NCBI GenBank assembly: GCA_027486795.1
Contig: JAIXOI010000006.1
Location: 38,406 to 102,405 of the forward strand
Length of the DNA stretch: 64,000 nt
Reading direction: 5' to 3'
Source of the DNA: Sphingobacteriales bacterium
GTDB lineage: Bacteria > Bacteroidota > Bacteroidia > Chitinophagales > CAIOSU01
Shown here: positions 1 to 64,000 of the stretch, in pieces
How the letters are laid out: the number at the start of each line of letters is the position of its first letter
How positions within the stretch are numbered: the first letter of the stretch is position 1
Position numbers and translations under genes: made by a program
The notes under the pieces: generated by a model
The model's input: the letters and a program-made list of their open reading frames with translations, nothing else
Databases searched by the model: none
Told to the model about the DNA's origin: nothing

Positions 1-1257
1 GTTGCCAACCCTTTGGACGGAGTTGCTTATACTAAAGGTACCGGACTTGGCAATGCTAAGGTGTTTTCACTAGGCTTTTCCTCGGTGGTTAGGGTTAAAG
101 AGGCAACTGCTAGTACCGATTATTACTTTGCAGTGTACGCATACAATGTAACTGGCACTGACTTTACAACCATAAACTACCTGCAAACCAGCCCATTAAC
201 AGCCACTATTCGAAATGCAGGCAATAGCCCTGGCTCGTATTATAATGCTATTGATTTTTCAAGCAGTAATGTGATAGTTGATTTAAAGAATTTGATAAAC
301 CCCCATACTAAAGTTGAATATGCAGATTTTACAAACACCATAGTAAGGGAATTTCACGAGCGCGACACCAGCAACAACCAACATGTAATAAACTGCCAAT
401 ATAGCAACGAATATGTGTTGTATAGTGGCAATTTTGGCTTAGGCACTTATGACTATAGCCGCGAGCACCGAATGGCTTTTTCCTGGATAAACTTTAGCGG
501 TATACAACGTGCTGATTTTGAGTTGACGCCAGAAGGATGTGATATACATGCGCTGGAGCTGGTGAACAATGACGTTAATTTTCAGCGTTCCAATTATCCT
601 TTCAACGATGTGGTTACTTCCGTTTATACTTACCAAGCATTTAAGCAAGGAAAAGATAGTCGAAATAAAGATGCGGCAGATGTTTGGGGGCCAAGGAAAG
701 GTGATGTAGCAAGGGCCTTGTTCTATATGATGATATGTTATAACGGAAAGTATGGCAGAAATTGGGGGCTAAGCAGCCTGCTAAGCGATGCCGACTACCA
801 AGACTTGCAGAAATTGATTGATATGCATTACGCCGACTTGCCTGATGCATTCGAAAAAGCTCGCCATGAGTATGTATATAGCAAGCAAGGCAACCGAAAC
901 CCGTTTATCGATTTTCCGAATTTGGTTGACTGCATTGATTTTAGCGATTTAACCTTGAAGGGCAATTGCAGCCAATATGTTGGGGTTACACAAATTCAGC
1001 AGCAAACTAAGTTTATGCTTTACCCGCAGCCGGCATCAGATTTACTAAACATCTCTTTCGATGCGCCAGTTTCTGAAATGGCTGAGCTAACCATTTTTGA
1101 TTTGAGCGGAAAGTTGGTGGCCATCAGGGTTATCAGCGTAGAGGCCGGTAATCAAAATATACAGTTGAACACTATTGATTTGGTTCAAGGCTGTTACTTA
1201 TTTTCATTGCAAGGCACTGAATTAAGCGCACGCGGTAAGTTTACAGTTGCCAAGTAA
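1..1257 (+). CDS. Secreted endonuclease I family (His-Me finger) nuclease with T9SS C-terminal domain; 5' end probably lies outside the window
   Basis: Motifs REH (SREHRMAFSW), DIHAL..VN..RSNYPF, KGDVARALFYM and QGNRNPFID. FN3-like strand YYFAVYAYN at the N-terminus. CTD LYPQPAS...IFDLSGKLV...GCYLF...KFTVAK. Frame is open to the window edge. Confidence 0.85.
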   Translation, partial: VANPLDGVAYTKGTGLGNAKVFSLGFSSVVRVKEATASTDYYFAVYAYNVTGTDFTTINYLQTSPLTATIRNAGNSPGSYYNAIDFSSSNVIVDLKNLINPHTKVEYADFTNTIVREFHERDTSNNQHVINCQYSNEYVLYSGNFGLGTYDYSREHRMAFSWINFSGIQRADFELTPEGCDIHALELVNNDVNFQRSNYPFNDVVTSVYTYQAFKQGKDSRNKDAADVWGPRKGDVARALFYMMICYNGKYGRNWGLSSLLSDADYQDLQKLIDMHYADLPDAFEKARHEYVYSKQGNRNPFIDFPNLVDCIDFSDLTLKGNCSQYVGVTQIQQQTKFMLYPQPASDLLNISFDAPVSEMAELTIFDLSGKLVAIRVISVEAGNQNIQLNTIDLVQGCYLFSLQGTELSARGKFTVAK

Positions 1258-1338
1258 TATTTTTTAGGGCTTGTTTGCATAGTTTTGGGCTAACAATTCA
1301 TTAACATGTAGTCCATGCTATTTTAGTGTTAAAACTTT

Positions 1339-1346
1339 TACCTTTG
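1339..1346 (+). promoter_or_regulatory. Bacteroidota sigma70 -7 box TACCTTTG
   Basis: Matches TAnnTTTG, 30 bp upstream of the ATG at 1377. Confidence 0.6.
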
Positions 1347-1376
1347 TATCATTATTTAACATAGACCATTCACCAA

Positions 1377-3158
1377 ATGAGAAATTTTACATTGACCATT
1401 TTTTCGATGTTGCTAGCTTTAGGGTTATCGGCACAAAATTGCAGCAACCTATTCATATCTGAATATCTTGAAGGCAGCAGCAATAACAAAGCGATTGAAA
1501 TTTACAACCCTACAGGCGCTGCCGTAAACTTGAGCAACTATAAGCTAATACTGCGTGGTTTTAATAACTTAGGCACATATTTCGCACCAGACACTATGCC
1601 CCTTTCGGGCAGTTTGGGTTCAGGGTCAGTGTACGTTGTAGCAAACGTTAGCTCCAACGCTACCATTGCTAATATTGCTAACGCTCTTACCGATTCAGTT
1701 ATTAACTTTAACGGTGATGATGCTATTGCGCTTTATGATGTTACTCTAGGTCAAGTAATTGATGTTGTTGGTGATTATAGCAATACTACAGCACCCCCAA
1801 CTGGCGGTAAATATACGGTAGGTAGCGGTTCAACGTTAGATTATACTTTGGTGCGCAAGCCTACAGTACAGGCAGGAGAAACTAACTGGACTGCTGGTGC
1901 AAGTCAATGGCTTGTGTTCCCGGTAAATACTACTGCATATTTGGGCGACCATTGCAGTGCTTGTATCGCTGCCACTGATAGCACCGTGCAATTTGAAAGC
2001 ACTACAGGTATTACTTACGTAAGTGCTACTTCAACTGAGGTTGTTGTAAACCTTAACCTTTGTATCAACGCTTCCAATTTCACTGCCGACTTGGTATTGA
2101 AAAGTGGCGATGCGGCTTTGGTTGGTAATTTCACCACCCAAACAGTAACTTTCAACAGCACTGTTACCGATACAGCCACTATTACCGTTTCGGCTAGCTC
2201 TTTAACCGCACAAACTACTTTGGTATTTGCGCTTCGCAACCCATCAAACGGTCTTGATTTGGGCTCGGATAGCTTGTATACACTCACCATTAAACCAGCT
2301 GTGCCTTTAACTATCGCACAAGTGCGTGGTGCCAACACAAATGGCTTGCCAGATTCATTAGGTGTAGTAGCTATTGTAAGAGGTACCGTATTGGGTGTTA
2401 ATTTGCGCTCTAGTGGTCTAAACTTTACCATCAATGACGGCACCGCTGGTATTGGTGTTTTCTCTCCAACAAATGACTTTGGCTATACTGTAAACGAAGG
2501 CGATTCAATTGAAGTTACCGGCGAAGTGAGCCACTTTAATGGTTTGGCTCAAATGTCGTTCGTTACTGATATTACTGTATTGGGTACTGGCAATGTTCCT
2601 GCACCGGTTGTAGTAGTAACTTTGAACGAAGACACTGAGGGTGAATTGATTCAACTTAACGGCTACCGCGCCTTTGGTCAGCCAACTGGCACCAACCCAC
2701 TTACATACGACATTACCAACGGTAATGATACTACCGAAATGGTTGTGTATGCAAGCACTGGTATTTCAACTACCATTCCAGCTACTTTTAATGTAATTGG
2801 TATTGGCCGTCAGTTTGATGCTGGTGGTGGTTCACCTGTTCGTTATACTCGTTTTTACCAAATTGGCCCACGCAAACAATCTGATATTTCTCCTGTAGGT
2901 ATCGAAGAGGTTTACAGTGGTGTATTGGCAGTTTACCCTAACCCTGCCAATAATGTAGTAAACATTTCGTTGGAAGCGAATACTCAAACTGAATCAGTTA
3001 AAGTGTTCGACTTTACTGGTCGTTTGGTTATGGAGCAAGCGGTTAATAATGGTGCTGCATCTATCAAAATGGATATTAGCAGCTTGAGCAATGGCTTGTA
3101 TGTAGTACAAGTAGCTACTGCAAAAGGCATCAGCAGCCACAAAGTGGTTAAGCAATAA
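1377..3158 (+). CDS. T9SS-secreted lamin-tail-domain and OB-fold protein with no recognisable catalytic domain
   Basis: Signal peptide; LTD motif LFISEYLEGSSNNKAIEIYNPTG; OB-fold-like segment TIAQVR..VRGTV..NDGTAGI..GDSIEVTGEV; CTD VYPNPAN..VFDFTGRLV..LSNGLY..KVVKQ. Confidence 0.8.
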   Translation: MRNFTLTIFSMLLALGLSAQNCSNLFISEYLEGSSNNKAIEIYNPTGAAVNLSNYKLILRGFNNLGTYFAPDTMPLSGSLGSGSVYVVANVSSNATIANIANALTDSVINFNGDDAIALYDVTLGQVIDVVGDYSNTTAPPTGGKYTVGSGSTLDYTLVRKPTVQAGETNWTAGASQWLVFPVNTTAYLGDHCSACIAATDSTVQFESTTGITYVSATSTEVVVNLNLCINASNFTADLVLKSGDAALVGNFTTQTVTFNSTVTDTATITVSASSLTAQTTLVFALRNPSNGLDLGSDSLYTLTIKPAVPLTIAQVRGANTNGLPDSLGVVAIVRGTVLGVNLRSSGLNFTINDGTAGIGVFSPTNDFGYTVNEGDSIEVTGEVSHFNGLAQMSFVTDITVLGTGNVPAPVVVVTLNEDTEGELIQLNGYRAFGQPTGTNPLTYDITNGNDTTEMVVYASTGISTTIPATFNVIGIGRQFDAGGGSPVRYTRFYQIGPRKQSDISPVGIEEVYSGVLAVYPNPANNVVNISLEANTQTESVKVFDFTGRLVMEQAVNNGAASIKMDISSLSNGLYVVQVATAKGISSHKVVKQ

Positions 3159-3181
3159 GCTTTACAGAATTGATATAATTG

Positions 3182-3214
3182 GCAGCCATCCTGAAAAGGA
3201 TGGCTGCTTTTTTT
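3182..3214 (+). terminator. Rho-independent terminator
   Basis: GCAGCCATCC-TGAAAA-GGATGGCTGC followed by T7. Confidence 0.9.
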
Positions 3215-3313
3215 GTTGTATGGCAACATTCTTCTTTTTGCTATATTTTCACCATTAAGCTACTTTATAGTAACTTGCTTAATAGTTGTGGCAATTTTAT
3301 TTAAAAGCGCAGT

Positions 3314-5734
3314 ATGTATAGTACCCATCTTCTTAAGTTAGTAGTTGTTGTTTGCCTGTTTTTTACTTCCCAACTTGTTGCCCAGAGCCCCGAGGTGTAT
3401 TCGAGGGTAAGGGTTTATACGCCAGCCAATACCATATCAGAGTTGGCAGCACTAGGCGTTTGTGTTGATCACGGACATTATCGCAAAGGGGCTTACCTAG
3501 AGAGTGATTTTAGCGCAGCTGAAATTGCTAAAATGCAGCAAGCAGGTTTTCAGATGGAAGTGTTGGTTGAAGACGTTGCGGCCTTTTACGAAAAACGTGG
3601 ACAGGAACCTGCTGGAATAGATGCCATAAGCAATAAGGCTGCAGGTTGCGGTACTAGCAGTAACTCAAATTTCCCTACTCCGTTGGGATTTAGTTTGGGT
3701 AGTATGGCAGGCTTTTTTACGTATCAAGAAATGCTGAACCATTTGGATAGCATGGCCAGCCAGTTTCCTGATTTAATAACTGCCCGCCAACCCATTGATA
3801 CCTTTTTGAGCCACTTGGGCAATCCTATCTATTCACTTACCATAACTAGCCCAGCAAACCCTGGCGTAAGCAAGCCGCAGGTGCTTTATACGGCCCTCCA
3901 TCACGCCCGCGAGCCAGCTTCACTGTCGCAATTGATATATTACATGTACTTTTTGCTGGAGAACTATGGCACCGATACTGAAGTAACCTACCTGCTAGAT
4001 AATGCCGAGCTGGTGTTTGTGCCGTGCATAAACCCTGATGGATACCTTCGCAATCAACAAACCAATGCTAATGGCGGTGGCATGTGGCGCAAAAACCGCC
4101 GTAACAATGGCGGCGGCATTTTTGGCGTTGACCTTAACCGAAACTATGGTTACAACTGGGGTTACGATGATAATGGCTCTTCGCCAAGTAACAATAGCGA
4201 TACCTACCGCGGCCCTGGCGGTTTTTCTGAGCCCGAAACACAAGCGATACGCTTTTTGTGTTTGAATAATGATTTTAAGGTAGCCTTAAACCACCACACC
4301 TTTGGCAACTTGCTGGTGTACCCTTGGGGATATGAAGCAGCCTTGTTTACGCCCGACTCGGCCATATTTACCGACCTTGCCAAATGGATGACCAAAGAAA
4401 ACGGATTTGTATATGGCACTGGCGACCAAACTGTAGGCTATACCACTAATGGAGATAGCGACGATTGGATGTATGGCGAACAGGTGTTGAAGGGTAAAAC
4501 GTTGTCGTTAACTCCGGAGTCGGGCGATGATAATGATGGCTTCTGGCCTGCTCAAAACCGTATTATTCCAGTGTGCGCTAGCAACGTGTTTCAAAACATT
4601 ACTGCTGCTCGTTTTGTGCTCAATTATGGGGTAGCTACTGATTTAAGCCCGAGTTTATTGACTGCAAGCAGCGGTGTTATAAATGTGGCGCTCACCCGTA
4701 TGAGCTTAGATGCTACAGCGCCCTTAACGGTAAGTTTAGAGCCTTTGAGCTCGAATATTGTAGCATTTAGTGCCGCACAACTGGTGACCAGTTTGGCAAG
4801 CTTTGATAGCGATACCTTAAACTTTACCTACACGTTGGCTGCTAATACCCAATTAGGCGATGCCGTACAGTTCCGTTTGTTGGTGAACAATGGTGTGGTA
4901 ACAACTGCTGATACCATTAATAAAATATTGGGCCCTGCTGTGCAAACCTTTGCCGATTCGGCAATAACAGCCTCTTTATGGACCGGCAGTGGATGGAATA
5001 CAACCCCCAATAGCTTTATTTCGGCACCTTTCTCGTTTACTGATTCTCCAAACGGCGATTATCAGCCTAGTACAAATAGTAATTATACCCTTGATACGTT
5101 GATTGATTTGAGCGACGTTACCTTCGCACAATTGAAATTTTATGCTCAGTGGGAAGTTGAGCTAGGCTATGACTATGCCCAAGTGCAGGCTAGGGTGCCG
5201 GGGGGTGCGTGGCAAGCGCTTTGTGGTAAGTATACTAAGCCAGGCAGCGGTAACCAAGATCAGGGCCAACCCTTGTATGATGGCAATAGCAATGGCTGGG
5301 TGAAAGAGGAAATTGACCTAGGCACTTTTGTGGGTGACACAATTCAGGTACGTTTCCGTTTGATAAGTGATAACTTCGTAGAAGGCGATGGTTTTTATTT
5401 TGACGACTTAGAGGTACTTGCTTTAACAGCCACTGTGGTTGACACTACCGATTCGCTCACTGCAGTTGCTCCCATTCAGTTACAACCTTCTCTTGCCATG
5501 TATCCAAACCCTGCGCAAGATAAAGTTGCATTTACATTTGCTGCGGCCAATGCTAATGACCAGATCGTGGTATTGAATATGTTGGGTGAAACAGCTTTAG
5601 AGGCAAAGTTAGTTGAAGGCGCTTATACTACCTCTATTTCGGTAGCAGATTTGCCAGCGGGTATTTATTTGGTTCATTATTATACCTCAGATGGACGTGG
5701 CAGCGCGGCTCGGAAGTTGGTAATCAGTAGGTGA
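3314..5734 (+). CDS. M14 zinc carboxypeptidase (carboxypeptidase T-like) with beta-sandwich domain and T9SS CTD
   Basis: HHARE zinc motif, WRKNRR, GVDLNRN, YRGPGGFSEPETQA, NHHTFG; CTD MYPNPAQ...LPAGIY...RKLVISR. Confidence 0.9.
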   Translation: MYSTHLLKLVVVVCLFFTSQLVAQSPEVYSRVRVYTPANTISELAALGVCVDHGHYRKGAYLESDFSAAEIAKMQQAGFQMEVLVEDVAAFYEKRGQEPAGIDAISNKAAGCGTSSNSNFPTPLGFSLGSMAGFFTYQEMLNHLDSMASQFPDLITARQPIDTFLSHLGNPIYSLTITSPANPGVSKPQVLYTALHHAREPASLSQLIYYMYFLLENYGTDTEVTYLLDNAELVFVPCINPDGYLRNQQTNANGGGMWRKNRRNNGGGIFGVDLNRNYGYNWGYDDNGSSPSNNSDTYRGPGGFSEPETQAIRFLCLNNDFKVALNHHTFGNLLVYPWGYEAALFTPDSAIFTDLAKWMTKENGFVYGTGDQTVGYTTNGDSDDWMYGEQVLKGKTLSLTPESGDDNDGFWPAQNRIIPVCASNVFQNITAARFVLNYGVATDLSPSLLTASSGVINVALTRMSLDATAPLTVSLEPLSSNIVAFSAAQLVTSLASFDSDTLNFTYTLAANTQLGDAVQFRLLVNNGVVTTADTINKILGPAVQTFADSAITASLWTGSGWNTTPNSFISAPFSFTDSPNGDYQPSTNSNYTLDTLIDLSDVTFAQLKFYAQWEVELGYDYAQVQARVPGGAWQALCGKYTKPGSGNQDQGQPLYDGNSNGWVKEEIDLGTFVGDTIQVRFRLISDNFVEGDGFYFDDLEVLALTATVVDTTDSLTAVAPIQLQPSLAMYPNPAQDKVAFTFAAANANDQIVVLNMLGETALEAKLVEGAYTTSISVADLPAGIYLVHYYTSDGRGSAARKLVISR

Positions 5735-6136
5735 TCAACCCCACTTATATAGGCCAAATGCTATCATAAACGATACCACCCAACCAACAATTAGCAGCGT
5801 GTTTTTAAACCAATAGTTCTCTACGACAATAGCATTTTGAGGATTGCTAGGCAAAAACTTGATTAGCACAGAATCGCCAATACCATAGCTATTCTTACTA
5901 TTATCGGCATCGCAGCTACCTATGTATAGTTGATTTTTATAGTGATAATGATAATACACTACTACTTTTTTAGCGCTCCTATGGCGTGGTACTGGAACCA
6001 CTTTCTCTGCAACATCTTGAGCTTTAGCATAAGTAAATTCTCCACTGTAGTAGGTAATTAGACTTCCTATGAGTAGATACGACAACAGGAGAAAGCATGA
6101 TGCCCCTATAGTAATCATAATAGGTTTAGCGGTCAT
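5735..6136 (-). CDS. Membrane protein, DUF3592-like
   Basis: TM helix, then a beta-rich domain (YHY..Y...IGDSVLIKFLPSNPQNA), then a second TM helix. Confidence 0.6.
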   Translation of the reverse strand: MTAKPIMITIGASCFLLLSYLLIGSLITYYSGEFTYAKAQDVAEKVVPVPRHRSAKKVVVYYHYHYKNQLYIGSCDADNSKNSYGIGDSVLIKFLPSNPQNAIVVENYWFKNTLLIVGWVVSFMIAFGLYKWG

Positions 6137-6176
6137 ACTGCAAAAATAGTGGAATTACGCTTTAACTAATTGACTA

Positions 6177-7112
6177 TTACAATATTGCCTTAACAATTGT
6201 CCTCAAACTTAAGCTAATAACTAGCAATCCCACTATTATCATTAAAGTGCGGGCAGGTATGCGCTTAACCAATAATGCTGCAAATGGTGCGGCAAACACA
6301 CCACCTAATACTAGGCCAATGATGATGGGTAAGTTGCCTAAACCCATAAAGAAGGTAAATGTACCGGCCCCGGCAAGCGCTATAAAGAACTCTGCGGTAT
6401 TTACCGAGCCAATGCTATAGCGCACATCGTAGCCGCGGCTTATTAGGGTGCTATTTACCACTGGGCCCCAACCGCCACCACCTACCGCATCTACAAAACC
6501 GCCAAGCAGCGCTAATGGCTCAACGCGGCCATGATCGTTGGTGTGGTTTACTTTTTTTAATGCCTTGCGAATAATAACAATTCCCATAAGCAGCAAGTAG
6601 GCGGCTATATAGGGTTTTACAGCATCGCCATCTATAATTTCTGAAAGTAGATAAGCACCAGTCACAGCGCCTATTACCCCTGGTACAATTAAGCTCAAAA
6701 ATAGCTTGCGTTTTACATTGCCCAACTGCCAGTGCGAGATGCCCGAAACACCAGTGGTAAAAACTTCTGCAACGTGTACAGCGGCGCTGGCAGCTGCCGG
6801 TGAAACGCCCAAGCTAAGTAAAAAGCTGGTGGAACTTACCCCATAGGCCATACCCAGTGCCCCATCAATTACTTGGGCTAAAAAACCCACCAACACAAAA
6901 AGCCAAAAGTTGGTACTGCCTAAAAGTGTTGGTATTTCTGACCATAACTGCAAGGCTTTTTCGGGTGCAAAAACGCGAAGCGCTATAATGCCCAGACCCA
7001 ACAACAAGGCTACAGGCAGCGCTATAGAAAGCGCTTTCTTTACCTTTGGCCAGCGTATGGCTACTTCTTTTTCAATATCGTTTTGGAGGGTCATATCTTG
7101 TGGAGGGGTCAT
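6177..7112 (-). CDS. Sulfite exporter TauE/SafE family transporter
   Basis: AQVIDGALGMAYGV, ASAAVHVAEVFTTG, GGFVDAVGGGGWGP, IGSVNTAEFF; multiple TM helices. Confidence 0.9.
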   Translation of the reverse strand: MTPPQDMTLQNDIEKEVAIRWPKVKKALSIALPVALLLGLGIIALRVFAPEKALQLWSEIPTLLGSTNFWLFVLVGFLAQVIDGALGMAYGVSSTSFLLSLGVSPAAASAAVHVAEVFTTGVSGISHWQLGNVKRKLFLSLIVPGVIGAVTGAYLLSEIIDGDAVKPYIAAYLLLMGIVIIRKALKKVNHTNDHGRVEPLALLGGFVDAVGGGGWGPVVNSTLISRGYDVRYSIGSVNTAEFFIALAGAGTFTFFMGLGNLPIIIGLVLGGVFAAPFAALLVKRIPARTLMIIVGLLVISLSLRTIVKAIL

Positions 7113-7888
7113 TTGGGGTTGTCAGGTTTCGCGGACTTTTTGCTAAAATCAAGTTTGGCTTGTAACCCGGTGGTAAATATGTGCCTATTATAAAAGCCTT
7201 GACTTCCCGAGCGTTGTTGATACCAATTGATGTATCCTACATCAACCGATAGGTTGTTGGTTATAAAGTATTGCAAAAAAGCCATGGCCCGGTTTTGGTC
7301 AAAGGGTTGGCCTTTAACACTTTGGCCAGCTTGTAGGTGTATCTCGTCGCCCACGCGCAGTACCCAATCGCCCTTGGGTTTATCTTCATTGCGGTTGAGC
7401 AATTTAATGTCTACAAACATGCGGTATCGAAACCTGAACACAAAGCGGTGCCCTTCTATCAGCTCGGTTTTGGTGGCATTTCTAAAAAAGCGCTCTTCTA
7501 TTTGAAACCGCTGTACCAGTGCTACTTTGCCATAGTCTTGATGATGGATAAAACCATGCTGCAGCCGGTGTTCAGGCACCACTAAATTTGTAGTAGATTC
7601 TGGGTCGTTGGGGCTTTGCAAAAAGGAAGTGTAGCCACTAAAGGCTGTCCAATGGTGTTTTAGCTCGTAAAACACATTGCTGCGCAACACAAGCTGGTGC
7701 TGGGCCGCCGGCACTGCATAATACCGCTCGTTAATTTCTAGGCTAATTCTAAACTTGCGGGGTAGCTTGGCCGTAACATCAAAACGATGCCAAATAAGGT
7801 TTTGGGTGGTTACTTGAGAGATAACGCTATTACTCATAAATATGAATAATAGTAGCAATGCAATCTGAATTTTTGTTGCGAGTTTCAT
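7109..7888 (-). CDS. DUF2490 family outer-membrane beta-barrel protein
   Basis: Signal peptide from ATG 7888 (MKLATKIQ); EHRLQH, QRFQIEERF, RFRYR, DEI, FDQNR motifs. Start moved from 7951 because a promoter lies at 7897-7904. Confidence 0.8.
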   Translation of the reverse strand: MKLATKIQIALLLLFIFMSNSVISQVTTQNLIWHRFDVTAKLPRKFRISLEINERYYAVPAAQHQLVLRSNVFYELKHHWTAFSGYTSFLQSPNDPESTTNLVVPEHRLQHGFIHHQDYGKVALVQRFQIEERFFRNATKTELIEGHRFVFRFRYRMFVDIKLLNRNEDKPKGDWVLRVGDEIHLQAGQSVKGQPFDQNRAMAFLQYFITNNLSVDVGYINWYQQRSGSQGFYNRHIFTTGLQAKLDFSKKSAKPDNPK

Positions 7889-7896
7889 TAGCCTAG

Positions 7897-7929
7897 CAAA
7901 GGTATAAAAGTCTATCGGATGTATAGAGT
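7897..7929 (-). promoter_or_regulatory. -7 box TACCTTTG plus putative Rrf2 operator TCTAT-N7-ATAGA
   Basis: CAAAGGTA at 7897-7904 on + strand; palindrome AAGTCTATCGGATGTATAGAGT at 7908-7929, next to the Rrf2 gene. Confidence 0.55.
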
Positions 7930-8043
7930 ATAGTCTCAAATATTTTATCAATCACAAAAATGCCTTTTGCTAAAAGTATCTTTAGTGACTATGGTTACAC
8001 GTTCTGAGAAAGGAGATTTGATAGAGCCTAAAACGACTGTTAC

Positions 8044-8481
8044 TTACTCTTCTTTGTAGGTAGAATTTTCCGAGGCCAACACAGTAGCAAGAGTAGAGTC
8101 TTTAAGAATACGCACGGTTTCATCTCGTACTTGTTGCATTACCCGTCTTATGCCGCAGGTTAGCTCATCGGTACATTCTTCGCAGCGTTCGTAATATTTG
8201 TAGGTTACGCAAGGCAGCAAAGCCAACGCACCGTCAAACAAACGAAGCACATCGGCCATGTTTACTTCTTCCGGTTTTTTAATTAGGTAGTAGCCACCGC
8301 CTTTGCCTTTTTTGCTGTTGAGAATTCCCGCACGTTTTAAGTCTAACAAAATAGCTTCGAGGAATTTTTGGGGTATGTGCCCTTCTTTCGAAATTTCACT
8401 AATAAGTATGGGTCCCTTCTCGCGGTCGCGAGCGAGTTTTACTAGCGCATGGATGGCATATTTAGCCTTCTTAGATATCAC
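8044..8481 (-). CDS. Rrf2 family transcriptional regulator (CymR/IscR-like)
   Basis: MISKKAKYA, IPQKFLEAILLDLK, SKKGKGGGYYL; Cys cluster CV..RCEEC.....C. Confidence 0.92.
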   Translation of the reverse strand: MISKKAKYAIHALVKLARDREKGPILISEISKEGHIPQKFLEAILLDLKRAGILNSKKGKGGGYYLIKKPEEVNMADVLRLFDGALALLPCVTYKYYERCEECTDELTCGIRRVMQQVRDETVRILKDSTLATVLASENSTYKEE

Positions 8482-8522
8482 AATGCTAATTTACGAAATA
8501 CTGAACAGAGCTACTAATAACT

Positions 8523-9506
8523 TTATTTGGTAAGGCTATCAACAAAGCGCCAAGCGGCCACATAGGCGTTAATAGTGCCATTCTTTACTTGTTCCTCTAG
8601 CTGTTGAAGTTGCATTTGGTATTGGCTATTGCGGTACAACCGTTCCTTGAGCAATTGGTTAAGGTGTTCCTGAAACCAAAACAGCTCTTGCTGTTTGCGT
8701 TTATTCAGCCAATAGCCGTTGCCCTGCATTTGCGAAGCATAGGCACTTATAGTTTGCCAAATATCGGCTACACCATCGCCAGTTATGGCTGAGCAAGTAG
8801 CCACTTGCGGAATCCAGGTGCTGTTGCTCGGCGGAAAAAGGTGAAGTGCGTTTTTGTAATCACCTGCGGCACGTTTGGCAGCAGCAATATTGTCGCCATC
8901 GGCTTTATTAATCACCAGTGCATCGGCCATTTCCATAATACCCCGTTTCATGCCTTGTAGCTCATCACCAGCACCGGCAAGCATTAGCAACAAAAAGAAA
9001 TCAACCATCTCGCTCACTTGCGTTTCTGATTGCCCCACGCCAACGGTTTCAATGATGATTGTGTCAAATCCAGCGGCTTCGCAAATCAAAATAGTTTCGC
9101 GGGTTTTACCCGCAACACCACCCAATGCACCAGCAGAAGGGGAGGGACGTATGAAAGCCTCGGGTGCCACCGATAGGCGCTGCATCCGAGTTTTATCGCC
9201 TAATATACTGCCCTTGGTTAGTTTGCTGCTAGGGTCAATTGCCAGCACTGCTGGTTTGCACCTTAAGCTAATAAGGTGCATGCCAAAAGCATCGATAAAA
9301 GTACTTTTACCCGCACCAGGCACCCCTGTAATGCCAATGCGTATAGCATTGCCAGTAAATGGTAATATGGCCTGAATAAGCTCTTGCGCCTGTGCTTGGT
9401 GTTCGGGTTTTGTGCTTTCTACCAATGTAATGGCGCGGCCAAGCATGGTTCTGTTGCCCATGCGCAGACCTTTTACCAGTGCATCGATGCTAGAGGATGG
9501 TTGCAT
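8523..9506 (-). CDS. meaB: Methylmalonyl-CoA mutase-associated GTPase MeaB
   Basis: GITGVPGAGKST, AIDPSS, GSILGDKTRM, ETVGVGQSE, GDELQGMKRGIME, NKAD. Confidence 0.95.
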   Translation of the reverse strand: MQPSSSIDALVKGLRMGNRTMLGRAITLVESTKPEHQAQAQELIQAILPFTGNAIRIGITGVPGAGKSTFIDAFGMHLISLRCKPAVLAIDPSSKLTKGSILGDKTRMQRLSVAPEAFIRPSPSAGALGGVAGKTRETILICEAAGFDTIIIETVGVGQSETQVSEMVDFFLLLMLAGAGDELQGMKRGIMEMADALVINKADGDNIAAAKRAAGDYKNALHLFPPSNSTWIPQVATCSAITGDGVADIWQTISAYASQMQGNGYWLNKRKQQELFWFQEHLNQLLKERLYRNSQYQMQLQQLEEQVKNGTINAYVAAWRFVDSLTK

Positions 9507-9748
9507 TTATTGCTAATGTAGTAACTACAAACTACTAATTTAAGCTCGTGTGGTATAAAAGATCTAAAACGGGAAATTTATAAACTGTTTAGTAGCAAAA
9601 ATGGCAAACACTTGTAAAATTTAGTGCTCTGAAACTAAATGATATCCTTGGATATAAAAGAAATACTTGGCCAGTAAAAGTGGAGGCTTACTTAGTATTC
9701 GGCTTTTTTGGTTATTTTTGCCTTTTAGATTAACCCAACAAAGTAATA

Positions 9749-10315
9749 ATGCTAAATATTATCCTCTTCGGCCCTCCGGGTAGCGGCAAGGGAACGCAAG
9801 CGACTAATTTGATTGAGAAGTATGGTTTGCTGCATATTTCTACTGGCGATTTGTTGCGCCATGAGATTAAAGACGAGACTCCTCTGGGCCTTGAAGCCAA
9901 GAATTTTATCGATAAGGGCCTATTGGTGCCCGATGATGTTGTTATTGGCATGATAAGCGCTAAGTTGGATTCGAATTCGAATGCTAAAGGTGTTATTTTC
10001 GATGGCTTTCCGCGCACTATTGCTCAGGCCGAAGCGTTGGATAGATTGTTGGAATTTAAAAAAGCCCCAATCAATATCATGCTGGCTTTGCATGTTAACG
10101 ATGATGCGCTTGCAGAACGTTTGTTGAAGCGTGGTGCAACAAGCGGCCGCACCGATGACCAAGACCCTGCTATTATTCGTCGCCGAATTGAGGTTTATAA
10201 AAATGAAACTTCACCAGTTGCAAATTACTACGGCACGCAAGGTAAATTGGTAAACATACCTGGCGAAGGCACTATTGAAGATACATTTGCCCTTTTGGTG
10301 AAGGAATTGGAGTAA
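9749..10315 (+). CDS. adk: Adenylate kinase (short LID)
   Basis: GPPGSGKGTQ, HISTGDLLR, DGFPRT; -7 box TATTTTTG at 9713-9720. Confidence 0.97.
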   Translation: MLNIILFGPPGSGKGTQATNLIEKYGLLHISTGDLLRHEIKDETPLGLEAKNFIDKGLLVPDDVVIGMISAKLDSNSNAKGVIFDGFPRTIAQAEALDRLLEFKKAPINIMLALHVNDDALAERLLKRGATSGRTDDQDPAIIRRRIEVYKNETSPVANYYGTQGKLVNIPGEGTIEDTFALLVKELE

Positions 10316-10325
10316 GTTGCCTAAT

Positions 10326-10427
10326 GTTGGTTGATCAGTTATTTGTTATCGGTTATTGGTTAAAAATCAATATCATTCGTAATAACCAGTTACCTATCAA
10401 CCAATAACCTATTAACCAATAACTAAT
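10326..10427. repeat. Inverted pair of degenerate heptamer arrays (ATTGGTT)n / (AACCAAT)n
   Basis: Left arm ATCAGTT ATTTGTT ATCGGTT ATTGGTT; right arm AACCAGT..AACCAAT AACCTAT..AACCAAT AACTAAT; about 22-bp spacer. Confidence 0.8.
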
Positions 10428-10439
10428 CCCCCACCCACT

Positions 10440-11435
10440 TTGGAAAACTTCGTTGATTATGTAAAAATCCTGTTCCGGTCGGGTCACGGCGGGGCTGGCT
10501 CTGTGCATTTTCACCGAGACAAATTGTCTGCCAAAGGTGGTCCTGATGGAGGAAATGGTGGTCGTGGCGGTAATATTGTTCTGAAAGGTAACGCCCAACT
10601 ATGGACTTTACTACATTTAAAATACCGCAAACACATATATGCCGATGATGGTGTAAATGGCTCATCGACCTTGATGACAGGTGGTAGTGGTAAGGATATA
10701 ATTATTGAGGTACCGCTGGGCACTATAGCAAAGGACGCCGAAACTGGCGAACACTTGGCCGAAGTAATTGCCGATGGACAAGAAATAACCCTTTATGGTG
10801 GTGGACGAGGCGGTTTGGGCAATGCCCATTTCAAATCGGCTACGCAACAATCGCCGCGCTATGCCCAGCCTGGAGAAGATGGTATTGAAGCTTGGACAGT
10901 ATTGGAGCTGAAAGTACTTGCTGACGTTGGTTTGGTTGGTTTTCCGAATGCGGGTAAATCTACTTTGCTATCAGTATTAAGTGCCGCTAAGCCTGAGATT
11001 GCTGATTATCCATTTACTACCCTTACCCCACAGCTGGGTATAGTGGGTCATTACAATAACCGCTCGTTCATCATGGCCGATATACCGGGCATTATTGAAG
11101 GCGCGCATTTGGGTAAAGGTATAGGTCACCGCTTTTTGCGACACATTGAGCGTAACTCGTTGTTGCTATTTATGATTCCTGCCGATACCGCGGATATTAA
11201 GAAAGAATACAAGATATTGAAAAACGAGTTGAAACAATTCAACCCCGACCTTTTGGATAAGGATCATATATTGGCTATTACCAAGAGTGATTTGCTTGAC
11301 GAGGAACTTAAAAAGATGCTGAAAGTAACCTTACCACGTAAGGTTGAGACAGTGTTTATCTCGTCGCATACCAAAGAAGGACTTGATAAATTGAAAGACC
11401 TACTCTGGACCAAGCTTACCGACACGCCTGCATGA
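10440..11435 (+). CDS. obgE: GTPase ObgE (TTG start)
   Basis: [42 protein letters not shown]. Confidence 0.97.
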
Positions 11436-12385
11436 GCAAGTTTGCCAATACTCCGCTTGATGCACCCTCAATTACTACTGCAACCACCGACGGGCAACCA
11501 ACAGTAGTGCACTGGTCGCTAATATTGTTGTTATCAATGCTTTGGGGTAGCTCATTTATCCTCATGAAATTCGGGTTACAGGCATTTACCTTTACCCAAG
11601 TTGCCAGCTGGCGTTTGTTTTTGGCTTTTTTGGTTTTGTCGCTGTTTTGGTTGCGTATTTCATTCAAAGCAATTACCCTTAACGATTGGAAGTATATACT
11701 GGTTGTTGCCTTATTCGGAAGTGGCATACCACCGTTTTTGTTTACCCTTGCACAAACGCATATACCAAGTGCTATAGCAGGTGTGCTCAATGCCCTTACT
11801 CCGTTGGGTACCATTTTCATCGGCGCATTGCTTTTTAGCAATCGGTTTAATAATAACCAAATTGCGGGAGTGGTAGTGGGGCTTTTGGGCGCGGTGCTTA
11901 TCATGTTCCTTCGTGCCGATGGCAATTTCGAGGGAAATTACCTGTACAGCTTACCAATAGTATTTGCCTGCCTTTGTTATGGCATTGGCGCTAACACTAT
12001 CAAAAATAAGCTGCAACATCTTTCGCCTATAACCATTACCACTGCGGCATTTACCCTTATTGGTCCTCCTGCGGGTATTTATTTATGGTTGAGCGGCGCT
12101 TTTACTCAAGTTGCCACTGATACGGCATCGCAGCAAGCATTGGGTTACTTAACCATACTGGGCGTATTGGGCACGGCATTTGCACTTTTAATGTTCAACT
12201 ACCTTATCAAGAGCGTGAGCGCGCTATTCGCATCTACGGTTACTTACCTTATGCCCATAGTATCTATCGGTTGGGGCTATTACTTCGGCGAAGCGCTAAG
12301 TTGGGTGCACGGCGTTGGTATGGCTCTTATCTTGGCAGGCGTGTGGCTAACGGGGAGGAAGAAGACTTCTTCTAGTATCAAGTAG
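11432..12385 (+). CDS. DMT/EamA family transporter
   Basis: About 10 TM helices; [27 protein letters not shown]. Confidence 0.9.
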
Positions 12386-12518
12386 TGAGTATCAAGTATC
12401 AAGACCAAATGTGTCTTGTTCTAATAGTGCATGGAGCAATATTATTTAAGTTTTCTTGAACTCACATTGTACTAATCCAATTTCTCAACTTGATACTTGA
12501 TACTTGATACTTGATACT
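12374..12518. repeat. Inverted pair of heptamer arrays (AGTATCA)n / (TGATACT)4
   Basis: AGTATCA AGTAGTG AGTATCA AGTATCA at 12374-12401; four perfect TGATACT at 12491-12518; about 90-bp spacer. Confidence 0.9.
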
Positions 12519-13096
12519 CAAGCATATCTCAAATCAATACTGAACTTCTCGGGGTGGCGAGGAGCTATGGTTTTGTAGAATGCCATAATCTCGCGCAAGT
12601 CCTTGTCCATATCGCCACTCGGGTGAATTATTTTGCCCACGCCCGCTTTCTTCTTTTTATAATCTAAGTACCCTAAAGCAATGGGCACACCAGCCTTTAC
12701 AGCTACATGGTAAAATCCGGTCTTCCATTCGGTGCGCAGGGCGCGAGTTCCTTCAGGCGTAACCGCTAGGGTAAGACGCGGGTTGGCTTTAAACAAATCA
12801 ACCATAGCATCAACCATGCTTACGCGCTCGGTGCTGCCGGTTTTGGGGCTACGGTCAATCCATATCGCACCCATACTTTCAATAATACGGCTAATGATTG
12901 GGTAATTGCTCCATTCTTTTTTAATGGTAAATCTGATTTTGATTCCCAATAAATCAAATGTGCCCATCATGTATATCAAGTCCCAGTTGCTGGTATGCGG
13001 GGCAGCTATAATTACACAGTTGTGCACCTCCTCGGTCATACTAGCGTCGTCAAACTCCCAATTCTTAAACTTAAACCAAGCGGCATAAATACTCAT
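12518..13096 (-). CDS. Acyltransferase, PlsC-like
   Basis: APHTSNWD (HX4D), IDR, TPEGTR, WKTGFY. Confidence 0.9.
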   Translation of the reverse strand: MSIYAAWFKFKNWEFDDASMTEEVHNCVIIAAPHTSNWDLIYMMGTFDLLGIKIRFTIKKEWSNYPIISRIIESMGAIWIDRSPKTGSTERVSMVDAMVDLFKANPRLTLAVTPEGTRALRTEWKTGFYHVAVKAGVPIALGYLDYKKKKAGVGKIIHPSGDMDKDLREIMAFYKTIAPRHPEKFSIDLRYA

Positions 13097-13229
13097 AATA
13101 GTAAAGTGTGTAGCGGTTGAGGTGCAAAGTTAAGTTAATTTTGACCCACGATAGATAATAATAGGGTTTATAAGGAGCGTAACTAAACTATTGCCACTCG
13201 TTTTATTAATCCGTATCTTTGCCGAAATT

Positions 13230-13652
13230 TTGAGTAAAGTGGTGTACTTAACACGCAAAGAGCATTTTAACGCGGCGCACAAGCTATACAATGATAGCTG
13301 GAGCGAGGAGAAGAACTGGGCTGTATTTGGCAAATGTGCCAATGCCAATTGGCATGGGCATAACTATAACTTGTATGTAACGGTAAAAGGCAAACCCGAC
13401 CCCGAGACCGGTTTTATAATCAACGTGAAGGACTTGAGCCGCATTATAAAAAATGAGGTAGTGGATCAACTCGACCATAAGAACCTAAATATGGACGTGC
13501 CTTTTTTGCAAGGTAAAATGGCTAGCACCGAAAATTTGGTGATTGTGATTTGGGAGCGATTGGAACTGCATATTGCTAAACATGGTTGTGCATTACACAG
13601 CATTAAACTATACGAAACCGAGAATATTTACGCTGAGTACTTCGGGGAATAA
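13230..13652 (+). CDS. queD: 6-carboxytetrahydropterin synthase / PTPS
   Basis: FNAAHKL, FGKC...HGHNY, LDHKNLN, STEN, YETE. Start refined to TTG 13230 because -7 box TATCTTTG is at 13214-13221. Confidence 0.9.
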
Positions 13653-13660
13653 CTACCATT

Positions 13661-14281
13661 ATGCATCACGACGACGACGACCACCACTCATACCAAAAAC
13701 TGGATAGCTATAACCCTGAAACAACGGCGTTTATTGCGGAGCGAATTGGCAATATAATTACCTCTTTGGGTGAGGATGTGCAACGCGAAGGCTTATTAAA
13801 AACCCCTGAAAGGGTTGCCAAAGCGTACCAGTTTTTGACGCATGGTTATAGTATAGATCCTAAACAGGTTTTGGAGTCGGCGATATTTGATGAGTACCAT
13901 AGCGAAATGATTATCGTTAAAGATATTGAGTTGTACTCACTTTGCGAGCACCACATGTTGCCGTTTTTTGGCAGAGCCCATGTAGCCTACATACCCAATG
14001 GAAAAATTGTAGGCTTGAGCAAAATACCGAGAGTGGTAGATATTTTTTCTCGTCGTTTGCAGGTGCAAGAGCGTCTTACCGTTCAAATTCGCGATTGCAT
14101 AAATGAGGCATTGCATCCACTGGGTGTAGCCGTTGTTATTGAAGCCAAGCACCTTTGTATGATGATGCGCGGCGTCGAGAAACAGAACAGCGTAACCACT
14201 ACTTCGGCTTTTGTTGGCGAATTTGAGAAACAAGCCACCCGTCAAGAGTTTATAAACTTGCTATCGGCTAAGTTGTCTTAA
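13661..14281 (+). CDS. folE: GTP cyclohydrolase I
   Basis: [44 protein letters not shown]. Confidence 0.97.
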
Positions 14282-14366
14282 GAAACACCCGTTTTAGAAA
14301 AACAAAGACACCCTTGCAGCAGGCCCGCTTCCCGCCGCAAAGGCATCCTCGTCAATTATAGTTATC

Positions 14367-15752
14367 TCACACCAATGTGGCATTGGCACTTACGGTTAAG
14401 GTGCTATCCAGCTCGTTAAGGGCTTGGTTTATCTCAGCATCAGTAAGGTCATGGTCAACCAAATTGCCAGCCAAATATTGCTCATAGGCCGATAGGTCGA
14501 AATGCCCGTGCCCGCAAAGATTGAACAGAATGGTTTTAGCCTCGCCAGTTTCCTTGGCTTTTAGCGCTTCGTCAATTACGGTAGCAATAGCATGGTTGGC
14601 CTCGGGCGCAGGCAGTATGCCTTCGGTGCGCTCAAATAGCAACCCAGCCTCAAAGCATTTGCTCTGCTGCACCGCCCTTGCCGATATCAACTTATCTTTC
14701 AACAATTGGCTTACTATAACCCCAGCACCGTGGTAGCGTAATCCGCCTGCATGTATACTTGGTGGCACAAAGTTATGGCCCAGCGTATACATCGGTATTA
14801 GCGGCACCATACCCACGGTATCGCCAAAATCATAACGGAATTGGCCCTTGGTAAGCTTGGGGCAAGAGGTAGGCTCTACGGCAATGCACTCCACTTTTTT
14901 GCCTTGGGTAAGGTTGAGGTGCAAAAACGGAAAGGCTATGCCCGCAAAGTTGGAGCCACCGCCAAAAGGTGCAATGACCATATCTGGAAAATCGCCAGCA
15001 ATTTCCAATTGTTTGATGGCTTCTTGGCCAATAATGGTTTGGTGCAATAGCACATGGTTGAGCACGCTGCCCAGGGAGTATTTTACATGGTCGTTTTTCA
15101 TGGCCACCTCCACGGCTTCAGATATGGCAATACCTAAGCTGCCTGTTGAGTCTGGGGTTTTGGCCAAAATCTGCTTGCCGCTTTCGGTTTGGTTACTCGG
15201 CGAAGCAATCACCTTGGCCCCGAAGGTGTTCATCAATACCTTGCGGTAGGGCTTGTGCTCATAGCTCAACTTTACCATGTACACTTCCAAAGCAATGCCA
15301 AAATGCTGGCAGGCAAAGCTCAGCGCACAGCCCCATTGGCCCGCGCCAGTTTCGGTGGTTATGTGGGTTACGCCCTCCATTTTGTTGTAATAGGCTTGCG
15401 GTATAGCAGTGTTAGGTTTATGCGAACCGGTAGGGCTTACGCCTTCGTATTTGTAGTATATTTTGGCGGGTGTACCCAGTGCTTTCTCTAGGTTGGTGGC
15501 CCTGATTAGTGGGGTAGGGCGGTAAATTTTGTAAAGCTCTTGTACTTCCTCGGGTATCTCAATGTACCGCTCCGTTGATACTTCTTGCTTTATCAATTCC
15601 ATAGGAAATAAGGGTGCCAAGTCTTCGGGCCCTAAGGGTTGCTGCGTTACAGGGTGCAGGGGCGGCATAGGCTTGTTGGGCATGTCGGCCAAAATATTGT
15701 AATAGTGGGTGGGCATTTCACTTTCGCTGAGGTGGATTTTCTTGCTTTTCAT
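14367..15752 (-). CDS. trpB2: TrpB-like PLP enzyme (TrpB2 type)
   Basis: [54 protein letters not shown]. Likely start ATG 15752 (MKSKKIHL). Confidence 0.93.
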
Positions 15753-15873
15753 GGGATGATTGATTGTGGGTTGAACAGAAATTAACGCAGGCATGGTTTT
15801 GAAACCTATACGGGCATTGGGTTGTATAATTTATTGTCGATAAAAAAGTAAGGGAACCATAGCTGAAAGGGGG

Positions 15874-15914
15874 AAAAGAAAAAGGGATACTCGGTGCGAC
15901 CGACGTATCCCTTT
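15874..15914 (-). terminator. Attenuator terminator upstream of trpB2
   Basis: Minus strand reads AAAGGGATACGTCGG-TCGCA-CCGAGTATCCCTTT followed by a U-rich tract. Confidence 0.8.
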
Positions 15915-15944
15915 CAGCTTATGGGTTTGAAAAAGGTAATAACG

Positions 15945-16010
15945 CTACGAGGCCGCTTGGACTTGCCAAACGCGCCACCGATTGTTACGTTGTACCTTTT
16001 GATTGTTCAT
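15945..16010 (-). CDS. Putative Trp leader peptide MNNQKVQRNNRWRVWQVQAAS
   Basis: 21-aa ORF with two Trp codons, ending 30 nt before the terminator hairpin and upstream of trpB2. Confidence 0.75.
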   Translation of the reverse strand: MNNQKVQRNNRWRVWQVQAAS

Positions 16011-16107
16011 GATGCAAGTATAACGACGAAATTTGGAAACTAGGTAGAATATACTTAGATATATTTTATTGTAATAAGTTTTAAGCTGATTTCTATTATT
16101 TTGCCCA

Positions 16108-16147
16108 ATTAACCAATAATAAATCAACCAATAACCAATCAACCAAC
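16108..16147. repeat. Degenerate (AACCAAT)n array, single arm
   Basis: attaaccaataataaatcaaccaataaccaatcaaccaa, next to the stop codon at 16153; same unit as 10326-10427. Confidence 0.6.
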
Positions 16148-16152
16148 GCAAA

Positions 16153-17043
16153 CTAGAAATTCACGTAGCGGGCATAGGTGCTCAATGGCAATTGCCTGCC
16201 TGCTTTATCAGTAAGGTATAACTCACCATATTCTGTTTTGCGAACATTGAAAACGGTCTTCACCAAATTGTCAGCAATAAGCGACGAGAAGCCCATGCTG
16301 TATAGGTTCAGTATCACAAACGACGGCTGCGGCAACATCAATGCTTGGCACTCTTTCAGCAACTCCATTATACTCTCTTCCAACACCCATTTTTCACCTT
16401 CGGGTCCGCGCCCATAGGCAGGAGGGTCAAGGATAATGCCGTTGTATTTTTTGCCACGCTTCACCTCACGTTTCACAAACTTAAGCGCATCCTCCACCAT
16501 CCAACGGATGTTGTCTAAATTGCTCGCTATCATGTTTTCTTTACTCCAGTTAATCACTTGTTTGATGGAATCGACGTGCGTAACATCGGCACCCGCAGCC
16601 TTGGCGGCCAACGAGGCACCGCCCGTATAAGCAAACAAATTCAGTACTTTATATTCCATGCTACCCGCGTATGGCGAAGCGGCATCGTATATAAAATCCC
16701 AATTGGTGGCTTGCTCCGGGAAAATGCCTACGTGTTTAAAGGCAGTCAATCCCAATCTAAAACGCAGGTGCATTTTAAGGTATTTATACTCCATAAACCA
16801 TTGCTCAGGCATGCCCGTTTGCAAAATCCACTCGCCACGCTCAAGGTCCGCTTTTTGGTCTTTGCCTGCTTTTTTGAAGTAGGCATGTGCAGCTTGCCAA
16901 ACCTTTTCGGGCTGGGCTTTTTCCCAAACCGCTTGTGGCTCGGGGCGGCGCAAGGTATAGGCCCCAAAGCGCTCCAGTTTCTCAAAACCTCCGGTATCAA
17001 TCAATTCGTAATCGGCCCATGGGCGTGGGGTAAGTAGCTGCAT
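16153..17043 (-). CDS. Class I SAM-dependent methyltransferase, RlmI/RlmK-like
   Basis: YELID.G..EKLERFG, RPEPQAVW, FKHVGIFPEQ, VLNLFAYTG, ILDPPAYG. Confidence 0.85.
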   Translation of the reverse strand: MQLLTPRPWADYELIDTGGFEKLERFGAYTLRRPEPQAVWEKAQPEKVWQAAHAYFKKAGKDQKADLERGEWILQTGMPEQWFMEYKYLKMHLRFRLGLTAFKHVGIFPEQATNWDFIYDAASPYAGSMEYKVLNLFAYTGGASLAAKAAGADVTHVDSIKQVINWSKENMIASNLDNIRWMVEDALKFVKREVKRGKKYNGIILDPPAYGRGPEGEKWVLEESIMELLKECQALMLPQPSFVILNLYSMGFSSLIADNLVKTVFNVRKTEYGELYLTDKAGRQLPLSTYARYVNF

Positions 17044-17199
17044 GGGTGCAAAGATAGTTGTTTTGGTGGATGGGCTATAGTCGAATGGTACCTGCCTGCC
17101 GCAGGCTGGGGTGGGGGTAAAATACGGGCGGGCTCTTGAAATTATAGTACGTTAAAAGCGAAATGCCAACCCCAATTTTAAATTTTAAATTTTGAATTT

Positions 17200-17919
17200 T
17201 CAATTCACTCGGCTCCCCACAAAAGTCCTCAAGATAGGCGCGCGCCAGGTAGGTTGTGCGTGAGAAGATACCGAAGTGAAACCCGTAGCTTTCATCTTAG
17301 CTTCCAGCTCCTTAGGGCCGAGGAAGTTGAGTACGCTCTTAATAAGGTAGCTGAAAATGTTGGTTTCGCCAGTAGTGATAAAGCTGATGGGTAGGATGAA
17401 TATATACCCTAATATCCACCAATAAGCTGCAGAGTACCAAGTGTCGCTTAACGAATAATCATGTATTACCAACTTGCCATTGGGCTTCAACAGCGGCAGT
17501 AGTTGTGCCAACGATTTATCGTAATCGGGCATGTTGCGCAGTCCGTAGGCCATAAATATAGCATCAAAGCTTTCGCGTTCAAAATTTAGCTTCATGGCAT
17601 CTTGCAACTGCAATTGCAGTTTCCCTGCTTTTATCTCGTTGGCAAATTTCTCGCCAGCTACATACAGCATTTCCTCTGAGTTATCTACCCCAGTTACTTT
17701 CCCAGTAGTTATGTAGGGTAGCACCGCCCCCGTGCTTTTGCCCGTGCCGCAGCAAAGGTCAAGTACTGTTTCGTTACCCTGTAGTTGCAGGAACGAGGCA
17801 CTGCGATTTAAATCGCTTTGGTAGCCTTGGCTTAGGCCAGTGGCCATATCATAGCGGCGGGCTATTTTGTTAAACTCTTTGGGTACAGCAACTTTATTTT
17901 CGATAAGCGATTGAGACAT
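17200..17919 (-). CDS. UbiE/MenG-like SAM methyltransferase
   Basis: F..IARRYD, VLDLCCGTG, GVDNSEEML, AYGLRN, LKPNG; likely start ATG 17919. Confidence 0.8.
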   Translation of the reverse strand: MSQSLIENKVAVPKEFNKIARRYDMATGLSQGYQSDLNRSASFLQLQGNETVLDLCCGTGKSTGAVLPYITTGKVTGVDNSEEMLYVAGEKFANEIKAGKLQLQLQDAMKLNFERESFDAIFMAYGLRNMPDYDKSLAQLLPLLKPNGKLVIHDYSLSDTWYSAAYWWILGYIFILPISFITTGETNIFSYLIKSVLNFLGPKELEAKMKATGFTSVSSHAQPTWRAPILRTFVGSRVN

Positions 17920-18095
17920 GATGCAAATGGTTGTTTTGAACAATGGCAACAAAGGTAGGAACAAAAGGTTTTAGGTGGTTACTGGTGTATTAGTTAATTG
18001 GTTATTGGGTGCTTGCCAATGCAAGGTGGTATGGTAAAAGGCGGGTTGAAGATGGCCCGCAATATCATTTGTGTTATAACATTTGAGTTACCTCC

Positions 18096-18130
18096 ATTTT
18101 CAAATTCCCGAATTTTCAAATTTTCGAATT
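18096..18130. repeat. Octamer array (ATTTTCAA)n
   Basis: ATTTTCAA ATTCCCGA ATTTTCAA ATTTTCGA ATT. Confidence 0.7.
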
Positions 18131-18211
18131 GAAAAGGCTATTTTTACGAGTCGAAGCAGGTCGGCAATCAATAGCCGCAGCGCAGCGTTTTAATAATTGG
18201 AGAAACATAGC

Positions 18212-20020
18212 ATGGCAGATAGCAAGGTATTATTGGAAGTGAAGGATCTGATAACCGAATTTCGCACGGAAGACGGCGTAATGACCGCGGTAAACAAAAT
18301 CAGTTTTACCCTAAACCGTGGCGAAACCATCGGTATTGTGGGCGAATCGGGTTCGGGTAAATCGGTTACCTCACTCTCTATCATGCGATTGATACCCAGC
18401 CCTCCGGGCCGTATTGCCGGTGGACAAATTATCTATCACCACAAGGAGAAGGGTCCAATTGATTTGGTAGCCCTTACCGAAAAGGAGATGCGCGAGTTTC
18501 GTGGTAACGAGATTTCGATGATTTTTCAAGAGCCAATGACGTCGCTAAACCCAGTGTTTACCTGTGGCGATCAAGTGGCGGAGGCTATTATGCTGCACCA
18601 AAAAAAGAATAAAACCGAGGCGCGCCAAATGACCTTGGATTTGTTTAAGAAAGTACAACTGCCTAGGCCGGAGAAGATTTTGGATGCTTACCCGCACCAA
18701 ATTTCGGGCGGACAGAAGCAGCGCGTTATGATTGCCATGGCCATGAGTTGCAACCCAGGCATACTGATTGCCGATGAGCCAACAACTGCCTTGGACGTAA
18801 CCGTGCAGGCTACCATTCTTGATTTGATGCGCGAACTGCGCGACGAGATTGATACTTCTATCATCTTCATTACGCACGATTTGGGTGTGATAGCCGAAAT
18901 TGCCGACCGTGTGATAGTGATGTACAAAGGTGATATTGTGGAGCAAGGGCCGATTAAGGACATCTTTAGCAACCCACAGCACCCGTATACCAAAGGCTTG
19001 TTGGCTTGCCGCCCGCCTTTGGAAAAACGCTATAGCGAGTTGCCTACCATTGCCAATTTTATGGGTAAGGACGAAAATGGCAAATTGATTGAGCTGCAAA
19101 GCAATATTGAGGAAGTAATTGCGCGAGTGACCATTAGCGACGAGGTACATAGCCAGCGCTTGGTAGAGTTGAAGAAGCAAGAGCCGCTGTTGCAAGTGAA
19201 AAACCTGTGCACTTGGTTTCCGAGTACGAAAAACTTTTTTGGCAAAACCATTGATTACGTAAAGGCCGTTGATAATATTTCGTTCGATGTTTACCCAGGC
19301 GAAACGCTAGGGTTGGTGGGCGAGTCGGGTTGTGGTAAAACTACCACAGGCCGCAGTATTTTGCGCCTGGCCCCAGTTACTAGTGGCGAGATTATTTATA
19401 AAGGCCGCAACATACTCAATGTTTCCGATTCGGAGATGAAGGCGTTGCGCGAGGAAATGCAAATCATTTTCCAAGATCCATACAGCTCGCTGAATCCACG
19501 TATGACCATCGGCGGCGCCATTATGGAGCCGATGCAGGTGCACGGCATCTATAACAGCGATAAAGAACGTAAAGAGCGTGTAGAACATTTGCTGGATACG
19601 GTGGGTTTGCCGGGTGCGCACTTTAGCCGCTACCCGCATGAGTTTAGCGGTGGCCAGCGCCAACGTATTTGTATTGCCCGCGCCTTGGCCCTAAACCCTA
19701 GCTTTATCATTTGCGACGAATCGGTATCGGCATTGGACGTATCGGTGCAAGCACAGGTGTTGAACTTGTTGATTAAGCTTCGCGAGGAGTTCAAATTCAC
19801 GTATATCTTCATTTCGCATGACCTTTCGGTAGTGAAATTTATGAGTGACCGCATGGTGGTGATGAACAAGGGCAAGATTGAGGAAATGGGACCTGCCGAT
19901 AGCATCTACAACAACCCGCAACAAGAATATACCAAAGGTCTCATCAGTGCCATCCCTAAGGGCCGCATTGAAGACATTGAGCGCCGCATAGCCGAAAGGC
20001 ACGCGGGAGTTGGGGCATAA
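18212..20020 (+). CDS. Peptide/nickel ABC transporter ATPase with two fused nucleotide-binding domains (GsiA/YejF-like)
   Basis: Two GESGxGKS/T Walker A motifs, [12 protein letters not shown] and [20 protein letters not shown] and DESVSALD; no permease genes adjacent. Confidence 0.93.
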
Positions 20021-20076
20021 TTTTTGAATTGAAAATTTAAGATTCAAAATTTAAAATTGTCTCGAAGCAGGTAAGT

Positions 20077-20108
20077 CCCTCTCCCTCTGGGAGAGGTTAG
20101 GTGAGGGG
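20077..20108. repeat. REP-like palindrome CCTCTCCC-TCT-GGGAGAGG-TTAGGTGAGG
   Basis: 8-bp perfect stem with a purine-rich tail, shape typical of REP sequences. Confidence 0.6.
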
Positions 20109-20197
20109 GTAGTTTAAGTAGCTGGTTACTTGCGGGTTGCGGGTTTGAAATGCCACGATAGAAAGGCATAAACATTTGTAATGTTGTGCTGCTGAGT

Positions 20198-20346
20198 TGT
20201 GTCATGGTGAGCGGAGTCGAACCATCCGCAATATGTACACATAACACTTGTAAAAAAAATCAGCTTAATTTCCCAAAAACAGAACAGCGTTTTGCCACCT
20301 ACATTATGGATGGTTTCTCGTTTCAAACGAGACTCACCATGACACA
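20198..20346. mobile_element. 149-bp MITE/REPIN-like element
   Basis: Perfect 14-bp terminal inverted repeat TGTGTCATGGTGAG / CTCACCATGACACA and inner IR AACCATCC / GGATGGTT; no ORF. Confidence 0.65.
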
Positions 20347-20473
20347 TCCGGTACGCCCAGTACTTTAAGTTAATTAGGCTTGGAGGGGGTAATGGCCGAG
20401 GGATGAATTTTGAAACGCGGCTAATCCAACAATCGAAATAGAAAACCCCTCACCATCGACTATCGACCATGGA

Positions 20474-20569
20474 CTACTCAACCCCCAACTCCCCAAACCT
20501 CTTCTTCCCTTTTGCAAAAAACTGCCAAAGGATACTATTGTGATAAAGGCCCTCGGTGTTGGCCGTTTT
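20474..20569 (-). pseudogene. Displaced duplicate 3' end of the glycosyltransferase gene at 22409-23470
   Basis: Translates KTANTEGLYHNSILWQFFAKGKKRFGELGVE*, versus KTANTEGLYNKSILWQFFVKGKKRFGELGVGNNHIKSFD* in the intact gene; 80 of 90 nt identical by hand count. Confidence 0.92.
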
Positions 20570-20669
20570 GCATTCAGATAGTTTATACCCTCATTCTTGG
20601 AAAGATTTTTTTTCAATTAAATTATCCAATGTAAATGTAATTGAATAAATTGCTTAAAATATTGGGTTC

Positions 20670-22379
20670 ATGTTTATAGAAAAGGTAGTACTTAAAAATT
20701 TCAAGTGTTTTACTGATAATGTTGTTGAGTTTAACTTACCTGATGGTTCTACACCTGGTAGTGGTTTAAATATAATGGTAGGTCAGAATAATAGTGGAAA
20801 ATCTTCTTTGTTTGAAGCTATACACTTTTTACGAAATAAGGCAAAAAAGGAAGTTAAACGAATCGGTGCAGTTGATGATAGCGAATTCTATGTAGAGCTA
20901 ACTTTTACTGGAGAATTAGACCATGCAATTGAAAACTTTGTTCAAGAAAACAAGCAAAAGGCATTTAAAGATTCTATTGAAGAATCACCTAATGGGAGCA
21001 AGAAGCTAAGGGTTCGTCGTGTATTTAAAAATGACGAAGAGCAAAAGAAGATTTTATTCTTTGATGCTAATAATAATGTGTTTATAAATAAGTCAGGTAT
21101 TGATGCGCCTTTTCAAGCATTTTTTCAGATAAGCAATATATGGGCTGACACAAATCCAGAGACTGAAAGTAAAATGGGCTCTTCAACAGTTTGCGGTAAT
21201 TTACTAGCAGACATTTCTGAAAAATTCAAGCTTGATCATGCAGTTCAGTACGAATATTTTTTGAAAGTTTTTGTTGACACTTTCAATGATCCTACCGCAG
21301 GACTGCAAAAAGATTTAAATGAAGTGGCACGTGAAACTCAACAAATCCTAAATAAACAATTTGGTCGGGCTAGTCTGAGATTTAAATTTGACAATCCAGA
21401 GTTTACATCGCTGTTTAAGAATATCAAAATCCTTGTTGATGACGGTGAGGAAACGGAACTTTCTGATAAGGGTCATGGCATGCAAAGGGCGGTAATTCTT
21501 TCTTTATTGCAAGTTTATGCTAGCAGGATTACAAAATTTCAAAAGGAGAATGGAGATGAAGGAATAAAACCACACTTCTTATTCATTGATGAGCCTGAGA
21601 TGGGCCTGCACCCTCAAGCGCAAAGACAACTGTTCGAGGCATTAAGAGTTCTCTCAACGACTCACCAAGTTTTTGTTTCTACGCATTCTGAGAATTTTAT
21701 AGCTATAGATTTAATTGAAAATATTTACAAGTTTCATCGATTAGGCGATGTTGTTACAATTTCTTCAGGGAAAAATCTAAATATTGCCTTAGGCGTAAAT
21801 CGGAAATTTTTCTTTCATCATCACCGACTTTTTTTTGCTGAAAGAGCTATATTTCTAGAAGGAGTTGATGATTTTGAAAGGTATCCTGCATTTTGCATGA
21901 AAAATGGTTTTGGAAACTTGATAAAGGACTTTTACATGCTGGCAGGTTGTGGTGATTTTTCTGTATTTAAGATATTTTGTGAGCACTTTAAAATAAGGTC
22001 CTATTTTCTCTTTGATATTGATGTATTAGCATGGAGAACTAACACAACGTTAAAGAAAATTTCGCCACTGATCTGGGGCACTATAGTAACGCTAAATAAA
22101 GAAACAACAAAAAAAGATCCAGCAAACCTACTTTCAATTAATTTAACAATTGAAGAAAATGCTCTAAAATCCGAAGTAATATCAAAGTTAGTTGCTCATA
22201 GTATATTTGTGCTTTCTGACGGTGCAATTGAACAATATTTGGATGAGGAAAGTGAATTGATTGCTGAGGACCCCGCCTTTGAAGAAAAGAAAGCTGAGCT
22301 GTATACAATTTTTGGAATAATGAATAGTAATATTCCGTATACTCCAAACGTAGCTGAAGTTATTGAGGTAGCTGGTTGA
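20670..22379 (+). CDS. OLD-family ATP-dependent endonuclease (ABC ATPase plus TOPRIM), probable defence gene
   Basis: IEKVVLKNFK, GQNNSGKSS, KGHGMQR signature, FIDEPEMGLHP, STHS, TOPRIM FLEGVDD...FDID; visibly AT-rich. Confidence 0.88.
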   Translation: MFIEKVVLKNFKCFTDNVVEFNLPDGSTPGSGLNIMVGQNNSGKSSLFEAIHFLRNKAKKEVKRIGAVDDSEFYVELTFTGELDHAIENFVQENKQKAFKDSIEESPNGSKKLRVRRVFKNDEEQKKILFFDANNNVFINKSGIDAPFQAFFQISNIWADTNPETESKMGSSTVCGNLLADISEKFKLDHAVQYEYFLKVFVDTFNDPTAGLQKDLNEVARETQQILNKQFGRASLRFKFDNPEFTSLFKNIKILVDDGEETELSDKGHGMQRAVILSLLQVYASRITKFQKENGDEGIKPHFLFIDEPEMGLHPQAQRQLFEALRVLSTTHQVFVSTHSENFIAIDLIENIYKFHRLGDVVTISSGKNLNIALGVNRKFFFHHHRLFFAERAIFLEGVDDFERYPAFCMKNGFGNLIKDFYMLAGCGDFSVFKIFCEHFKIRSYFLFDIDVLAWRTNTTLKKISPLIWGTIVTLNKETTKKDPANLLSINLTIEENALKSEVISKLVAHSIFVLSDGAIEQYLDEESELIAEDPAFEEKKAELYTIFGIMNSNIPYTPNVAEVIEVAG

Positions 22380-22408
22380 AGGATTTCATTAGTGTTTGGG
22401 TATTTTCA

Positions 22409-23470
22409 CTAATCAAAGGACTTAATATGATTATTTCCAACCCCCAACTCCCCAAACCTCTTCTTTCCCTTCACAAAAAACTGCCAAAGGATGCTTTTGT
22501 TGTAAAGGCCTTCGGTGTTAGCCGTTTTACCTGCGGATAAGGCTTGGGTGGCAACCCTTTTTTTGCGGATGATACTAAGGGTGTTAAAGAATTCCATATG
22601 TGCTTTGGCAATGGCCTTGTAATCACCAATCTTACCGGTTAGCAGAGAGCGGTAAGCAGCAACAACATCTAGCAGCAGACGCAAGGCTATAGTGCGCTTG
22701 AAACCTTGTTTGGGCAGGTTTTTATACATCATCCACAAGTTGTTGCGGAAATTGAGGAATGTTTTACGAGGGTTGCCTTGAGGTAAACTGCCACCACCTA
22801 CATGGTACACCAGCGAATGCTGCATATATAGCAAACGGTAACCCGAATTTTTCATGCGCCAGCAAAGGTCAATCTCTTCCATGTGCGCAAAAAAATCAGC
22901 ATCCAGTCCACCCAATTGATGATATAGTTCTGCCCTAACAAACATGGCCGCACCGCTTGCCCAAAAAATAGGGATAACGGTATCGTACTGGCCTTCGTCT
23001 TTCTCCACTACATCAAACAAACGACCACGGCAAAAGGTATATCCAAGGTAGTCCATAAAACCACCTGCGGCACCCGCATATTCAAAGTAGTCTTTTTGGT
23101 GGTAGGCACGTAGCTTGGGTTGGCAAGCACCTGCTTCGGGGTGCTGCTCCATTAGCTCCACCATCGGCTCTAGCCAACCCGGGGTTACTTCCACATCTTG
23201 GTTAAGGAGTACGTAGTAGTCGGCTTGTATTTGTTTTAGCCCCTCGTTGTATCCGCCCGCAAAGCCTAGGTTTTTAGGCAGTGCCACCAACTTTACTTGT
23301 GGGTAGTGCTCAGCCAACCAAACCACAGTATCGTCAGTACTAGCATTATCAATAACATAGTGCGTGGCATGCGCATAGGTAGTTGCCACCACCGACGGCA
23401 GAAACTGCTCCAGGAACTTGCGTCCGTTCCAGCTCAATATAGCTACCGCTACTGTGGGGTTAATGGGCAT
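22409..23470 (-). CDS. GT2 family glycosyltransferase
   Basis: ILSWNG, DNASTD, NLGFAGGYN, LLNQDV, FWASGA, FFAHMEEIDLCWR. Confidence 0.93.
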   Translation of the reverse strand: MPINPTVAVAILSWNGRKFLEQFLPSVVATTYAHATHYVIDNASTDDTVVWLAEHYPQVKLVALPKNLGFAGGYNEGLKQIQADYYVLLNQDVEVTPGWLEPMVELMEQHPEAGACQPKLRAYHQKDYFEYAGAAGGFMDYLGYTFCRGRLFDVVEKDEGQYDTVIPIFWASGAAMFVRAELYHQLGGLDADFFAHMEEIDLCWRMKNSGYRLLYMQHSLVYHVGGGSLPQGNPRKTFLNFRNNLWMMYKNLPKQGFKRTIALRLLLDVVAAYRSLLTGKIGDYKAIAKAHMEFFNTLSIIRKKRVATQALSAGKTANTEGLYNKSILWQFFVKGKKRFGELGVGNNHIKSFD

Positions 23471-23485
23471 GGGGCAAATGTAATC

Positions 23486-23522
23486 AATTTGGAAATGTGG
23501 TAATTTGAAAATTTGAAAATGG
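23486..23522. repeat. Octamer array (AATTTGAA)n; reverse-complement copy of 46946-46982
   Basis: AATTTGGA AATGTGGT AATTTGAA AATTTGAA AATGG; 33 of 37 nt match the reverse complement of 46946-46982. Confidence 0.8.
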
Positions 23523-23640
23523 AAGGTTTAAAATCAGGATAAGAGCGTTAGCACGTTGATTGCATTACAATTGCTAAATAGTGTTAATGCTACAATAGTA
23601 TAAAATGCTCGGCGTTAATAAGCAACACAACTCAAGCAAT

Positions 23641-24324
23641 ATGGAATCCACACTCAACCAACTTTTTTCGCGGCGCTATTGGCTGCTGTTTGCCTCTTTG
23701 GCTTTTACTATTTTCATGCTGGCAATACGGCTGGTGCTTACTGATAGCATTTTTGGTCTGTTTTTGGTGTGGAACCTGTTTTTAGCCGGGGTGCCCTTGT
23801 TTTTGGCTTTGTGGCTCAGTCAGGTAAGGGAAAAAAAGGGAAACCCACTTTGGCAAATGACGTTGTTTATTGCTTGGCTGCTGTTTTTTCCCAACGCCAT
23901 GTATATCGTTACCGATTTGTTCCATTTGAAGATGAGGCTGCCAGTGCCCTTGTGGTTCGATATGATATTGCTATTTTCTGCAGCTTGGAACGGTCTACTA
24001 TTGGGTTTCAAATCCCTATCAATCGTTCAAGGCATATTTTCTGATATGTTTAATAAAACGGTTGGCGTGCTATTGGCAATTGGCTTTATGTTTTTGGCGG
24101 GTTATGGCATCTATTTGGGGCGCTACATCCGTTGGAATAGTTGGGATGTAATCAGTAATCCATTAGCTTTGGCTTCAGACATTGTTGGGCATTTGTTGCA
24201 TCCTCACCACCACCTGTTTATGTATGGGTTCGTGTTTCTTTTTGGCAGCTTTATGTGTTTGGCTTACTTTGCTATGCAGCGAAATGCAACAGTAACCCAG
24301 CCAGACAATACCCTAAACCAATAG
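23641..24324 (+). CDS. DUF1361 family membrane protein
   Basis: FLVWNLFLA.VP, WLLFFPNAMYIVTDLFHL, GIYLGRYIRWNSWD. Confidence 0.88.
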   Translation: MESTLNQLFSRRYWLLFASLAFTIFMLAIRLVLTDSIFGLFLVWNLFLAGVPLFLALWLSQVREKKGNPLWQMTLFIAWLLFFPNAMYIVTDLFHLKMRLPVPLWFDMILLFSAAWNGLLLGFKSLSIVQGIFSDMFNKTVGVLLAIGFMFLAGYGIYLGRYIRWNSWDVISNPLALASDIVGHLLHPHHHLFMYGFVFLFGSFMCLAYFAMQRNATVTQPDNTLNQ

Positions 24325-24328
24325 AACA

Positions 24329-25828
24329 CTAGCTGTTGCCCCGGCACATATTCATTGCCTTTCCCAAATAGGTAATAATGTCGCTTGCAATAAGTGCTTC
24401 TTGGCTGTTTGCTTGAGCAGCCAAATCTCCTGCCAGGCCATGCAAACAAACGGCATTGATGGTTGCTTGCAAAGGCTCATACCCCTGCGATAGCATACCC
24501 GTAATTATGCCAGTAAGTACATCGCCACTGCCGCCAGTTGCCATACCAGGGTTGCCTATATTGTTAAACCAAACATCCTGTTTGGGGGTAATTATCGCCG
24601 TATTGGCCCCCTTCAATACAATAATAATATTGTGTTCTTTAGCTTGGCGGCAAGCCAGTTGCAACCGATCAAAGCTATTGCTCGATGGGCCAAATAACCG
24701 TTCGAACTCTTTTGGGTGCGGGGTAATGATGCTATTTGCAGGTAAGCGGTTTAGCCAAGACTTGTTGTGCGCTAATAGGTTCAATGCATCAGCATCCAAC
24801 ACTAATGGATGCCTAAAACGCTCTATGAGCTTAAAAAGAGCATTTAATGTTTTTGGCTGTTGCCCTATGCCTGGGCCAACGGCTATGGCATCGTACGCGG
24901 CGGTATCGGGTACACTGGTAATGAAATCGTTGTTATCGTCTGTCAGGGTCATTGCCTCGGGCAATGCCGTTTGCATAGCGGTGTATCCACACTTAGGAAT
25001 GTAGGTAGTTACTAACCCAGAGCCTGCGCGAAGACAAGCTTTTGCAGCTAATATGGCTGCGCCAATTTTCCCATATCCACCAGCTATAACAAGGCTATGG
25101 CCGTATGAGCCTTTATGGCTATGGCGGGCTCGGGTTTTAAGCTTTACATCTGTTGGGGCAATAATGCGGTAAGGGCTAGCCGCTTTGGCAATATAATCGG
25201 CATTGAGACCAATGCTTCGGTATTCCCATTCGCCCACATATTCATCGTGCTCGGCAAACAAAAACGATAGGCGGGGTGCTTCAAAACTAAGCGTATGGTG
25301 TGCTTTAAAAATGGTCCCGTTACTTATGCTATCAGCGTAAAGGCCTGAGGGTATATCGACTGCCACCCTTGTGCACGCTTGAGCATTTAAGTGGTCAATT
25401 AACCCTGCTACCCAACCTTGCAGTGGGCGATTCAATCCTGAGCCAAATATGGCATCAATTATCACCATGTGCTCGCCAAGCTTCGGGTAGGTATCTGGTT
25501 CGATGAGGTAATACTGCGCTACACCAGGTATTTTACTCAGGCGTTGTTCGTTTATATCGCGGTCTTTAGTGGTGTTGCCACCAGCTACCAGCCAAACGCT
25601 TACTGCGTATCCGCGTTCGTGCAGCAGCCTTGCTATGGCCAATCCATCGCCGCCATTGTTGCCATTGCCGCAAAAGATACTCACAGGTTGCCTTGGCGTA
25701 TATTTGGCCACATACCACAACGTAAACACGGTTGATGCCCGCTCCATTAAATCAACAGAGGCAATGGGTTCGTTGGCTATGGTGTAAGCATCGGCCTCAC
25801 GTATTTGGCCAGCGGATAGTATTTTCAT
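24329..25828 (-). CDS. nnr: Bifunctional NAD(P)H-hydrate epimerase/dehydratase
   Basis: LMERA, GNGNNGGDG, DAIFGSG, AVDIPSG, HKGSYG, LDADAL, TPHPKEF, ATGGSGDVL. Confidence 0.95.
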   Translation of the reverse strand: MKILSAGQIREADAYTIANEPIASVDLMERASTVFTLWYVAKYTPRQPVSIFCGNGNNGGDGLAIARLLHERGYAVSVWLVAGGNTTKDRDINEQRLSKIPGVAQYYLIEPDTYPKLGEHMVIIDAIFGSGLNRPLQGWVAGLIDHLNAQACTRVAVDIPSGLYADSISNGTIFKAHHTLSFEAPRLSFLFAEHDEYVGEWEYRSIGLNADYIAKAASPYRIIAPTDVKLKTRARHSHKGSYGHSLVIAGGYGKIGAAILAAKACLRAGSGLVTTYIPKCGYTAMQTALPEAMTLTDDNNDFITSVPDTAAYDAIAVGPGIGQQPKTLNALFKLIERFRHPLVLDADALNLLAHNKSWLNRLPANSIITPHPKEFERLFGPSSNSFDRLQLACRQAKEHNIIIVLKGANTAIITPKQDVWFNNIGNPGMATGGSGDVLTGIITGMLSQGYEPLQATINAVCLHGLAGDLAAQANSQEALIASDIITYLGKAMNMCRGNS

Positions 25829-25920
25829 TTTCTTAAAAATACGGATTTATCCGCTAATGAAGGTGCCAATCGGTGGTAGGAGTGGGCTACTAGTATCAAG
25901 CTCAAAAAAAGCGCAAAGAC

Positions 25921-26706
25921 TTACACTTTTTTAATAGTAGCAAAAATTTGCAGGTCTTCGTCAGTTTCAATATCGCTTTTCATTTGGCAAGTATATTGTT
26001 GGCCATCAATGTTGAACGAAAAATGCGAAAGGCCGCTATTGTTAAGTGCTTTGCTTATTGATGTTTCAATAATTGCGGCGACATCTTTCGGCAAAGATTT
26101 AAGAAATACCGATAACGTTGGAGCGCTTTCTGGTGCATTGATGCCAAGGGTAGCAAAAAGGTTGCTGCTCCAAAACATAGTTTTGGTTTTTGGGTCTAAC
26201 TCCCAATAGCCAAAATCGGCAAGTTGCTGAGCCGCATCAAACTGCTCGTTGGCATTGTTTAGTTTTTGGGTACAGTTTAAAACTTGCTTTTGCAATTGGT
26301 ATCGCTCAAAAGCATATCTTACCGATGATGTGAGTACCTTGCCATCAAATTGACCTTTTATCAGAAAATCTTGAGCACCTTTGGTTACGGTTTGCAGGCC
26401 AAGTTCTTCGTCATTTAGTCCTGTTAATACTATTACCACACCACCTTGGCTTGCTTCAAGCACGGTTTCCAAGGTTTCTATGCCTTTGCTATCCGGTAAG
26501 TTCAAATCCAACAGAATAACGTCAAATTCGTTGTGCTGTAGCAGGTCAACTGCGGTCTTTAAATACTCGGCATGCAACAGGCGGGCATACTTTAATACGG
26601 AATCTTCGAGGTAGAACTTTATCAAAAAAGCATCGCCTGGGTTATCTTCAATTAAGAGTATGTTTAAATTGATGTGGTTGTTCATGTTGTTTGCGGGTAT
26701 TTTCAA
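25921..26706 (-). CDS. Response regulator: receiver domain plus a PAS-like domain, no output domain
   Basis: LLIEDNPGDA, LLDLNLPDS, VLTG, GAQDFLIKG; PAS_3-like AQQLADFGYWE..WS. Start may be 26685. Confidence 0.8.
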   Translation of the reverse strand: MKIPANNMNNHINLNILLIEDNPGDAFLIKFYLEDSVLKYARLLHAEYLKTAVDLLQHNEFDVILLDLNLPDSKGIETLETVLEASQGGVVIVLTGLNDEELGLQTVTKGAQDFLIKGQFDGKVLTSSVRYAFERYQLQKQVLNCTQKLNNANEQFDAAQQLADFGYWELDPKTKTMFWSSNLFATLGINAPESAPTLSVFLKSLPKDVAAIIETSISKALNNSGLSHFSFNIDGQQYTCQMKSDIETDEDLQIFATIKKV

Positions 26707-27128
26707 TCAGGCAATTTAGCAATAGAAAACCAAAATTTCTCAATATTGGTGACCACTTTAAAATATTCGTCAAAAGCAACGGGTTTTGTGAGGTACAAAT
26801 TTGCATGGTTTTGGTAGCTTTTATGAATATCATAATCGGCCTCTGAAGAAGTAAGAATTACTACTGGCAAAAGCTTTAATACCGAGTCGGATTTAATTAT
26901 CTCCAACACTTCAATGCCGTTCAGTCGGGGTAAGTTCAGGTCAAGAATAATTAAGTTGGGCAAAGTCTTGTTTGCTATGGCCTTGGTTAAATACGCTATT
27001 GCCTCTTCGCCATTGTATATGGCCACCAACTTAGAGTCAAATTTGCTGCTTTTTAGTATTTCCTGTGTTAGCCTAATGTCGCCAGGGTTATCGTCAATTA
27101 TCAATATGGTTCGTGCTTGGCTCATCAT
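26703..27128 (-). CDS. Single-domain response regulator, Rcp1-like
   Basis: DDNPGDIRL, ILDLNLPR, PVVILTSS, HANLYLTKP, IEKFW. Confidence 0.9.
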   Translation of the reverse strand: MMSQARTILIIDDNPGDIRLTQEILKSSKFDSKLVAIYNGEEAIAYLTKAIANKTLPNLIILDLNLPRLNGIEVLEIIKSDSVLKLLPVVILTSSEADYDIHKSYQNHANLYLTKPVAFDEYFKVVTNIEKFWFSIAKLPD

Positions 27129-30100
27129 AGGTTCCCTTTTTTGTTTATGCTAAAGTAAAAGGTTGTTCCGCGCCCTATTTGCGATTGAACCCACAATCGG
27201 CCACCATGGCGTTCTACAATTTTTTTGCTAGTTGCCAGCCCTATGCCCGAACCCGAATATTCGCTAAGGCTATGAAGTCTTTGAAAAACGAGGAAGATTT
27301 TTTCAAAGTATTGTTCTTTTATGCCAATTCCATTGTCTTGTACTGAAAAAGTATAACTATCGCCGTTGTCGCGACAGCTAATGTGCACCAAAGGTGCTTG
27401 CTCGCCATGAAACTTTAATGCGTTTTCAATTAAGTTCTGCAATAGGCTTATAATTTGGGGTTGGTCGGCATATATTTCGGGTAGGTTGTCTACAACAATG
27501 GTAGCATCCTTTTCGGCTATTGATTGCTGCAAATTGATTTTTACGAATTCAACGGTTTTGTTCATATCAAGCAACCTGAAATCGTTAGTCTTTCTATCAA
27601 CCCTTGAGTATTCTAGTAGGTCGTTTATCAAATCTTGCATGCGTTTTACACCATCAGTAGCATAAGCCATAAACTCCAAAGTATCGCCTTCAAGCGTTTT
27701 TTGCAGGCGTTTTTGTATAAGGTGTATGTAGCTGCCTATCATTCGCAATGGTTCTTGCAAATCGTGCGAGGCGGCGTAGGCAAACAGCTCTAGGTCTTCG
27801 TTGCTACGCAGCAGCTCTGTAGTATGCTGTTCAAGTTTGCGCTGTATATCTTTTAAATCGGTTATGTCAAGCGACATTACCATACCTGCATAAATTTCTT
27901 CCTTTTCGTTTCGCACGGGCAAAAAATGAATCAGATAGTGTTTTTTGTTAAACTCCCGCTCCATAACGTGTTCTTGGCCATTCAAGGCTCCCCTATATAG
28001 CGGCTCAAGTTCTTTAAGCAAGGTTGGCGGTATGGTTTGCTGTAAGGTTCGGCCTTCCATACTATCTTTATCATATCCTTGGTCTTCTAGTTCGGCACCT
28101 TCCACCAATTTATATTTCAAGTCTCTATCGTATAAAAACACCGCTGCTTTTGGTATGTTGCGCGCTAGTGTACGGTATAGTTCTCTGGTTTCGGCAATTT
28201 CTTCTTCGTTTTGCTTTCTGTCTAGCGCGTTGGCTACAATTTGGCTGGTTATTTTTAACAGTGGTATGGTTTCGTTTTTCCAAAAACGCTCTCGGCTAAA
28301 GGAGGCAAATACTAAAAGACCCCTGAATACTCCTTTCGACATGATAGGAATACCAATTGTTGATTTTATGTTAGCTAGGATTACAATGTTTTTTAGTTCA
28401 TCTGCCTCTGGCGGTAAATCGTTACTCGATTCAATTGAGAAATAACCTTTGGTTTTTACTTGCCTATAAACCCGTACAAACTTACGTTGCTCAACAATTT
28501 GCAGTAAATTTTCATCCGGATTTACATCTCCTGCTATCCAATGATGCGAGAGCTTGAAACGGCTGTTGTTGCCGTGAGCCATGAAAACATAACATTGGTC
28601 AATGCTCAAAAATTCAGCAACATATTTGATAGAGCTGGTTATTTCGGCATCGATGTTTTTGGGTGCAATACTGATGAAATTAGCCGAGATAATAGTAATT
28701 ATGTTTTGGAACTGTAACGTGAAGTTAAGTAAGGCTTCGGTTTTTTTACGTTCAAGTGCACTGGATATTACCTGTGAAGTGATGCGCAATAGCGAGATTA
28801 AATCTTCGTCCCACGCTATTTCGTTGCGTATAGAGCTTAGTGTTATAAAGCCCATGTTCTCACCTTTGGCTTCCAACGGCAGCACTATGGAGCTTTTTAC
28901 ACCAACTTTTTCAATGAACTTCCTAAAGGCTGTATCTTCTGGAATGCTATTTTTGCTTTGCATATAATATACGTAGCCCAATTCTTTCATATTTTTCGCT
29001 TCCAGCGTACTACCATCAAATGGGTAGGCGGTTTGCACGGCCAATTTTAATTTCTTGTTCTCCTCACTTAGCCAATAGTAGGCTGGTTTGTATGTTTCGC
29101 CCGATTTTAGGTTAATCACTACGCGGTCAAGATCGTTTAGCTCGCCCAGGTTTTTCAAACTCTGTGTTATAGCCTCGTCAATTTGGTGAAACGGTAAATT
29201 GATAAAACGTGTCGCAATATCAGAAATTAAGGTCCTGAGTTTAAGTTGCAGCTGCAACGATTGTTCTAGCTCTTTTTGGTTGGTAATATCGGTTGATACG
29301 CCTAAAATCTGCCATTTCCCATCGGGCGACAATACAGGCTTTTTAATGGTCGAGAACCAAAACTTTCTATTGTCGCTTGGCCTGGTTATGGTTTCTTCCG
29401 GAAAATAGGCCTCTCGTTTCATTTTAACGACTTGAAGGTCTTGATCGCGATAAACCTTATCGAGCGGGAAATACTTGGCTACAGCGTTATGCTTCTGCCC
29501 AACTAGTTTTTTTATGTCGGTGCCTAGCAAGTTAGCAAATGCGTTGTTTACCAGTTTGTACCTTCCTTCGGTATCTCTTACAAATATGAGGTTGGGTATT
29601 GAGTCGATAATATACCTGAGGTACACTTGCTGTATGCGCAACTCCTGCTCGGTTTGTTTCAAAGTTGTTATATCCAATGCCACCGATTGGTACTCAACAA
29701 AATTGCCATTCTCGTCAAAAATGGCCCTATCGGTCCACATTTGCCATCGGCTGTTTTTGCTGTCGGTTTTATCTTCGAGGCTATATGTTATAAATGGGTT
29801 TTGAATGTTCAGCGATGCCAATCGCTCCTTAAATCCGTTAAGTGCTGCTTTGGGCACAAGCGAGAAAATGTTTTTACCGGTAATGTCGGTTTTATGCCCA
29901 AAGTAACGGTGATAGGCGGTGTTGGCAAAGGTTATTTTTCCGTTTGCTAAATACCGGGATATCAACTCGGTTTGGTCTTCAACTACTGCCCGGTATTTTC
30001 GCTCGCTTGCCTTAATTTGCTCTTCAGCATTTTTTCTGGTCGTTACGTCGTTGCCTATTAAATTAACATAATCGTATTCTTCAACAGGAACTAACTTTAA

Positions 30101-31855
30101 CTCGAAAGTTTTCTTTTTTATAGTAATTTCTACTACTTCGCTTTGGTTAGTCCTCAATACCCTGGTTATAGATGTTCTCCAGCTTGCTGGAATTTTATTA
30201 CCGACTTTTGTTTTCCATTCAGTCATTAAAATTTTACTGGCAGGGTTAGCATAGGCTATCGTTCCGTTTCGGGCTATGCGCATTACGGGTGCTGGTTGCT
30301 CTTGTGGCATTCGGGCCAAAATGGCCATTTCGCGTTGTATGTTTTTAGTTTCGGTTATATCTCTGCCAATACTAGTAAAATAGTCTACTTTGCCTGCGCT
30401 ATTTCTTTTACAAATAATTACCTGCGATATCGGGATGATTTTCCCATTTCTTCTTACCACTTGTAGCTCGCCCTGCCAAGTGCCGTTTTTTACCGCTTGC
30501 GGCACAGCTTCATTGTATAGCTTATTCAACGAAGGGGGAGTGTAAAAATCGGCCATCACAATTTCGGCAGCAGGCATGCTCATAGCAATTCCAGTTGCTT
30601 TTCTACCTGCCTTGTTTAAATAAAGCACTACGCCATCTATTCCAATCATAGCTACAAAATCGGATGTGGAGTCGGCTGTTACCAGCAATCGTTCTCTTTC
30701 TTCAGCATATTTTATCTCCGATGAAACATCACTGTGCATTAGCATTAATCCAGTCGGCTTACCTTTAGCTATTTGGTGTTTGGCAAAACTAATGTTGTGC
30801 CATCGTAAATGGCCATCATGGTGTTTTACTTGCAGTTTATGGTTTCCATAGCTTATTTGTAAATCCTTTATATCCACCAATGAACTGTATGAAGCCCCTA
30901 GTAAATTTTCGTGGCTGTAGCCAAGTAGCTTACTGAATTTTTGATTGGCAAAAATAATGTGGCCTTTATCATCTAGCAGCACTAAGCCTTCGTTCATGTG
31001 CTCTACCAAACTCCTATATCTAGCCTCTTTCTCCCTTAGGCTATCTATCGCTTTCCTGCGCTCGGTTACATCCGTATATATTGCAAAAATGCTGGTTACC
31101 TGCCCTTGTTTGTTTTTCAATGGGCTGCTGCTTATTTCAAGCATGCGCGGCTCTCCTTTGCTGTTGTTTACCTGTAGGTTGTATCTTTCGGCTTTATTGT
31201 TTGCCGAGTCGGCCAATCTTTTCTTAGCTTTCGCCGCTTCGTTTTTATCAAGGTTGGTAGCCTCAATAATGTTTTTACCCAACAATTGTTGTCGGCCAAA
31301 ACCAAGCATGCCGCAAAATTTGTCGTTTACAAATAAAACTTTGCCCGTAAGGTCCATTTGCATTACCCCTTCGTGTATTCGTTGTAGTAGGGTTTTTAAC
31401 TGATCCTCATTGTGTGCTGCATGGTGTTTTTGCTTTACCTCAGCGGTTATGTTGGTGTAGGTGGTTGTGCAGCCTACAACCGCATTGTCGGGAGCTAATC
31501 GTGGGCAGGTGTGAAATTTTAAGTAGGTAGTTTCTCCTTTTTTGTTTACCAAACAGAGGGTTTGCTTGGTTTCTAAACCCTGTTGTAAAGCTTTTGATGC
31601 TGGTAAATCAACATTTGCGATTGGTTGAAACGTATCGGCATCGCTAATTTGGAATTGCGATAGCCAACTGAAAATATTGCTGATTTTAGGGCTATTGGTA
31701 AAATCTAATTGTGCTTTTTTATTCAGGAAAATGAAATTTCCATCTAAATCGGTAACCAAAACGCTGTTCTCAACAATATTGAGATAGTTGGCAAGGTCAT
31801 CGGAGATGGCTTTGCTTGCTGCTATCCTTTTTGTTTGTTTTCCCGCTTTGGGCAT
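27125..31855 (-). CDS. Large soluble multi-PAS / 2xGAF sensor histidine kinase
   Basis: Repeated PAS/PAC motifs (DVTERRK, DITETK, DITNQK), two GAF-like repeats, H-box ASHDLQEPLR, NLIENALKF, DNGIGI, GSGIGLA; no TM segment seen. Confidence 0.92.
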   Translation of the reverse strand: MPKAGKQTKRIAASKAISDDLANYLNIVENSVLVTDLDGNFIFLNKKAQLDFTNSPKISNIFSWLSQFQISDADTFQPIANVDLPASKALQQGLETKQTLCLVNKKGETTYLKFHTCPRLAPDNAVVGCTTTYTNITAEVKQKHHAAHNEDQLKTLLQRIHEGVMQMDLTGKVLFVNDKFCGMLGFGRQQLLGKNIIEATNLDKNEAAKAKKRLADSANNKAERYNLQVNNSKGEPRMLEISSSPLKNKQGQVTSIFAIYTDVTERRKAIDSLREKEARYRSLVEHMNEGLVLLDDKGHIIFANQKFSKLLGYSHENLLGASYSSLVDIKDLQISYGNHKLQVKHHDGHLRWHNISFAKHQIAKGKPTGLMLMHSDVSSEIKYAEERERLLVTADSTSDFVAMIGIDGVVLYLNKAGRKATGIAMSMPAAEIVMADFYTPPSLNKLYNEAVPQAVKNGTWQGELQVVRRNGKIIPISQVIICKRNSAGKVDYFTSIGRDITETKNIQREMAILARMPQEQPAPVMRIARNGTIAYANPASKILMTEWKTKVGNKIPASWRTSITRVLRTNQSEVVEITIKKKTFELKLVPVEEYDYVNLIGNDVTTRKNAEEQIKASERKYRAVVEDQTELISRYLANGKITFANTAYHRYFGHKTDITGKNIFSLVPKAALNGFKERLASLNIQNPFITYSLEDKTDSKNSRWQMWTDRAIFDENGNFVEYQSVALDITTLKQTEQELRIQQVYLRYIIDSIPNLIFVRDTEGRYKLVNNAFANLLGTDIKKLVGQKHNAVAKYFPLDKVYRDQDLQVVKMKREAYFPEETITRPSDNRKFWFSTIKKPVLSPDGKWQILGVSTDITNQKELEQSLQLQLKLRTLISDIATRFINLPFHQIDEAITQSLKNLGELNDLDRVVINLKSGETYKPAYYWLSEENKKLKLAVQTAYPFDGSTLEAKNMKELGYVYYMQSKNSIPEDTAFRKFIEKVGVKSSIVLPLEAKGENMGFITLSSIRNEIAWDEDLISLLRITSQVISSALERKKTEALLNFTLQFQNIITIISANFISIAPKNIDAEITSSIKYVAEFLSIDQCYVFMAHGNNSRFKLSHHWIAGDVNPDENLLQIVEQRKFVRVYRQVKTKGYFSIESSNDLPPEADELKNIVILANIKSTIGIPIMSKGVFRGLLVFASFSRERFWKNETIPLLKITSQIVANALDRKQNEEEIAETRELYRTLARNIPKAAVFLYDRDLKYKLVEGAELEDQGYDKDSMEGRTLQQTIPPTLLKELEPLYRGALNGQEHVMEREFNKKHYLIHFLPVRNEKEEIYAGMVMSLDITDLKDIQRKLEQHTTELLRSNEDLELFAYAASHDLQEPLRMIGSYIHLIQKRLQKTLEGDTLEFMAYATDGVKRMQDLINDLLEYSRVDRKTNDFRLLDMNKTVEFVKINLQQSIAEKDATIVVDNLPEIYADQPQIISLLQNLIENALKFHGEQAPLVHISCRDNGDSYTFSVQDNGIGIKEQYFEKIFLVFQRLHSLSEYSGSGIGLATSKKIVERHGGRLWVQSQIGRGTTFYFSINKKGNL

Positions 31856-31933
31856 ATATAACTTTACTAATTGATAAAAATTATAAGAAAGTTACGAAAA
31901 TTGCGCTATAAAGTTGATGGTGCAGCTAAATAA

Positions 31934-32725
31934 CTATATTTCGTATACGGGTTTTATACCCGCAAGTAATAAGTCTTTTTGATCGAACAGTTCCATACCA
32001 CATTGGGTACATTGAAAGCCATAAGCTATAAAATACGGGCTACTGGTTCCGTGCTCGGTATAGCCTTTTAGTGCAGCGTAGCTGCCGCATTTTAAGCACG
32101 GTATTCGTTGGTTATTGGGGTGTTGTATAATGGTTTCTCCAGTTACGCTTCCTTCCATTAGGGCTTCATCAATTCGCATTATTCTGTTTTGGTTGTAGCG
32201 CACAATGAGTGCCTCGTCTTGCTCGGTCAATCGATATATGGCTTGGTGCACCAACTGCTGCTCAACCATCAAATTCAACAAGTTTAAAACCCCATAAGCC
32301 ATGCGCTCCAACACCACTACCGAGGGTGATATTTTACTAGTAATTAACTGGCTCCAAAGGGTAATGTAGGCTTCAAAAAATGGTCGGTGAGCACTTAGGT
32401 ACTTAGCAAATACATTTTTGCGGGGGCTAATTTCGTGCACATGGTTGTTTACGCTTAGTAGCTTGTCTTTTAGCCGTTCATATATCTCGTGCTGCTGGTC
32501 AATGGGTACAGGTTCGTTTCGCAGCAACGATTCGGCTTCGTTGGGCAACGTTTTAAAATAACCGGCAAAGTCTTTTTGCAAGGCCAGAATATCCAATAAG
32601 ACACTGAATGCCGATATCAACTCGCGTATCGATAAATTGTTTGTCTTGCGTGTTGCAATCTGCTCATGGGCCATTTCAAGGCCATCTGTTAAATGGGCAA
32701 TAAGTTCGTCAACTTTATCGTCCAT
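31934..32725 (-). CDS. Hypothetical protein with C-terminal zinc ribbon
   Basis: Long ORF with helical N-terminus and CLKC...CTQC; likely start ATG 32725. Confidence 0.65.
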   Translation of the reverse strand: MDDKVDELIAHLTDGLEMAHEQIATRKTNNLSIRELISAFSVLLDILALQKDFAGYFKTLPNEAESLLRNEPVPIDQQHEIYERLKDKLLSVNNHVHEISPRKNVFAKYLSAHRPFFEAYITLWSQLITSKISPSVVVLERMAYGVLNLLNLMVEQQLVHQAIYRLTEQDEALIVRYNQNRIMRIDEALMEGSVTGETIIQHPNNQRIPCLKCGSYAALKGYTEHGTSSPYFIAYGFQCTQCGMELFDQKDLLLAGIKPVYEI

Positions 32726-32920
32726 TATGGTGTGCTGCACCTTTATCAGCAATGTATGCATACCAAAATCCCCCAAATTTGTAATTAAGATAAGGATTTT
32801 GACAATGTGAAAAGATTAATCGGTGTTTTTTGTTGTTTAGCCTTTGCAATAGTAAGACCTAAACCGTTTGTTGTTTTTATTGTTACCCCAAATAGGGTAA
32901 TCTAGTAGCATAGTCGGTAT

Positions 32921-32943
32921 TTGTTTGGAATCGTTCTAAATAA
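32921..32943. promoter_or_regulatory. Fur-like operator palindrome TTGTTTGGAATCGTTCTAAATAA
   Basis: Three mismatches from the palindrome TTATTTAGAATNATTCTAAATAA; about 60 bp upstream of the small ORF at 33005. Confidence 0.5.
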
Positions 32944-33004
32944 CGGCTAATTTTGTATTATCATTCTAGCCATTATGGGCTTTAGTTAGGAAACATTAAT
33001 AGCA

Positions 33005-33169
33005 ATGGTCTCAAAAGAACACATAGTACCGATGGAAAAAGAAGGAAAACTAAAAACTTGGTTCAAGCGCTTAGGCTGGGCTGCTTTTTGGTTTTTTGTA
33101 ATCAAAGGCACCATCACCACCATCATTATCTTGTTTATCGGTAAAAAAGCTTGGGACGCTCTTTTCTGA
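33005..33169 (+). CDS. 54-aa small membrane protein, not in the supplied ORF track
   Basis: MVSKEHIVPMEKEGKLKTWFKRLGWAAFWFFVIKGTITTIIILFIGKKAWDALF*; basic N-terminus, hydrophobic helix; fills the gap before the accC stop. Confidence 0.7.
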   Translation: MVSKEHIVPMEKEGKLKTWFKRLGWAAFWFFVIKGTITTIIILFIGKKAWDALF

Positions 33170-33179
33170 TTTTTTGCAT

Positions 33180-34673
33180 TTAGCGCAATTGCCTGCGCTT
33201 TTTCCACTTGTTTCCTGCATCTCCATTATCCAATATTGCAGTGGCATTACCGTTGCTCTTTTGCTCTTCTAGTATTTTTACGCCCAGTAAGGCTGCAATT
33301 AATGCTTCTGTATCATTGTTTTCGTTCAGCATTTCGGGTTTAAAGTAGCGTGCTATAAAGTGCGTATTAAAGTTGCCGCCCCTAAACGCTTCGTGCTGCA
33401 TTGCCCACTTGCCAAAGGCCAATGTGTTTTTAATGCCCACAATATCATACTCATCAATGGCACGCACCATGCGTTGCAGGGCCTCCTCGCGATTTTTGCC
33501 GTGGGTAGCCAGTTTGGCAATCATAGGGTCATAATAGATAGGAATGTCCATGCCTTGCTGAAAACCATCATCAACCCTTACGCCCGGACCAGTAGGGCGG
33601 CGGTAACTTTTTAGTTTGCCAATATCGGGCAAAAAGTTGTTGGCTGGGTCTTCGGCATATACGCGCAGCTCAACGGCATGGCCAATAATTTGCAGGTCGT
33701 CTTGTGTAAAAGAAAGCTTTTCGCCGCGCGCTACTTTTATCTGTTCCTTTACCAAATCAACACCTGTAATAAGTTCCGTAACCGGGTGCTCCACTTGCAG
33801 GCGGGTATTCATTTCCAGAAAATAGTAGTTCAGCTGCTCGTCAACCAAAAACTCTACCGTGCCGGCACCGCTGTATTTGCATGCTTTGGCTACCATTACG
33901 GCACTTTGGCCCATTTTTTCGCGAACCTCGGGCGTGAGCACACTCGAAGGAGCTTCTTCAATCACTTTTTGGTGGCGGCGTTGTATGCTGCACTCGCGCT
34001 CAAATAGGTGTACCACGCTGCCGTGGTTGTCGGCCAATACTTGTATCTCAATATGGCGTGGCGAGCCCACAAACTTTTCAATAAACACTGCACCATCGCC
34101 AAACGAGGCCACGGCTTCGCTTACAGCGCGCTGCATCTGCTCTTCAAACTCTTCCGCGTTTTCTACTATGCGCATGCCCTTGCCACCACCGCCCGCTGCG
34201 GCTTTTATCAGCACCGGGAAACCGATGCTCTTTGCCAATTCTTTGGCTACATGAACATCGTCAATAGCTCCTTCGCTGCCGGGCACCATAGGTATGCCAA
34301 AATCTTTCACGGCCTCTTTGGCCGATAGTTTATTGCCCATCAGTTGGATGGAGTAGGGGCTGGGACCAATAAACGTAATGCCCGCGGCGGCTACCTTCTC
34401 TGAAAACGAAGCATTCTCTGATAAGAAACCATACCCTGGGTGAATGCCATCCACGCCCAGTTTCAAGGCTTCGGCAATAATCTTGTCGGCCAACAGATAA
34501 CTTTGGTTGCTGGGCGGCGGGCCTAGCAGAATGGCTTCATCGGCATAGCGCACGTGCGGTGCGTTACGATCGGCCTCGCTATACACGGCTACGGTTTTAA
34601 TGCCCATCTCTTTGGCGCTGCGCATCACGCGCAAAGCTATCTCTCCACGGTTGGCTACAAGGATTTTTTTCAT
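33180..34673 (-). CDS. accC: Acetyl/propionyl-CoA carboxylase, biotin carboxylase subunit
   Basis: ILVANRGEIA, HPGYGFLSEN, GGGGKGMR, RECSIQRRHQK, EMNTRLQVEHP, YYDPMIAK. Confidence 0.93.
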   Translation of the reverse strand: MKKILVANRGEIALRVMRSAKEMGIKTVAVYSEADRNAPHVRYADEAILLGPPPSNQSYLLADKIIAEALKLGVDGIHPGYGFLSENASFSEKVAAAGITFIGPSPYSIQLMGNKLSAKEAVKDFGIPMVPGSEGAIDDVHVAKELAKSIGFPVLIKAAAGGGGKGMRIVENAEEFEEQMQRAVSEAVASFGDGAVFIEKFVGSPRHIEIQVLADNHGSVVHLFERECSIQRRHQKVIEEAPSSVLTPEVREKMGQSAVMVAKACKYSGAGTVEFLVDEQLNYYFLEMNTRLQVEHPVTELITGVDLVKEQIKVARGEKLSFTQDDLQIIGHAVELRVYAEDPANNFLPDIGKLKSYRRPTGPGVRVDDGFQQGMDIPIYYDPMIAKLATHGKNREEALQRMVRAIDEYDIVGIKNTLAFGKWAMQHEAFRGGNFNTHFIARYFKPEMLNENNDTEALIAALLGVKILEEQKSNGNATAILDNGDAGNKWKKRRQLR

Positions 34674-34903
34674 GCTGTGATATTGGTACTTGTGGGCGGT
34701 AAAGTTATGAAAGATGGCGGGAATGGAGGAAGGTGGTTCAATTAAATTAACTGGTCATGCAAATCTGCAATGAAGTCTCCAGAACTAGGAAAACAGCCTT
34801 TGGGTTGCAGTGCTATTGCATTAGCCTTTACTACCAAACAGCAAAGCAAGGAACTTTTAAAATCCGCGGTACTATTATATATTTGAGTAAGACTTCAAGG
34901 CCT

Positions 34904-35143
34904 ATGAAAAAATTTACTTTTAAACTCGAAAGCGATAAAGATGCTGAACTGCTGAAGCAGTTGTTGGATGCTGCAGAATTTGAATCGAAGGTGGAAGGTT
35001 TTGTAGAAACGGATGATGTTGATTTTACCGAGGCAGAAATGAATATGCTTAAAGAGCGCGAAGCACACTACCAAAAGAATCCATCAAGCGCCACTAATGC
35101 TGCCGAACTTGAAGCGAAGCTAAAAAACAAATATGGCTTTTGA
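34904..35143 (+). CDS. Putative antitoxin (addiction module component)
   Basis: 79-aa acidic ORF overlapping the toxin start; C-terminus TEAE..MLKER..HY.KNPS; -7 box TATATTTG at 34878-34885. Confidence 0.7.
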   Translation: MKKFTFKLESDKDAELLKQLLDAAEFESKVEGFVETDDVDFTEAEMNMLKEREAHYQKNPSSATNAAELEAKLKNKYGF

Positions 35144-35426
35144 AGTGAAGGTTGCAGCGAAAGCTGCAATTGAGATTGACGAAGCTATTGAATGGTATTT
35201 TAAAATATCACCTAAACTGGCGTTAGATCTGTTTGACAAATACGCATTTGCTAGAAAAGCAATTGAGTTAATCCCCTTGCAATTTCAGGAGCTACAAGGC
35301 GGATATAGAAAAGTTGTTTTAGATCGTTTCCCGTACAAGGTAATTTTCAAGGTTGTAAAACCTGAACAAGCGCTCATCTTGGCTTTTGCGCACCATAAGC
35401 AAAGAAATTACTGGCGCAGGCGATAA
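35133..35426 (+). CDS. RelE/ParE family toxin
   Basis: A..EIDEAIEWY, YRKVVLDRFPYKVIF, ILAFAHHKQRNYW. Confidence 0.88.
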   Translation: MAFEVKVAAKAAIEIDEAIEWYFKISPKLALDLFDKYAFARKAIELIPLQFQELQGGYRKVVLDRFPYKVIFKVVKPEQALILAFAHHKQRNYWRRR

Positions 35427-35449
35427 TTAGCTATTTAATCTACAGCTCA

Positions 35450-36421
35450 TCAATCATCCCCGCCCTCTTCCTGTTTCTGGAAAACGATTGTAGGCTCGGG
35501 CAGTATCACTCGCATGAGTATGGCGTTGTGGTCACTCAGGCTGCAATATTCGGCGCACCAGCGCTCGCTGTATAGGCGCACATATCGCTCCATCATTAAT
35601 GGTGTAATGCCATTGGGGCGGTATAGTATAAAGTCGATAAGGTGGCTGTTGCCGCGGTTCTTTAGGTCATTGGTTTTGCCATCGGCCGAGTATTTCACGG
35701 GGCCATGTATGGTATCATCAACGGCATCTAATACTTTTAAAAGCATCGGATAACGCAAGGTGTCGTTTTGGCGGGTGTTATAGTCGCCGGCCAAAAACTG
35801 CGGCACCCCTGGTTTTTGGTTGGTAAGCACAATAGAGGCCAAATCGATGTATTGCGATAGTTTGGTGTTCCAGCTACCACCTGCTTGCAAATGGGTGCCC
35901 ATAACCTGAAATTTTTGCCCATTGGGTAGCGTCGCCTCTACCAGCAAGCCGCCTTTGTGTGCCCAGCGGTCAATGCCCTCACGCTTTTGAAAGCGCACAC
36001 GGTCTACCTTCTCCAACGGATATTTGCTATAAATAACAATGCCGCTGTTGGTTACGAATGGTGCAAATGGCTTGTTTGCGGGCCCTATGTGGTAAGGGTA
36101 GGCCTTATGCATTTTGCGACGGATAATGCGGCGGCTGCGCACATCAAACAATTCTTGGAAAACGATAACGTCCAAGTCATCTTTTATCAAATGTTCGGGT
36201 AGCAGGCGCGCACGCTTAATGGGTCCTTGGCGCACTGGTAACAGCAGGCGAGGTAGCATTTTAATATTGTAAGAGAGGATGCGGATTTCGCCAGGTGCAC
36301 GCACTGCTAGCGCTGGTATATCTTGCGAAACTATTTCAAGGGTTTGTGCATGGTGCTTGAGCGAAAGTAGCAAAAGCATCGAAAAAATGAGCAAGCTGCG
36401 GGGAATGTTTTTCATAGCCAT
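35450..36421 (-). CDS. Secreted EEP-family phosphodiesterase, sphingomyelinase-like
   Basis: Signal peptide; ILSYNI, DVIVFQE, SGIVIYSKYP, KG, THLQA, GDYN, IDFIL, SDH. Confidence 0.85.
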   Translation of the reverse strand: MAMKNIPRSLLIFSMLLLLSLKHHAQTLEIVSQDIPALAVRAPGEIRILSYNIKMLPRLLLPVRQGPIKRARLLPEHLIKDDLDVIVFQELFDVRSRRIIRRKMHKAYPYHIGPANKPFAPFVTNSGIVIYSKYPLEKVDRVRFQKREGIDRWAHKGGLLVEATLPNGQKFQVMGTHLQAGGSWNTKLSQYIDLASIVLTNQKPGVPQFLAGDYNTRQNDTLRYPMLLKVLDAVDDTIHGPVKYSADGKTNDLKNRGNSHLIDFILYRPNGITPLMMERYVRLYSERWCAEYCSLSDHNAILMRVILPEPTIVFQKQEEGGDD

Positions 36422-36663
36422 CTAATATACACGGAGATTGTAAGACGGTGAAAAAATGAAGGGTAAAAGTTCTTTTTTGTTCCATAATAATCTTTCTTGC
36501 GCAGTTAGCCAAAGTGAATAAAGTGGCATCTGACATTAAGTAATTTCACCTATATAGCCTGAAAGCATTGCAAGGCCTGTTTTATATCGCTTTTGTGCTT
36601 TTGGGTGCAGTGTTAAACGTTCATTAATTTATCCACCTATTGTGCTTACTAACAGGTAATTGT

Positions 36664-36671
36664 TAAATTTG
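36664..36671 (+). promoter_or_regulatory. -7 box TAAATTTG
   Basis: Matches TAnnTTTG, 26 bp upstream of the ATG at 36698. Confidence 0.6.
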
Positions 36672-36697
36672 CCCCCGTTTTCATCTGAACACCAAGT

Positions 36698-39472
36698 ATG
36701 TTTCAATCAAGGTTATTTTATACCGCTGTGTTGCTTATCACCTCGCTGGCGGTCTTTGCTCAAACTGGCACTATCAGGGGTTATATTTCCGATTCGGCCA
36801 GCAACCAATCAATGGTTAACGTAGTGGTGTTTCTGGAAAAAACAGAGATTAGCACCATTACTAACATCGATGGCTCTTTTGAATTGACCAACGTGCCAAT
36901 TGGCAGATATGTAATTGTTGCCCAAACCGATTTGTATAACGATTTGGCAATCAGCATTGAGGTTAAATCTGGCGACAACGATTTGGGTACCCTTAAGCTT
37001 ATCAATCGCGAAGGGGGCACCGATTTGCTTTCGGCCGAAGACATCATTCCTACGGTGAGCTTGAGCGAAAACGACTTGCGCGGCGATGGCGCCCAAAACG
37101 TATCTGGTTTGCTTACCGCCTCTCGCGATGTGTATATCAACACCGCAGCTTTTGTATTTGGCAGCTACCGCTATCGCATACGTGGCTATGATGGCGAAAA
37201 TACCGACGTTTTTTTGGATAACTTACCCATGAACGACCTTGAAGATGGCCGCGCATACTGGAACCAGTGGGGTGGCTTAAACGATGTGTTTCGCAGCCGC
37301 GAAAACGAAATTGGGCTAAACCCAGTTGATTTTACGTTTGGTGGTGTCGGTGGCTCATCGGGTATACAAACAGGTGCCGCATCGCAGCGCAAGCAATACC
37401 GTATTTCGTATGCGGCAAGCAATCGTACTTACACCAACCGCTTAATGGCTACCTACTCTACAGGCTTACTACCAAAGGGCTGGGCGGTTTCGCTTTCTGC
37501 ATCGCGTCGCTGGGCCAAAGAAGGTTATGTTGATGGCACTAGTTATGATGCTTGGTCGTATTTTGCGGCTGTTGAAAAGGTAATCAACAACCACAACATT
37601 AACCTTACTATTTTTGGTGCCCCAACCAATCGTGGCAAAACATCACCTACTTTGCAAGAAGCGTACAACATTACCGGTAGCAATTTTTACAACCCAAACT
37701 GGGGCTACCAAGATGGGGTAAAACGCAATAGCGATATTGTTCATAGCCATTTGCCAACCATTATTTTGAGCCATATCTGGAAAATTGACGAGAAAAGTAA
37801 GCTTTCTACCTCCTTCGGATACCAGTTTGGACAAAACGGCAGCACTACTTTAAACTGGTACAATGCGCCCGACCCAAGGCCCGACTACTACCGCAACTTA
37901 CCTAGCTACATAACTGACTCAACGCTGCAAGATCAGGCGCTGCAGAACTATACCGAGAACCCAGAATTACTTCAGTTGGATTGGGATAGGTTTTATAGTG
38001 TAAATGCCAATAGCACCGAAACCGTAGAAAACTATAACGGCACTGGCCGCGATACTACCGTAAACCTTTCGCGCTATATTATTGAAGATCGCCGTTATGA
38101 TAAAAAGCGTGTGAGTGCAAGCATGTTGTTTGAGCATAAATTTAGCGATCGTTTTATATTGCAATCGGGTGCTAGCTATGTGTGGCAGCGTACTTACAAC
38201 TTTAAGGTTATTGACGATTTATTGGGAGGAGATTTGTTTTTGGATGTAAATCAATTTGCCGAGCGGGATTTTGTAAACGACCCGAATGCTGTTCAAAACG
38301 ACCTAGAAAACCCCAACCGCCTGCTGAAAGTAGGAGACCGCTACGGGTATGACTATAACATTACAGTAAGTAAAACTAACGCCTGGGTGCAGGGTATTGC
38401 CAACCTGAGCAATTGGGAGTTGTTTGGTGCAGCAAACATTTCGCATACCCAATTTTACCGAACCGGTAACTATCGTAGTGGCTTGTTTCCGGATGACTCA
38501 AAAGGTGATGGCGAAAAGCTAAGTTTTGTGAATTATGGCGTTAAGGGCGGTGCTACCTACAAAATTAATGGTCGTAATTATTTGATTGCAAATGGAAGCT
38601 ACATGACCAGGGCACCGTATGCCAAAAATGCCTACATACAACCCCGCACTCGTAATCAAATAGTTGACAACCTGCAAAACGAGCAGATTTATTCTTTTGA
38701 AGGTGGATATTTGCTAAAAGCGCCTAAACTTAAGGCCAGAGCTATATTTTACTACACCCAGTTTCTTAACGGCACCGATACGTACAGTTTTTATTACGAT
38801 TTGGAACGCAACTTCGTAAACGTGGCATTAACTAATATTGATAGGCGTCACTTGGGTGGTGAGTTTGCCATTGAGGCTCAAATTTTTACTGGGTTCAAAA
38901 TTTCTGCTGTTTCGGCCATTGGGCAAAACATTTATACCAGTCGCCAAAGCGCAACTATAACGCTTGACAACAGTGCCGAAATTTTGGCTCGCGACCTTAC
39001 TATTTATTCAAAGAACTTTTTTGTGGCTAATGGGCCGCAGTTTGCCAATAGTTTAGGGTTTCACTACAATTCATCCAAGTTTTTTGCAAACCTTTATGTG
39101 AACTACTTCGACCGTATATTTATTGATTACAACAGGGTGCGTAGAACCGAAGAGGCAGTTGATTTGGTTGAACCGGGCTCTCAGTTGTGGAACGATATAT
39201 TGCAGCAGCAGGAGATGGACGGACAGTTTACCGTTGACATATTCGGTGGTACTTCATTCAAAGTAAACGATTGGATTAAAAAATTGGAACGCAGTACTTA
39301 TTTGTATCTTACGGTTGGTGTAAACAATATCTTAAATAACCGGAAGTTTATAACAGGTGGCTTTGAACAAACCCGATTAGACTACTCGGGCAACAACGTA
39401 AATAAGTTTCCGCCCAATTATTTTTATGCATATGGTGTCAACTTTTTTATCAGCGCAAGCTTAAAGTTTTAA
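36698..39472 (+). CDS. TonB-dependent receptor (non-SusC type) with N-terminal carboxypeptidase-regulatory-like domain
   Basis: Signal peptide, GTIRG....TNIDGSFEL.NVP.G.Y, plug motif RIRGYD, amphipathic beta strands, NNILN, C-terminal Phe (ISASLKF). Confidence 0.88.
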   Translation: MFQSRLFYTAVLLITSLAVFAQTGTIRGYISDSASNQSMVNVVVFLEKTEISTITNIDGSFELTNVPIGRYVIVAQTDLYNDLAISIEVKSGDNDLGTLKLINREGGTDLLSAEDIIPTVSLSENDLRGDGAQNVSGLLTASRDVYINTAAFVFGSYRYRIRGYDGENTDVFLDNLPMNDLEDGRAYWNQWGGLNDVFRSRENEIGLNPVDFTFGGVGGSSGIQTGAASQRKQYRISYAASNRTYTNRLMATYSTGLLPKGWAVSLSASRRWAKEGYVDGTSYDAWSYFAAVEKVINNHNINLTIFGAPTNRGKTSPTLQEAYNITGSNFYNPNWGYQDGVKRNSDIVHSHLPTIILSHIWKIDEKSKLSTSFGYQFGQNGSTTLNWYNAPDPRPDYYRNLPSYITDSTLQDQALQNYTENPELLQLDWDRFYSVNANSTETVENYNGTGRDTTVNLSRYIIEDRRYDKKRVSASMLFEHKFSDRFILQSGASYVWQRTYNFKVIDDLLGGDLFLDVNQFAERDFVNDPNAVQNDLENPNRLLKVGDRYGYDYNITVSKTNAWVQGIANLSNWELFGAANISHTQFYRTGNYRSGLFPDDSKGDGEKLSFVNYGVKGGATYKINGRNYLIANGSYMTRAPYAKNAYIQPRTRNQIVDNLQNEQIYSFEGGYLLKAPKLKARAIFYYTQFLNGTDTYSFYYDLERNFVNVALTNIDRRHLGGEFAIEAQIFTGFKISAVSAIGQNIYTSRQSATITLDNSAEILARDLTIYSKNFFVANGPQFANSLGFHYNSSKFFANLYVNYFDRIFIDYNRVRRTEEAVDLVEPGSQLWNDILQQQEMDGQFTVDIFGGTSFKVNDWIKKLERSTYLYLTVGVNNILNNRKFITGGFEQTRLDYSGNNVNKFPPNYFYAYGVNFFISASLKF

Positions 39473-39538
39473 CCAACGGATAAGATAATATTGCAATAGG
39501 CAATCCTAAATTTAAATTTACTCGATACTCCAAATAAA

Positions 39539-40873
39539 ATGAATATACAAAAACGTTTCTTCGGTTTGCTAATGTTGGTGGCTATGTTTGCTACCAGTGG
39601 TTGTGTTAAAGACGATTTTGATACACCCGATAACAATGGTTGCCTTGATGAGGGACTTACGGCCAACATTACCATTGCCGATCTTAAAAGCCGCTACATA
39701 AGCGGTAACCTTAAAATAACTGATACCTTAATCATACAAGGGGTAGTAATTTCTAGCGACCAAAACGGCAATTTCTACAAAGAGCTAGTTATACAAGATG
39801 CTACAGGCGGTATCTTATTGCTAGTTGATCAAACCAACATGTATACCGACTACCCAGTTGGAAGGCAGGTGTATGTAAAGGTATTGAACCTATATATGAG
39901 CAATTATGGCGGAGTGATTCAGGTAGGTGCCTCTATCAACCCAGATGATAATAGCTTGGAGCGTATACCGCAATCGTTGTTAACGGATATTATTAAAAAA
40001 GGGGCCTGCAACCAAAATGTTACCCCACTAGAAATTACGGCTAGCCAACTCGACCCTGTTATACACCAAAGTACTTTGATTAAATTGGTGAGCGTGAAAA
40101 TGGCCGATAACGATGCCGGTGTTAGCTGGGCTACCGTTGGTGGCAGCTCTGCCCGCAACCGCACTATTTCCGATTGTAATAATGGTGCCCTTATTGCCCG
40201 TACCAGCGATTTTTCCAAATTTGCAGGCTCGCTAACACCGACCGAGCGTTTCAATATTACTGGCGTTTACAGCGTATTTAATAGCGATAAGCAGTTCAAG
40301 TTCCGTAGCCTCGATGATATAGAGCTTACCCCAGGTGCTACTTGCCCATGTATCGAGATTATTGGCCCAGTAAACGGCACTACCCGTTTTCATATTGACG
40401 ACATCAGGATATTTGATTTATCTCAAGATTTATTGCTTGAAGGTTTTACGAGTACTTCTGGCACCATAAACCTTGCAGGCTGGAAAAACATTACCCAAAT
40501 TGGCAATCTACCTTGGGTTAGTAACAGCGGTGGCGGACAAGTATACGCCAAAATTTCGGTGTATAATACCGGTCAACCTGAGGTAGCTACTTGGTTAATT
40601 ACTCCAGCAATAACAGTATCTGGCAATAGCGAAACCCTGACCTTTACTACCCAAGATGCCTTTGATGACGGTGCTGCTTTGGAAGTGTTGGTTTCTACTG
40701 ACTATGACGGTGGAAACAACCCAGAGAACTTTACCTGGACTAAACTTTGCCCTACCATAGCCGGTGGCGATGCCAATGGCTTTGGCGCAAGTTTTGTGCC
40801 TTCTGGCAATGTCGATATTTCTGGCTTCACAGGCACCACATATGTTGCTTGGCGCTACAAAGGCCAAGATTAA
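39539..40873 (+). CDS. Surface lipoprotein with DUF5689-like OB folds and a C-terminal adhesin-like beta sandwich
   Basis: Lipobox TSG-C followed by acidic KDDFD; TIADLK, GVVISSDQNGNFYKELVIQDATGGI; WLITP, LEVLVSTDY, YVAWRY. Confidence 0.85.
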   Translation: MNIQKRFFGLLMLVAMFATSGCVKDDFDTPDNNGCLDEGLTANITIADLKSRYISGNLKITDTLIIQGVVISSDQNGNFYKELVIQDATGGILLLVDQTNMYTDYPVGRQVYVKVLNLYMSNYGGVIQVGASINPDDNSLERIPQSLLTDIIKKGACNQNVTPLEITASQLDPVIHQSTLIKLVSVKMADNDAGVSWATVGGSSARNRTISDCNNGALIARTSDFSKFAGSLTPTERFNITGVYSVFNSDKQFKFRSLDDIELTPGATCPCIEIIGPVNGTTRFHIDDIRIFDLSQDLLLEGFTSTSGTINLAGWKNITQIGNLPWVSNSGGGQVYAKISVYNTGQPEVATWLITPAITVSGNSETLTFTTQDAFDDGAALEVLVSTDYDGGNNPENFTWTKLCPTIAGGDANGFGASFVPSGNVDISGFTGTTYVAWRYKGQD

Positions 40874-40917
40874 GTTGCCGTTAGTTTATTAACGATTACC
40901 CGCTATTCTTTTATAAA

Positions 40918-40949
40918 GAACGCCCCAATGATAACACGTTGGGGCGTTC
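40918..40949. terminator. Hairpin between convergent genes, probably a bidirectional terminator
   Basis: GAACGCCCCAA-N10-TTGGGGCGTTC. Confidence 0.75.
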
Positions 40950-40976
40950 GATTTTGGAGGAAAACCAAAGTTTGTC

Positions 40977-41765
40977 CTAAAAGAATACTTCAGTAGCCCC
41001 AAAGCCATATTGTGGTGCATAGCATGGGCCATACGAGCGCACATGTGGGTGCTTTTGCAATAGCGCGTAAAGCTCCTTTTTAAGCTTGCCAGTGCCTACT
41101 CCATGTATAAATACCATATAGTGTAGTCCGTTGGCTATCGCTAAGTCTAGCTGCTTATTAAAAGTATTTAACTGCACATGAAACTTCTCGCCCGACGACA
41201 TGGTGCCATCGTCTTTCATAATGGCCTCAAAATGCAAGTCTACTTCAAAGCGCGTGGTGCTGATGCTGGTTTTTTCCCCCGATGGGGTATTTTCAAGCAT
41301 GTACATGCGCAACAATTCGGTATCTACTGCCAGCGGTTTTTTGGCAACAGGTGGTACCGGTTTACTGGTTTTGGGCAGCCAAAGCTCGTATTGATAGGCC
41401 GGTGCATCAAAATACTCATGGTGTTTTAGCTGCAGTAGGTTTTTGGGCTTGGGTCGTATGCTCTTTTCAAAATGCTCCGTTTTGCCTTGCCATAAAACAT
41501 GGCAACGCAGGTTTATCACAGGCTGGTCGGCCAGTTTCATAAAATCCAGATCGGTTATTACAATGCAGTCGCCAGCCGATACATTTCCCTCAAACCCTTC
41601 GGACCATTGTTTGTTCAGTTCCAGGTCAAAATCATAGTATACCGTTTCGGCCAATTGGTTAAGGAGATATAGGGTATACATATGCAGCGTGCCCGCTACG
41701 TCATATCGGGGTACAAAGGCTAAAAAGAAGCCTTGCGGTGCGGAGTTTGGGTTAGGATTAGCCAT
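40977..41765 (-). CDS. Smr domain protein with DUF2027-like N-terminus
   Basis: EVDLH, FIHGVGTGKLK, YGFGATEV; -7 box TACCTTTG near 41812-41819. Confidence 0.85.
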   Translation of the reverse strand: MANPNPNSAPQGFFLAFVPRYDVAGTLHMYTLYLLNQLAETVYYDFDLELNKQWSEGFEGNVSAGDCIVITDLDFMKLADQPVINLRCHVLWQGKTEHFEKSIRPKPKNLLQLKHHEYFDAPAYQYELWLPKTSKPVPPVAKKPLAVDTELLRMYMLENTPSGEKTSISTTRFEVDLHFEAIMKDDGTMSSGEKFHVQLNTFNKQLDLAIANGLHYMVFIHGVGTGKLKKELYALLQKHPHVRSYGPCYAPQYGFGATEVFF

Positions 41766-42118
41766 TTTAGTGAAACCATAACAAGTGTTAGCACTGCTAT
41801 GTTCAAGGCTGCAAAGGTAAGGCTTGTAAGGCAGGTTTTTTAACGTAAGAAAGCAGTTGCGTAGCGCATTGCTGTTTATGGCATCGGCCTAACCGCCAAA
41901 GGTTAATTCATTACAGGAGCTGGTGCTTTTAATCCTTTTAAGGCCTAAACCATATATGCCTAGCGCTTTGTAGTATTGGCATTTGTTTTACAAAAAACAT
42001 ACTAAAGCACAACTTAGGTTTTAGCATGAAATATTGAGCCCAAGCTCGTAAAACGGCCTGTTTTTCAATCAAAAAAACTACTTTTAAGGCAAGTTATCAA
42101 ACCTAAAAAGGGCATAGT

Positions 42119-42772
42119 ATGAACATGGATATATTCACGGAGCGCGACCTAGTGCACAGCCAGCCGCCTATCGTGTTTACCAAACCTTGGTTTGCGCGGG
42201 GCTGGGTAATAGGTGCATTTTGGGCCATTCTGGTTACGGCTTATGTGGCTATTGGTTATATTTTGCCGGGCGGTGTCATGCGCATTTGGTTGGTTTTGGC
42301 TGGCTTGTTATGGGTTTTTACGTTCATAAAGTACCTCAAAGGGGTTAGGTTTATCGAAGTTTCGGGCGAAGTGGTGCGTATATTTGCCCGCGATACGGTT
42401 ACACCCATTGGCGAAATCCCGTTTGAGCGCATGACGTTGGTGCAAGACATCAACGAAATCTATTTCATCCGCAAGGCAAAGTTTACGGGAGGTTTTTCGT
42501 TAAAGAAGGTGTATTGGAAGAATGACTGGGAGCATATTAACCTAGTTTTCAAAACCAATGCATCGTATGTAATGAACAACTACAGCCAAATGAGCCACGG
42601 GGGCTTTGACTCACTGCCCACCATCTTGCCCTCTTCGCAGTCAAGGGGCAGGGGCTTTGGGGTGTTCGGTGCTGCAGTTTACGTTTATGAAATGCTTATT
42701 GGAGTATTGTTGTGGTTGCCCTTTAATGCGTTAATGACGGAGCAAAAAACTACCCACAGGCCAAACAATTGA
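42119..42772 (+). CDS. Hypothetical membrane protein
   Basis: 217-aa ORF with 2-3 hydrophobic helices; no family recognised. Confidence 0.6.
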   Translation: MNMDIFTERDLVHSQPPIVFTKPWFARGWVIGAFWAILVTAYVAIGYILPGGVMRIWLVLAGLLWVFTFIKYLKGVRFIEVSGEVVRIFARDTVTPIGEIPFERMTLVQDINEIYFIRKAKFTGGFSLKKVYWKNDWEHINLVFKTNASYVMNNYSQMSHGGFDSLPTILPSSQSRGRGFGVFGAAVYVYEMLIGVLLWLPFNALMTEQKTTHRPNN

Positions 42773-42933
42773 TGTATAGCATTGAGATTAGCTTTAGAAT
42801 AATTCCGCTGCACTGTTGAGCCATCTTGTGGTAATCCCAAACTAGCGAATAGGTTTTATTATTGGGCCATTTTTATACTTTTCGGCTTTATTCAGGACCT
42901 TGTTTTTATTACAAGGCAAAAGGGCATCAAGTA

Positions 42934-43103
42934 GGGTTTTGTCGTGTGTGAATAGTTGTTAAACAAGCTAAAATAGTTATTATTAAAAGTTAATGTATTT
43001 TTGGCATCTTGCGTTTTTTTGGCCAGAGATTGATAACGGTTTGCGTGTATAGCATGAACCCCGGAAGCCCCGCCGATACTATAAAAAGTACACGACAAAA
43101 CCC
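42934..43103. repeat. 14-bp perfect inverted repeat enclosing 142 bp
   Basis: GGGTTTTGTCGTGT at 42934-42947 and ACACGACAAAACCC at 43090-43103. Confidence 0.7.
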
Positions 43104-43268
43104 CAAAGGGTTAGACAAAAAACCCAACCCACCAGCAGGCAGTGACTTGAGACACTAGACCCGTTTCCCGCATAAGGCCAAAGATTTGTAGTTTTGTGAA
43201 ACTGTATAACAGCCATGGACTGTAGACCGTCGCCAGAGGCGATACAAGGCATGGATCATTGACCAAAC

Positions 43269-43964
43269 ATGACGGAAGAAGAAAAAGCAAGGAAAGATTG
43301 GACCCAATATAAGGCAGAGTCGTCGTGGGCCATATTTAAGGTAATGAGCGAGTTTGTAGAGGGCTACGAAAAGATGAACCGCATAGGGCCTTGCGTGAGC
43401 ATATTTGGCTCTGCACGCACCCCTGCCGATAGTAAGTACTACATAATAGCCGAAGAGATAGCCCGCAAGCTTGCACTGGAGGGATATGGCATTATTTCGG
43501 GTGGTGGCCCGGGTATTATGGAAGCCGCCAACAAGGGAGCGCACTCGGTTGGTGGTGCATCGGTGGGGCTCAATATCGACCTGCCACATGAACAAGGTGC
43601 CAACCCATATATCGATATGGACAAGTTGCTCAACTTCCGCTACTTCTTTGTGCGTAAGGTCATGTTCGTAAAGTATGCACAGGCTTTTGTACTGTTGCCC
43701 GGCGGCTTTGGTACGCTGGATGAGATGTTTGAGTGCCTTACCTTGGTGCAGACCAAAAAGATTGAAAAGATTCCCATTATACTATACGGCAGCGAGTTTT
43801 GGAGAGGCATGCTCGATTGGATAGCTACCACTATGCGCGATAAGGAGCATACCATTAGCCCTAACGACCTCGATTACCTCCAACTGGTTGATAGCCCCGA
43901 AGAGGTAGTAAAAATTATCAGAGACTATTATCGCTCAGAGCACGCATTGCGGCCTAATTTTTGA
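43269..43964 (+). CDS. LOG family nucleotide monophosphate nucleosidase (TIGR00730-like)
   Basis: VSIFGSAR, GGGPGIMEAANKGA, FFVRKVMF, PGGFGTLDE. Confidence 0.93.
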   Translation: MTEEEKARKDWTQYKAESSWAIFKVMSEFVEGYEKMNRIGPCVSIFGSARTPADSKYYIIAEEIARKLALEGYGIISGGGPGIMEAANKGAHSVGGASVGLNIDLPHEQGANPYIDMDKLLNFRYFFVRKVMFVKYAQAFVLLPGGFGTLDEMFECLTLVQTKKIEKIPIILYGSEFWRGMLDWIATTMRDKEHTISPNDLDYLQLVDSPEEVVKIIRDYYRSEHALRPNF

Positions 43965-43976
43965 TTGTACCTTGTT

Positions 43977-45707
43977 ATGCGCACTATATTGTTTTTGCCT
44001 TTATCGCTGTTGCTTGTTGGTTTAGTTTGGTTTGCTACACCTGTTTATGCTCAAGTGATTGACACCTCCTTGAACTTCGGTCCACCGCTCGATGTGCCGT
44101 TATACCTTTCAGGCACGTTTGCCGAACCTCGTGCTAATCATTTCCACGGAGGGTTGGATATACGCACCGAGAGCCGAGAAGGCTTAAAGATATATGCCGT
44201 GCAAGAGGGCTTTGTATCGCGCATAAAAATAGCGGCATTTGGCTACGGCAATGCTATCTACATTGAGCACCCCAACGGCTATACGAGTGTTTATGCGCAT
44301 TTAAGCGGATTTAATGCCGAGATTGCGAAATACATCCATCAGCTGCATTATGAAAAAGAAAGCTGCAACTTGGATGAGGCTGTGCCTGCCGGAAAGCTCA
44401 AAGTAAAAAAGGGCGAAATGGTGGCCTACTCGGGCAACACAGGTGGCAGCGGCGGCCCACATTTGCACTTCGAGCTAAGGAACACCATTACCGAGAATGC
44501 AATCAACCCATTGCTATACGGCTTTCAGGTTAATGATAAGATGGCCCCGATAATCCACAACGTGTACGTTTACCCTAAAGACGATAACCTAACTGGCCCG
44601 GTGAGCTATGCTGCCCGCAAAACAACTACAGGGTACCGCCTAATGAAGGATACCCTTTACTTCAATACCGATACCATCACCTTTGGGTTGCACGCTACCG
44701 ATAAGATGGAAAACTCCGGTAGCACCAACGGCATCTATAGCCTCGAGGTGTTGGTTGACGACTCCGCCATATACCGTTTCCATATGGATAGTGTTTCGTT
44801 TGCCGAAACACGCTACGTGCAATGCCACGTTGATCATGCCGAGAAAGTAAACGACAACAACACGGTATACCGGTGCCACCGGCTGCCGGGCAATAACTTT
44901 AACTTCGTATACGATGTGCAGCAGAACGATGGCTTCTTGGCCATAAACGACACCACCTTGCACAAGGTGGTGCTAGTGAGCAAAGATTTCCAAGGCAATG
45001 CCTCTAACCTTACCTTTTATGTGGGCAAAAGCATAACCAGCAATGCCTTTAAATTACAAGTGCTCAACTTTGATACGGTGTTTTACCACAACCGAAGCAA
45101 TACTTTTTATGGAGCCGGCTTAAAGGCCCAGTTTAGTGAAAACACCTTTTACAACAAGGTTTTCTTTAATTATGATGTAGATAGTATTCAGCTTAAAAAC
45201 CTACAAGCAATGGGTCCGCTGCACCGTTTGCATAAAGATAGTGAGCCTGCACACAACAGTTACAGCCTATCATTGTTCGTAAACGAAGTGCCGCAGCACC
45301 TGCACCCTAAAGGTGTAATGGTGCGCATTGATAGGAACGGAAGAATAAAGCCATATAGCACCACACACGAAGGCTCCTGGTTTACGGCTAATCCGAAAGA
45401 GTTTGGCAACTTTACCTTGGTACTGGATACTTTGCCACCCGTAATTAGGCCCTATAACTTTGTAGCTGGCGCAGTAATTACGGGTAGAAAGGACATCCGT
45501 TTTACGATTAGCGACAATTTGAGCAATATTGACACTTACAGGGCAACGATAAACGGCAAATGGGTGCTGCTTACCTACGACTATAAAAACAACTTGCTGT
45601 TTTATACCCTCGACGAACATTGCCCGGCAGGCGAACTTAATTTTGAATTGGTTGTTACTGACAAAGCTGGCAACTCGGCAACATTTACGTGCACCTTCAA
45701 AAATTAA
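43977..45707 (+). CDS. M23 family metallopeptidase
   Basis: HFHGGLDI, GYGN, YAHL, GNTGGSGGPHLHFE; signal peptide from ATG 43977. Confidence 0.9.
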   Translation: MRTILFLPLSLLLVGLVWFATPVYAQVIDTSLNFGPPLDVPLYLSGTFAEPRANHFHGGLDIRTESREGLKIYAVQEGFVSRIKIAAFGYGNAIYIEHPNGYTSVYAHLSGFNAEIAKYIHQLHYEKESCNLDEAVPAGKLKVKKGEMVAYSGNTGGSGGPHLHFELRNTITENAINPLLYGFQVNDKMAPIIHNVYVYPKDDNLTGPVSYAARKTTTGYRLMKDTLYFNTDTITFGLHATDKMENSGSTNGIYSLEVLVDDSAIYRFHMDSVSFAETRYVQCHVDHAEKVNDNNTVYRCHRLPGNNFNFVYDVQQNDGFLAINDTTLHKVVLVSKDFQGNASNLTFYVGKSITSNAFKLQVLNFDTVFYHNRSNTFYGAGLKAQFSENTFYNKVFFNYDVDSIQLKNLQAMGPLHRLHKDSEPAHNSYSLSLFVNEVPQHLHPKGVMVRIDRNGRIKPYSTTHEGSWFTANPKEFGNFTLVLDTLPPVIRPYNFVAGAVITGRKDIRFTISDNLSNIDTYRATINGKWVLLTYDYKNNLLFYTLDEHCPAGELNFELVVTDKAGNSATFTCTFKN

Positions 45708-45713
45708 AGTATC

Positions 45714-46169
45714 ATGACCACTTTGCAACCTGGCCAAACGGCCCCCGACTTTACCACTACTGATCAGAACGGCAATGCCGTTAGTTTAAAGGCCCTAAAT
45801 GGCAAAAAGGTAGTGCTCTACTTTTACCCTGCCGATGATACCCCAACGTGCACCAAAGAAGCCTGCAACTACCGCGACAACTATGCCATGCTTACCAGTA
45901 AAGGATATGTGGTGTTGGGTGTAAGCGGCGATACCGAGAAGAAGCACCAGAAGTTTGTGGCCAAGTACGAATTGCCTTTTCCGCTATTGATGGACGAAGA
46001 CCGCACCATACAAAATGCCTACGGTGTATATGGCCCCAAGAAATTCATGGGCCGCGATACGGTGGGTATCCACCGCACTACTTTTGTGATTGATGAGAAA
46101 GGTACGCTAGAAAAGGTAATTACCAAAGTGGATAGCGCCAATGCAGCAGAGCAGGTGCTGGCGGGGTGA
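45714..46169 (+). CDS. bcp: Thioredoxin-dependent thiol peroxidase Bcp
   Basis: VLYFYP.DDTPTCTKEAC, RTTFVIDE. Confidence 0.95.
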   Translation: MTTLQPGQTAPDFTTTDQNGNAVSLKALNGKKVVLYFYPADDTPTCTKEACNYRDNYAMLTSKGYVVLGVSGDTEKKHQKFVAKYELPFPLLMDEDRTIQNAYGVYGPKKFMGRDTVGIHRTTFVIDEKGTLEKVITKVDSANAAEQVLAG

Positions 46170-46186
46170 TTATAGTCGCCCGGCAG

Positions 46187-46816
46187 CTACTTCTTAACCA
46201 TAGGCTTCCAAGGGCTATTGCCTGGGTTGCGTCCGTAAAGGATTTCCAATAATTCTAACAAATACTTGTTCTCGTTTGATGATTGCTCAGCTATCATATC
46301 TTCAAGCATTGGCCCAAGTAACGGCATCATTTCTGTAAGATTGAGTTTCCAAACTGAGTTTTCTCGATAGAAATGGAAAAATAGTGGGGTTACTGTACCC
46401 TTGCTCAAGTGTTGGGCGGTTGCAAAATCACCATCAATGGTTACAGTACCCAACGTGTTATCGGCAACACTACTTTTGCCTACCATGCCCCTATTTACAG
46501 CAAACACAAACATCTTATAGCCGTCAAAACTAATAATCTCAGCTACGGTGGCAACATGCCTAATTCCTAGGACCATTATCCTATCAATAATTGGGAGCCC
46601 TTGCACTTCTTTCTTTTGTCCGTACAAAGCCAATTGGCACATTTTGGCGTAGTACTCAATAGTTCTGCTATCAATTACATTGGCAGCATCCTCTCCTCTA
46701 TCTTTAAGTATAGCAGCTTTATATTCTGCGAAAACATTTCTAATGCTATCTTCTTGCCCTTTGGCAACTATAGAAAAGACCAATAATGCAGATAAAAGTA
46801 TAATTCGACTGCCCAT
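46187..46816 (-). CDS. Hypothetical exported protein
   Basis: 209-aa ORF with a signal peptide; AT-richer than neighbours. Confidence 0.65.
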   Translation of the reverse strand: MGSRIILLSALLVFSIVAKGQEDSIRNVFAEYKAAILKDRGEDAANVIDSRTIEYYAKMCQLALYGQKKEVQGLPIIDRIMVLGIRHVATVAEIISFDGYKMFVFAVNRGMVGKSSVADNTLGTVTIDGDFATAQHLSKGTVTPLFFHFYRENSVWKLNLTEMMPLLGPMLEDMIAEQSSNENKYLLELLEILYGRNPGNSPWKPMVKK

Positions 46817-46945
46817 TTGTAAGTTTTTAACTCCCTCAAAGCTAAATTAAATAAGATAAATGCTACCTCTTGTAAGGTTATTATCAGTGTAGAGGTTTGG
46901 TCTGCTGGTTGGCACTGTAAAGTGAATTTTTTTACCTCATACGTC

Positions 46946-46982
46946 CCATTTCCAAATTTCCAAATTGCCACATTTTCAAATT
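46946..46982. repeat. Octamer array (TCCAAATT)n
   Basis: CCATT TCCAAATT TCCAAATT GCCACATT TTCAAATT. Confidence 0.8.
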
Positions 46983-47185
46983 AACCCCCATTTTCCTCCC
47001 ACCCTTTCCCACCGTCCTGTAAAACATACTATCCACGCTGTTTGCGCCCGAAAGTGGGTGCTTTTGGGCCGTTTTAACGGGTTAGTTTTACATTGCCAAA
47101 ATTTAGCCCATTTGGAATTCTCAAAAAGCCTTTTCTAACCATACTTATCACATTATCAACACCTTTGGTCTTTGTCTTTTTAAGA

Positions 47186-47194
47186 TGTGGATAA
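47186..47194 (-). promoter_or_regulatory. Perfect DnaA box TTATCCACA
   Basis: TGTGGATAA on + strand; near-match TTATCAACA at 47153-47161. Confidence 0.55.
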
Positions 47195-47211
47195 ATTCCT
47201 AGGGGAAATTG

Positions 47212-47236
47212 GTGGGAGAATGTGGTAGAAAGTGGA
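47212..47236 (+). promoter_or_regulatory. MraZ binding repeats, 3 x GTGG with 10-bp period
   Basis: GTGGGAGAAT GTGGTAGAAA GTGGA directly upstream of mraZ. Confidence 0.85.
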
Positions 47237-47278
47237 AAGTTTTAGTAACTTTACCGTTATAGCTAATAAAAACAAGCA

Positions 47279-47740
47279 ATGGCGGGACTTTTAGGTGAAT
47301 TTGTAGTGAGTCTGGACGACAAAGGTCGTTTGAGGCTTCCTGCTGCCCTGAAAGGACAAATATCCCCTGCCGTGAACGGCCGTTTCGTTATCAACCGTGG
47401 ATTTGAGAAGTGCCTTACCATGTATCCTTACGATGAGTGGGAGCAAGTGAGCGCCAAAGTGAACAAGCTGAACACCTTTGTGAAGCGCAACCGTGAGTTC
47501 GCCCGTACGTTTTTCCGCGGCGCTACCGAGGTGACCCTCGATGGTGCCGACCGTATTTTGTTGCCCAAGCTTTTGGCCGATTATGCCGGCGTGGGTAAAG
47601 AGGTGCTGCTTACGGCCCGCAACAACGTGATAGAAATTTGGAACAAGGATACCTACGATGCTTTGATGGATATGGATAGTGACGCCTATGCTGACCTAGC
47701 CGAAGATGTAATGGGCGACCAGAAACCTGACCAGGAATGA
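47279..47740 (+). CDS. mraZ: Division/cell wall cluster repressor MraZ
   Basis: LDDKGRLRLP, GFEKCL, LDGADRILLP, EIW. Confidence 0.96.
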   Translation: MAGLLGEFVVSLDDKGRLRLPAALKGQISPAVNGRFVINRGFEKCLTMYPYDEWEQVSAKVNKLNTFVKRNREFARTFFRGATEVTLDGADRILLPKLLADYAGVGKEVLLTARNNVIEIWNKDTYDALMDMDSDAYADLAEDVMGDQKPDQE

Positions 47741-48633
47741 GTTACCACGTACCAGTAATGCTGAAGGGTAGCCTAGATGGGCTGGAAATAAAACCCGATG
47801 GCGTGTATGTGGATGTGACTTTTGGTGGCGGCGGGCACAGTAGAGCTATTCTGGAGCGGTTGAACGAGCATGGCAAGCTGTTGGCCTTTGACCAAGATGC
47901 TGATGCTGCCCAAAATGTGTGGAACGACCCGAGGTTGATTTTTGTGCCACAAAACTTTGAACACTTGAAACGCTATCTGAAACTGAACCACTTAACCCAA
48001 GTAGACGGCATATTGGCCGATCTAGGGGTTTCGTCATATCAGTTCGATACTGCAGAGCGCGGTTTCAGCACCCGTTTTAATGCTGCGCTGGATATGCGCA
48101 TGGATCAAGATAGCAAGCTTACCGCCGCTGATGTGCTGAACAACTATGATGCGGCCGAGCTGCAACGTGTGTTTGGCGAATATGGCGAAGTGCGCAATGC
48201 CCGCACCTTGGCTCATGCCATTGTGGGAGCCCGCACTGTAGTGCCTATGAATACCACTGCCGATTTGTTGGCCATTGCCGACCCATTGAGCATGGGCAAC
48301 GTGAACCGCTATATGGCGCAGGTTTTTCAAGCGCTGCGCATTGAAGTGAATAAGGAAATGGAAGTGTTGGAAGCCTTTCTTCAAGATGCCACTGATAGCT
48401 TAAAGCCTGGTGGCAGGTTGGTGGTAATCAGTTACCACTCGCTGGAGGATAGGTTGGTAAAGAACTACATACGTGCAGGAAATGCCAGTGGCGAGCCAGA
48501 TCGAGATGTGTTTGGCAAGGCCGAAATTCCATTGAAAGCCATCACCAAGAAGCCTATTGAGGCCGATGCGGAAGAGTTGAAGATTAATCCACGGTCAAGA
48601 AGCGCCCGTATGCGGGTAGCGGTAAAAGTATAG
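47737..48633 (+). CDS. rsmH: 16S rRNA m4C1402 methyltransferase
   Basis: HVPVM, DVTFGGGGHS, DLGVSSYQ, LDMRM, FQALRIEVN, SYHSLEDR, NPRSRSA. Confidence 0.97.
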   Translation: MSYHVPVMLKGSLDGLEIKPDGVYVDVTFGGGGHSRAILERLNEHGKLLAFDQDADAAQNVWNDPRLIFVPQNFEHLKRYLKLNHLTQVDGILADLGVSSYQFDTAERGFSTRFNAALDMRMDQDSKLTAADVLNNYDAAELQRVFGEYGEVRNARTLAHAIVGARTVVPMNTTADLLAIADPLSMGNVNRYMAQVFQALRIEVNKEMEVLEAFLQDATDSLKPGGRLVVISYHSLEDRLVKNYIRAGNASGEPDRDVFGKAEIPLKAITKKPIEADAEELKINPRSRSARMRVAVKV

Positions 48634-48637
48634 CGCC

Positions 48638-49015
48638 ATGGAGATTGAAGAAGAACTACAAGAGCCAGAAGGTACCAAGAGCGGCTACGCCAAATTGGTT
48701 GAATGGTTTAAGGGGGTGGATTTGAAGCAGGTGTTTACGCTGGAATATGCTTTAAAAAACTCGGCCTACCTCATTTTCTTGTTCGGACTGATGATTTTAT
48801 ACATAGGCAATACGCATGAAATGGACAATACTTCGCGCCGAATAGAGGTAGTGAAGAAGGAGATGAAGGAGTACCGTTGGCGGTACATGAGTGCCAAGGC
48901 CGATTTGATGTACAACTGTAAAATGACGGAAGTAGCCCAAGCCGTAAAGCCATTAGGCTTGAGAACCTTGGATGCACCGCCTAAAAAAATAGTAATAGCT
49001 AAAGGTGAGTATTAA
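48638..49015 (+). CDS. ftsL: FtsL-like cell division protein
   Basis: Single TM helix plus coiled coil, PPKKI; lies between rsmH and ftsI. Confidence 0.8.
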   Translation: MEIEEELQEPEGTKSGYAKLVEWFKGVDLKQVFTLEYALKNSAYLIFLFGLMILYIGNTHEMDNTSRRIEVVKKEMKEYRWRYMSAKADLMYNCKMTEVAQAVKPLGLRTLDAPPKKIVIAKGEY

Positions 49016-51095
49016 ACGCGACATATTATGGCGAATATATCTAGCTTTCTTCCTAGTGGGGATAGCTGGGGCCGCAGTATTGGTGCAAGCTGCCCGCATA
49101 CAAATGGTGGAGGGCGAGCACTGGCGCAGTTTGGCCGATAGCACCACTTTGGCCTATGTGCCAATTGATGCCGAGCGCGGTAACATACTGAGCAGCGATG
49201 GCAGTTTATTGGCCACCTCTTTGCCTTTTTTTGAAGTTCGTTTCGATATTAATACCGATGCCCTTACCGATGAAATTTTCAATGCTAGTCGTAAAGATTT
49301 GGCTAAGAGAATGTCAGCTTTTTTTGGCGATAAGAGCGCAACAGATTACGAGAATTTCTTGATTAAAGCGCGCCAATCGGGTCAGCGCTATTTGCTTATT
49401 CGCAAAAACGTTACCTACCCCGAGTTACAGATAATGAAAACGTGGCCCATTTTTGAATTGGGCAGGTACAAAGGTGGCTTTATGGCGATACAGCGCAACA
49501 AGCGCGTAATGCCTTTCCGTATGCTGGCGCACCGCACGATTGGTTACACCCGCGACGATATTAAACCAGTTGGCCTTGAAGGATATTTTGACGAGGAGTT
49601 GGCTGGTGTGCGTGGCAAACGCTTAATGCAAAAGATTTCGGGCGGTGCTTGGATACCCGTTAACGACGAGAACGAGATTAGCTCTGATAATGGTAAAGAC
49701 GTACTTACCACGCTGGATGTGAACATGCAGGATGTGGTTGAGTCTGCCTTGCTAAACGCCGTTACCAAACACAATGCCGACCACGGTACTGCCATATTAA
49801 TGGAGGTATCAACCGGTAAAATAAAAGCCATTGCCAACGTAGGCAAAACCAAAGATAGCTACTGGGAAAACTACAACTACGCCATTGGCGAAGCCACTGA
49901 GCCAGGTTCTACTATGAAGTTGGCTGCGGCGTTGTCGTTGTTAGAGGATGGTTACATCAGCTTAGATGATAGTATTGATTTGGAGTTGGGCCAAAAGGAC
50001 TTTTACGACAAAACGATGAAAGATTCGGAAAAGCACAACCTGCGCAATGTGACCATTAAGCATGCTTTTGAAGTATCTAGCAACGTAGCTTTTGCTAAAC
50101 TGATTGATAAGTATTACAGCCATCAGCCAGAGAAATACATTGAGCACCTAAATAAATTTGGGCTGAATGAGTTAACCGGTGTAGAAATTAGCGGCGAGGC
50201 TAGCCCGTATATTAAAGACCCAAGTAGTAGCCATTGGAGCGGCATTTCATTGCCTTGGATGGCAGTGGGCTATGAGTGGCGCCTCACCGCATTGCAAGTG
50301 TTAACCTTTTACAACGCCATTGCAAATGATGGCTATGTGGTAAAGCCATATTTGGTTGATGCGATTCAGAAGAATGGTAAGTTGGTTAAGAAATTTAAAC
50401 CAGAGATTTCTTCTCGCCAAATATGCTCTGATAAGAGTTTGAAGCAGGTAAGGGCTATGTTGGAAGGTGTAATACTTAACGGCACAGGCGAGCACCTTTA
50501 CAGCAAAAACTACAAGTTCGCTGGCAAAACCGGCACTTCGCAAATTGTAAAAAGTGGCCGTTACGAAAAGGTTTACCAAGCCTCCTTTGCAGGTTTCTTC
50601 CCTGCCGAAAAGCCTAAATACTCTTGCATAGTGGTTATCAACTCGCCAAGCAATGGCGTGTTTTATGGCGGTTGGGTAGCAGGCCCAGTGTTCCGAGAAA
50701 TTGCCGACCAAGTGTATGCTCTAGATATGGAAATACACCCGAGCATGAACGAGTATCAAAAATTTGTGGCCGACAAGATACCATTCATAAAAACCGGATT
50801 TAAGCCTGATGCACTGGAGGTATACGAAACCCTTGGTGTGAAATGCGAAACTGAAACTGACGGGCTATGGGTAGGCAGCAAACGGAAAACCAATAACATA
50901 GAACTTACCGAGAACACCATAAACGAAAACCTTGTACCTAATGTGCAAGGCATGGGTTTAAAAGATGCCGTGTATTTGCTTGAGAACTATGGTCTGCAAG
51001 TGCAAGTAAAGGGCAAGGGCCGTGTGCGCCAACAATCTATTAACCCGGGCACCGCTGGTGCCAAGGGCCAAACCATACTAATTGAATTGAGCTAA
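49005..51095 (+). CDS. ftsI: Penicillin-binding protein 3 (FtsI) with PASTA domain
   Basis: RGNI, EPGSTMK (SxxK), SSN, KTGT, VPNVQGM. Confidence 0.93.
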   Translation: MSIKRDILWRIYLAFFLVGIAGAAVLVQAARIQMVEGEHWRSLADSTTLAYVPIDAERGNILSSDGSLLATSLPFFEVRFDINTDALTDEIFNASRKDLAKRMSAFFGDKSATDYENFLIKARQSGQRYLLIRKNVTYPELQIMKTWPIFELGRYKGGFMAIQRNKRVMPFRMLAHRTIGYTRDDIKPVGLEGYFDEELAGVRGKRLMQKISGGAWIPVNDENEISSDNGKDVLTTLDVNMQDVVESALLNAVTKHNADHGTAILMEVSTGKIKAIANVGKTKDSYWENYNYAIGEATEPGSTMKLAAALSLLEDGYISLDDSIDLELGQKDFYDKTMKDSEKHNLRNVTIKHAFEVSSNVAFAKLIDKYYSHQPEKYIEHLNKFGLNELTGVEISGEASPYIKDPSSSHWSGISLPWMAVGYEWRLTALQVLTFYNAIANDGYVVKPYLVDAIQKNGKLVKKFKPEISSRQICSDKSLKQVRAMLEGVILNGTGEHLYSKNYKFAGKTGTSQIVKSGRYEKVYQASFAGFFPAEKPKYSCIVVINSPSNGVFYGGWVAGPVFREIADQVYALDMEIHPSMNEYQKFVADKIPFIKTGFKPDALEVYETLGVKCETETDGLWVGSKRKTNNIELTENTINENLVPNVQGMGLKDAVYLLENYGLQVQVKGKGRVRQQSINPGTAGAKGQTILIELS

Positions 51096-52561
51096 TGAAG
51101 CCATTGAAGGACATATTGAAAGGCATCACCCTGCAGGAAACCGTGGGAGACTTAGCAGTTGCTGTACAGCAACTTAGCTTAGACTCTCGTGAGGTAGCCG
51201 CGGGGACGGCCTTCTTTGCCCTGCGTGGCACTGCAGTTGATGGTCATACCTTCATTACTAAGGCAGTAGCGTTGGGTGCTTCGGCTATTGTTTGTGAGGA
51301 AATGCCTACTGAATTGAAAGCGGGTGTTACTTACGTTAAAGTGGCCAATAGCTCAGTATCATTGGGTTATGCGGCTACTAACTTTTACGACAATCCTTCT
51401 AGCAAACTAAAGCTGGTGGCGGTTACGGGCACCAATGGCAAAACCTCTACGGTTACCATGTGCTACGAGCTGTTCCGCACCTTGGGCTATAAAGTGGGCT
51501 TGCTATCTACCGTGCGCAATTTGATTGACCAAGTAGAAGTGCCAGCCACGCACACCACCCCGAACGCTATTGCTTTAAACGCTTTGTTGTCCGAGATGGT
51601 AGATGCTGGTTGCGCGTTTGCCTTTATGGAAGCCAGCAGTCACGCTATTGTGCAACACCGTACTAGCGGTTTGCAGTTTACAGGTGCAGCCTTTACCAAC
51701 ATTACCCACGACCATTTAGACTACCACGGTACTTTCGATAATTACATTGCTGCTAAAAAGCAGTTGTTCGATGAGTTGCCGAAATCGGCTTTTGCATTAA
51801 CCAATATTGACGAAAAGCGCGGTCGTGTAATGGTGCAGAATACCAATGCCAGCATCAAAACCTATAGCCTTAGCCGTATTGCCGATTTCAAAGGCCGTAT
51901 CGTTGAGAACTCGTTCGATGGTTTGATATTGGATGTGGATGGCGTTGAGATGCACACTCGCTTAATCGGCGAATTCAATGCCTACAACCTAATGACCGTT
52001 TACGGCATAGCCATGCTTTTAGGCGGCGATAAACTTGAAGTGCTAAGCGCCATTAGCAACCTAGCCTCTGCCGAGGGAAGATTCGATTATGTGGTGTCGC
52101 TCAAGCAAAAAATAGTGGGTATAGTGGACTATGCTCATACACCCGATGCACTTAAAAAAGTACTATCAACCATACAAGCCATTCGCACCGGCAACGAGCA
52201 AGTAATAACCGTAGTGGGTTGTGGTGGCAACCGCGACAGAGAGAAGCGCCCAGTGATGGCTCGCATCGCTTGCGAATTGAGCAGCCGCGTAATACTTACC
52301 AGCGATAACCCGCGCAACGAAGATCCAGCCGAGATATTGAGGGAAATGCAAGCGGGTGTAACACCCGTATTTGCCAATCGCGTGCTTACCATACAAGACC
52401 GTAAAGAAGCCATCCGCACTGCATGTGCGTTGGCGCAACCAACCGATATAGTGCTGGTGGCTGGCAAAGGCCATGAGAAGTACCAAGATGTAGCGGGGGT
52501 AAAACACCCTTTTGATGATAAGAGGATTTTGGCTGAAACCCTTAAAGAACTAGACAAGTAA
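51095..52561 (+). CDS. murE: UDP-MurNAc-tripeptide synthetase (meso-DAP type)
   Basis: [41 protein letters not shown]. Confidence 0.97.
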
Positions 52562-53808
52562 TGTTGTACTATCTGTTCACATATCTCGATAAAGTGTTCG
52601 ACCTGCCAGGTGCGGGGCTGTTCCAGTTCATCACCTTTAGGGCGGCTGCGGCTATTCTGGTATCGCTATTAATTTCATTAGTATTTGGTGGCCGTTTGGT
52701 AAACTACCTACGTCGCCGCCAAGTAGGCGAAACCGTTCGCGATTTGGGCTTAGATGGTCAATTGCAAAAGCAAGGTACTCCAACCATGGGTGGCTTAATT
52801 ATTCTAGCGGCCATTTTCATCCCAACAGTTTTATTCGCCAAGTTAGAGAACATCTACATCCTATTGATGCTATTGGTAACCGTATGGATGGGAGCCATTG
52901 GCTTTATTGATGATTACATCAAAGTGTTTAAAAAGGACAAGCGTGGCTTGGCTGGCAAATTCAAAGTGATTGGCCAAGTAAGTTTGGGTTTGATTGTAGG
53001 TTCAGTGCTGTACTTTCACCCGAGTGTTACCGTTCGTGAGCCAGTGGCAGCTACCAACGGGCAAGTGCAAGCAATGGTTAGCCCACAAGGTTTTCAAGCA
53101 GATACCACTACCGTTTATCACGATGTAAAGAAGATTACCACCACTATTCCTTTCGTAAAAGGTAATGAGTTTGATTATACCAGACTAATAAGCTGGATAG
53201 GCCCGGAAGCCGCTACATACGGCTGGTTGATTTTTATTCCGGTGGTTATTTTCATTATAACCGCAGTAAGCAACGGTGCCAATATTACTGATGGCATTGA
53301 TGGCTTGGCTACGGGCACTTCGGCTATTGCGGCTTTTACTTTGCTAGTATTTGCCTATATATCGGGTAACATCGTATTCTCCAACTACCTAAGCATTATG
53401 TACTTGCCACAAACCGGCGAGCTAGTAATTTTCATTGCTGCCTTCATTGGTGCTTGCGTGGGTTTTCTTTGGTACAACTCATTTCCAGCCCAAGTATTTA
53501 TGGGCGATACAGGTAGTTTGGCTTTGGGCGGCATCATCGCTGTACTGGCTATTATCGTTCGTAAAGAGCTGCTTATCCCAATTCTATGTGGGGTGTTTGT
53601 TGCCGAAAACTTATCGGTAATGCTACAGGTAGGCTATTTCAAATACACCAAGAACAAATACGGCGAGGGTCGTCGCATATTCAAAATGGCCCCGCTTCAT
53701 CACCATTTTCAAAAATTGGGCATGCACGAGTCTAAAATCGTTACCCGCTTCTGGATAGTAGGTATCATGTTGGCCGTGCTCACCATTGTAACTTTAAAAA
53801 TCCGTTAG
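52561..53808 (+). CDS. mraY: Phospho-MurNAc-pentapeptide transferase
   Basis: [38 protein letters not shown]. Confidence 0.97.
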
Positions 53809-53811
53809 TCC

Positions 53812-55149
53812 GTGGGTAAAAAACTAGTCATACTGGGTGGTGCGGAGAGTGGGGTAGGAGCAGCAGTGCTCGGCCTTAAGAAGGGCTATGAGGTATTTGT
53901 GTCTGATAATGGTATTATCAAAGACCGTTACAAACCACTATACCAACGCTTCAACATCGAGTTCGAAGAAGGCGGCCACACCGAGGCTAGGCTTTTCGAA
54001 GCTGATTTGATTGTGAAGAGCCCAGGCATCCCTGAGAAAGCAGGTATTATCAAAAAACTTCGCGACAAGGGTAAAACCATTATCTCTGAAATTGAATTTG
54101 CCAGCCGCTATACCAATGCCAAAATCATTGCCATAACTGGCAGCAATGGCAAATCAACTTGCACGAGCCTTACTTACCACATCCTTAAAAGGGCAGGTTT
54201 CAAAGTAGGTTTGGCGGGCAATATCGGCCAGAGCTTTGCATTGCAAGTAGCCTTAGAAAAATTTGACTATTACGTAGTGGAAGTGAGCAGCTTTCAGTTG
54301 GACGACATCGGTCCTAGTTTCAAGCCAAATGTTGCAGTGCTACTCAACATTACCCCAGACCACTTGGATAGGTACGACTATAAGTTCGAGAACTATGTAG
54401 CCAGCAAATTCAAGATTATCCAAAATCAAGACAAGAACGATCACTTCATCTATTGCGCCGATGACCACGTGGTATCTGAAGTATTGCGCACCAATGAAAT
54501 AGCGGCCCAGACTTACGCCTTTGGCCTGGAACACCAACCAGAGTATGTGGCCTACACCGAAGAAGACCAACTCATCATTAACTATAAAACCGAATTTAAG
54601 ATGTCAATTAACGAACTAGCCCTAGTAGGAAAGCATAACGTTTACAATTCAATGGCCGCAGGGATTGCAGCCCGTATATACGACATCCGTAAAGAGGTTA
54701 TCCGCGAGAGTTTGTCTGATTTTCAGAGCCTTGACCACCGTTTGGAGTTTGTAGCCAAAGTAGGTGGCGTAGAGTATATCAACGACTCAAAAGCAACTAA
54801 TGTGAACAGCACTTGGTATGCCTTAGAAAGCATGACCAAACCAGTTATCTGGATAGTGGGTGGTGTTGACAAAGGCAACGACTACGAGATTTTGAAAGCC
54901 ATTGTGCAGAAGAAAGTAAAAGCGATTGTTTGCCTAGGCGAAAATAACCTGCGCATACACGAAGCTTTTTCTCGCTACGTAGATATTTTGGTGAATACCA
55001 TGAGTGCCGAAGATGCGGTACAATCAGCGCACAACCTAGCCGACAAAGGCGATGTGGTTTTGCTATCACCGGCCTGCGCCAGTTTCGATTTGTTCGAAAA
55101 CTATGAAGACCGTGGTAACCAGTTTAAAGCTAGCGTGCGAGCACTTTGA
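53812..55149 (+). CDS. murD: UDP-MurNAc-L-Ala--D-Glu ligase
   Basis: KSPGI, TGSNGKST, EVSSFQL, PDHLDRY, NDSKATN, SPACASFD. Confidence 0.97.
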   Translation: MGKKLVILGGAESGVGAAVLGLKKGYEVFVSDNGIIKDRYKPLYQRFNIEFEEGGHTEARLFEADLIVKSPGIPEKAGIIKKLRDKGKTIISEIEFASRYTNAKIIAITGSNGKSTCTSLTYHILKRAGFKVGLAGNIGQSFALQVALEKFDYYVVEVSSFQLDDIGPSFKPNVAVLLNITPDHLDRYDYKFENYVASKFKIIQNQDKNDHFIYCADDHVVSEVLRTNEIAAQTYAFGLEHQPEYVAYTEEDQLIINYKTEFKMSINELALVGKHNVYNSMAAGIAARIYDIRKEVIRESLSDFQSLDHRLEFVAKVGGVEYINDSKATNVNSTWYALESMTKPVIWIVGGVDKGNDYEILKAIVQKKVKAIVCLGENNLRIHEAFSRYVDILVNTMSAEDAVQSAHNLADKGDVVLLSPACASFDLFENYEDRGNQFKASVRAL

Positions 55150-55151
55150 GC

Positions 55152-55315
55152 ATGCACAATGTACAATGTACGATGTACAAAGTACAATGTTTAAAATTGA
55201 AGGATGAGTAGGAGTATAAAATGAGTTGGCTTGAAATGTTAGGAAAGTACTAATCGAAAGGAGATAATCAATACATAAAACTATATCGTACTTTGTACCT
55301 CGTACATCGTACATC
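55152..55315. repeat. Inverted pair of heptamer arrays (ATGTACA)n / (TCGTACA)n inside the dcw operon
   Basis: ATGCACA ATGTACA ATGTACG ATGTACA AAGTACA ATGTTTA at 55152-55193; TCGTACT TTGTACC TCGTACA TCGTACA at 55286-55313; about 92-bp spacer. Confidence 0.88.
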
Positions 55316-55325
55316 AATTTTGAAG

Positions 55326-56537
55326 ATGGAACAACTGCTTAAAAAACTGGAAGGGGATAAATGGATTTGGGCCATAGTGGCTGCCCTATCCCTTTTAAGT
55401 TTGTTGGCAGTGTACAGCAGCACAGGCACATTGGCCTATAAATATCAAAGCGGTAACGCAGAATATTATTTGCTTAAGCACACCATGTTGTTAATGTTTG
55501 GGTTGTTTTTGATGTACGTGGCACATTTAATGCCTTATCGCTGGTATGCCCGTATCGCACAAATAGCGTTGTATGCATCTATTCCTTTGTTGGCGTATAC
55601 ACTAATTTTCGGTTCGGATATTAACGATGCGAAACGTTGGATTACCTTGCCTCTTATCAATCTTAGTTTCCAAACCAGCGATTTGGCCAAGCTGGCGTTG
55701 TTGATGTTTTTGGCACGTACGCTTACCGTTAAGCAGCAAAACATAAAAGACTTTGGTTCAGCGTTTGTGCCAGTTATATTGCCGGTTTTTGTGGTGTGTG
55801 CGCTTATTATGCCTGCCAACCTATCTACGGCAGCGGTGCTATTTACCACTTGCATTATTGTAATGTTCATTGGTAGGGTTAGCTGGAAACATATCATTGG
55901 GCTAATTGTATTGAGTGTAGTTTCGGGTGCATTGTTTGTAGCGCTGTTGTTTGCATTGCCAAAAGAGATGCTAAACGAAACGGGCCGTATGGGTACTTGG
56001 CGAACTAGGATTGAATCGTTTACCGATAGTAGTCAAGAACTATCGTATCAAGCCCAGCAATCTAAAATCGCGATTTCAAAAGGTGGATTTATCGGTCAAG
56101 GGCCGGGCAAGAGTATGCAGCGCAACTTTTTGCCACACCCGTATTCCGATTTTATTTACGCCATTATTATAGAAGAGTATGGCCTTATAGGCGGTGCATT
56201 TGTGCTGTTCTTGTACTTGGCTTTTTTATATCGTTGTATCCGTATAGTTGCCAAAAGCCCGAAAGCTTTTGGTGCATTTTTGGCCGTGGGTTTGGGGTTG
56301 AGCTTGGTGTTCCAGGCCATCATCCACATGGCCGTATCTGTAAACCTGCTGCCTGTAACGGGATTGACCCTCCCCTTTGTGAGTATGGGCGGCACAAGCA
56401 TGTTTTTTACCAGCATTGCCGTGGGCATTATTTTGAGTGTTAGCCGCAGTGTTGACCAGGAAACCGCAGCAGATATTAACCCTGAAGAAGCAGAAGACAA
56501 ACCAACCAAAACCGTAGGTAAACTTGCAACAGCATAA
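55326..56537 (+). CDS. ftsW: Peptidoglycan glycosyltransferase FtsW
   Basis: AKRWI, FQTSDLAK, LPHPYSDFI, GLTLPFVSMGGTS; start refined to ATG 55326. Confidence 0.95.
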   Translation: MEQLLKKLEGDKWIWAIVAALSLLSLLAVYSSTGTLAYKYQSGNAEYYLLKHTMLLMFGLFLMYVAHLMPYRWYARIAQIALYASIPLLAYTLIFGSDINDAKRWITLPLINLSFQTSDLAKLALLMFLARTLTVKQQNIKDFGSAFVPVILPVFVVCALIMPANLSTAAVLFTTCIIVMFIGRVSWKHIIGLIVLSVVSGALFVALLFALPKEMLNETGRMGTWRTRIESFTDSSQELSYQAQQSKIAISKGGFIGQGPGKSMQRNFLPHPYSDFIYAIIIEEYGLIGGAFVLFLYLAFLYRCIRIVAKSPKAFGAFLAVGLGLSLVFQAIIHMAVSVNLLPVTGLTLPFVSMGGTSMFFTSIAVGIILSVSRSVDQETAADINPEEAEDKPTKTVGKLATA

Positions 56538-57630
56538 CCCATATCGCATACTTATAAGCGGCGGCGGCACTGGCGGGCACATTTTCCCAGCCATAGCTAT
56601 AGCCAATGCTTTGAAAGCCCGCGACCCGCGAACAGCGTTTCTGTTTGTTGGCGCCGAGGGCCGTATGGAAATGCAAAAGGTACCTGAGGCTGGTTATGCC
56701 ATTGAAGGCTTGAATATTACTGGTTTTCAACGTGGCAATTTGTTGAAGAACTTCAGTTTGCCATTCAAAATTGCCAGCAGCCTAATGAAAGCCAATAGCA
56801 TCATCAGCAACTTTAAGCCCGATGTGGTTGTAGGTGTGGGTGGTTTTGCAAGTGGCCCGGTTATGTGGGTGGGTGCTAAAAAGGGTATACCAGTTTTGGT
56901 ACAAGAGCAAAACCAATTTGCGGGTATGACCAATAAACTGGTAGCCAACAAAGCCAATAAGTTTTGTGTAGCCTACGAAGGCATGGAGCGCTTCTTCCCG
57001 AAGGATAAAATTGTGATAACCGGCAACCCAGTGCGTGCCGAGATATTGAACCGCAACGTTACCCGCCAAGATGCTATAATCCACTTTAACCTAGAACCAA
57101 ACAAAAAGACCATCCTGATTATTGGCGGCAGTTTGGGTGCAAGGGCTGTTAACAATGCCATCAAAAAGGATATTGCACTGTTGCAAAATAGCGGACACCA
57201 AGTACTTTGGCAAACGGGCAAAATATACTTCGAGGAAATGAAAGCCGCTGCACAAGACTATGCCGATGTGCATGCCATGGAGTTTATAAAGCGCATGGAT
57301 TTAGCCTATGAAGTAGCCGATGTCATTATCTCTCGCGCTGGTGCTATTTCTATTTCGGAGTTGTGCTTAGTGGGTAAGCCAGTTATTTTGCTGCCTAGCC
57401 CCAACGTAACCGAAGACCACCAAACATACAACGCGCAAGCATTAGTGGATAAGAGTGCGGCGATTATGATAAAAGATGCAGTTGCTAACCAAGAGCTAGT
57501 GCCTGCAGTATTGGCATTGCTTAGCGATAACCAACAGCAACAACTCCTGGCAGAAAATATTAAAAAACTAGGTATAGCTAATGCAACTGAGCGTATTGCT
57601 GACGAAGTAATAAAATTGATTAAGAAATGA
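56524..57630 (+). CDS. murG: Lipid II GlcNAc transferase
   Basis: GGGTGGHIFP, GGFAS, EQN, TGNPVR, GGSLGA, SRAGA, HQ..NA. Confidence 0.97.
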   Translation: MQQHNPYRILISGGGTGGHIFPAIAIANALKARDPRTAFLFVGAEGRMEMQKVPEAGYAIEGLNITGFQRGNLLKNFSLPFKIASSLMKANSIISNFKPDVVVGVGGFASGPVMWVGAKKGIPVLVQEQNQFAGMTNKLVANKANKFCVAYEGMERFFPKDKIVITGNPVRAEILNRNVTRQDAIIHFNLEPNKKTILIIGGSLGARAVNNAIKKDIALLQNSGHQVLWQTGKIYFEEMKAAAQDYADVHAMEFIKRMDLAYEVADVIISRAGAISISELCLVGKPVILLPSPNVTEDHQTYNAQALVDKSAAIMIKDAVANQELVPAVLALLSDNQQQQLLAENIKKLGIANATERIADEVIKLIKK

Positions 57631-59060
57631 ACCTAGGAACGGTACATAGCGTATTTTTCATCGGCATTGGCGGCATTGGTATGAGCTCCTTGGCACGGTA
57701 CTTTCGCCACATTGGCGCGAAGGTGGCTGGCTATGACCGCACGGAAACCGCCCTTACCAAGCAATTGGTTGCCGAAGGAATGGCAGTTCATTATGAAGAT
57801 ATTATTGCTTTGATTCCTGCCGATGCAGAGTTGGTTATTTATACCCCTGCTATCCCAAAAGACCATAAGCAATTCAATTACCTAAAAAACGAAGGTAAAC
57901 TGTTGGTATTGAAACGCTCTGAAGTGTTGGAGATTCTCACCAAGGATAAGTTTACCATTGCTATTGGTGGCAGCCACGGCAAAACCACCGTAACCAGCAT
58001 GACAGCTCATGTGCTTACGCACAGCGGCTATGGTTGTACCGCATTTTTGGGTGGTATAGCAACCAACTATCACAGCAACTTTATAGCTGGCAACCCTGAT
58101 GTAATAGTGGTTGAAGCCGATGAGTTTGACCGCTCTTTTTTGCGTTTGCACCCAAATATTACCGTTATTACTGCCGTTGATACCGACCACTTGGACATAT
58201 ACGGTAGCCGCGAGGCTATTGAAGATACTTTTGTAGAGTTTGTAAGCAAACTACAGCCTAACGGTAAAGTGATTGCCCATCAAGACGTTACCATTCTGCC
58301 AAGGATTAAGGATAAAGAAGTATTGACGTATGGCATAATTGATGGAGCAGATTATCAAGCAACGAATATTCAAGTAGCTGGCGGTAAGTTTCAGTTTGAA
58401 GTAGAGAGTGAGTTAGAGAGCGAGCGCGAAAAAAATCAACCCGCAACTAATGTCATACTGAGCGGAGCCGAAGTACGTAACTCGCAACTCGCAACCCTAG
58501 CTATGGGCGGCCGCCACAATGTGCTCAACGCAACTGCTGCCATGGCAGTAGGTTTGCAGTTAGGTATTAGCATGGATAAAATAGCCACCGCCATCACTAG
58601 TTTTAAAGGTATTCAAAGGCGCTTTGAGTATGTTATCAATACTCCCGAGTTGGTTTACATTGACGACTACGCCCACCACCCCGAGGAAATACGTGCCTGC
58701 ATTAGTGGGGTTAGGGAGTTATTTCCGGGTAAGCGCATTACAGCTGTTTTTCAGCCACACTTGTTTAGCCGTACCAACGATTTATATCCTGGTTTTGCCG
58801 AAAGCTTGCAACTGGCCGATGAAGTGATATTGTTGAATATATACCCAGCCCGCGAATTGCCGATGTTGGGCGTTACCAGCGAATTGATATTGAATGCTAT
58901 AGAAGGCACTAGTAAAGAACTAGTAGCCGATGCCAATTTGATAAAAGTTTTAGCCAGCCGCCCTTTGGAGGTTTTGTTGACCATAGGCGCAGGCGATATT
59001 GATAAGCAAGTAGCAAAAATCAAAGATTATTTTACCCCTGAAAACCAAGCGAAAGCATGA
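57627..59060 (+). CDS. murC: UDP-MurNAc--L-Ala ligase, with an apparent ~20-aa repeat-derived insertion
   Basis: GIGGIGMS, GSHGKTT, EADEFDRSF, DHLD, HNVLN, RRF, DDYAHHP, FQPHLFSRT. Confidence 0.97.
   Translation: MNLGTVHSVFFIGIGGIGMSSLARYFRHIGAKVAGYDRTETALTKQLVAEGMAVHYEDIIALIPADAELVIYTPAIPKDHKQFNYLKNEGKLLVLKRSEVLEILTKDKFTIAIGGSHGKTTVTSMTAHVLTHSGYGCTAFLGGIATNYHSNFIAGNPDVIVVEADEFDRSFLRLHPNITVITAVDTDHLDIYGSREAIEDTFVEFVSKLQPNGKVIAHQDVTILPRIKDKEVLTYGIIDGADYQATNIQVAGGKFQFEVESELESEREKNQPATNVILSGAEVRNSQLATLAMGGRHNVLNATAAMAVGLQLGISMDKIATAITSFKGIQRRFEYVINTPELVYIDDYAHHPEEIRACISGVRELFPGKRITAVFQPHLFSRTNDLYPGFAESLQLADEVILLNIYPARELPMLGVTSELILNAIEGTSKELVADANLIKVLASRPLEVLLTIGAGDIDKQVAKIKDYFTPENQAKA
58401..58496. 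repeat. In-frame composite repeat in murC: hexamers, heptamers and a REP-like hairpin
   Basis: GTAGAG AGTGAG TTAGAG AGCGAG; CAACCCG CAACT; TGTCATACTGAGCGGAGCCGAAGTA (20 of 25 nt match 20200-20224); CGTAACT CGCAACT CGCAACC. Confidence 0.8.
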
Positions 59061-59842
59061 AAAGGTTGCTAAGGATAGCGAAGAAAATCATGATTCTGCT
59101 ACTATGGGTAGGGGGTACAGTGGGCTTTGTAGTGCTAGCCAGCGCTGCTATTGCTAAACAGCGTTCAATAGCTTGTAAAAAACTGCACATTCAATTAGAC
59201 AATGACCAAGGCATCTTGTTTGTGGATGAAGAGGATGTACGTAAGGCTTTTACTAAATTAAATGGCCAACAACCAGAGGGTAAACCCATCAAAACCCTTG
59301 ACTTAGCTATACTTGAGGCAGAATTGGAGCGCAACCCTTATATAGCCGAGGCAAACCTTTATGCAGACATACGAGGAGACCTTCACGTGAAGGTTTCGCA
59401 AAGGGAACCGCTACTGCGTATTATTAACAACAACGGTGTTAGCTTCTATATAGATAAAAAGGGGTATAAAATGCCAGTGTCTAGTAAATTTACTTCGCGA
59501 ATCCCTGTGGCGACTGGTTTTATCGACCCAACCCAGGTAAGTAAAGGCAAAGTTGCCGATAGCACGGTGCTGAACGATCTATTTCAACTTGGCCTATTTA
59601 TTGAAAATGACCCTTTCCGCAGCGCATTGGTGGAGCAGATTTATGTAGATGAGCGCGGCGAGTTTGAAATCATCCCCATGATAGGAAACCACAGCGTTCT
59701 TATTGGCAGGGCCGATGATTTGGAAGGGAAGTTTAAACGATTAATGATTTTCTACAAAGAAGTGTTGACCAATGTAGATGAATCAATTTATAAAACGGTC
59801 AACGTTAAGTATAAAGATCAGATCATCTGCACAAAATTCTGA
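59057..59842 (+). CDS. ftsQ: Cell division protein FtsQ
   Basis: N-terminal TM helix, POTRA-like LE..L..NPYI..A, QREP..R; lies before ftsA. Confidence 0.9.
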   Translation: MKRLLRIAKKIMILLLWVGGTVGFVVLASAAIAKQRSIACKKLHIQLDNDQGILFVDEEDVRKAFTKLNGQQPEGKPIKTLDLAILEAELERNPYIAEANLYADIRGDLHVKVSQREPLLRIINNNGVSFYIDKKGYKMPVSSKFTSRIPVATGFIDPTQVSKGKVADSTVLNDLFQLGLFIENDPFRSALVEQIYVDERGEFEIIPMIGNHSVLIGRADDLEGKFKRLMIFYKEVLTNVDESIYKTVNVKYKDQIICTKF

Positions 59843-59844
59843 CC

Positions 59845-61158
59845 ATGGATAACCACGCCGACATTGTAGTTGGACTAGATATTGGAACTACCAAAATATG
59901 CGCCATAGTAGGTCGCATAACCGAGCACGGCAAAGTAGAAGTACTAGGCATGGGCAAGGCCGACTCGTTGGGCGTTATGCGCGGCGTGGTTGCTAATATT
60001 GACAAAACCGTTGAGGCCATTGAACAAGCAGTAGCGCAAGCCGAAGCTCAATCGGGTCACAAAATAACCAAGGTATACGTAGGTATAGCGGGGCAGCACA
60101 TTAAGAGTTTGCAGCACCGGGGTATATACATGCGCGAGGATAGCACCGAGGAAATTAGCCGTAAGGATATTGATAAGCTAATAACCGATATGCAGAAGCT
60201 GGCAGTTAGCCCTGGCGACCGCATTATAGACATATTGCCGCAAGAGTTTATTGTTGACAATGAGCAGGGCATCAAAGATCCTGTAGGTATGTCGGGTATC
60301 CGCTTAGAAGCCAACTTTCACATCATTACAGGCCAAATAACCGCTGCGAGAAACATTGAACGCTGCGTGGACAAAGCAGGTATTAAAGTGGCCGACTTAG
60401 TGCTCGAGCCTTTAGCTTCTTCAGCATCGGTATTGAGCGAAGAAGAGAAAGAGGCTGGTGTAGCTTTGGTTGATATTGGTGGTGGTACTACCGATTTGGC
60501 TATTTTCCAAGATGGTATCATCCGTCACACGGCGGTTATTCCTTTGGGAGGCAACATAATAACCGAGGATATTAAGGAAGGTTGCTTGATTATGAAAAAT
60601 CAAGCCGAAGCCCTAAAAGTGCGCTTTGGTTCTGCCTTTGCTACTGAAACACAAGAAAACGAAATTGTTTCAATACCTGGTTTGCGTGGTCGCGACCCTA
60701 AGGAGATTTCTATCCGCAACTTAGCCAGCATTATTCAGGCCCGCATGGAGGAAATCATGGAGCAGGTATATTTCGAGATTCGCAGCAGTGGCTACGAGAA
60801 ACGCTTAATTGGCGGTATCGTTATCACTGGTGGCGGCTCGCAGTTGAAAAACGTTAAGCAACTAGCTGAGTACATTACCGGTATGGATACCCGTATTGGA
60901 TTGCCTACCGAGCACTTAACCAAGAGCCCAGTGGCCGATATGAAAAACCCGATGTATGCAACCTCAATTGGTTTGGTACTGAAAGGTTGGGAAGACCAGT
61001 TGCGCTATATGCCTGTTAAAAAGAAAAAAAGCAAACTACAACGTGAACCAGAAATGGCCGGCGAGGAAGAGGCAGGAGAGCAGCACCCGCGTTGGTGGGA
61101 AAAGATGTTCAAAAAAGGCCGCGACTGGTTGGAAGAAGGCGACGTGAAAGACTTCTGA
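59845..61158 (+). CDS. ftsA: Cell division protein FtsA
   Basis: GLDIGTTKI, VDIGGGTTD, GIVITGGGS. Confidence 0.97.
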   Translation: MDNHADIVVGLDIGTTKICAIVGRITEHGKVEVLGMGKADSLGVMRGVVANIDKTVEAIEQAVAQAEAQSGHKITKVYVGIAGQHIKSLQHRGIYMREDSTEEISRKDIDKLITDMQKLAVSPGDRIIDILPQEFIVDNEQGIKDPVGMSGIRLEANFHIITGQITAARNIERCVDKAGIKVADLVLEPLASSASVLSEEEKEAGVALVDIGGGTTDLAIFQDGIIRHTAVIPLGGNIITEDIKEGCLIMKNQAEALKVRFGSAFATETQENEIVSIPGLRGRDPKEISIRNLASIIQARMEEIMEQVYFEIRSSGYEKRLIGGIVITGGGSQLKNVKQLAEYITGMDTRIGLPTEHLTKSPVADMKNPMYATSIGLVLKGWEDQLRYMPVKKKKSKLQREPEMAGEEEAGEQHPRWWEKMFKKGRDWLEEGDVKDF

Positions 61159-61226
61159 TAATAAAGTAGATAAAAAAGACCCCCGTTTTAAAATACAATT
61201 GACAAGAACCCTCAAAACTCAAAGAT

Positions 61227-62921
61227 ATGTTGGAATTTGATCTGCCAAAAGAGCAATCCTCAATCATTAAAGTCATCGGCATAGGTGGCGGCGGCAGCAA
61301 TGCTGTAAATTATATGTTCAACCAAGGCATCCGTGGTGTCAATTTTGTAATTGGCAATACAGATGAGCAGGCATTAGAACTTAGCCCAATCCCTAATAAG
61401 ATTCAGTTAGGCCCTGCCTCAACCCGTGGTTTGGGTGCTGGTTCAAATCCGGATATAGGCCGTTTAGCTACCGAGGAGTCTTTGGAAGAAATACGCGCCT
61501 TGCTTGAGAAAAACACCCGTATGGTGTTTGTAACTGCCGGCATGGGTGGTGGTACTGGCACTGGTGGTGCCCCTGTAGTAGCTGAGTTGGCTCGAAGCAT
61601 GGGTATTCTTACAGTGGGTATCGTTACTAGCCCATTCTTCTTTGAGGGTCGTCGTAAAATCAAGCAAGCCGAAGCGGGCATCGAAGAGATGCGCAATGCA
61701 GTGGATAGCTTAATTGTTATTTCTAACGATAATATTCGCGAGCAATACGGCAACCTAACTCGCTCAGATGCATTTGCACATGCCGATGACATCTTGGCCA
61801 TAGCCGCCCGTAGCATATCAGAAATCATTACCGTTCCGGGTCAAATCAACGTCGATTTTGCCGACGTGGAATATGTAATGAAGAACAGTGGTGTAGCCAT
61901 TATGGGAAGCGCAACTGCCGAAGGCGAGGGCCGAGCGGCAAAAGCCATCCAAGCTGCTTTGGCTTCTCCGTTGTTGAACGATAACGACATCCGTGGCGCA
62001 CAGAAGGTATTGTTGAACATTACCTCTGGTACCGACCAAATGCGTATCGATGAGATTACTGAAATACACGAGTATGTATTGGAGGCCGTTGGTGCCGATA
62101 CCGACGTTATTTTTGGAACTTGCGATGACGACAGCTTGGGCGATAAAATTTGTGTAACCATTATTGCCACTGGTTTTAATAAGAACGGCATTATGGGTAG
62201 CTGGGAAACCGCTAATCGCGAGCGTGTAGTTCACGATTTGGGTCGCAGCACACCGGTTGCTCCTAAAGTTGAATTTACACCGCCAGTTGTACAGTTTACC
62301 GAGGAGCCCGTAAAACCTGAAGTGAACAACGATATGTTTCTTTTCCGTAGGGATGAAGTGGTTGTTGAAGATACCATCGTTGAAGATATAAAAGAGGTTG
62401 ACGAATCAAATGCGATTACTTTCTCTTTCGACCTAAATAAGGAAGAAGAAAATACCTTTGAAGTAGTTGCTACCGAAGAGGAAAGCTTGAAAGAGGCAGA
62501 AGAGGATAACTTCTTCTTCGCTCAAGAAGAGACTGAAATGGAAGCCACTAGCGAACAGTTAGTTGAAGAAGACCCAACATTGAATTTTAGCGTGCGCAAG
62601 GTTGAAGAGAAAGCCGCTGAAGAGTTAGGCTTCGTATTCCGTCAGCGCGAAGTGGAGCAGCCTAAGGCTACTGCTGTAAAAGAAGATGATTTGTTGAACG
62701 AGCGCCTACGTCGCCTTCGCAACTTGAACATGAAGCTGAACAACCCGAACAGCTTGAATGAACTGGAAGCTGAGCCTGCTTTTAAACGCCGCAACATTCA
62801 GCTTACCAATACCCCTTATTCATCTGAGTCTGATTACTCACGCTATAGCCTTTCTGAAGGAGACGAAAACCGTGGTGAGATACGCAAGAATAATTCTTTC
62901 CTTCACGGCAACGTGGACTAA
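61227..62921 (+). CDS. ftsZ: Cell division protein FtsZ with long acidic linker
   Basis: GIGGGGSNAV, GMGGGTGTG, NVDFAD, PAFKRR, NNSFLHGNVD. Confidence 0.98.
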   Translation: MLEFDLPKEQSSIIKVIGIGGGGSNAVNYMFNQGIRGVNFVIGNTDEQALELSPIPNKIQLGPASTRGLGAGSNPDIGRLATEESLEEIRALLEKNTRMVFVTAGMGGGTGTGGAPVVAELARSMGILTVGIVTSPFFFEGRRKIKQAEAGIEEMRNAVDSLIVISNDNIREQYGNLTRSDAFAHADDILAIAARSISEIITVPGQINVDFADVEYVMKNSGVAIMGSATAEGEGRAAKAIQAALASPLLNDNDIRGAQKVLLNITSGTDQMRIDEITEIHEYVLEAVGADTDVIFGTCDDDSLGDKICVTIIATGFNKNGIMGSWETANRERVVHDLGRSTPVAPKVEFTPPVVQFTEEPVKPEVNNDMFLFRRDEVVVEDTIVEDIKEVDESNAITFSFDLNKEEENTFEVVATEEESLKEAEEDNFFFAQEETEMEATSEQLVEEDPTLNFSVRKVEEKAAEELGFVFRQREVEQPKATAVKEDDLLNERLRRLRNLNMKLNNPNSLNELEAEPAFKRRNIQLTNTPYSSESDYSRYSLSEGDENRGEIRKNNSFLHGNVD

Positions 62922-62964
62922 GGGTAAAGACGCTGTTAGTACCAATTATTGTGCAGATTACGAA

Positions 62965-62994
62965 GCGCAACCCTCAGCAGGTTGCGTTTTTTTT
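62965..62994 (+). terminator. Rho-independent terminator after ftsZ
   Basis: GCGCAACC-CTCAGCA-GGTTGCGT followed by a T run. Confidence 0.85.
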
Positions 62995-63017
62995 GTGGGA
63001 CGTGTGTTGCGTTTTGT

Positions 63018-63201
63018 AAACCGTTAAAACGGTTGGGTGTTATGTGGCCGTTGGGTACCCACGGTTAAAACCGTGGGCTAGGTTATTTGATTGTATTCAG
63101 AATTTGTTGATAAGTTATATTGTTTTAATAATGCAAAATAGCCCATGGTTTTAACCATGGGACAGAGAATCTCGAAATACGTACAACCGTTTTAACGGTT
63201 T
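63018..63201. repeat. Left REPIN-like cassette A-B...B'-A'
   Basis: AAACCGTTAAAACGGTT; CCCACGGTTAAAACCGTGGGCTA; TAGCCCATGGTTTTAACCATGGG; AACCGTTTTAACGGTTT. Confidence 0.9.
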
Positions 63202-63314
63202 TCTTCGGTTGATGATCAAAACAATTAAAAGCGATTTTATATTTTGCAAATGATTGCTCTCGGTTTTAACCATGGGTAATAAATATCGTAATGTAATTAA
63301 CCGTTTTTGTAGGC

Positions 63315-63761
63315 ATGGCACATTCATTTTCTAAAATTTGGCTGCACTTGGTTTTCTCAACCAAAAACCGCGAGCCGTTAATTAAGGAGAAAATTGAAAA
63401 CGAAACATATCAATTTCTATGGAAGGAATTGAATGGATTAGGATGCCAGCCAAGAATAATAAATGGCATGCCTGACCATGTGCACCTGCTTTTTAGGCTC
63501 AATCCTCAAAAATCGGTAGCCGATGTGGTAAAGCAAATTAAAGGTTCAAGTTCACATTGGATTAATCAGAATATCAGCGATAACAATCAATCTCGATTTG
63601 CATGGCAAACGGGCTATGGGGTATTTTCTGTAAGTGAATCACAGCTGGTCAGAATAGAGGCATATATTAAGGAGCAGAAAGATCATCACAGAAAGTACAC
63701 TTTTATAGAAGAGTATAAAGGGTTTTTGAAAGCCCACGGGCTAGAGTGGGTTGAGGATTAG
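63315..63761 (+). mobile_element. tnpA: IS200/IS605-family Y1 HUH transposase, REP-associated (RAYT-like)
   Basis: HLVFSTKNR, DHVHLL (HUH), KG.SS, FAWQTGY, catalytic YI..Q..HH; no tnpB; flanked by palindrome cassettes. Confidence 0.9.
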
Positions 63762-63774
63762 GGTTATACAGGTC

Positions 63775-63959
63775 AAACCGTTAAAACGGTTGGGTGTTCT
63801 GTGCATTTTGGTTCCCCCACGGTTGAAACCGTGGGCTAGAAATTTGGAAATGATCATGATTCTTTGCCGCTTGGTATTAACTTGGTAAATAGAGAATGAC
63901 CCATAGTTTTAACCATGGGAAAAGTGAAATGTGAGATACCATAACCGTTTTAACGGTTT
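63775..63959. repeat. Right REPIN-like cassette A-B...B'-A'
   Basis: AAACCGTTAAAACGGTT; CCCACGGTTGAAACCGTGGGCTA; GACCCATAGTTTTAACCATGGG; AACCGTTTTAACGGTTT. Confidence 0.9.
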
Positions 63960-64000
63960 GATTCGCAATCAATACAAATTTCGCCAACAAATAAATACCC

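Follow-up and report, generated by a model that had tools for sequence, protein, structure and literature searches.

At three sites in a 64,000-nucleotide stretch of the genome of a Sphingobacteriales bacterium (the window; the genome is called G000), a short array of tandem heptamers is followed by a loop and then by a reverse-complementary array, and the repeat unit is different each time. The question raised by this locus is what kind of element can keep its geometry while changing its sequence. The initial annotation proposed that the sites are ends or empty relics of a mobile, cassette-like system targeting gene ends, left behind after the loss of a TIGR02436-type four-helix-bundle gene. 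Here, we examine this proposal by a computational analysis of the window, the genome and its relatives.

Arrays in the window

All three inverted heptamer sites were found as annotated, each with its own unit and with 4.3 to 6.4 copies per arm according to Tandem Repeats Finder. At site 1, the left arm (10325..10362, repeats from 10327), an ATTGGTT-class array in the L form, begins 10 nt past the adk stop codon (10313-10315), the stem running from 10325. A loop of about 20 nt (10363..10382) separates it from the right arm (10383..10427, repeats from 10381), an AACCAAT-class array in the R form that ends 12 nt short of the called obg start. At site 2, the left arm (12374..12403) is the 30-mer AGTATCAAGTAGTGAGTATCAAGTATCAAG with the unit AGTATCA, and it encodes the final residues and the stop of an EamA-family gene, the stop codon (12383-12385) lying within the array. 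It is followed by an 84-nt loop without kinship to other loops (12404..12487) and by the right arm, (ACTTGAT)4.4 at 12488..12518, which touches the stop codon (12518-12520) of a convergent acyltransferase gene. At site 3, a GTACAAT/GTACGAT-class array (55152..55190) starts 3 nt past the murD stop (55147-55149), the loop is 94 nt long (55191..55284), and an ATCGTAC-class array (55285..55315) ends 10 nt short of the start codon of ftsW (ATG, 55326). The core of this loop (aatgagttgg..ttgaa) is also present in the murD-ftsW spacers of four relatives. That the elements begin at or near stop codons is thus correct for adk, the EamA gene, the acyltransferase gene and murD. The predicted RNA folds of sites 1, 2 and 3 have energies of −28.3, −49.1 and −39.9 kcal/mol, with z-scores of −4.9, −5.7 and −3.0, respectively (200 shuffles each).

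The single arms noticed near 16108, 17173, 20021, 20124 and 20453 are also real. They correspond to a lone AACCAAT-class array in the R form (16105..16146), 6 nt from the stop of a minus-strand methyltransferase ORF (16153..17043); a lone AATTTTN-class array in the R form (17174..17205), overlapping the stop of the minus-strand ORF 17200..17964; a lone AAAATTN-class array in the L form (20027..20058), 6 nt past the stop of an ABC-transporter ORF (18197..20020); and short arrays of the GTTGCGG class in the L form (20130..20145) and the ATCGACC class in the R form (20455..20476). In addition, the window contains a degenerate ATTGGTT-class array in the L form, read by eye, by the start of the ORF 17200..17964 (17975..18008), and a short AACTCGC-class array (58479..58495), which is the R form of the GTTGCGA class. 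Some modules have a period of 8 instead of 7, and in the window these are the lone arrays ATTTTCAA (18096..18130), AATTTGAA (L-type, 23486..23520) and ATTTCCAA (R-type, 46948..46982). The first of them belongs to the class that also forms the arms around a TIGR02436 gene at another locus of the genome.

A genome-wide family

Among arrays with three or more units, 103 in the genome have period 7, compared to 17 with period 6, 8 with period 8 and 9 with period 9, and the block-shuffled genome contains no period-7 array of this kind. The excess of heptamer arrays is more than chance. With a looser cut-off, the genome has 235 period-7 arrays, and 215 of them lie outside the ORF calls, which take up 89% of its length. 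For 50 of the 235 arrays, a search over 1.5 kb found a reverse-complement partner with a score of at least 14, while the control searches gave 0 for reversed and 8 for complement-only partners. About 43 arrays are part of inverted pairs with stems of ca 30 bp. The units fall into about seven classes, namely AGTATCA, GACACAA, GTACGAN, AAAATTG, GGTCCAT/GGTCGAT, ATTGGTT and GTTGCGA. The period-7 excess and the controlled pair search confirm that there is a real family with fixed geometry and differing units, a lineage-wide set of dispersed repeat modules in which the three window sites are unexceptional.

The left arm of site 2 is a 30-mer with a variant unit in its interior. The genome has 25 occurrences of it, 11 of them exact, and 14 of pure (AGTATCA)n 30-mers. 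Three loci here share an identical 23-mer variant of the same class, which is also found, unchanged, in the arms around a TIGR02436 gene in a genome from a different family of the phylum. The class as such is present in only 4 of 121 genomes in a phylum-wide sample. Since the loops have no similarity to one another, no copy-and-paste of whole elements is seen. No enzyme able to copy the modules was identified in the genome. The six Y1-transposase genes are flanked by different, GC-rich palindromes, and a heptamer array lies within 700 nt of only one of the six. The sole reverse transcriptase of the genome is retron-like.

Position and polarity

It is important to note that the arrays have a polarity. 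In every class, the strand as written reads 5′ to 3′ inwards, from the neighboring gene to the center of the spacer, whichever edge it occupies, that is, the L form marks the left intergenic edge and its complement, the R form, the right one. This places 155 of 189 classified arrays on the predicted side, and for arrays outside detected pairs the corresponding figure is 113 of 138 (binomial p = 1.5e-14). In spacers with several arrays, the arrangement LR occurs 22 times, LL 3 times, LRR twice, RR and RRR once each, and RL not at all. Distances to start codons are unreliable because the gene calls are crude longest-ORF calls. The distance from array to stop codon has a median of 9.5 nt and is at most 3 nt for 31 of 96 arrays, while 11 of 96 overlap the ORF end. 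The claim that the elements are located at gene ends is therefore borne out genome-wide. These data show that each module sits at the outer edge of the spacer, flush with the adjacent coding sequence.

A spacer whose two edges share a class is an inverted repeat with a ca 30-bp stem, and one whose edges differ in class is unable to form a hairpin. The window sites are same-class edge pairs and represent the ORF-less form of the element. With a strict threshold, there are 15 non-complementary pairs vs 9 complementary ones. As the former are at least as common, the hairpin is not the sole reason for the arrays and their polarity. A simple model in which the arrays are the ends of an element predicts neither these pairs nor the single arms, and this part of the original proposal was not upheld. 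The mismatches in the stems (26 G·T, 20 A·C and 69 other) give no sign of selection at the RNA level, and the wobble-compatible mismatches in tandem context number 8 for the sense and 15 for the antisense strand.

Turnover between relatives

The genomes G000 and G004 are ca 95% identical, and between them 14 of 49 spacers with arrays are less than 70% alike, compared to 16 of 319 spacers without arrays. Array spacers are thus structurally replaced far more often (odds ratio 7.6, p = 2.7e-6). An entire hairpin can be exchanged for one of another class at the same spot between close relatives. At sites 2 and 3, the genomes G003 and G004 have other, non-complementary classes, with flanking proteins that are 96-100% identical, and an independent metagenome contig has 94 other letters in place of site 2. 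The copy number of the arrays differs between relatives as well. At the gene-bearing locus C21, the arms are the same in G001 and the enclosed gene is inverted, and in G003 and G004 the gene is gone and a remnant right arm is all that is left. Another locus, C38, has two different cassettes or no gene depending on the relative. Polymorphism in both presence and content, which a mobile system had led one to expect, is accordingly found at C21, at C38 and in the hairpin swaps.

Could all of this be a neutral by-product, that is, functionless heptamer repeats born by slippage and surviving in non-coding DNA only, with the hairpins as occasional inverted duplications? The variable copy number, the rapid turnover and the stems without wobble signal would fit, and many prokaryotes are reported to have heptamer repeats in excess (Mrazek 2007, cited in PMC4679880). 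However, slippage does not account for a polarity with no RL arrangement, nor for a variant-bearing 30-mer at 25 loci. Identical modules in distant genomes with a patchy spread, the switch of class at one site between near-identical genomes, and the specific tie to one gene family described below are also left unexplained, and we consider this scenario unlikely.

Link to TIGR02436 genes

The expectation that TIGR02436 genes often sit between such arrays proved right. All five of these genes in G000 are enclosed by inverted arrays, and flanking inverted repeats of period 7 or 8 with a score of at least 14 are present at 30 of 34 TIGR02436 loci in the family. Using the same score, such repeats flank 18 of 30 loci sampled from 30 genomes across the phylum, compared to 8 of 456 control ORFs. 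Array density also tracks TIGR02436 copy number (Spearman rho 0.76, p = 0.046) over seven related genomes, represented, G000 apart, by partial sequence of 80-800 kb each.

It does not follow that every gene-less hairpin is a former TIGR02436 cassette, mobile and targeted to gene ends, from which the gene was deleted. In favor of such relics, the same arms do enclose TIGR02436 genes, including a site-2-like AGTATCA-class pair in a genome of another family, and C21 in G003 and G004 is one clear case of gene loss with a remnant arm, C38 being filled by two different cassettes or gene-less among relatives. The idea of lost genes therefore holds for C21, but it was not substantiated for the window sites. 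None of the 37 gene-less elements contains a TIGR02436 coding remnant (the best E-value is 3, and the top hit among 1120 control spacers is stronger). No filled allele was found at the three window sites in five relatives, the adk-obgE and murD-ftsW spacers included, and in a metagenome strain sites 1 and 2 are unfilled as well. Furthermore, the gene-less hairpins outnumber the genes by about 7 to 1 (ca 37 vs 5), with some 190 further arrays in addition, the arms also occur singly or in mixed-class pairs, and the gene-less C38 alleles lack the arms of the filled ones. Empty relics are, in our judgment, an improbable general explanation.

RNase III

In G000, no match to RNase III was obtained with three profiles, and the enzyme is absent from the matches in all 18 genomes of the family, two of which are 100% complete. 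It is present in all 13 genomes from other families of the order. The loss of RNase III alone does not produce arrays, since G013, which belongs to the same RNase III-less family, has almost none.

These results bear on the possibility that the stems are cut by RNase III, either to separate cistrons or to free an enclosed small mRNA, in analogy to the intervening sequence of 23S rRNA. In Coxiella, the intervening sequence of 444 nt has a stem of 28 bp and is cut by RNase III in vitro (PMC4990558), and the present stems of ca 30 bp match it in length. In G021, a relative with RNase III, inverted arms are present at 3 of 3 cassettes. Nevertheless, the cassettes of the family, in which the enzyme was not found, retain their stems, and we consider this scenario highly improbable.

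Comparison with known systems

Nearest to the present arrays among known systems are the STRR hairpins of cyanobacteria, the paired repeat sites of Geobacter metallireducens and the 23S rRNA intervening sequence with its ORF. The STRR (short tandemly repeated repetitive) sequences come from a different host lineage. The 1995 paper by Jackman and Mulligan reportedly, judging from its title, concerns 'highly variable but structured intergenic regions' among closely related organisms. Like the present arrays, STRRs are intergenic, consist of tandem 7-bp units and can form hairpins between neighbors, for example at hupS-hupL, and their function is given as unknown, with transcript stability or termination proposed (PMC2670836). 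The Nostoc unit TTTTGAA (bioRxiv 10.1101/2022.06.06.494920) is a rotation of the AATTTTG form found here. No polarity rule, class switching of whole hairpins or TIGR02436 link is described in the part of the STRR literature covered here (PMC2670836).

In Geobacter metallireducens, tandem repeats of 3-5 units, each 7 to 9 nt long, likewise fall into several classes and are paired on opposite strands at variable distance, located between genes also in operon interiors (proB-proA) and missing from the sister species (PMC2700814). Their units (GTTGCTYN, TCTCCGTS, MTYCTGA) are different, and they were interpreted as IHF/HU-type 'global regulator binding sites' (Aklujkar et al. 2009, PMC2700814). 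Enclosed four-helix-bundle genes are unmentioned in the main text of that paper; its supplementary tables may list some. The TAACTGA repeats of Beggiatoaceae, cyanobacteria and some Bacteroidetes are also intergenic heptamers a few nt from starts (MacGregor 2015, PMC4679880). As here, they are 'forward' at starts with a reverse-orientation set directly after a stop, their phylogenetic spread is patchy, and neighboring relatives lack them at the same site. That study treats one unit, read as direct repeats with a proposed translational role, and in the sections considered inverted pairing is noted once and a link to TIGR02436 is not drawn (PMC4679880).

By analogy with these two systems, each class could serve as the target of a factor binding DNA or RNA, the polarity reflecting the orientation of the factor towards the gene. 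Candidates would be a nucleoid or global regulator as in Geobacter, a translation-related factor as for TAACTGA, or the TIGR02436 protein itself. The conservation of specific module sequences across distant genomes, the restricted set of classes and the fixed placement relative to start and stop codons are consistent with this, as are the like polarity of TAACTGA (PMC4679880) and the reading of the paired Geobacter sites (PMC2700814). On the other hand, the class differs at the same essential-gene junction between genomes whose flanking proteins are 96-100% identical, a poor fit to gene-specific regulation, and neither the arm classes nor the number of the five TIGR02436 genes maps one-to-one onto the seven common classes. 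Binding sites thus appear to us a doubtful explanation.

The 23S rRNA intervening sequence has a terminal inverted repeat of ca 28-30 bp around a four-helix-bundle ORF of ca 120 aa (S23p, PF05635/TIGR02436-type), with an overall length of ca 450-540 nt, as here. ORF-less short forms of it exist in other bacteria. It differs in being located in helix 25 or 45, whereas the present elements lie between protein-coding genes, in lacking arms of tandem heptamers, and in being excised by RNase III, which was not found in the present family. REP/BIME/REPIN elements with RAYT are likewise dispersed intergenic repeats with inverted doublets and hairpins at gene ends, and REP elements are often co-transcribed with the upstream gene. 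In contrast to them, the arms here are tandem heptamers of several classes, and the Y1-transposase genes are associated with other palindromes.

Conclusions

The account that we favor, and to which we assign about an even chance, is that of dispersed edge modules which are copied and replaced as blocks, can form a hairpin when both edges are of the same class, and are associated with TIGR02436 genes. The modules would be repeats at the DNA level, copied from one locus to another and exchanged as blocks, with slippage adjusting the copy number only, and recombination between inverted arms could lead to inversion or deletion of the enclosed DNA. In transcripts, same-class pairs would form long stem-loops at the stop codon, which may protect 3′ ends or act as insulation. 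Such hairpins would be tolerated inside operons, for example at murD-ftsW, because no RNase III that could cut them is detectable in the family.

The association with TIGR02436 genes suggests that the encoded protein is either the partner that acts on the arrays in trans or a passenger carried in their loops. Since these genes are enclosed by the same arms, the gene-bearing form of the element has the architecture of the ORF-bearing intervening sequence of 23S rRNA, placed between protein genes.

Results and Discussion

The initial annotation described three intergenic sites of the window, at 10326-10427 (site 1), 12374-12518 (site 2) and 55152-55315 (site 3), as inverted heptamer arrays, and this is confirmed here. 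At each site the second array is the reverse complement of the first, and Tandem Repeats Finder gives 4.3-6.4 copies of the 7-nt unit per side. Pfam confirms the neighbours: site 1 lies between the genes of adenylate kinase and Obg, site 2 between the convergent genes of an EamA transporter and an acyltransferase, and site 3 between those of MurD and FtsW. RNA folding predicts stems that span the full array length at all three sites. The folding energies, with z-scores relative to 200 shuffles, are -28.3 kcal/mol at site 1 (loop of 20 nt, z = -4.9), -49.1 kcal/mol at site 2 (loop of 84 nt, z = -5.7) and -39.9 kcal/mol at site 3 (loop of 94 nt, z = -3.0). Rfam returned nothing in the window at gathering score, rRNA included.

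The elements fill the spacers in which they lie. At site 2, the EamA gene takes its final codons and its stop from the left array, and the right array adjoins the stop of the convergent neighbour. The element of site 3 begins 3 nt after the murD stop, and its right end is 10 nt short of the ftsW ATG. Since the array at 12374-12385 codes the terminal residues and the stop of the EamA-family transporter, and the proteins of the relatives end ca 6 residues earlier, the arrays can remodel C-termini.

The whole assembly to which the window belongs (G000; 3.9 Mb, 59 contigs) was then scanned. Period 7 accounts for 586 of the 2262 Tandem Repeats Finder rows. Our own scan for arrays of at least three units gave 103 of period 7, as compared to 17, 8 and 9 of periods 6, 8 and 9, and none of period 7 in the genome shuffled by 500-nt blocks. 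A looser threshold leads to 235 arrays. Crude ORF calls account for 89% of the genome, and 215 of the arrays are outside them. The paired arrangement that the initial annotation had considered to be the mark of a family recurs throughout: 50-51 of the 235 arrays have a reverse-complement partner within 1.5 kb at a score of at least 14, while the reversed query gives 0 and the complemented query 8.

Merging leaves 43 pairs, of which 22 are between tandem, 9 between convergent and 9 between divergent genes, and 3 at contig ends. Their stems are ca 30 bp long, with Watson-Crick pairing at 949 of 1064 positions, and the arms, that is, the single arrays, fall into about seven unit classes (AGTATCA, GACACAA, GTACGAN, AAAATTG, GGTCCAT/GGTCGAT, ATTGGTT and GTTGCGA), in addition to a period-8 class. 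The loops between the arms are mostly 18-150 nt, and the few of 400-990 nt enclose a gene. Homology among the 43 loops is essentially nil: of six BLAST matches, one joins overlapping entries of a single locus and three concern loops that have ca 30 nt in common. A MITE with a conserved interior was therefore dropped as an explanation, the loops being mutually unrelated.

The arrays have a strict polarity. Taking the labels from the short-loop pairs, all of which have the same strand form on the left, we call L the form at the left edge of a spacer and R its complement at the right edge. The predicted side is occupied by 155 of the 189 classified intergenic arrays, and the rule also holds for arrays outside the detected pairs (113/138, p = 1.5e-14). 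On the gene strand, these unpaired arrays are L rather than R after a stop codon (62 vs 12) and R rather than L before a start codon (51 vs 13). Spacers with several arrays are LR in 22 cases, LL in 3, LRR in 2, RR in 1, RRR in 1 and RL in 0. The polarity is symmetric about the spacer centre, and the direction of transcription can therefore not account for it. The arrays are also flush with the coding ends: those facing a stop are at a median of 9.5 nt from it, with 31 of 96 within 3 nt and 11 overlapping the ORF end.

Same-class L-R neighbours number 9, where 4.0 are expected from the class frequencies, and mixed-class neighbours number 15. As the latter outnumber the former, the hairpin is a frequent but not an obligatory outcome. 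Same-class pairs may act as putative gene-end stem-loops in RNA. Against such an RNA-level reading it can be said that the stem mismatches carry no wobble signal, the sense strand having 8 wobble pairs and the antisense strand 15, and that mixed-class pairs cannot fold.

Some of the elements are cassettes, in which a gene for a four-helix-bundle protein of the TIGR02436 type lies between the arms. All five TIGR02436 genes of G000 are located between inverted period-7 or period-8 arrays. A flanking inverted repeat with a score of at least 14 is found at 30 of 34 loci in the 18 sampled genomes of the bacterial family (some of the loci being orthologues; the best period of the arm is 7 or 8 in 33) and at 18 of 30 loci taken from 30 genomes across the phylum (17 of the 18 with period 7 or 8), as compared to 8 of 456 other ORFs of 100-160 aa in G000. 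A flanking inverted repeat is likewise present at 3/3 cassettes of G021, a further relative that has RNase III. In another relative, G027, the sole gene examined (G027:C1:2623446-2624482) has direct, not inverted, AATGGGC/AATAGGC arrays, several hundred nt long, on both sides. These data uphold the proposed tie between TIGR02436 and a cassette-like system located at gene ends. The accompanying suggestion that the window sites are relics of such cassettes is not supported, as no TIGR02436 remnant was detected in 37 gene-less elements, the three window sites among them.

TIGR02436/PF05635 proteins are related to the Avd proteins of diversity-generating retroelements. One of the TIGR02436 proteins has a match in the PDB, to entry 2RLD, which consists of five chains of an uncharacterised protein.

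Other genes are enclosed now and then, for example a likely acetyltransferase, as judged by eye. At G000:C21:38956-39423, a gene recognised by eye from its translation as groES has an AACCAAT-class (R) array upstream and an ATTGGTT-class (L) array downstream; the two classes are complementary, so the mRNA ends could pair across the whole gene. By eye, a Y1 transposase gene with its own palindromes is seen at G000:C39:36380-36922 between GTTGCGG-like and complementary arms, and is another type of cargo in a hairpin loop. A 317-aa ORF at G000:C28:350150-351178, which by eye resembles a phage or encapsulin-type capsid protein, has AATTTTG-class arrays at its flanks.

Between relatives, cassettes differ in presence, as the initial annotation had anticipated, and also in content, and this was observed at three sites by comparison with four relatives (G001-G004). 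At the first site, G000 has a TIGR02436 gene with ATGTACCA arms, G003 and G004 have a different TIGR02436 gene with AATTTGAA arms, and G001 and G002 have no gene; the cassette of G003 and G004 is ca 70% like another G000 cassette, which has AATTTGGA arms. At the second site, G001 retains the arm class with the gene inverted relative to the flanks, and in G003 and G004 the gene is lost, a remnant right arm being all that is left, beside unrelated palindromic repeats. The third site is occupied in G002 by a Y1-transposase element.

Turnover is also seen at elements without a gene. In 6/6 genomes of the genus, the adk-obg spacer has an ATTGGTT-class hairpin, the unit pattern and loop of which differ between genomes. 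Adjacent adk and obg genes are found in 21 genomes of other genera, with spacers of -8 to 173 nt; of the spacers read, which are all but the -8 case, one shows a single heptamer array, and the others have no array or only ordinary hairpins. The G002 spacer (L011) has outer GACCACA/GGTCCAC-class arms nested around the inner ATTGGTT-class pair, and a further AACCAAT array at the 3' edge. In G003 and G004, sites 2 and 3 have other array classes with non-complementary sides (for example, GTTGCGA-class on the left and TGATACT-class on the right), despite flanking proteins that are 96-100% identical to those of the window. A central core of the murD-ftsW spacer is common to 5/5 genomes. An independent metagenome contig of 66.7 kb, from a strain that is ca 2.6% diverged, is collinear through site 1 and has site 2 replaced by 94 other letters.

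On a larger scale, 368 orthologous spacers were compared between G000 and 794 kb of G004, the flanks being ca 95% identical. Less than 70% likeness was found for 14 of the 49 spacers in which either genome has an array, vs 16 of the 319 array-free ones (odds ratio 7.6, p = 2.7e-6). There are cases in which an entire hairpin, arms and loop, is traded for a hairpin of a different class that occupies the same place downstream of the stop, and further cases of a hairpin facing a mixed pair or of array gain or loss. Inspection by eye revealed no target-site duplication at these swapped sites.

Two other variable places in the window should be mentioned. A GC-rich palindromic element at 20199-20347 (gtgtcatggtgagcgg ... 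ctcaccatgacac) belongs to a separate dispersed family that is present on other contigs too. The region around it, 20024-20452, is replaced by 168 other letters in the metagenome strain. At ca 17088, between two methyltransferase genes and beside an AATTTTN array, one metagenome strain has ca 170 extra letters.

The arms are built of modules that recur at distant places. The left-arm 30-mer of site 2, which includes the internal variant unit AGTAGTG, occurs at 25 places of the genome with up to two mismatches, 11 of them exact, and seven times in the 794 kb of G004, and pure (AGTATCA)n 30-mers occur at 14 places in G000. Several loci have composite arms, with the AGTATCA class outside and the GTACGAN class inside. 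A genome of another family of the phylum has AGTATCA-class arms around a TIGR02436 gene, with a 23-mer that is identical at three G000 loci. Of 121 genomes sampled across the phylum, only 4 have arrays of this unit, and the reversed pattern that served as control was almost never matched. Slippage alone is insufficient for this pattern, which needs copying between loci or selection for specific sequence.

These results can be rationalised if one locus can receive a copy of a module from another, if replacement occurs block by block, and if recombination between inverted arms would invert or delete the loop. We found no copying enzyme for the modules: the Y1 transposases are accompanied by palindromes of their own, and the only reverse transcriptase resembles those of retrons. 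Mobilisation of the REP/REPIN-RAYT kind is not supported, since the six Y1_Tnp matches in G000 are flanked by other palindromes and only one of them has a heptamer array within 700 nt. The window itself has an IS200-like Y1 transposase ORF at 63315-63761 (+) (PF01797, E = 9e-30), with its own palindromic repeats (gttttaaccatggg type) and without flanking heptamer arrays.

Another option considered was the addition of repeats at breaks by a reverse transcriptase in a telomerase-like manner, which would account for the polarity. We regard it as remote, because the only reverse transcriptase in the genome is of retron type, between an HTH gene and a patatin gene, and because the conserved core between the murD-ftsW arms is at odds with a single break. 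The locus in question (L235, G000:C40:106-3750) has the HTH gene, the retron-type reverse transcriptase and a patatin-like phospholipase in a row at 1049-3415. The best NCBIfam match of the reverse transcriptase is the retron St85 family, below cut-off, and the locus is likely an anti-phage retron system that is unrelated to the arrays.

The array density tracks the TIGR02436 copy number in seven related genomes, analysed as partial sequence (Spearman rho 0.76, p = 0.046). Per 100 kb, there are 0 arrays in G029 (80 kb only) and 0.2 in G026, both with no copy, 0.5 in G013 with one copy, 4.2 in G027 and 6.0 in G000 with five copies each, 6.8 in G021 with nine, and 7.4 in G004 with four. Partnered arrays are common only in the genus of the window, with 18/59 in G004 and 50-51/235 in G000, as compared to 2/27 in G021 and 0/17 in G027.

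In G000, searches with TIGR02191, PF14622 and PF00636 did not reveal an RNase III. Within the family, TIGR02191 is matched in 0/18 genomes, including two that are 100% complete, as compared to 13/13 genomes from the other 13 families of the order. To judge from these profile matches, this looks like a family-wide loss of rnc. With the gene not found in the family, processing by RNase III is very unlikely here. On thin evidence, the pattern suggests that the loss let long hairpins accumulate inside transcription units.

The architecture as such is already known from other phyla. The cyanobacterial STRR elements are described in PMC2670836, which cites Jackman and Mulligan (1995) on them, as 7-bp repeats that form hairpins between genes and have an unknown function. 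They share with the present arrays the tandem, mostly intergenic 7-nt units, the hairpin-capable spacer between two genes, and a sequence that is highly variable among close relatives with the structure kept. One published unit, TTTTGAA from Nostoc, matches the AATTTTG form found here.

For Geobacter metallireducens, PMC2700814 reports paired sites whose two members are on opposite strands and are a variable distance apart: 24 pairs consist of tandem 8-nt repeats, 21 of 9-nt and 8 of 7-nt repeats, and one pair is located between proB and proA. The authors guessed these to be regulator sites; four-helix-bundle genes are not mentioned in the main text. Several classes of opposite-strand pairs (3-5 tandem 7- to 9-nt repeats, variable distance) are likewise present here, but none of the common units matches the consensus units GTTGCTYN, TCTCCGTS and MTYCTGA. 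According to PMC4679880, the TAACTGA repeats are oriented at starts and stops by the same logic and are patchily distributed. One orientation before starts and the reverse after stops is also what our unpaired arrays display, but TAACTGA is absent from the 44 canonical units of G000; a related arm, ACTGAWW, is seen beside one cassette of a relative (L131).

Finally, PMC4990558 describes the intervening sequence of Coxiella as 444 nt long, with an S23p ORF enclosed by a stem of 28 bp; RNase III cuts this sequence in vitro. The terminal inverted repeat is similar in stem length to ours, and an enclosed PF05635/TIGR02436-type ORF, lacking at the window sites, is present at the five cassette loci of G000. 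The differences are that the window sites lie between protein genes, none of them in a 23S rRNA helix, and that the gene for the excising enzyme was not found in the family. In the searchable literature, we found no paper that connects heptamer arrays with TIGR02436, PF05635 or S23p. What appears to be new is the polarity rule, together with the modular classes, the block switching, the association with TIGR02436 across the phylum and the RNase III context.

Conclusions

One can speculate that the polar heptamer arrays and the TIGR02436 proteins are the cis and trans halves of one widespread, transposase-free cassette system, although we consider this joint reading improbable as a whole. In it, the Avd-like protein would recognise its own arm class, and the arms would mediate copying, inversion and exchange of the enclosed DNA. 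STRR, the TAACTGA repeats, the paired regulator sites of Geobacter and the ORF-bearing 23S rRNA intervening sequence would be faces of the same system, and with RNase III lost in the family, ORF-less hairpins could have multiplied freely within transcription units.

That an entire bacterial family seems to have lost RNase III is noteworthy in its own right. Heptamer repeats have been known for decades in cyanobacteria, Geobacter, Beggiatoaceae and elsewhere, to our knowledge without explanation. Any explanation will have to obey a strict inward polarity, a position flush with coding ends, modular classes common to distant genomes, and block replacement between near-identical genomes. The strong, phylum-wide association with TIGR02436/PF05635, a family of unknown function, makes the question of the heptamer repeats testable.

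Follow-up and report, generated by a model that had tools for sequence, protein, structure and literature searches.

In-frame heptamer and palindromic repeats within murC of a free-living freshwater Bacteroidota bacterium

The best-known cases of selfish DNA lying in frame within housekeeping genes come from Rickettsia, intracellular bacteria under relaxed selection. Rickettsia palindromic elements (RPEs) are described as palindromic repeats of about 150 bp that are found only in Rickettsia and lie in frame within unrelated housekeeping genes (Ogata et al., 2000; PMC10969869); in the latter account, their translational fusions are judged compatible with the protein fold, and filled as well as empty sites are reported among relatives (PMC10969869). 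The GTAG/CGTC-tagged REPs are presented as palindromes of 20-40 bp that occur in tens to thousands of copies and are mostly extragenic (Di Nocera et al., 2013, PMC3733652). According to the same source, some REPs reside wholly inside ORFs of known proteins, contributing 20-30 residues as dimers, for which a location in loops or linkers is argued, and mobilisation by RAYT tyrosine transposases is proposed (PMC3733652). Arrays of heptamers (STRRs) are reported to be numerous, mostly intergenic, and often situated just upstream of start codons (MacGregor, 2015, PMC4679880). In that account, they are known from Beggiatoaceae, Cyanobacteria, and a few Bacteroidetes and occur occasionally in ORFs (PMC4679880; Mrazek, 2007, therein), the intragenic heptamers being placed mostly at the protein periphery, e.g., at the very end of MurG (PMC4679880). 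The murC gene studied here contains a heptamer tract with a hairpin unit nested in it, and the insert is best read as a variant of the Rickettsia RPEs and of intragenic REPs. We consider it probable (roughly 0.75) that the extra loop of MurC consists of selfish repeat DNA that has settled, near-neutrally, at a tolerant position in an essential gene.

Table 1. Location of murC, of the parts of its insert, and of related intergenic repeats in the window (the whole 64,000-nucleotide stretch of DNA that was analysed)
Feature	Position	Strand	Details
murC (UDP-N-acetylmuramate--L-alanine ligase)	57627..59060	+	one open ORF, 477 aa; contains 58401-58496
Local 12-bp x1.9 tandem duplication, peptide ESELESE	58402..58424	+	TRF period 12, score 39; in frame
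Left heptamer arm, CAACCCG CAACT	58437..58448	+	codons Q271-T274; YAACYCG family
Hairpin unit, 27 nt, NVILSGAEV	58449..58475	+	9 codons, N275-V283; splits one heptamer
Right heptamer arm, CG TAACTCG CAACTCG CAACC	58476..58496	+	codons R284-T290; TRF period 7 x2.4, 100% match
Intergenic copy of the heptamer family, TTGCGGG x2 on +	20130..20143	-	sequence
Intergenic hairpin copy, type A, GTCATGGT...ACCAT	20201..20225	+	left end of MITE-like element; = C44:58606-58626
Expected tryptic peptide across heptamer and hairpin			NQPATNVILSGAEVR

Three Pfam domains are recognized above cut-off in the predicted MurC, in the N-terminal, central ATP-binding, and C-terminal order of Mur ligases, i.e., PF01225 (Mur_ligase, residues 11-107), PF08245 (Mur_ligase_M, 113-308), and PF02875 (Mur_ligase_C, 331-440), and matches to solved MurC chains in the PDB have E values of 2e-68 to 4e-63. 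The structure model (mean pLDDT 92.9) superimposes on MurC of H. influenzae (1p3d_B) with a Z score of 48.1 and an rmsd of 1.9 Å, 446 of the 477 residues being aligned. Columns that are invariant across 97 sequences are kept, namely G115, H117, G118, K119, and T120; D185, D187, H188, and L189; and G295, N298, and D346-P352, which we take to represent the GxHGKT P-loop, DxDHLD, GGxHN, and DDYAHHP motifs of MurC. A single match at the level of MurC was found in this genome (G000), the remaining matches being paralogues with E values of 3e-15 or weaker. Outside the loop, dN/dS of murC amounts to 0.086, 0.089, and 0.045 in comparison with the relatives G004, G003, and G002, respectively; murC is a single-copy gene under purifying selection (dN/dS about 0.09). 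Purifying selection, retention of the invariant columns, and the lack of a second MurC-level match suggest that the insert-bearing murC is a functional gene, its product being a predicted ligase. The nearest named homologues, among the matches listed, come from MAGs of Chitinophagales and Sphingobacteriales.

The initial annotation had pointed to 31 residues between KFQFEV and LAMGGRHN as longer than usual. The peptide is as stated there and, counted between the conserved F257 and L291, the MurC of this genome has 33 residues against a mode of 13. In an alignment of MurC orthologs, which had been proposed as a check, this interval was counted in 97 homologues out of 120 proteins listed and comprises 12 (24 proteins), 13 (46), 15 (12), 17 (4), 9 (1), or 14 (1) residues; 20 residues or more occur in only nine of the 97, every one belonging to the same genus-level clade. 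The mode is also 13 residues in 30 genome loci (14 of 30). In the structure model, a second check proposed at that time, the MurC fold is kept; the model is confident except at the insert, which leaves the fold between two strands as an excursion of low confidence. Placed between strands 254-261 and 289-291, it begins as a short helix (262-269, block mean 73) and continues as coil (270-288), with pLDDT below 50 at 275-281. As judged from this model, the roughly 20 extra residues at the tip of a β-hairpin in the central domain, just before GGRHN, are probably disordered. The reading frame is preserved as had been claimed: the ORF is open throughout the insert and, since the hairpin unit has exactly the length of nine codons, it cannot cause a frame shift. 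What had been described as new protein sequence in a surface loop stands as regards the open frame, the constrained single-copy gene, and the excursion in the model, while surface exposure is something that the model would imply and translation of the insert is predicted from the sequence.

Two genome-wide repeat families, a heptamer tract and a discrete hairpin, make up positions 58437-58496. Each base of this part (insert positions 37-96) has at least seven other matches in the genome, and composites of 40-49 nt in the order heptamer-hairpin-heptamer, with 90-95% identity to the insert, are found at C53:29330, C49:4924, and C17:80791. The CGCAACY heptamers had been recognized correctly in the initial annotation, as both arms in murC are the reverse complement of the intergenic TTGCGGG pair and TRF assigns a period of 7 to the right arm. 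The unit enclosed by the arms consists of a 3-nt leader, a stem, a conserved 12-nt loop (GAGCGGAGCCGA), and a return stem. It corresponds to the REP-like hairpin that had been seen nested in the heptamer tract and matched to about 20200-20224; its core agrees with the intergenic copy at 20 of 25 positions, the differences in the stem being compensating (TACT/AGTA versus TGGT/ACCA), and the unit itself measures 27 nt. In contrast, the supposed family of GAG hexamers reduces to the local 12-bp duplication, which is also present in G004, has no second genomic copy, and is not dispersed; for bases 58401-58418 no other match was found anywhere in the genome.

Heptamer arrays are abundant in this genome, with 352 arrays of period 7 versus 9 of period 6 at a score of at least 36. 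Only 20 of the 352 are located within crude ORFs, although such ORFs account for 84% of the genome, and this scarcity suggests selection against coding insertion. Heptamers are also present inside a CrtI-like gene. A heptamer-like stretch at C38:4646, in an ORF of 354 aa, was considered as a further coding case and left uncounted, as the ORF has no Pfam match. Like the STRR/LSSR-type arrays, those of this genome are tandem 7-nt repeats, many in number and mostly intergenic. They differ from those of MacGregor (2015) in that about 10 abundant families exist instead of one and in that the tract of murC is located within the central catalytic domain.

For the hairpin, a degenerate 21-nt pattern identifies 41 copies in the genome, the reversed control giving 0, and 49 copies are obtained if up to three mismatches are permitted; other members of the genus contain 19-50 copies of the exact pattern. 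Units start with WWT-GTCAY, finish with AGTA, AGGA, or similar, and are located mostly between genes, but also in the linker of MetRS and at the end of a Crp-like ORF. Only type-A hairpins are arranged in inverted pairs about 100-115 nt apart (for example C2:1179/1281 and C8:30318/30431); the murC insert has one 27-nt hairpin standing alone and lacks the length (70-300 bp) and terminal inverted repeats of a MITE. With flanks read by eye, 21 of 29 solo hairpins are situated within another repeat and 10 of 29 in or against the murC heptamer family; this reading is less objective than a strict regex, by which 4 of 29 adjoin at least two full heptamer units (background, 0.2% of genome positions). 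Five hairpin copies have the CAACT^CG junction in common, three copies are located in the loop of a further copy of the hairpin, and a unit also occurs inside the loop of a different palindrome. The idea that these repeat families target each other is supported by the nested solo hairpins, the shared junctions, and the copies within hairpin loops. In its small palindromic unit and its copy number of 41-49 the family resembles REPs. It differs from them in that conservation concerns the loop of the hairpin rather than its stem, in that copies nest in heptamer arrays and within one another's loops, and in that the GTAG/CGTC tag is absent from the hairpin copies examined. A REP-like association with a RAYT gene was looked for at the Y1 transposase genes found, whose flanks carry other palindromes. 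Literature searched with hairpin strings of 13-15 nt yielded no description of this hairpin and one irrelevant match from cell biology, and no Rfam family reaches its gathering score across the whole window.

Repeats break assemblies, and in run X13 contigs end at 58343 and restart at 58554, as would be expected if a repeat had been joined wrongly to murC during assembly or binning. Such an artefact is hardly credible in view of three contigs from three studies (X1 record 1, X3 record 19, and X14 record 13) that cross the insert with 0 differences, which bears out the segment as the initial annotation had read it. All sampled sequence words are present in runs from four studies, an only partly independent confirmation since the genome may itself derive from some of these runs, and no RNA run is among those listed; the exact protein is present on 14 contigs, and the independent protein P0003 has NVILSGAEV too. 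The contigs of four runs contain no joint or indel variant at the insert, which is uninformative on polymorphism because contigs drop rare variants.

Comparison with relatives delimits the hairpin unit exactly. In the closest relative, G004, whose MurC is 96% identical at the amino acid level, the heptamer tract is uninterrupted, has an equal number of heptamer units, and is without exactly the 27 nt, the right arm being identical. A second filled and empty pair exists at C53:29340, where precisely the homologous 27 nt are missing from G003, again at a CAACT^C junction. In the MetRS linker, two 27-nt units lie in frame, nested in G000 and G003 and in tandem in G001; no 27-nt unit was found there in G004, G002, or the six outgroups aligned. 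Among the 13 aligned MurC proteins of the genus-level clade (P0001-P0013), NVILSGAEV occurs in the loops of P0001 and P0003, and STPLRMT, which by its peptide would correspond to the inverted hairpin, in those of P0003, P0008, and P0012, and also in G001. The loop of P0007 contains HGPSTMDHG, derived from a different, GGTCCAT-type heptamer family, P0002, P0004, and P0005 have heptamers only, and short repeat-free loops are seen in P0006, P0010, and P0011; for P0003, P0005, P0007, P0008, and P0012 the repeat content is deduced from the peptide sequences alone. A metagenome scan for close murC alleles listed matches to distant relatives with 43-51% identity. The two exact presence/absence pairs and the varying contents of MetRS and murC support the view that the repeats are mobile, and 'actively', as the initial annotation put it, would refer to the time scale of species divergence, since dS to the nearest relative is 0.175. 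In a tree calculated without the loop, the short-loop P0010 is sister to the repeat-laden P0012 (99/97 support) and 6 of 13 inner branches are open, so that gain as well as precise loss of the 27 nt would be compatible with it.

The RPE precedent invoked in the initial annotation is apt with regard to in-frame insertion into housekeeping genes, here murC and MetRS, with filled and empty relatives. RPEs, however, measure about 150 bp and encode a conserved peptide, whereas the present unit is of 27 nt, belongs to an unrelated family, occurs outside the Rickettsia lineage in a free-living freshwater member of the Bacteroidota, and is nested in heptamer arrays, with several families in one loop. 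If the insert is selfish repeat DNA, the ancestor of the genus would have possessed a short repeat-free loop, with F257 and L291 separated by about 17 residues of the ..EGFSFxISHxxS type. In several lineages this loop would then have been overwritten or extended by YAACYCG arrays and by the 27-nt hairpin in either orientation, and in one lineage by GGTCCAT-type heptamers. In the present genome, the small local duplication may have come first, followed by the heptamer tract and finally by one hairpin unit entering a heptamer at CAACT^CG. Only copies without a stop codon in the frame read would be kept by selection, and the outcome would be an enlarged MurC that is tolerated rather than useful; near-neutrality of the insert is argued from the variability of the loop.

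HUH (Y1) transposition of the IS200/IS605 and RAYT types is characterized by hairpin ends, a fixed short target, absence of target duplication, and seamless excision. The 27-nt unit might move in a similar manner, i.e., as single-stranded DNA, site-specifically, without target duplication, and mobilised in trans by an enzyme of this type (RAYT or IS200/IS605-like), a proposal to which we give somewhat less than even odds. The two 27-nt pairs at CAACT^C, with a fixed junction and no duplication, and the five copies with the same junction might be read in this sense, although one flank diverges in each pair and further copies are found in unrelated contexts. Unlike IS200/IS605 elements, the unit has one hairpin instead of two subterminal ones. 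Six matches to Y1_Tnp (PF01797) exist in this genome and were considered as the possible mobiliser; they are flanked by other palindromes and the 27-nt hairpin is absent from their flanks, so no enzyme is linked to the unit.

Alternatively, homologous recombination or gene conversion, in combination with replication slippage, might have brought copies of hairpin and heptamers into murC, the tracts providing dispersed homology and cassettes being swapped. Over the 21 nt that precede the murC hairpin, G000 and G004 differ at seven positions, the G000 version resembling the modules at C49 and C53, and for this diverged flank a copied-in module fits as well as or better than clean transposition. 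In the pair at C53:29340, G000 and G003 disagree at 3 of 13 positions of the right flank. Whole repeat blocks are replaced as well: at four of six intergenic loci (C49, C51, C44:24968, and C39:76512) both G004 and G003 have an unrelated block between flanks that are 89-99% identical, at C53 G004 likewise has an unrelated block, and P0005 looks like a deletion from heptamer to heptamer of the hairpin plus three units. However, at two unrelated loci the indel has identical boundaries and a length of exactly 27 nt, an identical 28-nt copy of the murC unit at C39:76507-76534 has no heptamer tract on its left, and units are found in the loops of other hairpin copies and in that of a different palindrome, where guidance by heptamer homology is impossible. 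On balance, we regard copying by recombination as conceivable, if rather doubtful.

A further question is whether the insert is kept for a function, either in cis as an mRNA hairpin (a pause, an RNase site, or stability) or through its peptide (regulation of MurC, contacts with division or cell-wall proteins). The stem covaries, all four inner stem pairs being kept in 41 of 49 copies with seven different stem dinucleotides, and the 12-nt loop is conserved, so the hairpin element itself is subject to some constraint; moreover, the conserved GGRHN follows the site at a distance of 8 residues, and NVILSGAEV occupies the same place in two lineages. Still, a function in MurC is improbable given that a 96%-identical MurC does without the unit and others have an inverted unit or unrelated repeats, that the unit occurs also in MetRS and at the end of the Crp-like ORF and mostly between genes, and that the peptide is predicted to be disordered. 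The murC copy is also among those with the weakest stems, its perfect stem being limited to 4 bp and its predicted fold, at -1.5 kcal/mol as RNA, being weak.

Translational bypass is known from byp elements and from T4 gene 60. As a short, mobile insert that forms a hairpin within coding sequence, the segment has the anatomy of a bypassed element, and it might be absent from the mature product if it were excised from RNA or protein or if ribosomes skipped it. Bypass, intron, and intein were considered and rejected, and we attach very little probability to them: the frame is open through the insert, which is not undecodable as in bypass and whose hairpin unit amounts to nine whole codons, a take-off at ACT (T274) with landing at the next ACT would lead to a stop two heptamers later, no Rfam family, introns included, matches 58350-58550 at E values up to 10, and the 32 residues show no intein-like features.

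It is tempting, if speculative, to regard the 27-nt unit as an undescribed class of minimal mobile hairpin of Chitinophagales-type Bacteroidota, nine codons long, in which the conserved 12-nt loop is recognized and the stem is free to covary. It would insert without target duplication into heptamer arrays at a fixed phase, into its own loop, or into a larger palindrome, and its hotspots would be self-reinforcing. If this were true, heptamer arrays would serve as landing pads, and a seeded loop (MurC) or linker (MetRS) would keep generating peptide variants in essential proteins, a natural, repeat-driven diversification of loops and not a one-off accident.

The insert in murC probably provides a new example, from a free-living freshwater bacterium, of selfish DNA within an essential cell-wall enzyme: it adds a predicted peptide to the catalytic domain, apparently without breaking the protein. 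In sister lineages, this loop of MurC has been entered by three or more repeat families, and the 27-nt unit is present in MetRS as well. Such inserts break short-read assemblies and can mislead gene callers and marker-gene alignments. The murC genes of this clade form a natural allele series, i.e., empty, with heptamers only, with heptamers plus hairpin, and with the hairpin inverted, which is suited for tests of how insertions into the loop are tolerated and of how very small hairpin repeats move.

The murC gene is a single-copy housekeeping gene in the genome under study (G000): there is one MurC-level match, and the remaining matches, none of them stronger than E 3e-15, are paralogues. The predicted protein carries the three Mur-ligase domains and retains the Mur-ligase invariant columns; solved MurC enzymes match it at E 2e-68 and weaker, with an alignment gap across about 20 of the loop residues. 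Outside this loop, dN/dS is 0.086, 0.089, and 0.045 in comparison with the congeneric genomes G004, G003, and G002, respectively. The residues that separate KFQFEV from LAMGGRHN agree with those given in the initial annotation. When loop length is counted as the residues between the conserved F257 and L291, MurC of G000 has 33, and among 97 homologues aligned from 120 proteins listed the counts are 12 (24 proteins), 13 (46), 15 (12), 17 (4), and, in one protein apiece, 9 and 14; a length of at least 20 residues is reached in only nine, all within the genus-level clade (≥77% identity to the query). At the genome loci of G000 and 29 relatives the modal loop is again 13 residues (14 of 30). These counts, together with the gap in the solved chains, indicate that the figure of about 11 residues given earlier for the shorter stretch was right in substance.

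An AlphaFold model of the protein (mean pLDDT 92.9) superposes on ligand-bound H. influenzae MurC (1p3d_B) with Z 48.1 and an rmsd of 1.9 Å over 446 of 477 residues, so that the predicted fold is an intact MurC fold with about 30 extra residues. In the model the insert is placed between strands 254-261 and 289-291, forming a short helix at 262-269 with a block mean of 73 and then coil as far as residue 288, with pLDDT below 50 at 275-281. All sampled words of positions 58200-58700 are present in runs from four studies, with no RNA run among those listed, and contigs from three studies span the insert with 0 differences, although the genome itself may derive from some of these runs. Contigs of a fourth run stop on both sides of the insert, and the exact MurC protein is found on 14 contigs.

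That repeat DNA lies within the open frame of murC is confirmed, with a correction concerning its GAG-rich part. In a short-word BLAST of the 96 nucleotides 58401-58496 against the whole genome, the first 18 bases had no other match, whereas each base from 58437 onward occurs in at least seven other places. The GAG hexamers counted earlier among the intergenic repeats are therefore not dispersed, and the rest of the insert is. The top composite matches are heptamer-hairpin-heptamer modules on other contigs (C-numbers) of the genome, namely C53:29330-29369 (40 nt, 95%), C49:4924-4972 (49 nt, 90%), and C17:80791-80837 (47 nt, 89%), and a hairpin copy at C39:76507-76534 is identical over 28 nt. 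The sites used for comparison in the initial annotation also exist (two TTGCGGG units at 20130-20143 and a hairpin at 20201-20225). They lie in one intergenic region, 20060-20350, where AATTT-type heptamers, a C-rich/G-rich palindrome (about 20075-20113), the TTGCGGG units, and a hairpin of type A (see below) are stacked, the partner end of the latter, near 20322-20345, being degenerate.

Features of the murC insert and of other genes with in-frame or terminal repeat sequence
Feature	Location	Strand	Remarks
murC ORF, 477 aa	window 57627-59060	+	single open frame containing 58401-58496
Local 12-bp x1.9 tandem duplication	window 58402-58424	+	TRF score 39
YAACYCG heptamer tract, two arms	window 58437-58448 and 58476-58496	+	from sequence
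27-nt unit	window 58449-58475	+	from sequence: 3-nt leader, GTCATACT, 12-nt loop GAGCGGAGCCGA, AGTA
MetRS	C42:125724-127952	-	Pfam tRNA-synt_1g, Anticodon_3, tRNA_bind
cNMP-binding (Crp-like) ORF	C40:33442-34131		ends inside hairpin unit flanked by ACAAGAC heptamers, tail NVILSGAEGHKTQD
CrtI-like amine-oxidase gene	C18:170041-171555		in-frame 14-20-residue insertion

A degenerate 21-nt hairpin pattern has 41 exact matches in G000 (reversed control, 0), and 49 copies are found with up to three mismatches. Twenty of the 49 are type A (GTCATGGT...ACCAT); most of these form inverted pairs that are separated by about 100-115 nt, have a conserved interior, and are MITE-like. The remaining 29 occur singly as solo units. 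In 41 of the 49 copies the four inner stem pairs are all retained, the stem dinucleotide occurs in seven forms (GG, CC, AC, CT, AG, AT, and TT), and the 12-nt loop is constant, a pattern opposite to that of most REPs, in which it is the stem that is conserved. The distribution of the family is patchy, with copies in 12 of 41 genomes (6/6 of the genus, 5/12 others of the family, 1/23 from other families of the order). Neither the whole window nor the insert region matched an Rfam family, and a literature search with the hairpin sequence found no paper containing it. Judged by reading the flanks rather than by an automated rule, 10 of the 29 solo units lie in or directly against YAACYCG tracts, two in other heptamer families (GTCTTGT, ACAAGAC), six at the centre of a larger C-rich/G-rich palindrome, and three inside the loop of another hairpin copy; under a strict regular expression only four adjoin two full heptamer units, against a background of 0.2% of genome positions.

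Tandem repeats of this genome are mostly of period 7 (352 arrays at TRF score ≥36, whereas periods 6 and 3 have nine and 10 arrays), and they comprise about ten abundant unit families (AAGACAC, AACCAAT, AAGTATC, AAATCGT, and others). Of the 352, 126 are located no more than 60 nt ahead of a crude start codon, compared with 21% of random non-ORF segments; one example is window 55285-55315, just upstream of ftsW. These start-proximal arrays resemble the start-proximal TAACTGA repeats of Beggiatoaceae.

Within the genus the murC loop exists in several states. Four congeneric genomes yielded murC, and G005 (78% completeness) gave no match. In G004, whose protein is 96% identical, the duplication is present at the DNA level and the heptamer tract has an equal number of units, exactly 27 nt being missing. 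In G001 the tract is present and is preceded upstream by the hairpin in opposite orientation, read as STPLRMT; G003 and G002 are without heptamers. Among metagenome proteins of the clade, P0003 contains both STPLRMT and NVILSGAEV, the peptide of the 27-nt unit, P0008 and P0012 combine STPLRMT with the heptamer-coded NQxxTRNSQ, P0007 has HGPSTMDHG, a translation of GGTCCAT-type heptamers found elsewhere in G000, and in P0005 the tract is shortened. In the proteins P0006, P0010, and P0011 the loops are short and related in sequence (..EGLSSDISHLTS, ..EGFSFPISHFIS, ..KDFSFHISHPTA), and this is taken to be the ancestral condition. A maximum-likelihood tree of 16 sequences, computed with the loop left out, pairs the short-loop protein P0010 with the repeat-laden P0012 as sisters (99/97) and places P0006 within the repeat-bearing clade; with six of its 13 inner branches open, the tree fixes neither how many events there were nor their polarity.

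Six intergenic hairpin loci were compared with five genomes of the genus. At C53:29340, G003 has an uninterrupted heptamer tract lacking exactly the homologous 27 nt at the same junction, and G004 has an unrelated palindrome; the C17 hairpin is common to G000, G004, and G003. At C49:4936, C51:88374, C44:24968, and C39:76512, G000 shares its flanks with G004 and G003 at 89-99% identity, but the entire repeat block differs, other heptamer families or palindromes standing in its place, for example TGGTTAT-type heptamers instead of YAACYCG with its hairpin. Repeat blocks thus turn over much faster than their surroundings, and on sequence comparison whole cassettes appear to have been replaced. The copies in murC, C17, C49, C51, and C53 share orientation and junction, the unit lying between CAACT and CG of one heptamer. 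Enzymes of the HUH/Y1 type insert site-specifically without target duplication, and the fixed junction and the exact 27-nt difference at two loci would fit a similar movement of the hairpin, to which we assign a probability of roughly 0.4. G000 has six Y1_Tnp genes, but these are flanked by other palindromes and not by the 27-nt hairpin. The one in the window (63297-63761) is a RAYT-like ORF of 154 codons between stops (PF01797, E 9e-30) with a different family of perfect palindromes at its flanks, and each of the five further matches has flanking palindromes of its own. Gene conversion between heptamer tracts is a somewhat less likely candidate: each filled/empty pair has one flank with an unusual number of differences, at 7 of 21 positions on the left side of the murC unit and at 3 of 13 on the right side of the C53 unit, and at other loci entire blocks appear to have been replaced. 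The rest of the probability falls to a mixture of both mechanisms or to something else.

Other coding cases are few. MetRS of G000 has two in-frame 27-nt units, one inside the loop of the other (peptide SVILSNVILSGVEGGAEG), in its linker at residues 554 to 608 before the tRNA-binding domain. The nested units recur in G003 together with a 12-nt duplication. In G001 two units stand in tandem, and G004, G002, and six aligned outgroups have none. The same arrangement, a unit within a type-A hairpin loop, is seen at C28:291856 and C42:89146. In the Crp-like ORF a hairpin repeat may have replaced the C-terminus. The CrtI-like insertion starts with YKVQSTKY, YEVRGTKD, or a close variant, the translation of GTACRAR heptamers; four genomes of the genus carry it, and the eight other aligned homologues, including the G001 and G002 matches, lack it. 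Crude ORFs cover 84% of the genome but fully enclose only 20 of the 352 heptamer arrays, and among conserved proteins only MurC and MetRS contain hairpins, so that coding insertions are rare survivors.

In-frame palindromic repeats occur in housekeeping genes as Rickettsia RPEs (review PMC10969869), and tagged REPs of several phyla, read in frame, encode 20-30 residues argued to occupy loops or linkers (Di Nocera, 2013, PMC3733652). Heptamer direct repeats are described from Beggiatoaceae, Cyanobacteria, and a few Bacteroidetes, with intragenic copies mostly at protein ends (MacGregor, 2015, PMC4679880). As far as these accounts describe such repeats, the murC case belongs to the same kind and differs in its 27-nt element with a conserved loop and no GTAG or CGTC tag, in the nesting of one repeat family in another, in its position inside a catalytic domain, and in that at least three repeat families have repeatedly entered one loop.

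The earlier interpretation, that mobile repeat families target each other and create new protein sequence in a surface loop, is supported overall. A unit of nine codons would never shift the frame, and in the murC context the frame in use is the sole open one on the sense strand. Selection would keep insertions only where the added residues are harmless, as may be the case at the MurC hairpin tip, in the MetRS interdomain linker, and at a C-terminus. A heptamer tract, once present, would offer the hairpin a preferred junction and provide homology for further exchange, which would account for the repeated hits on this one loop.
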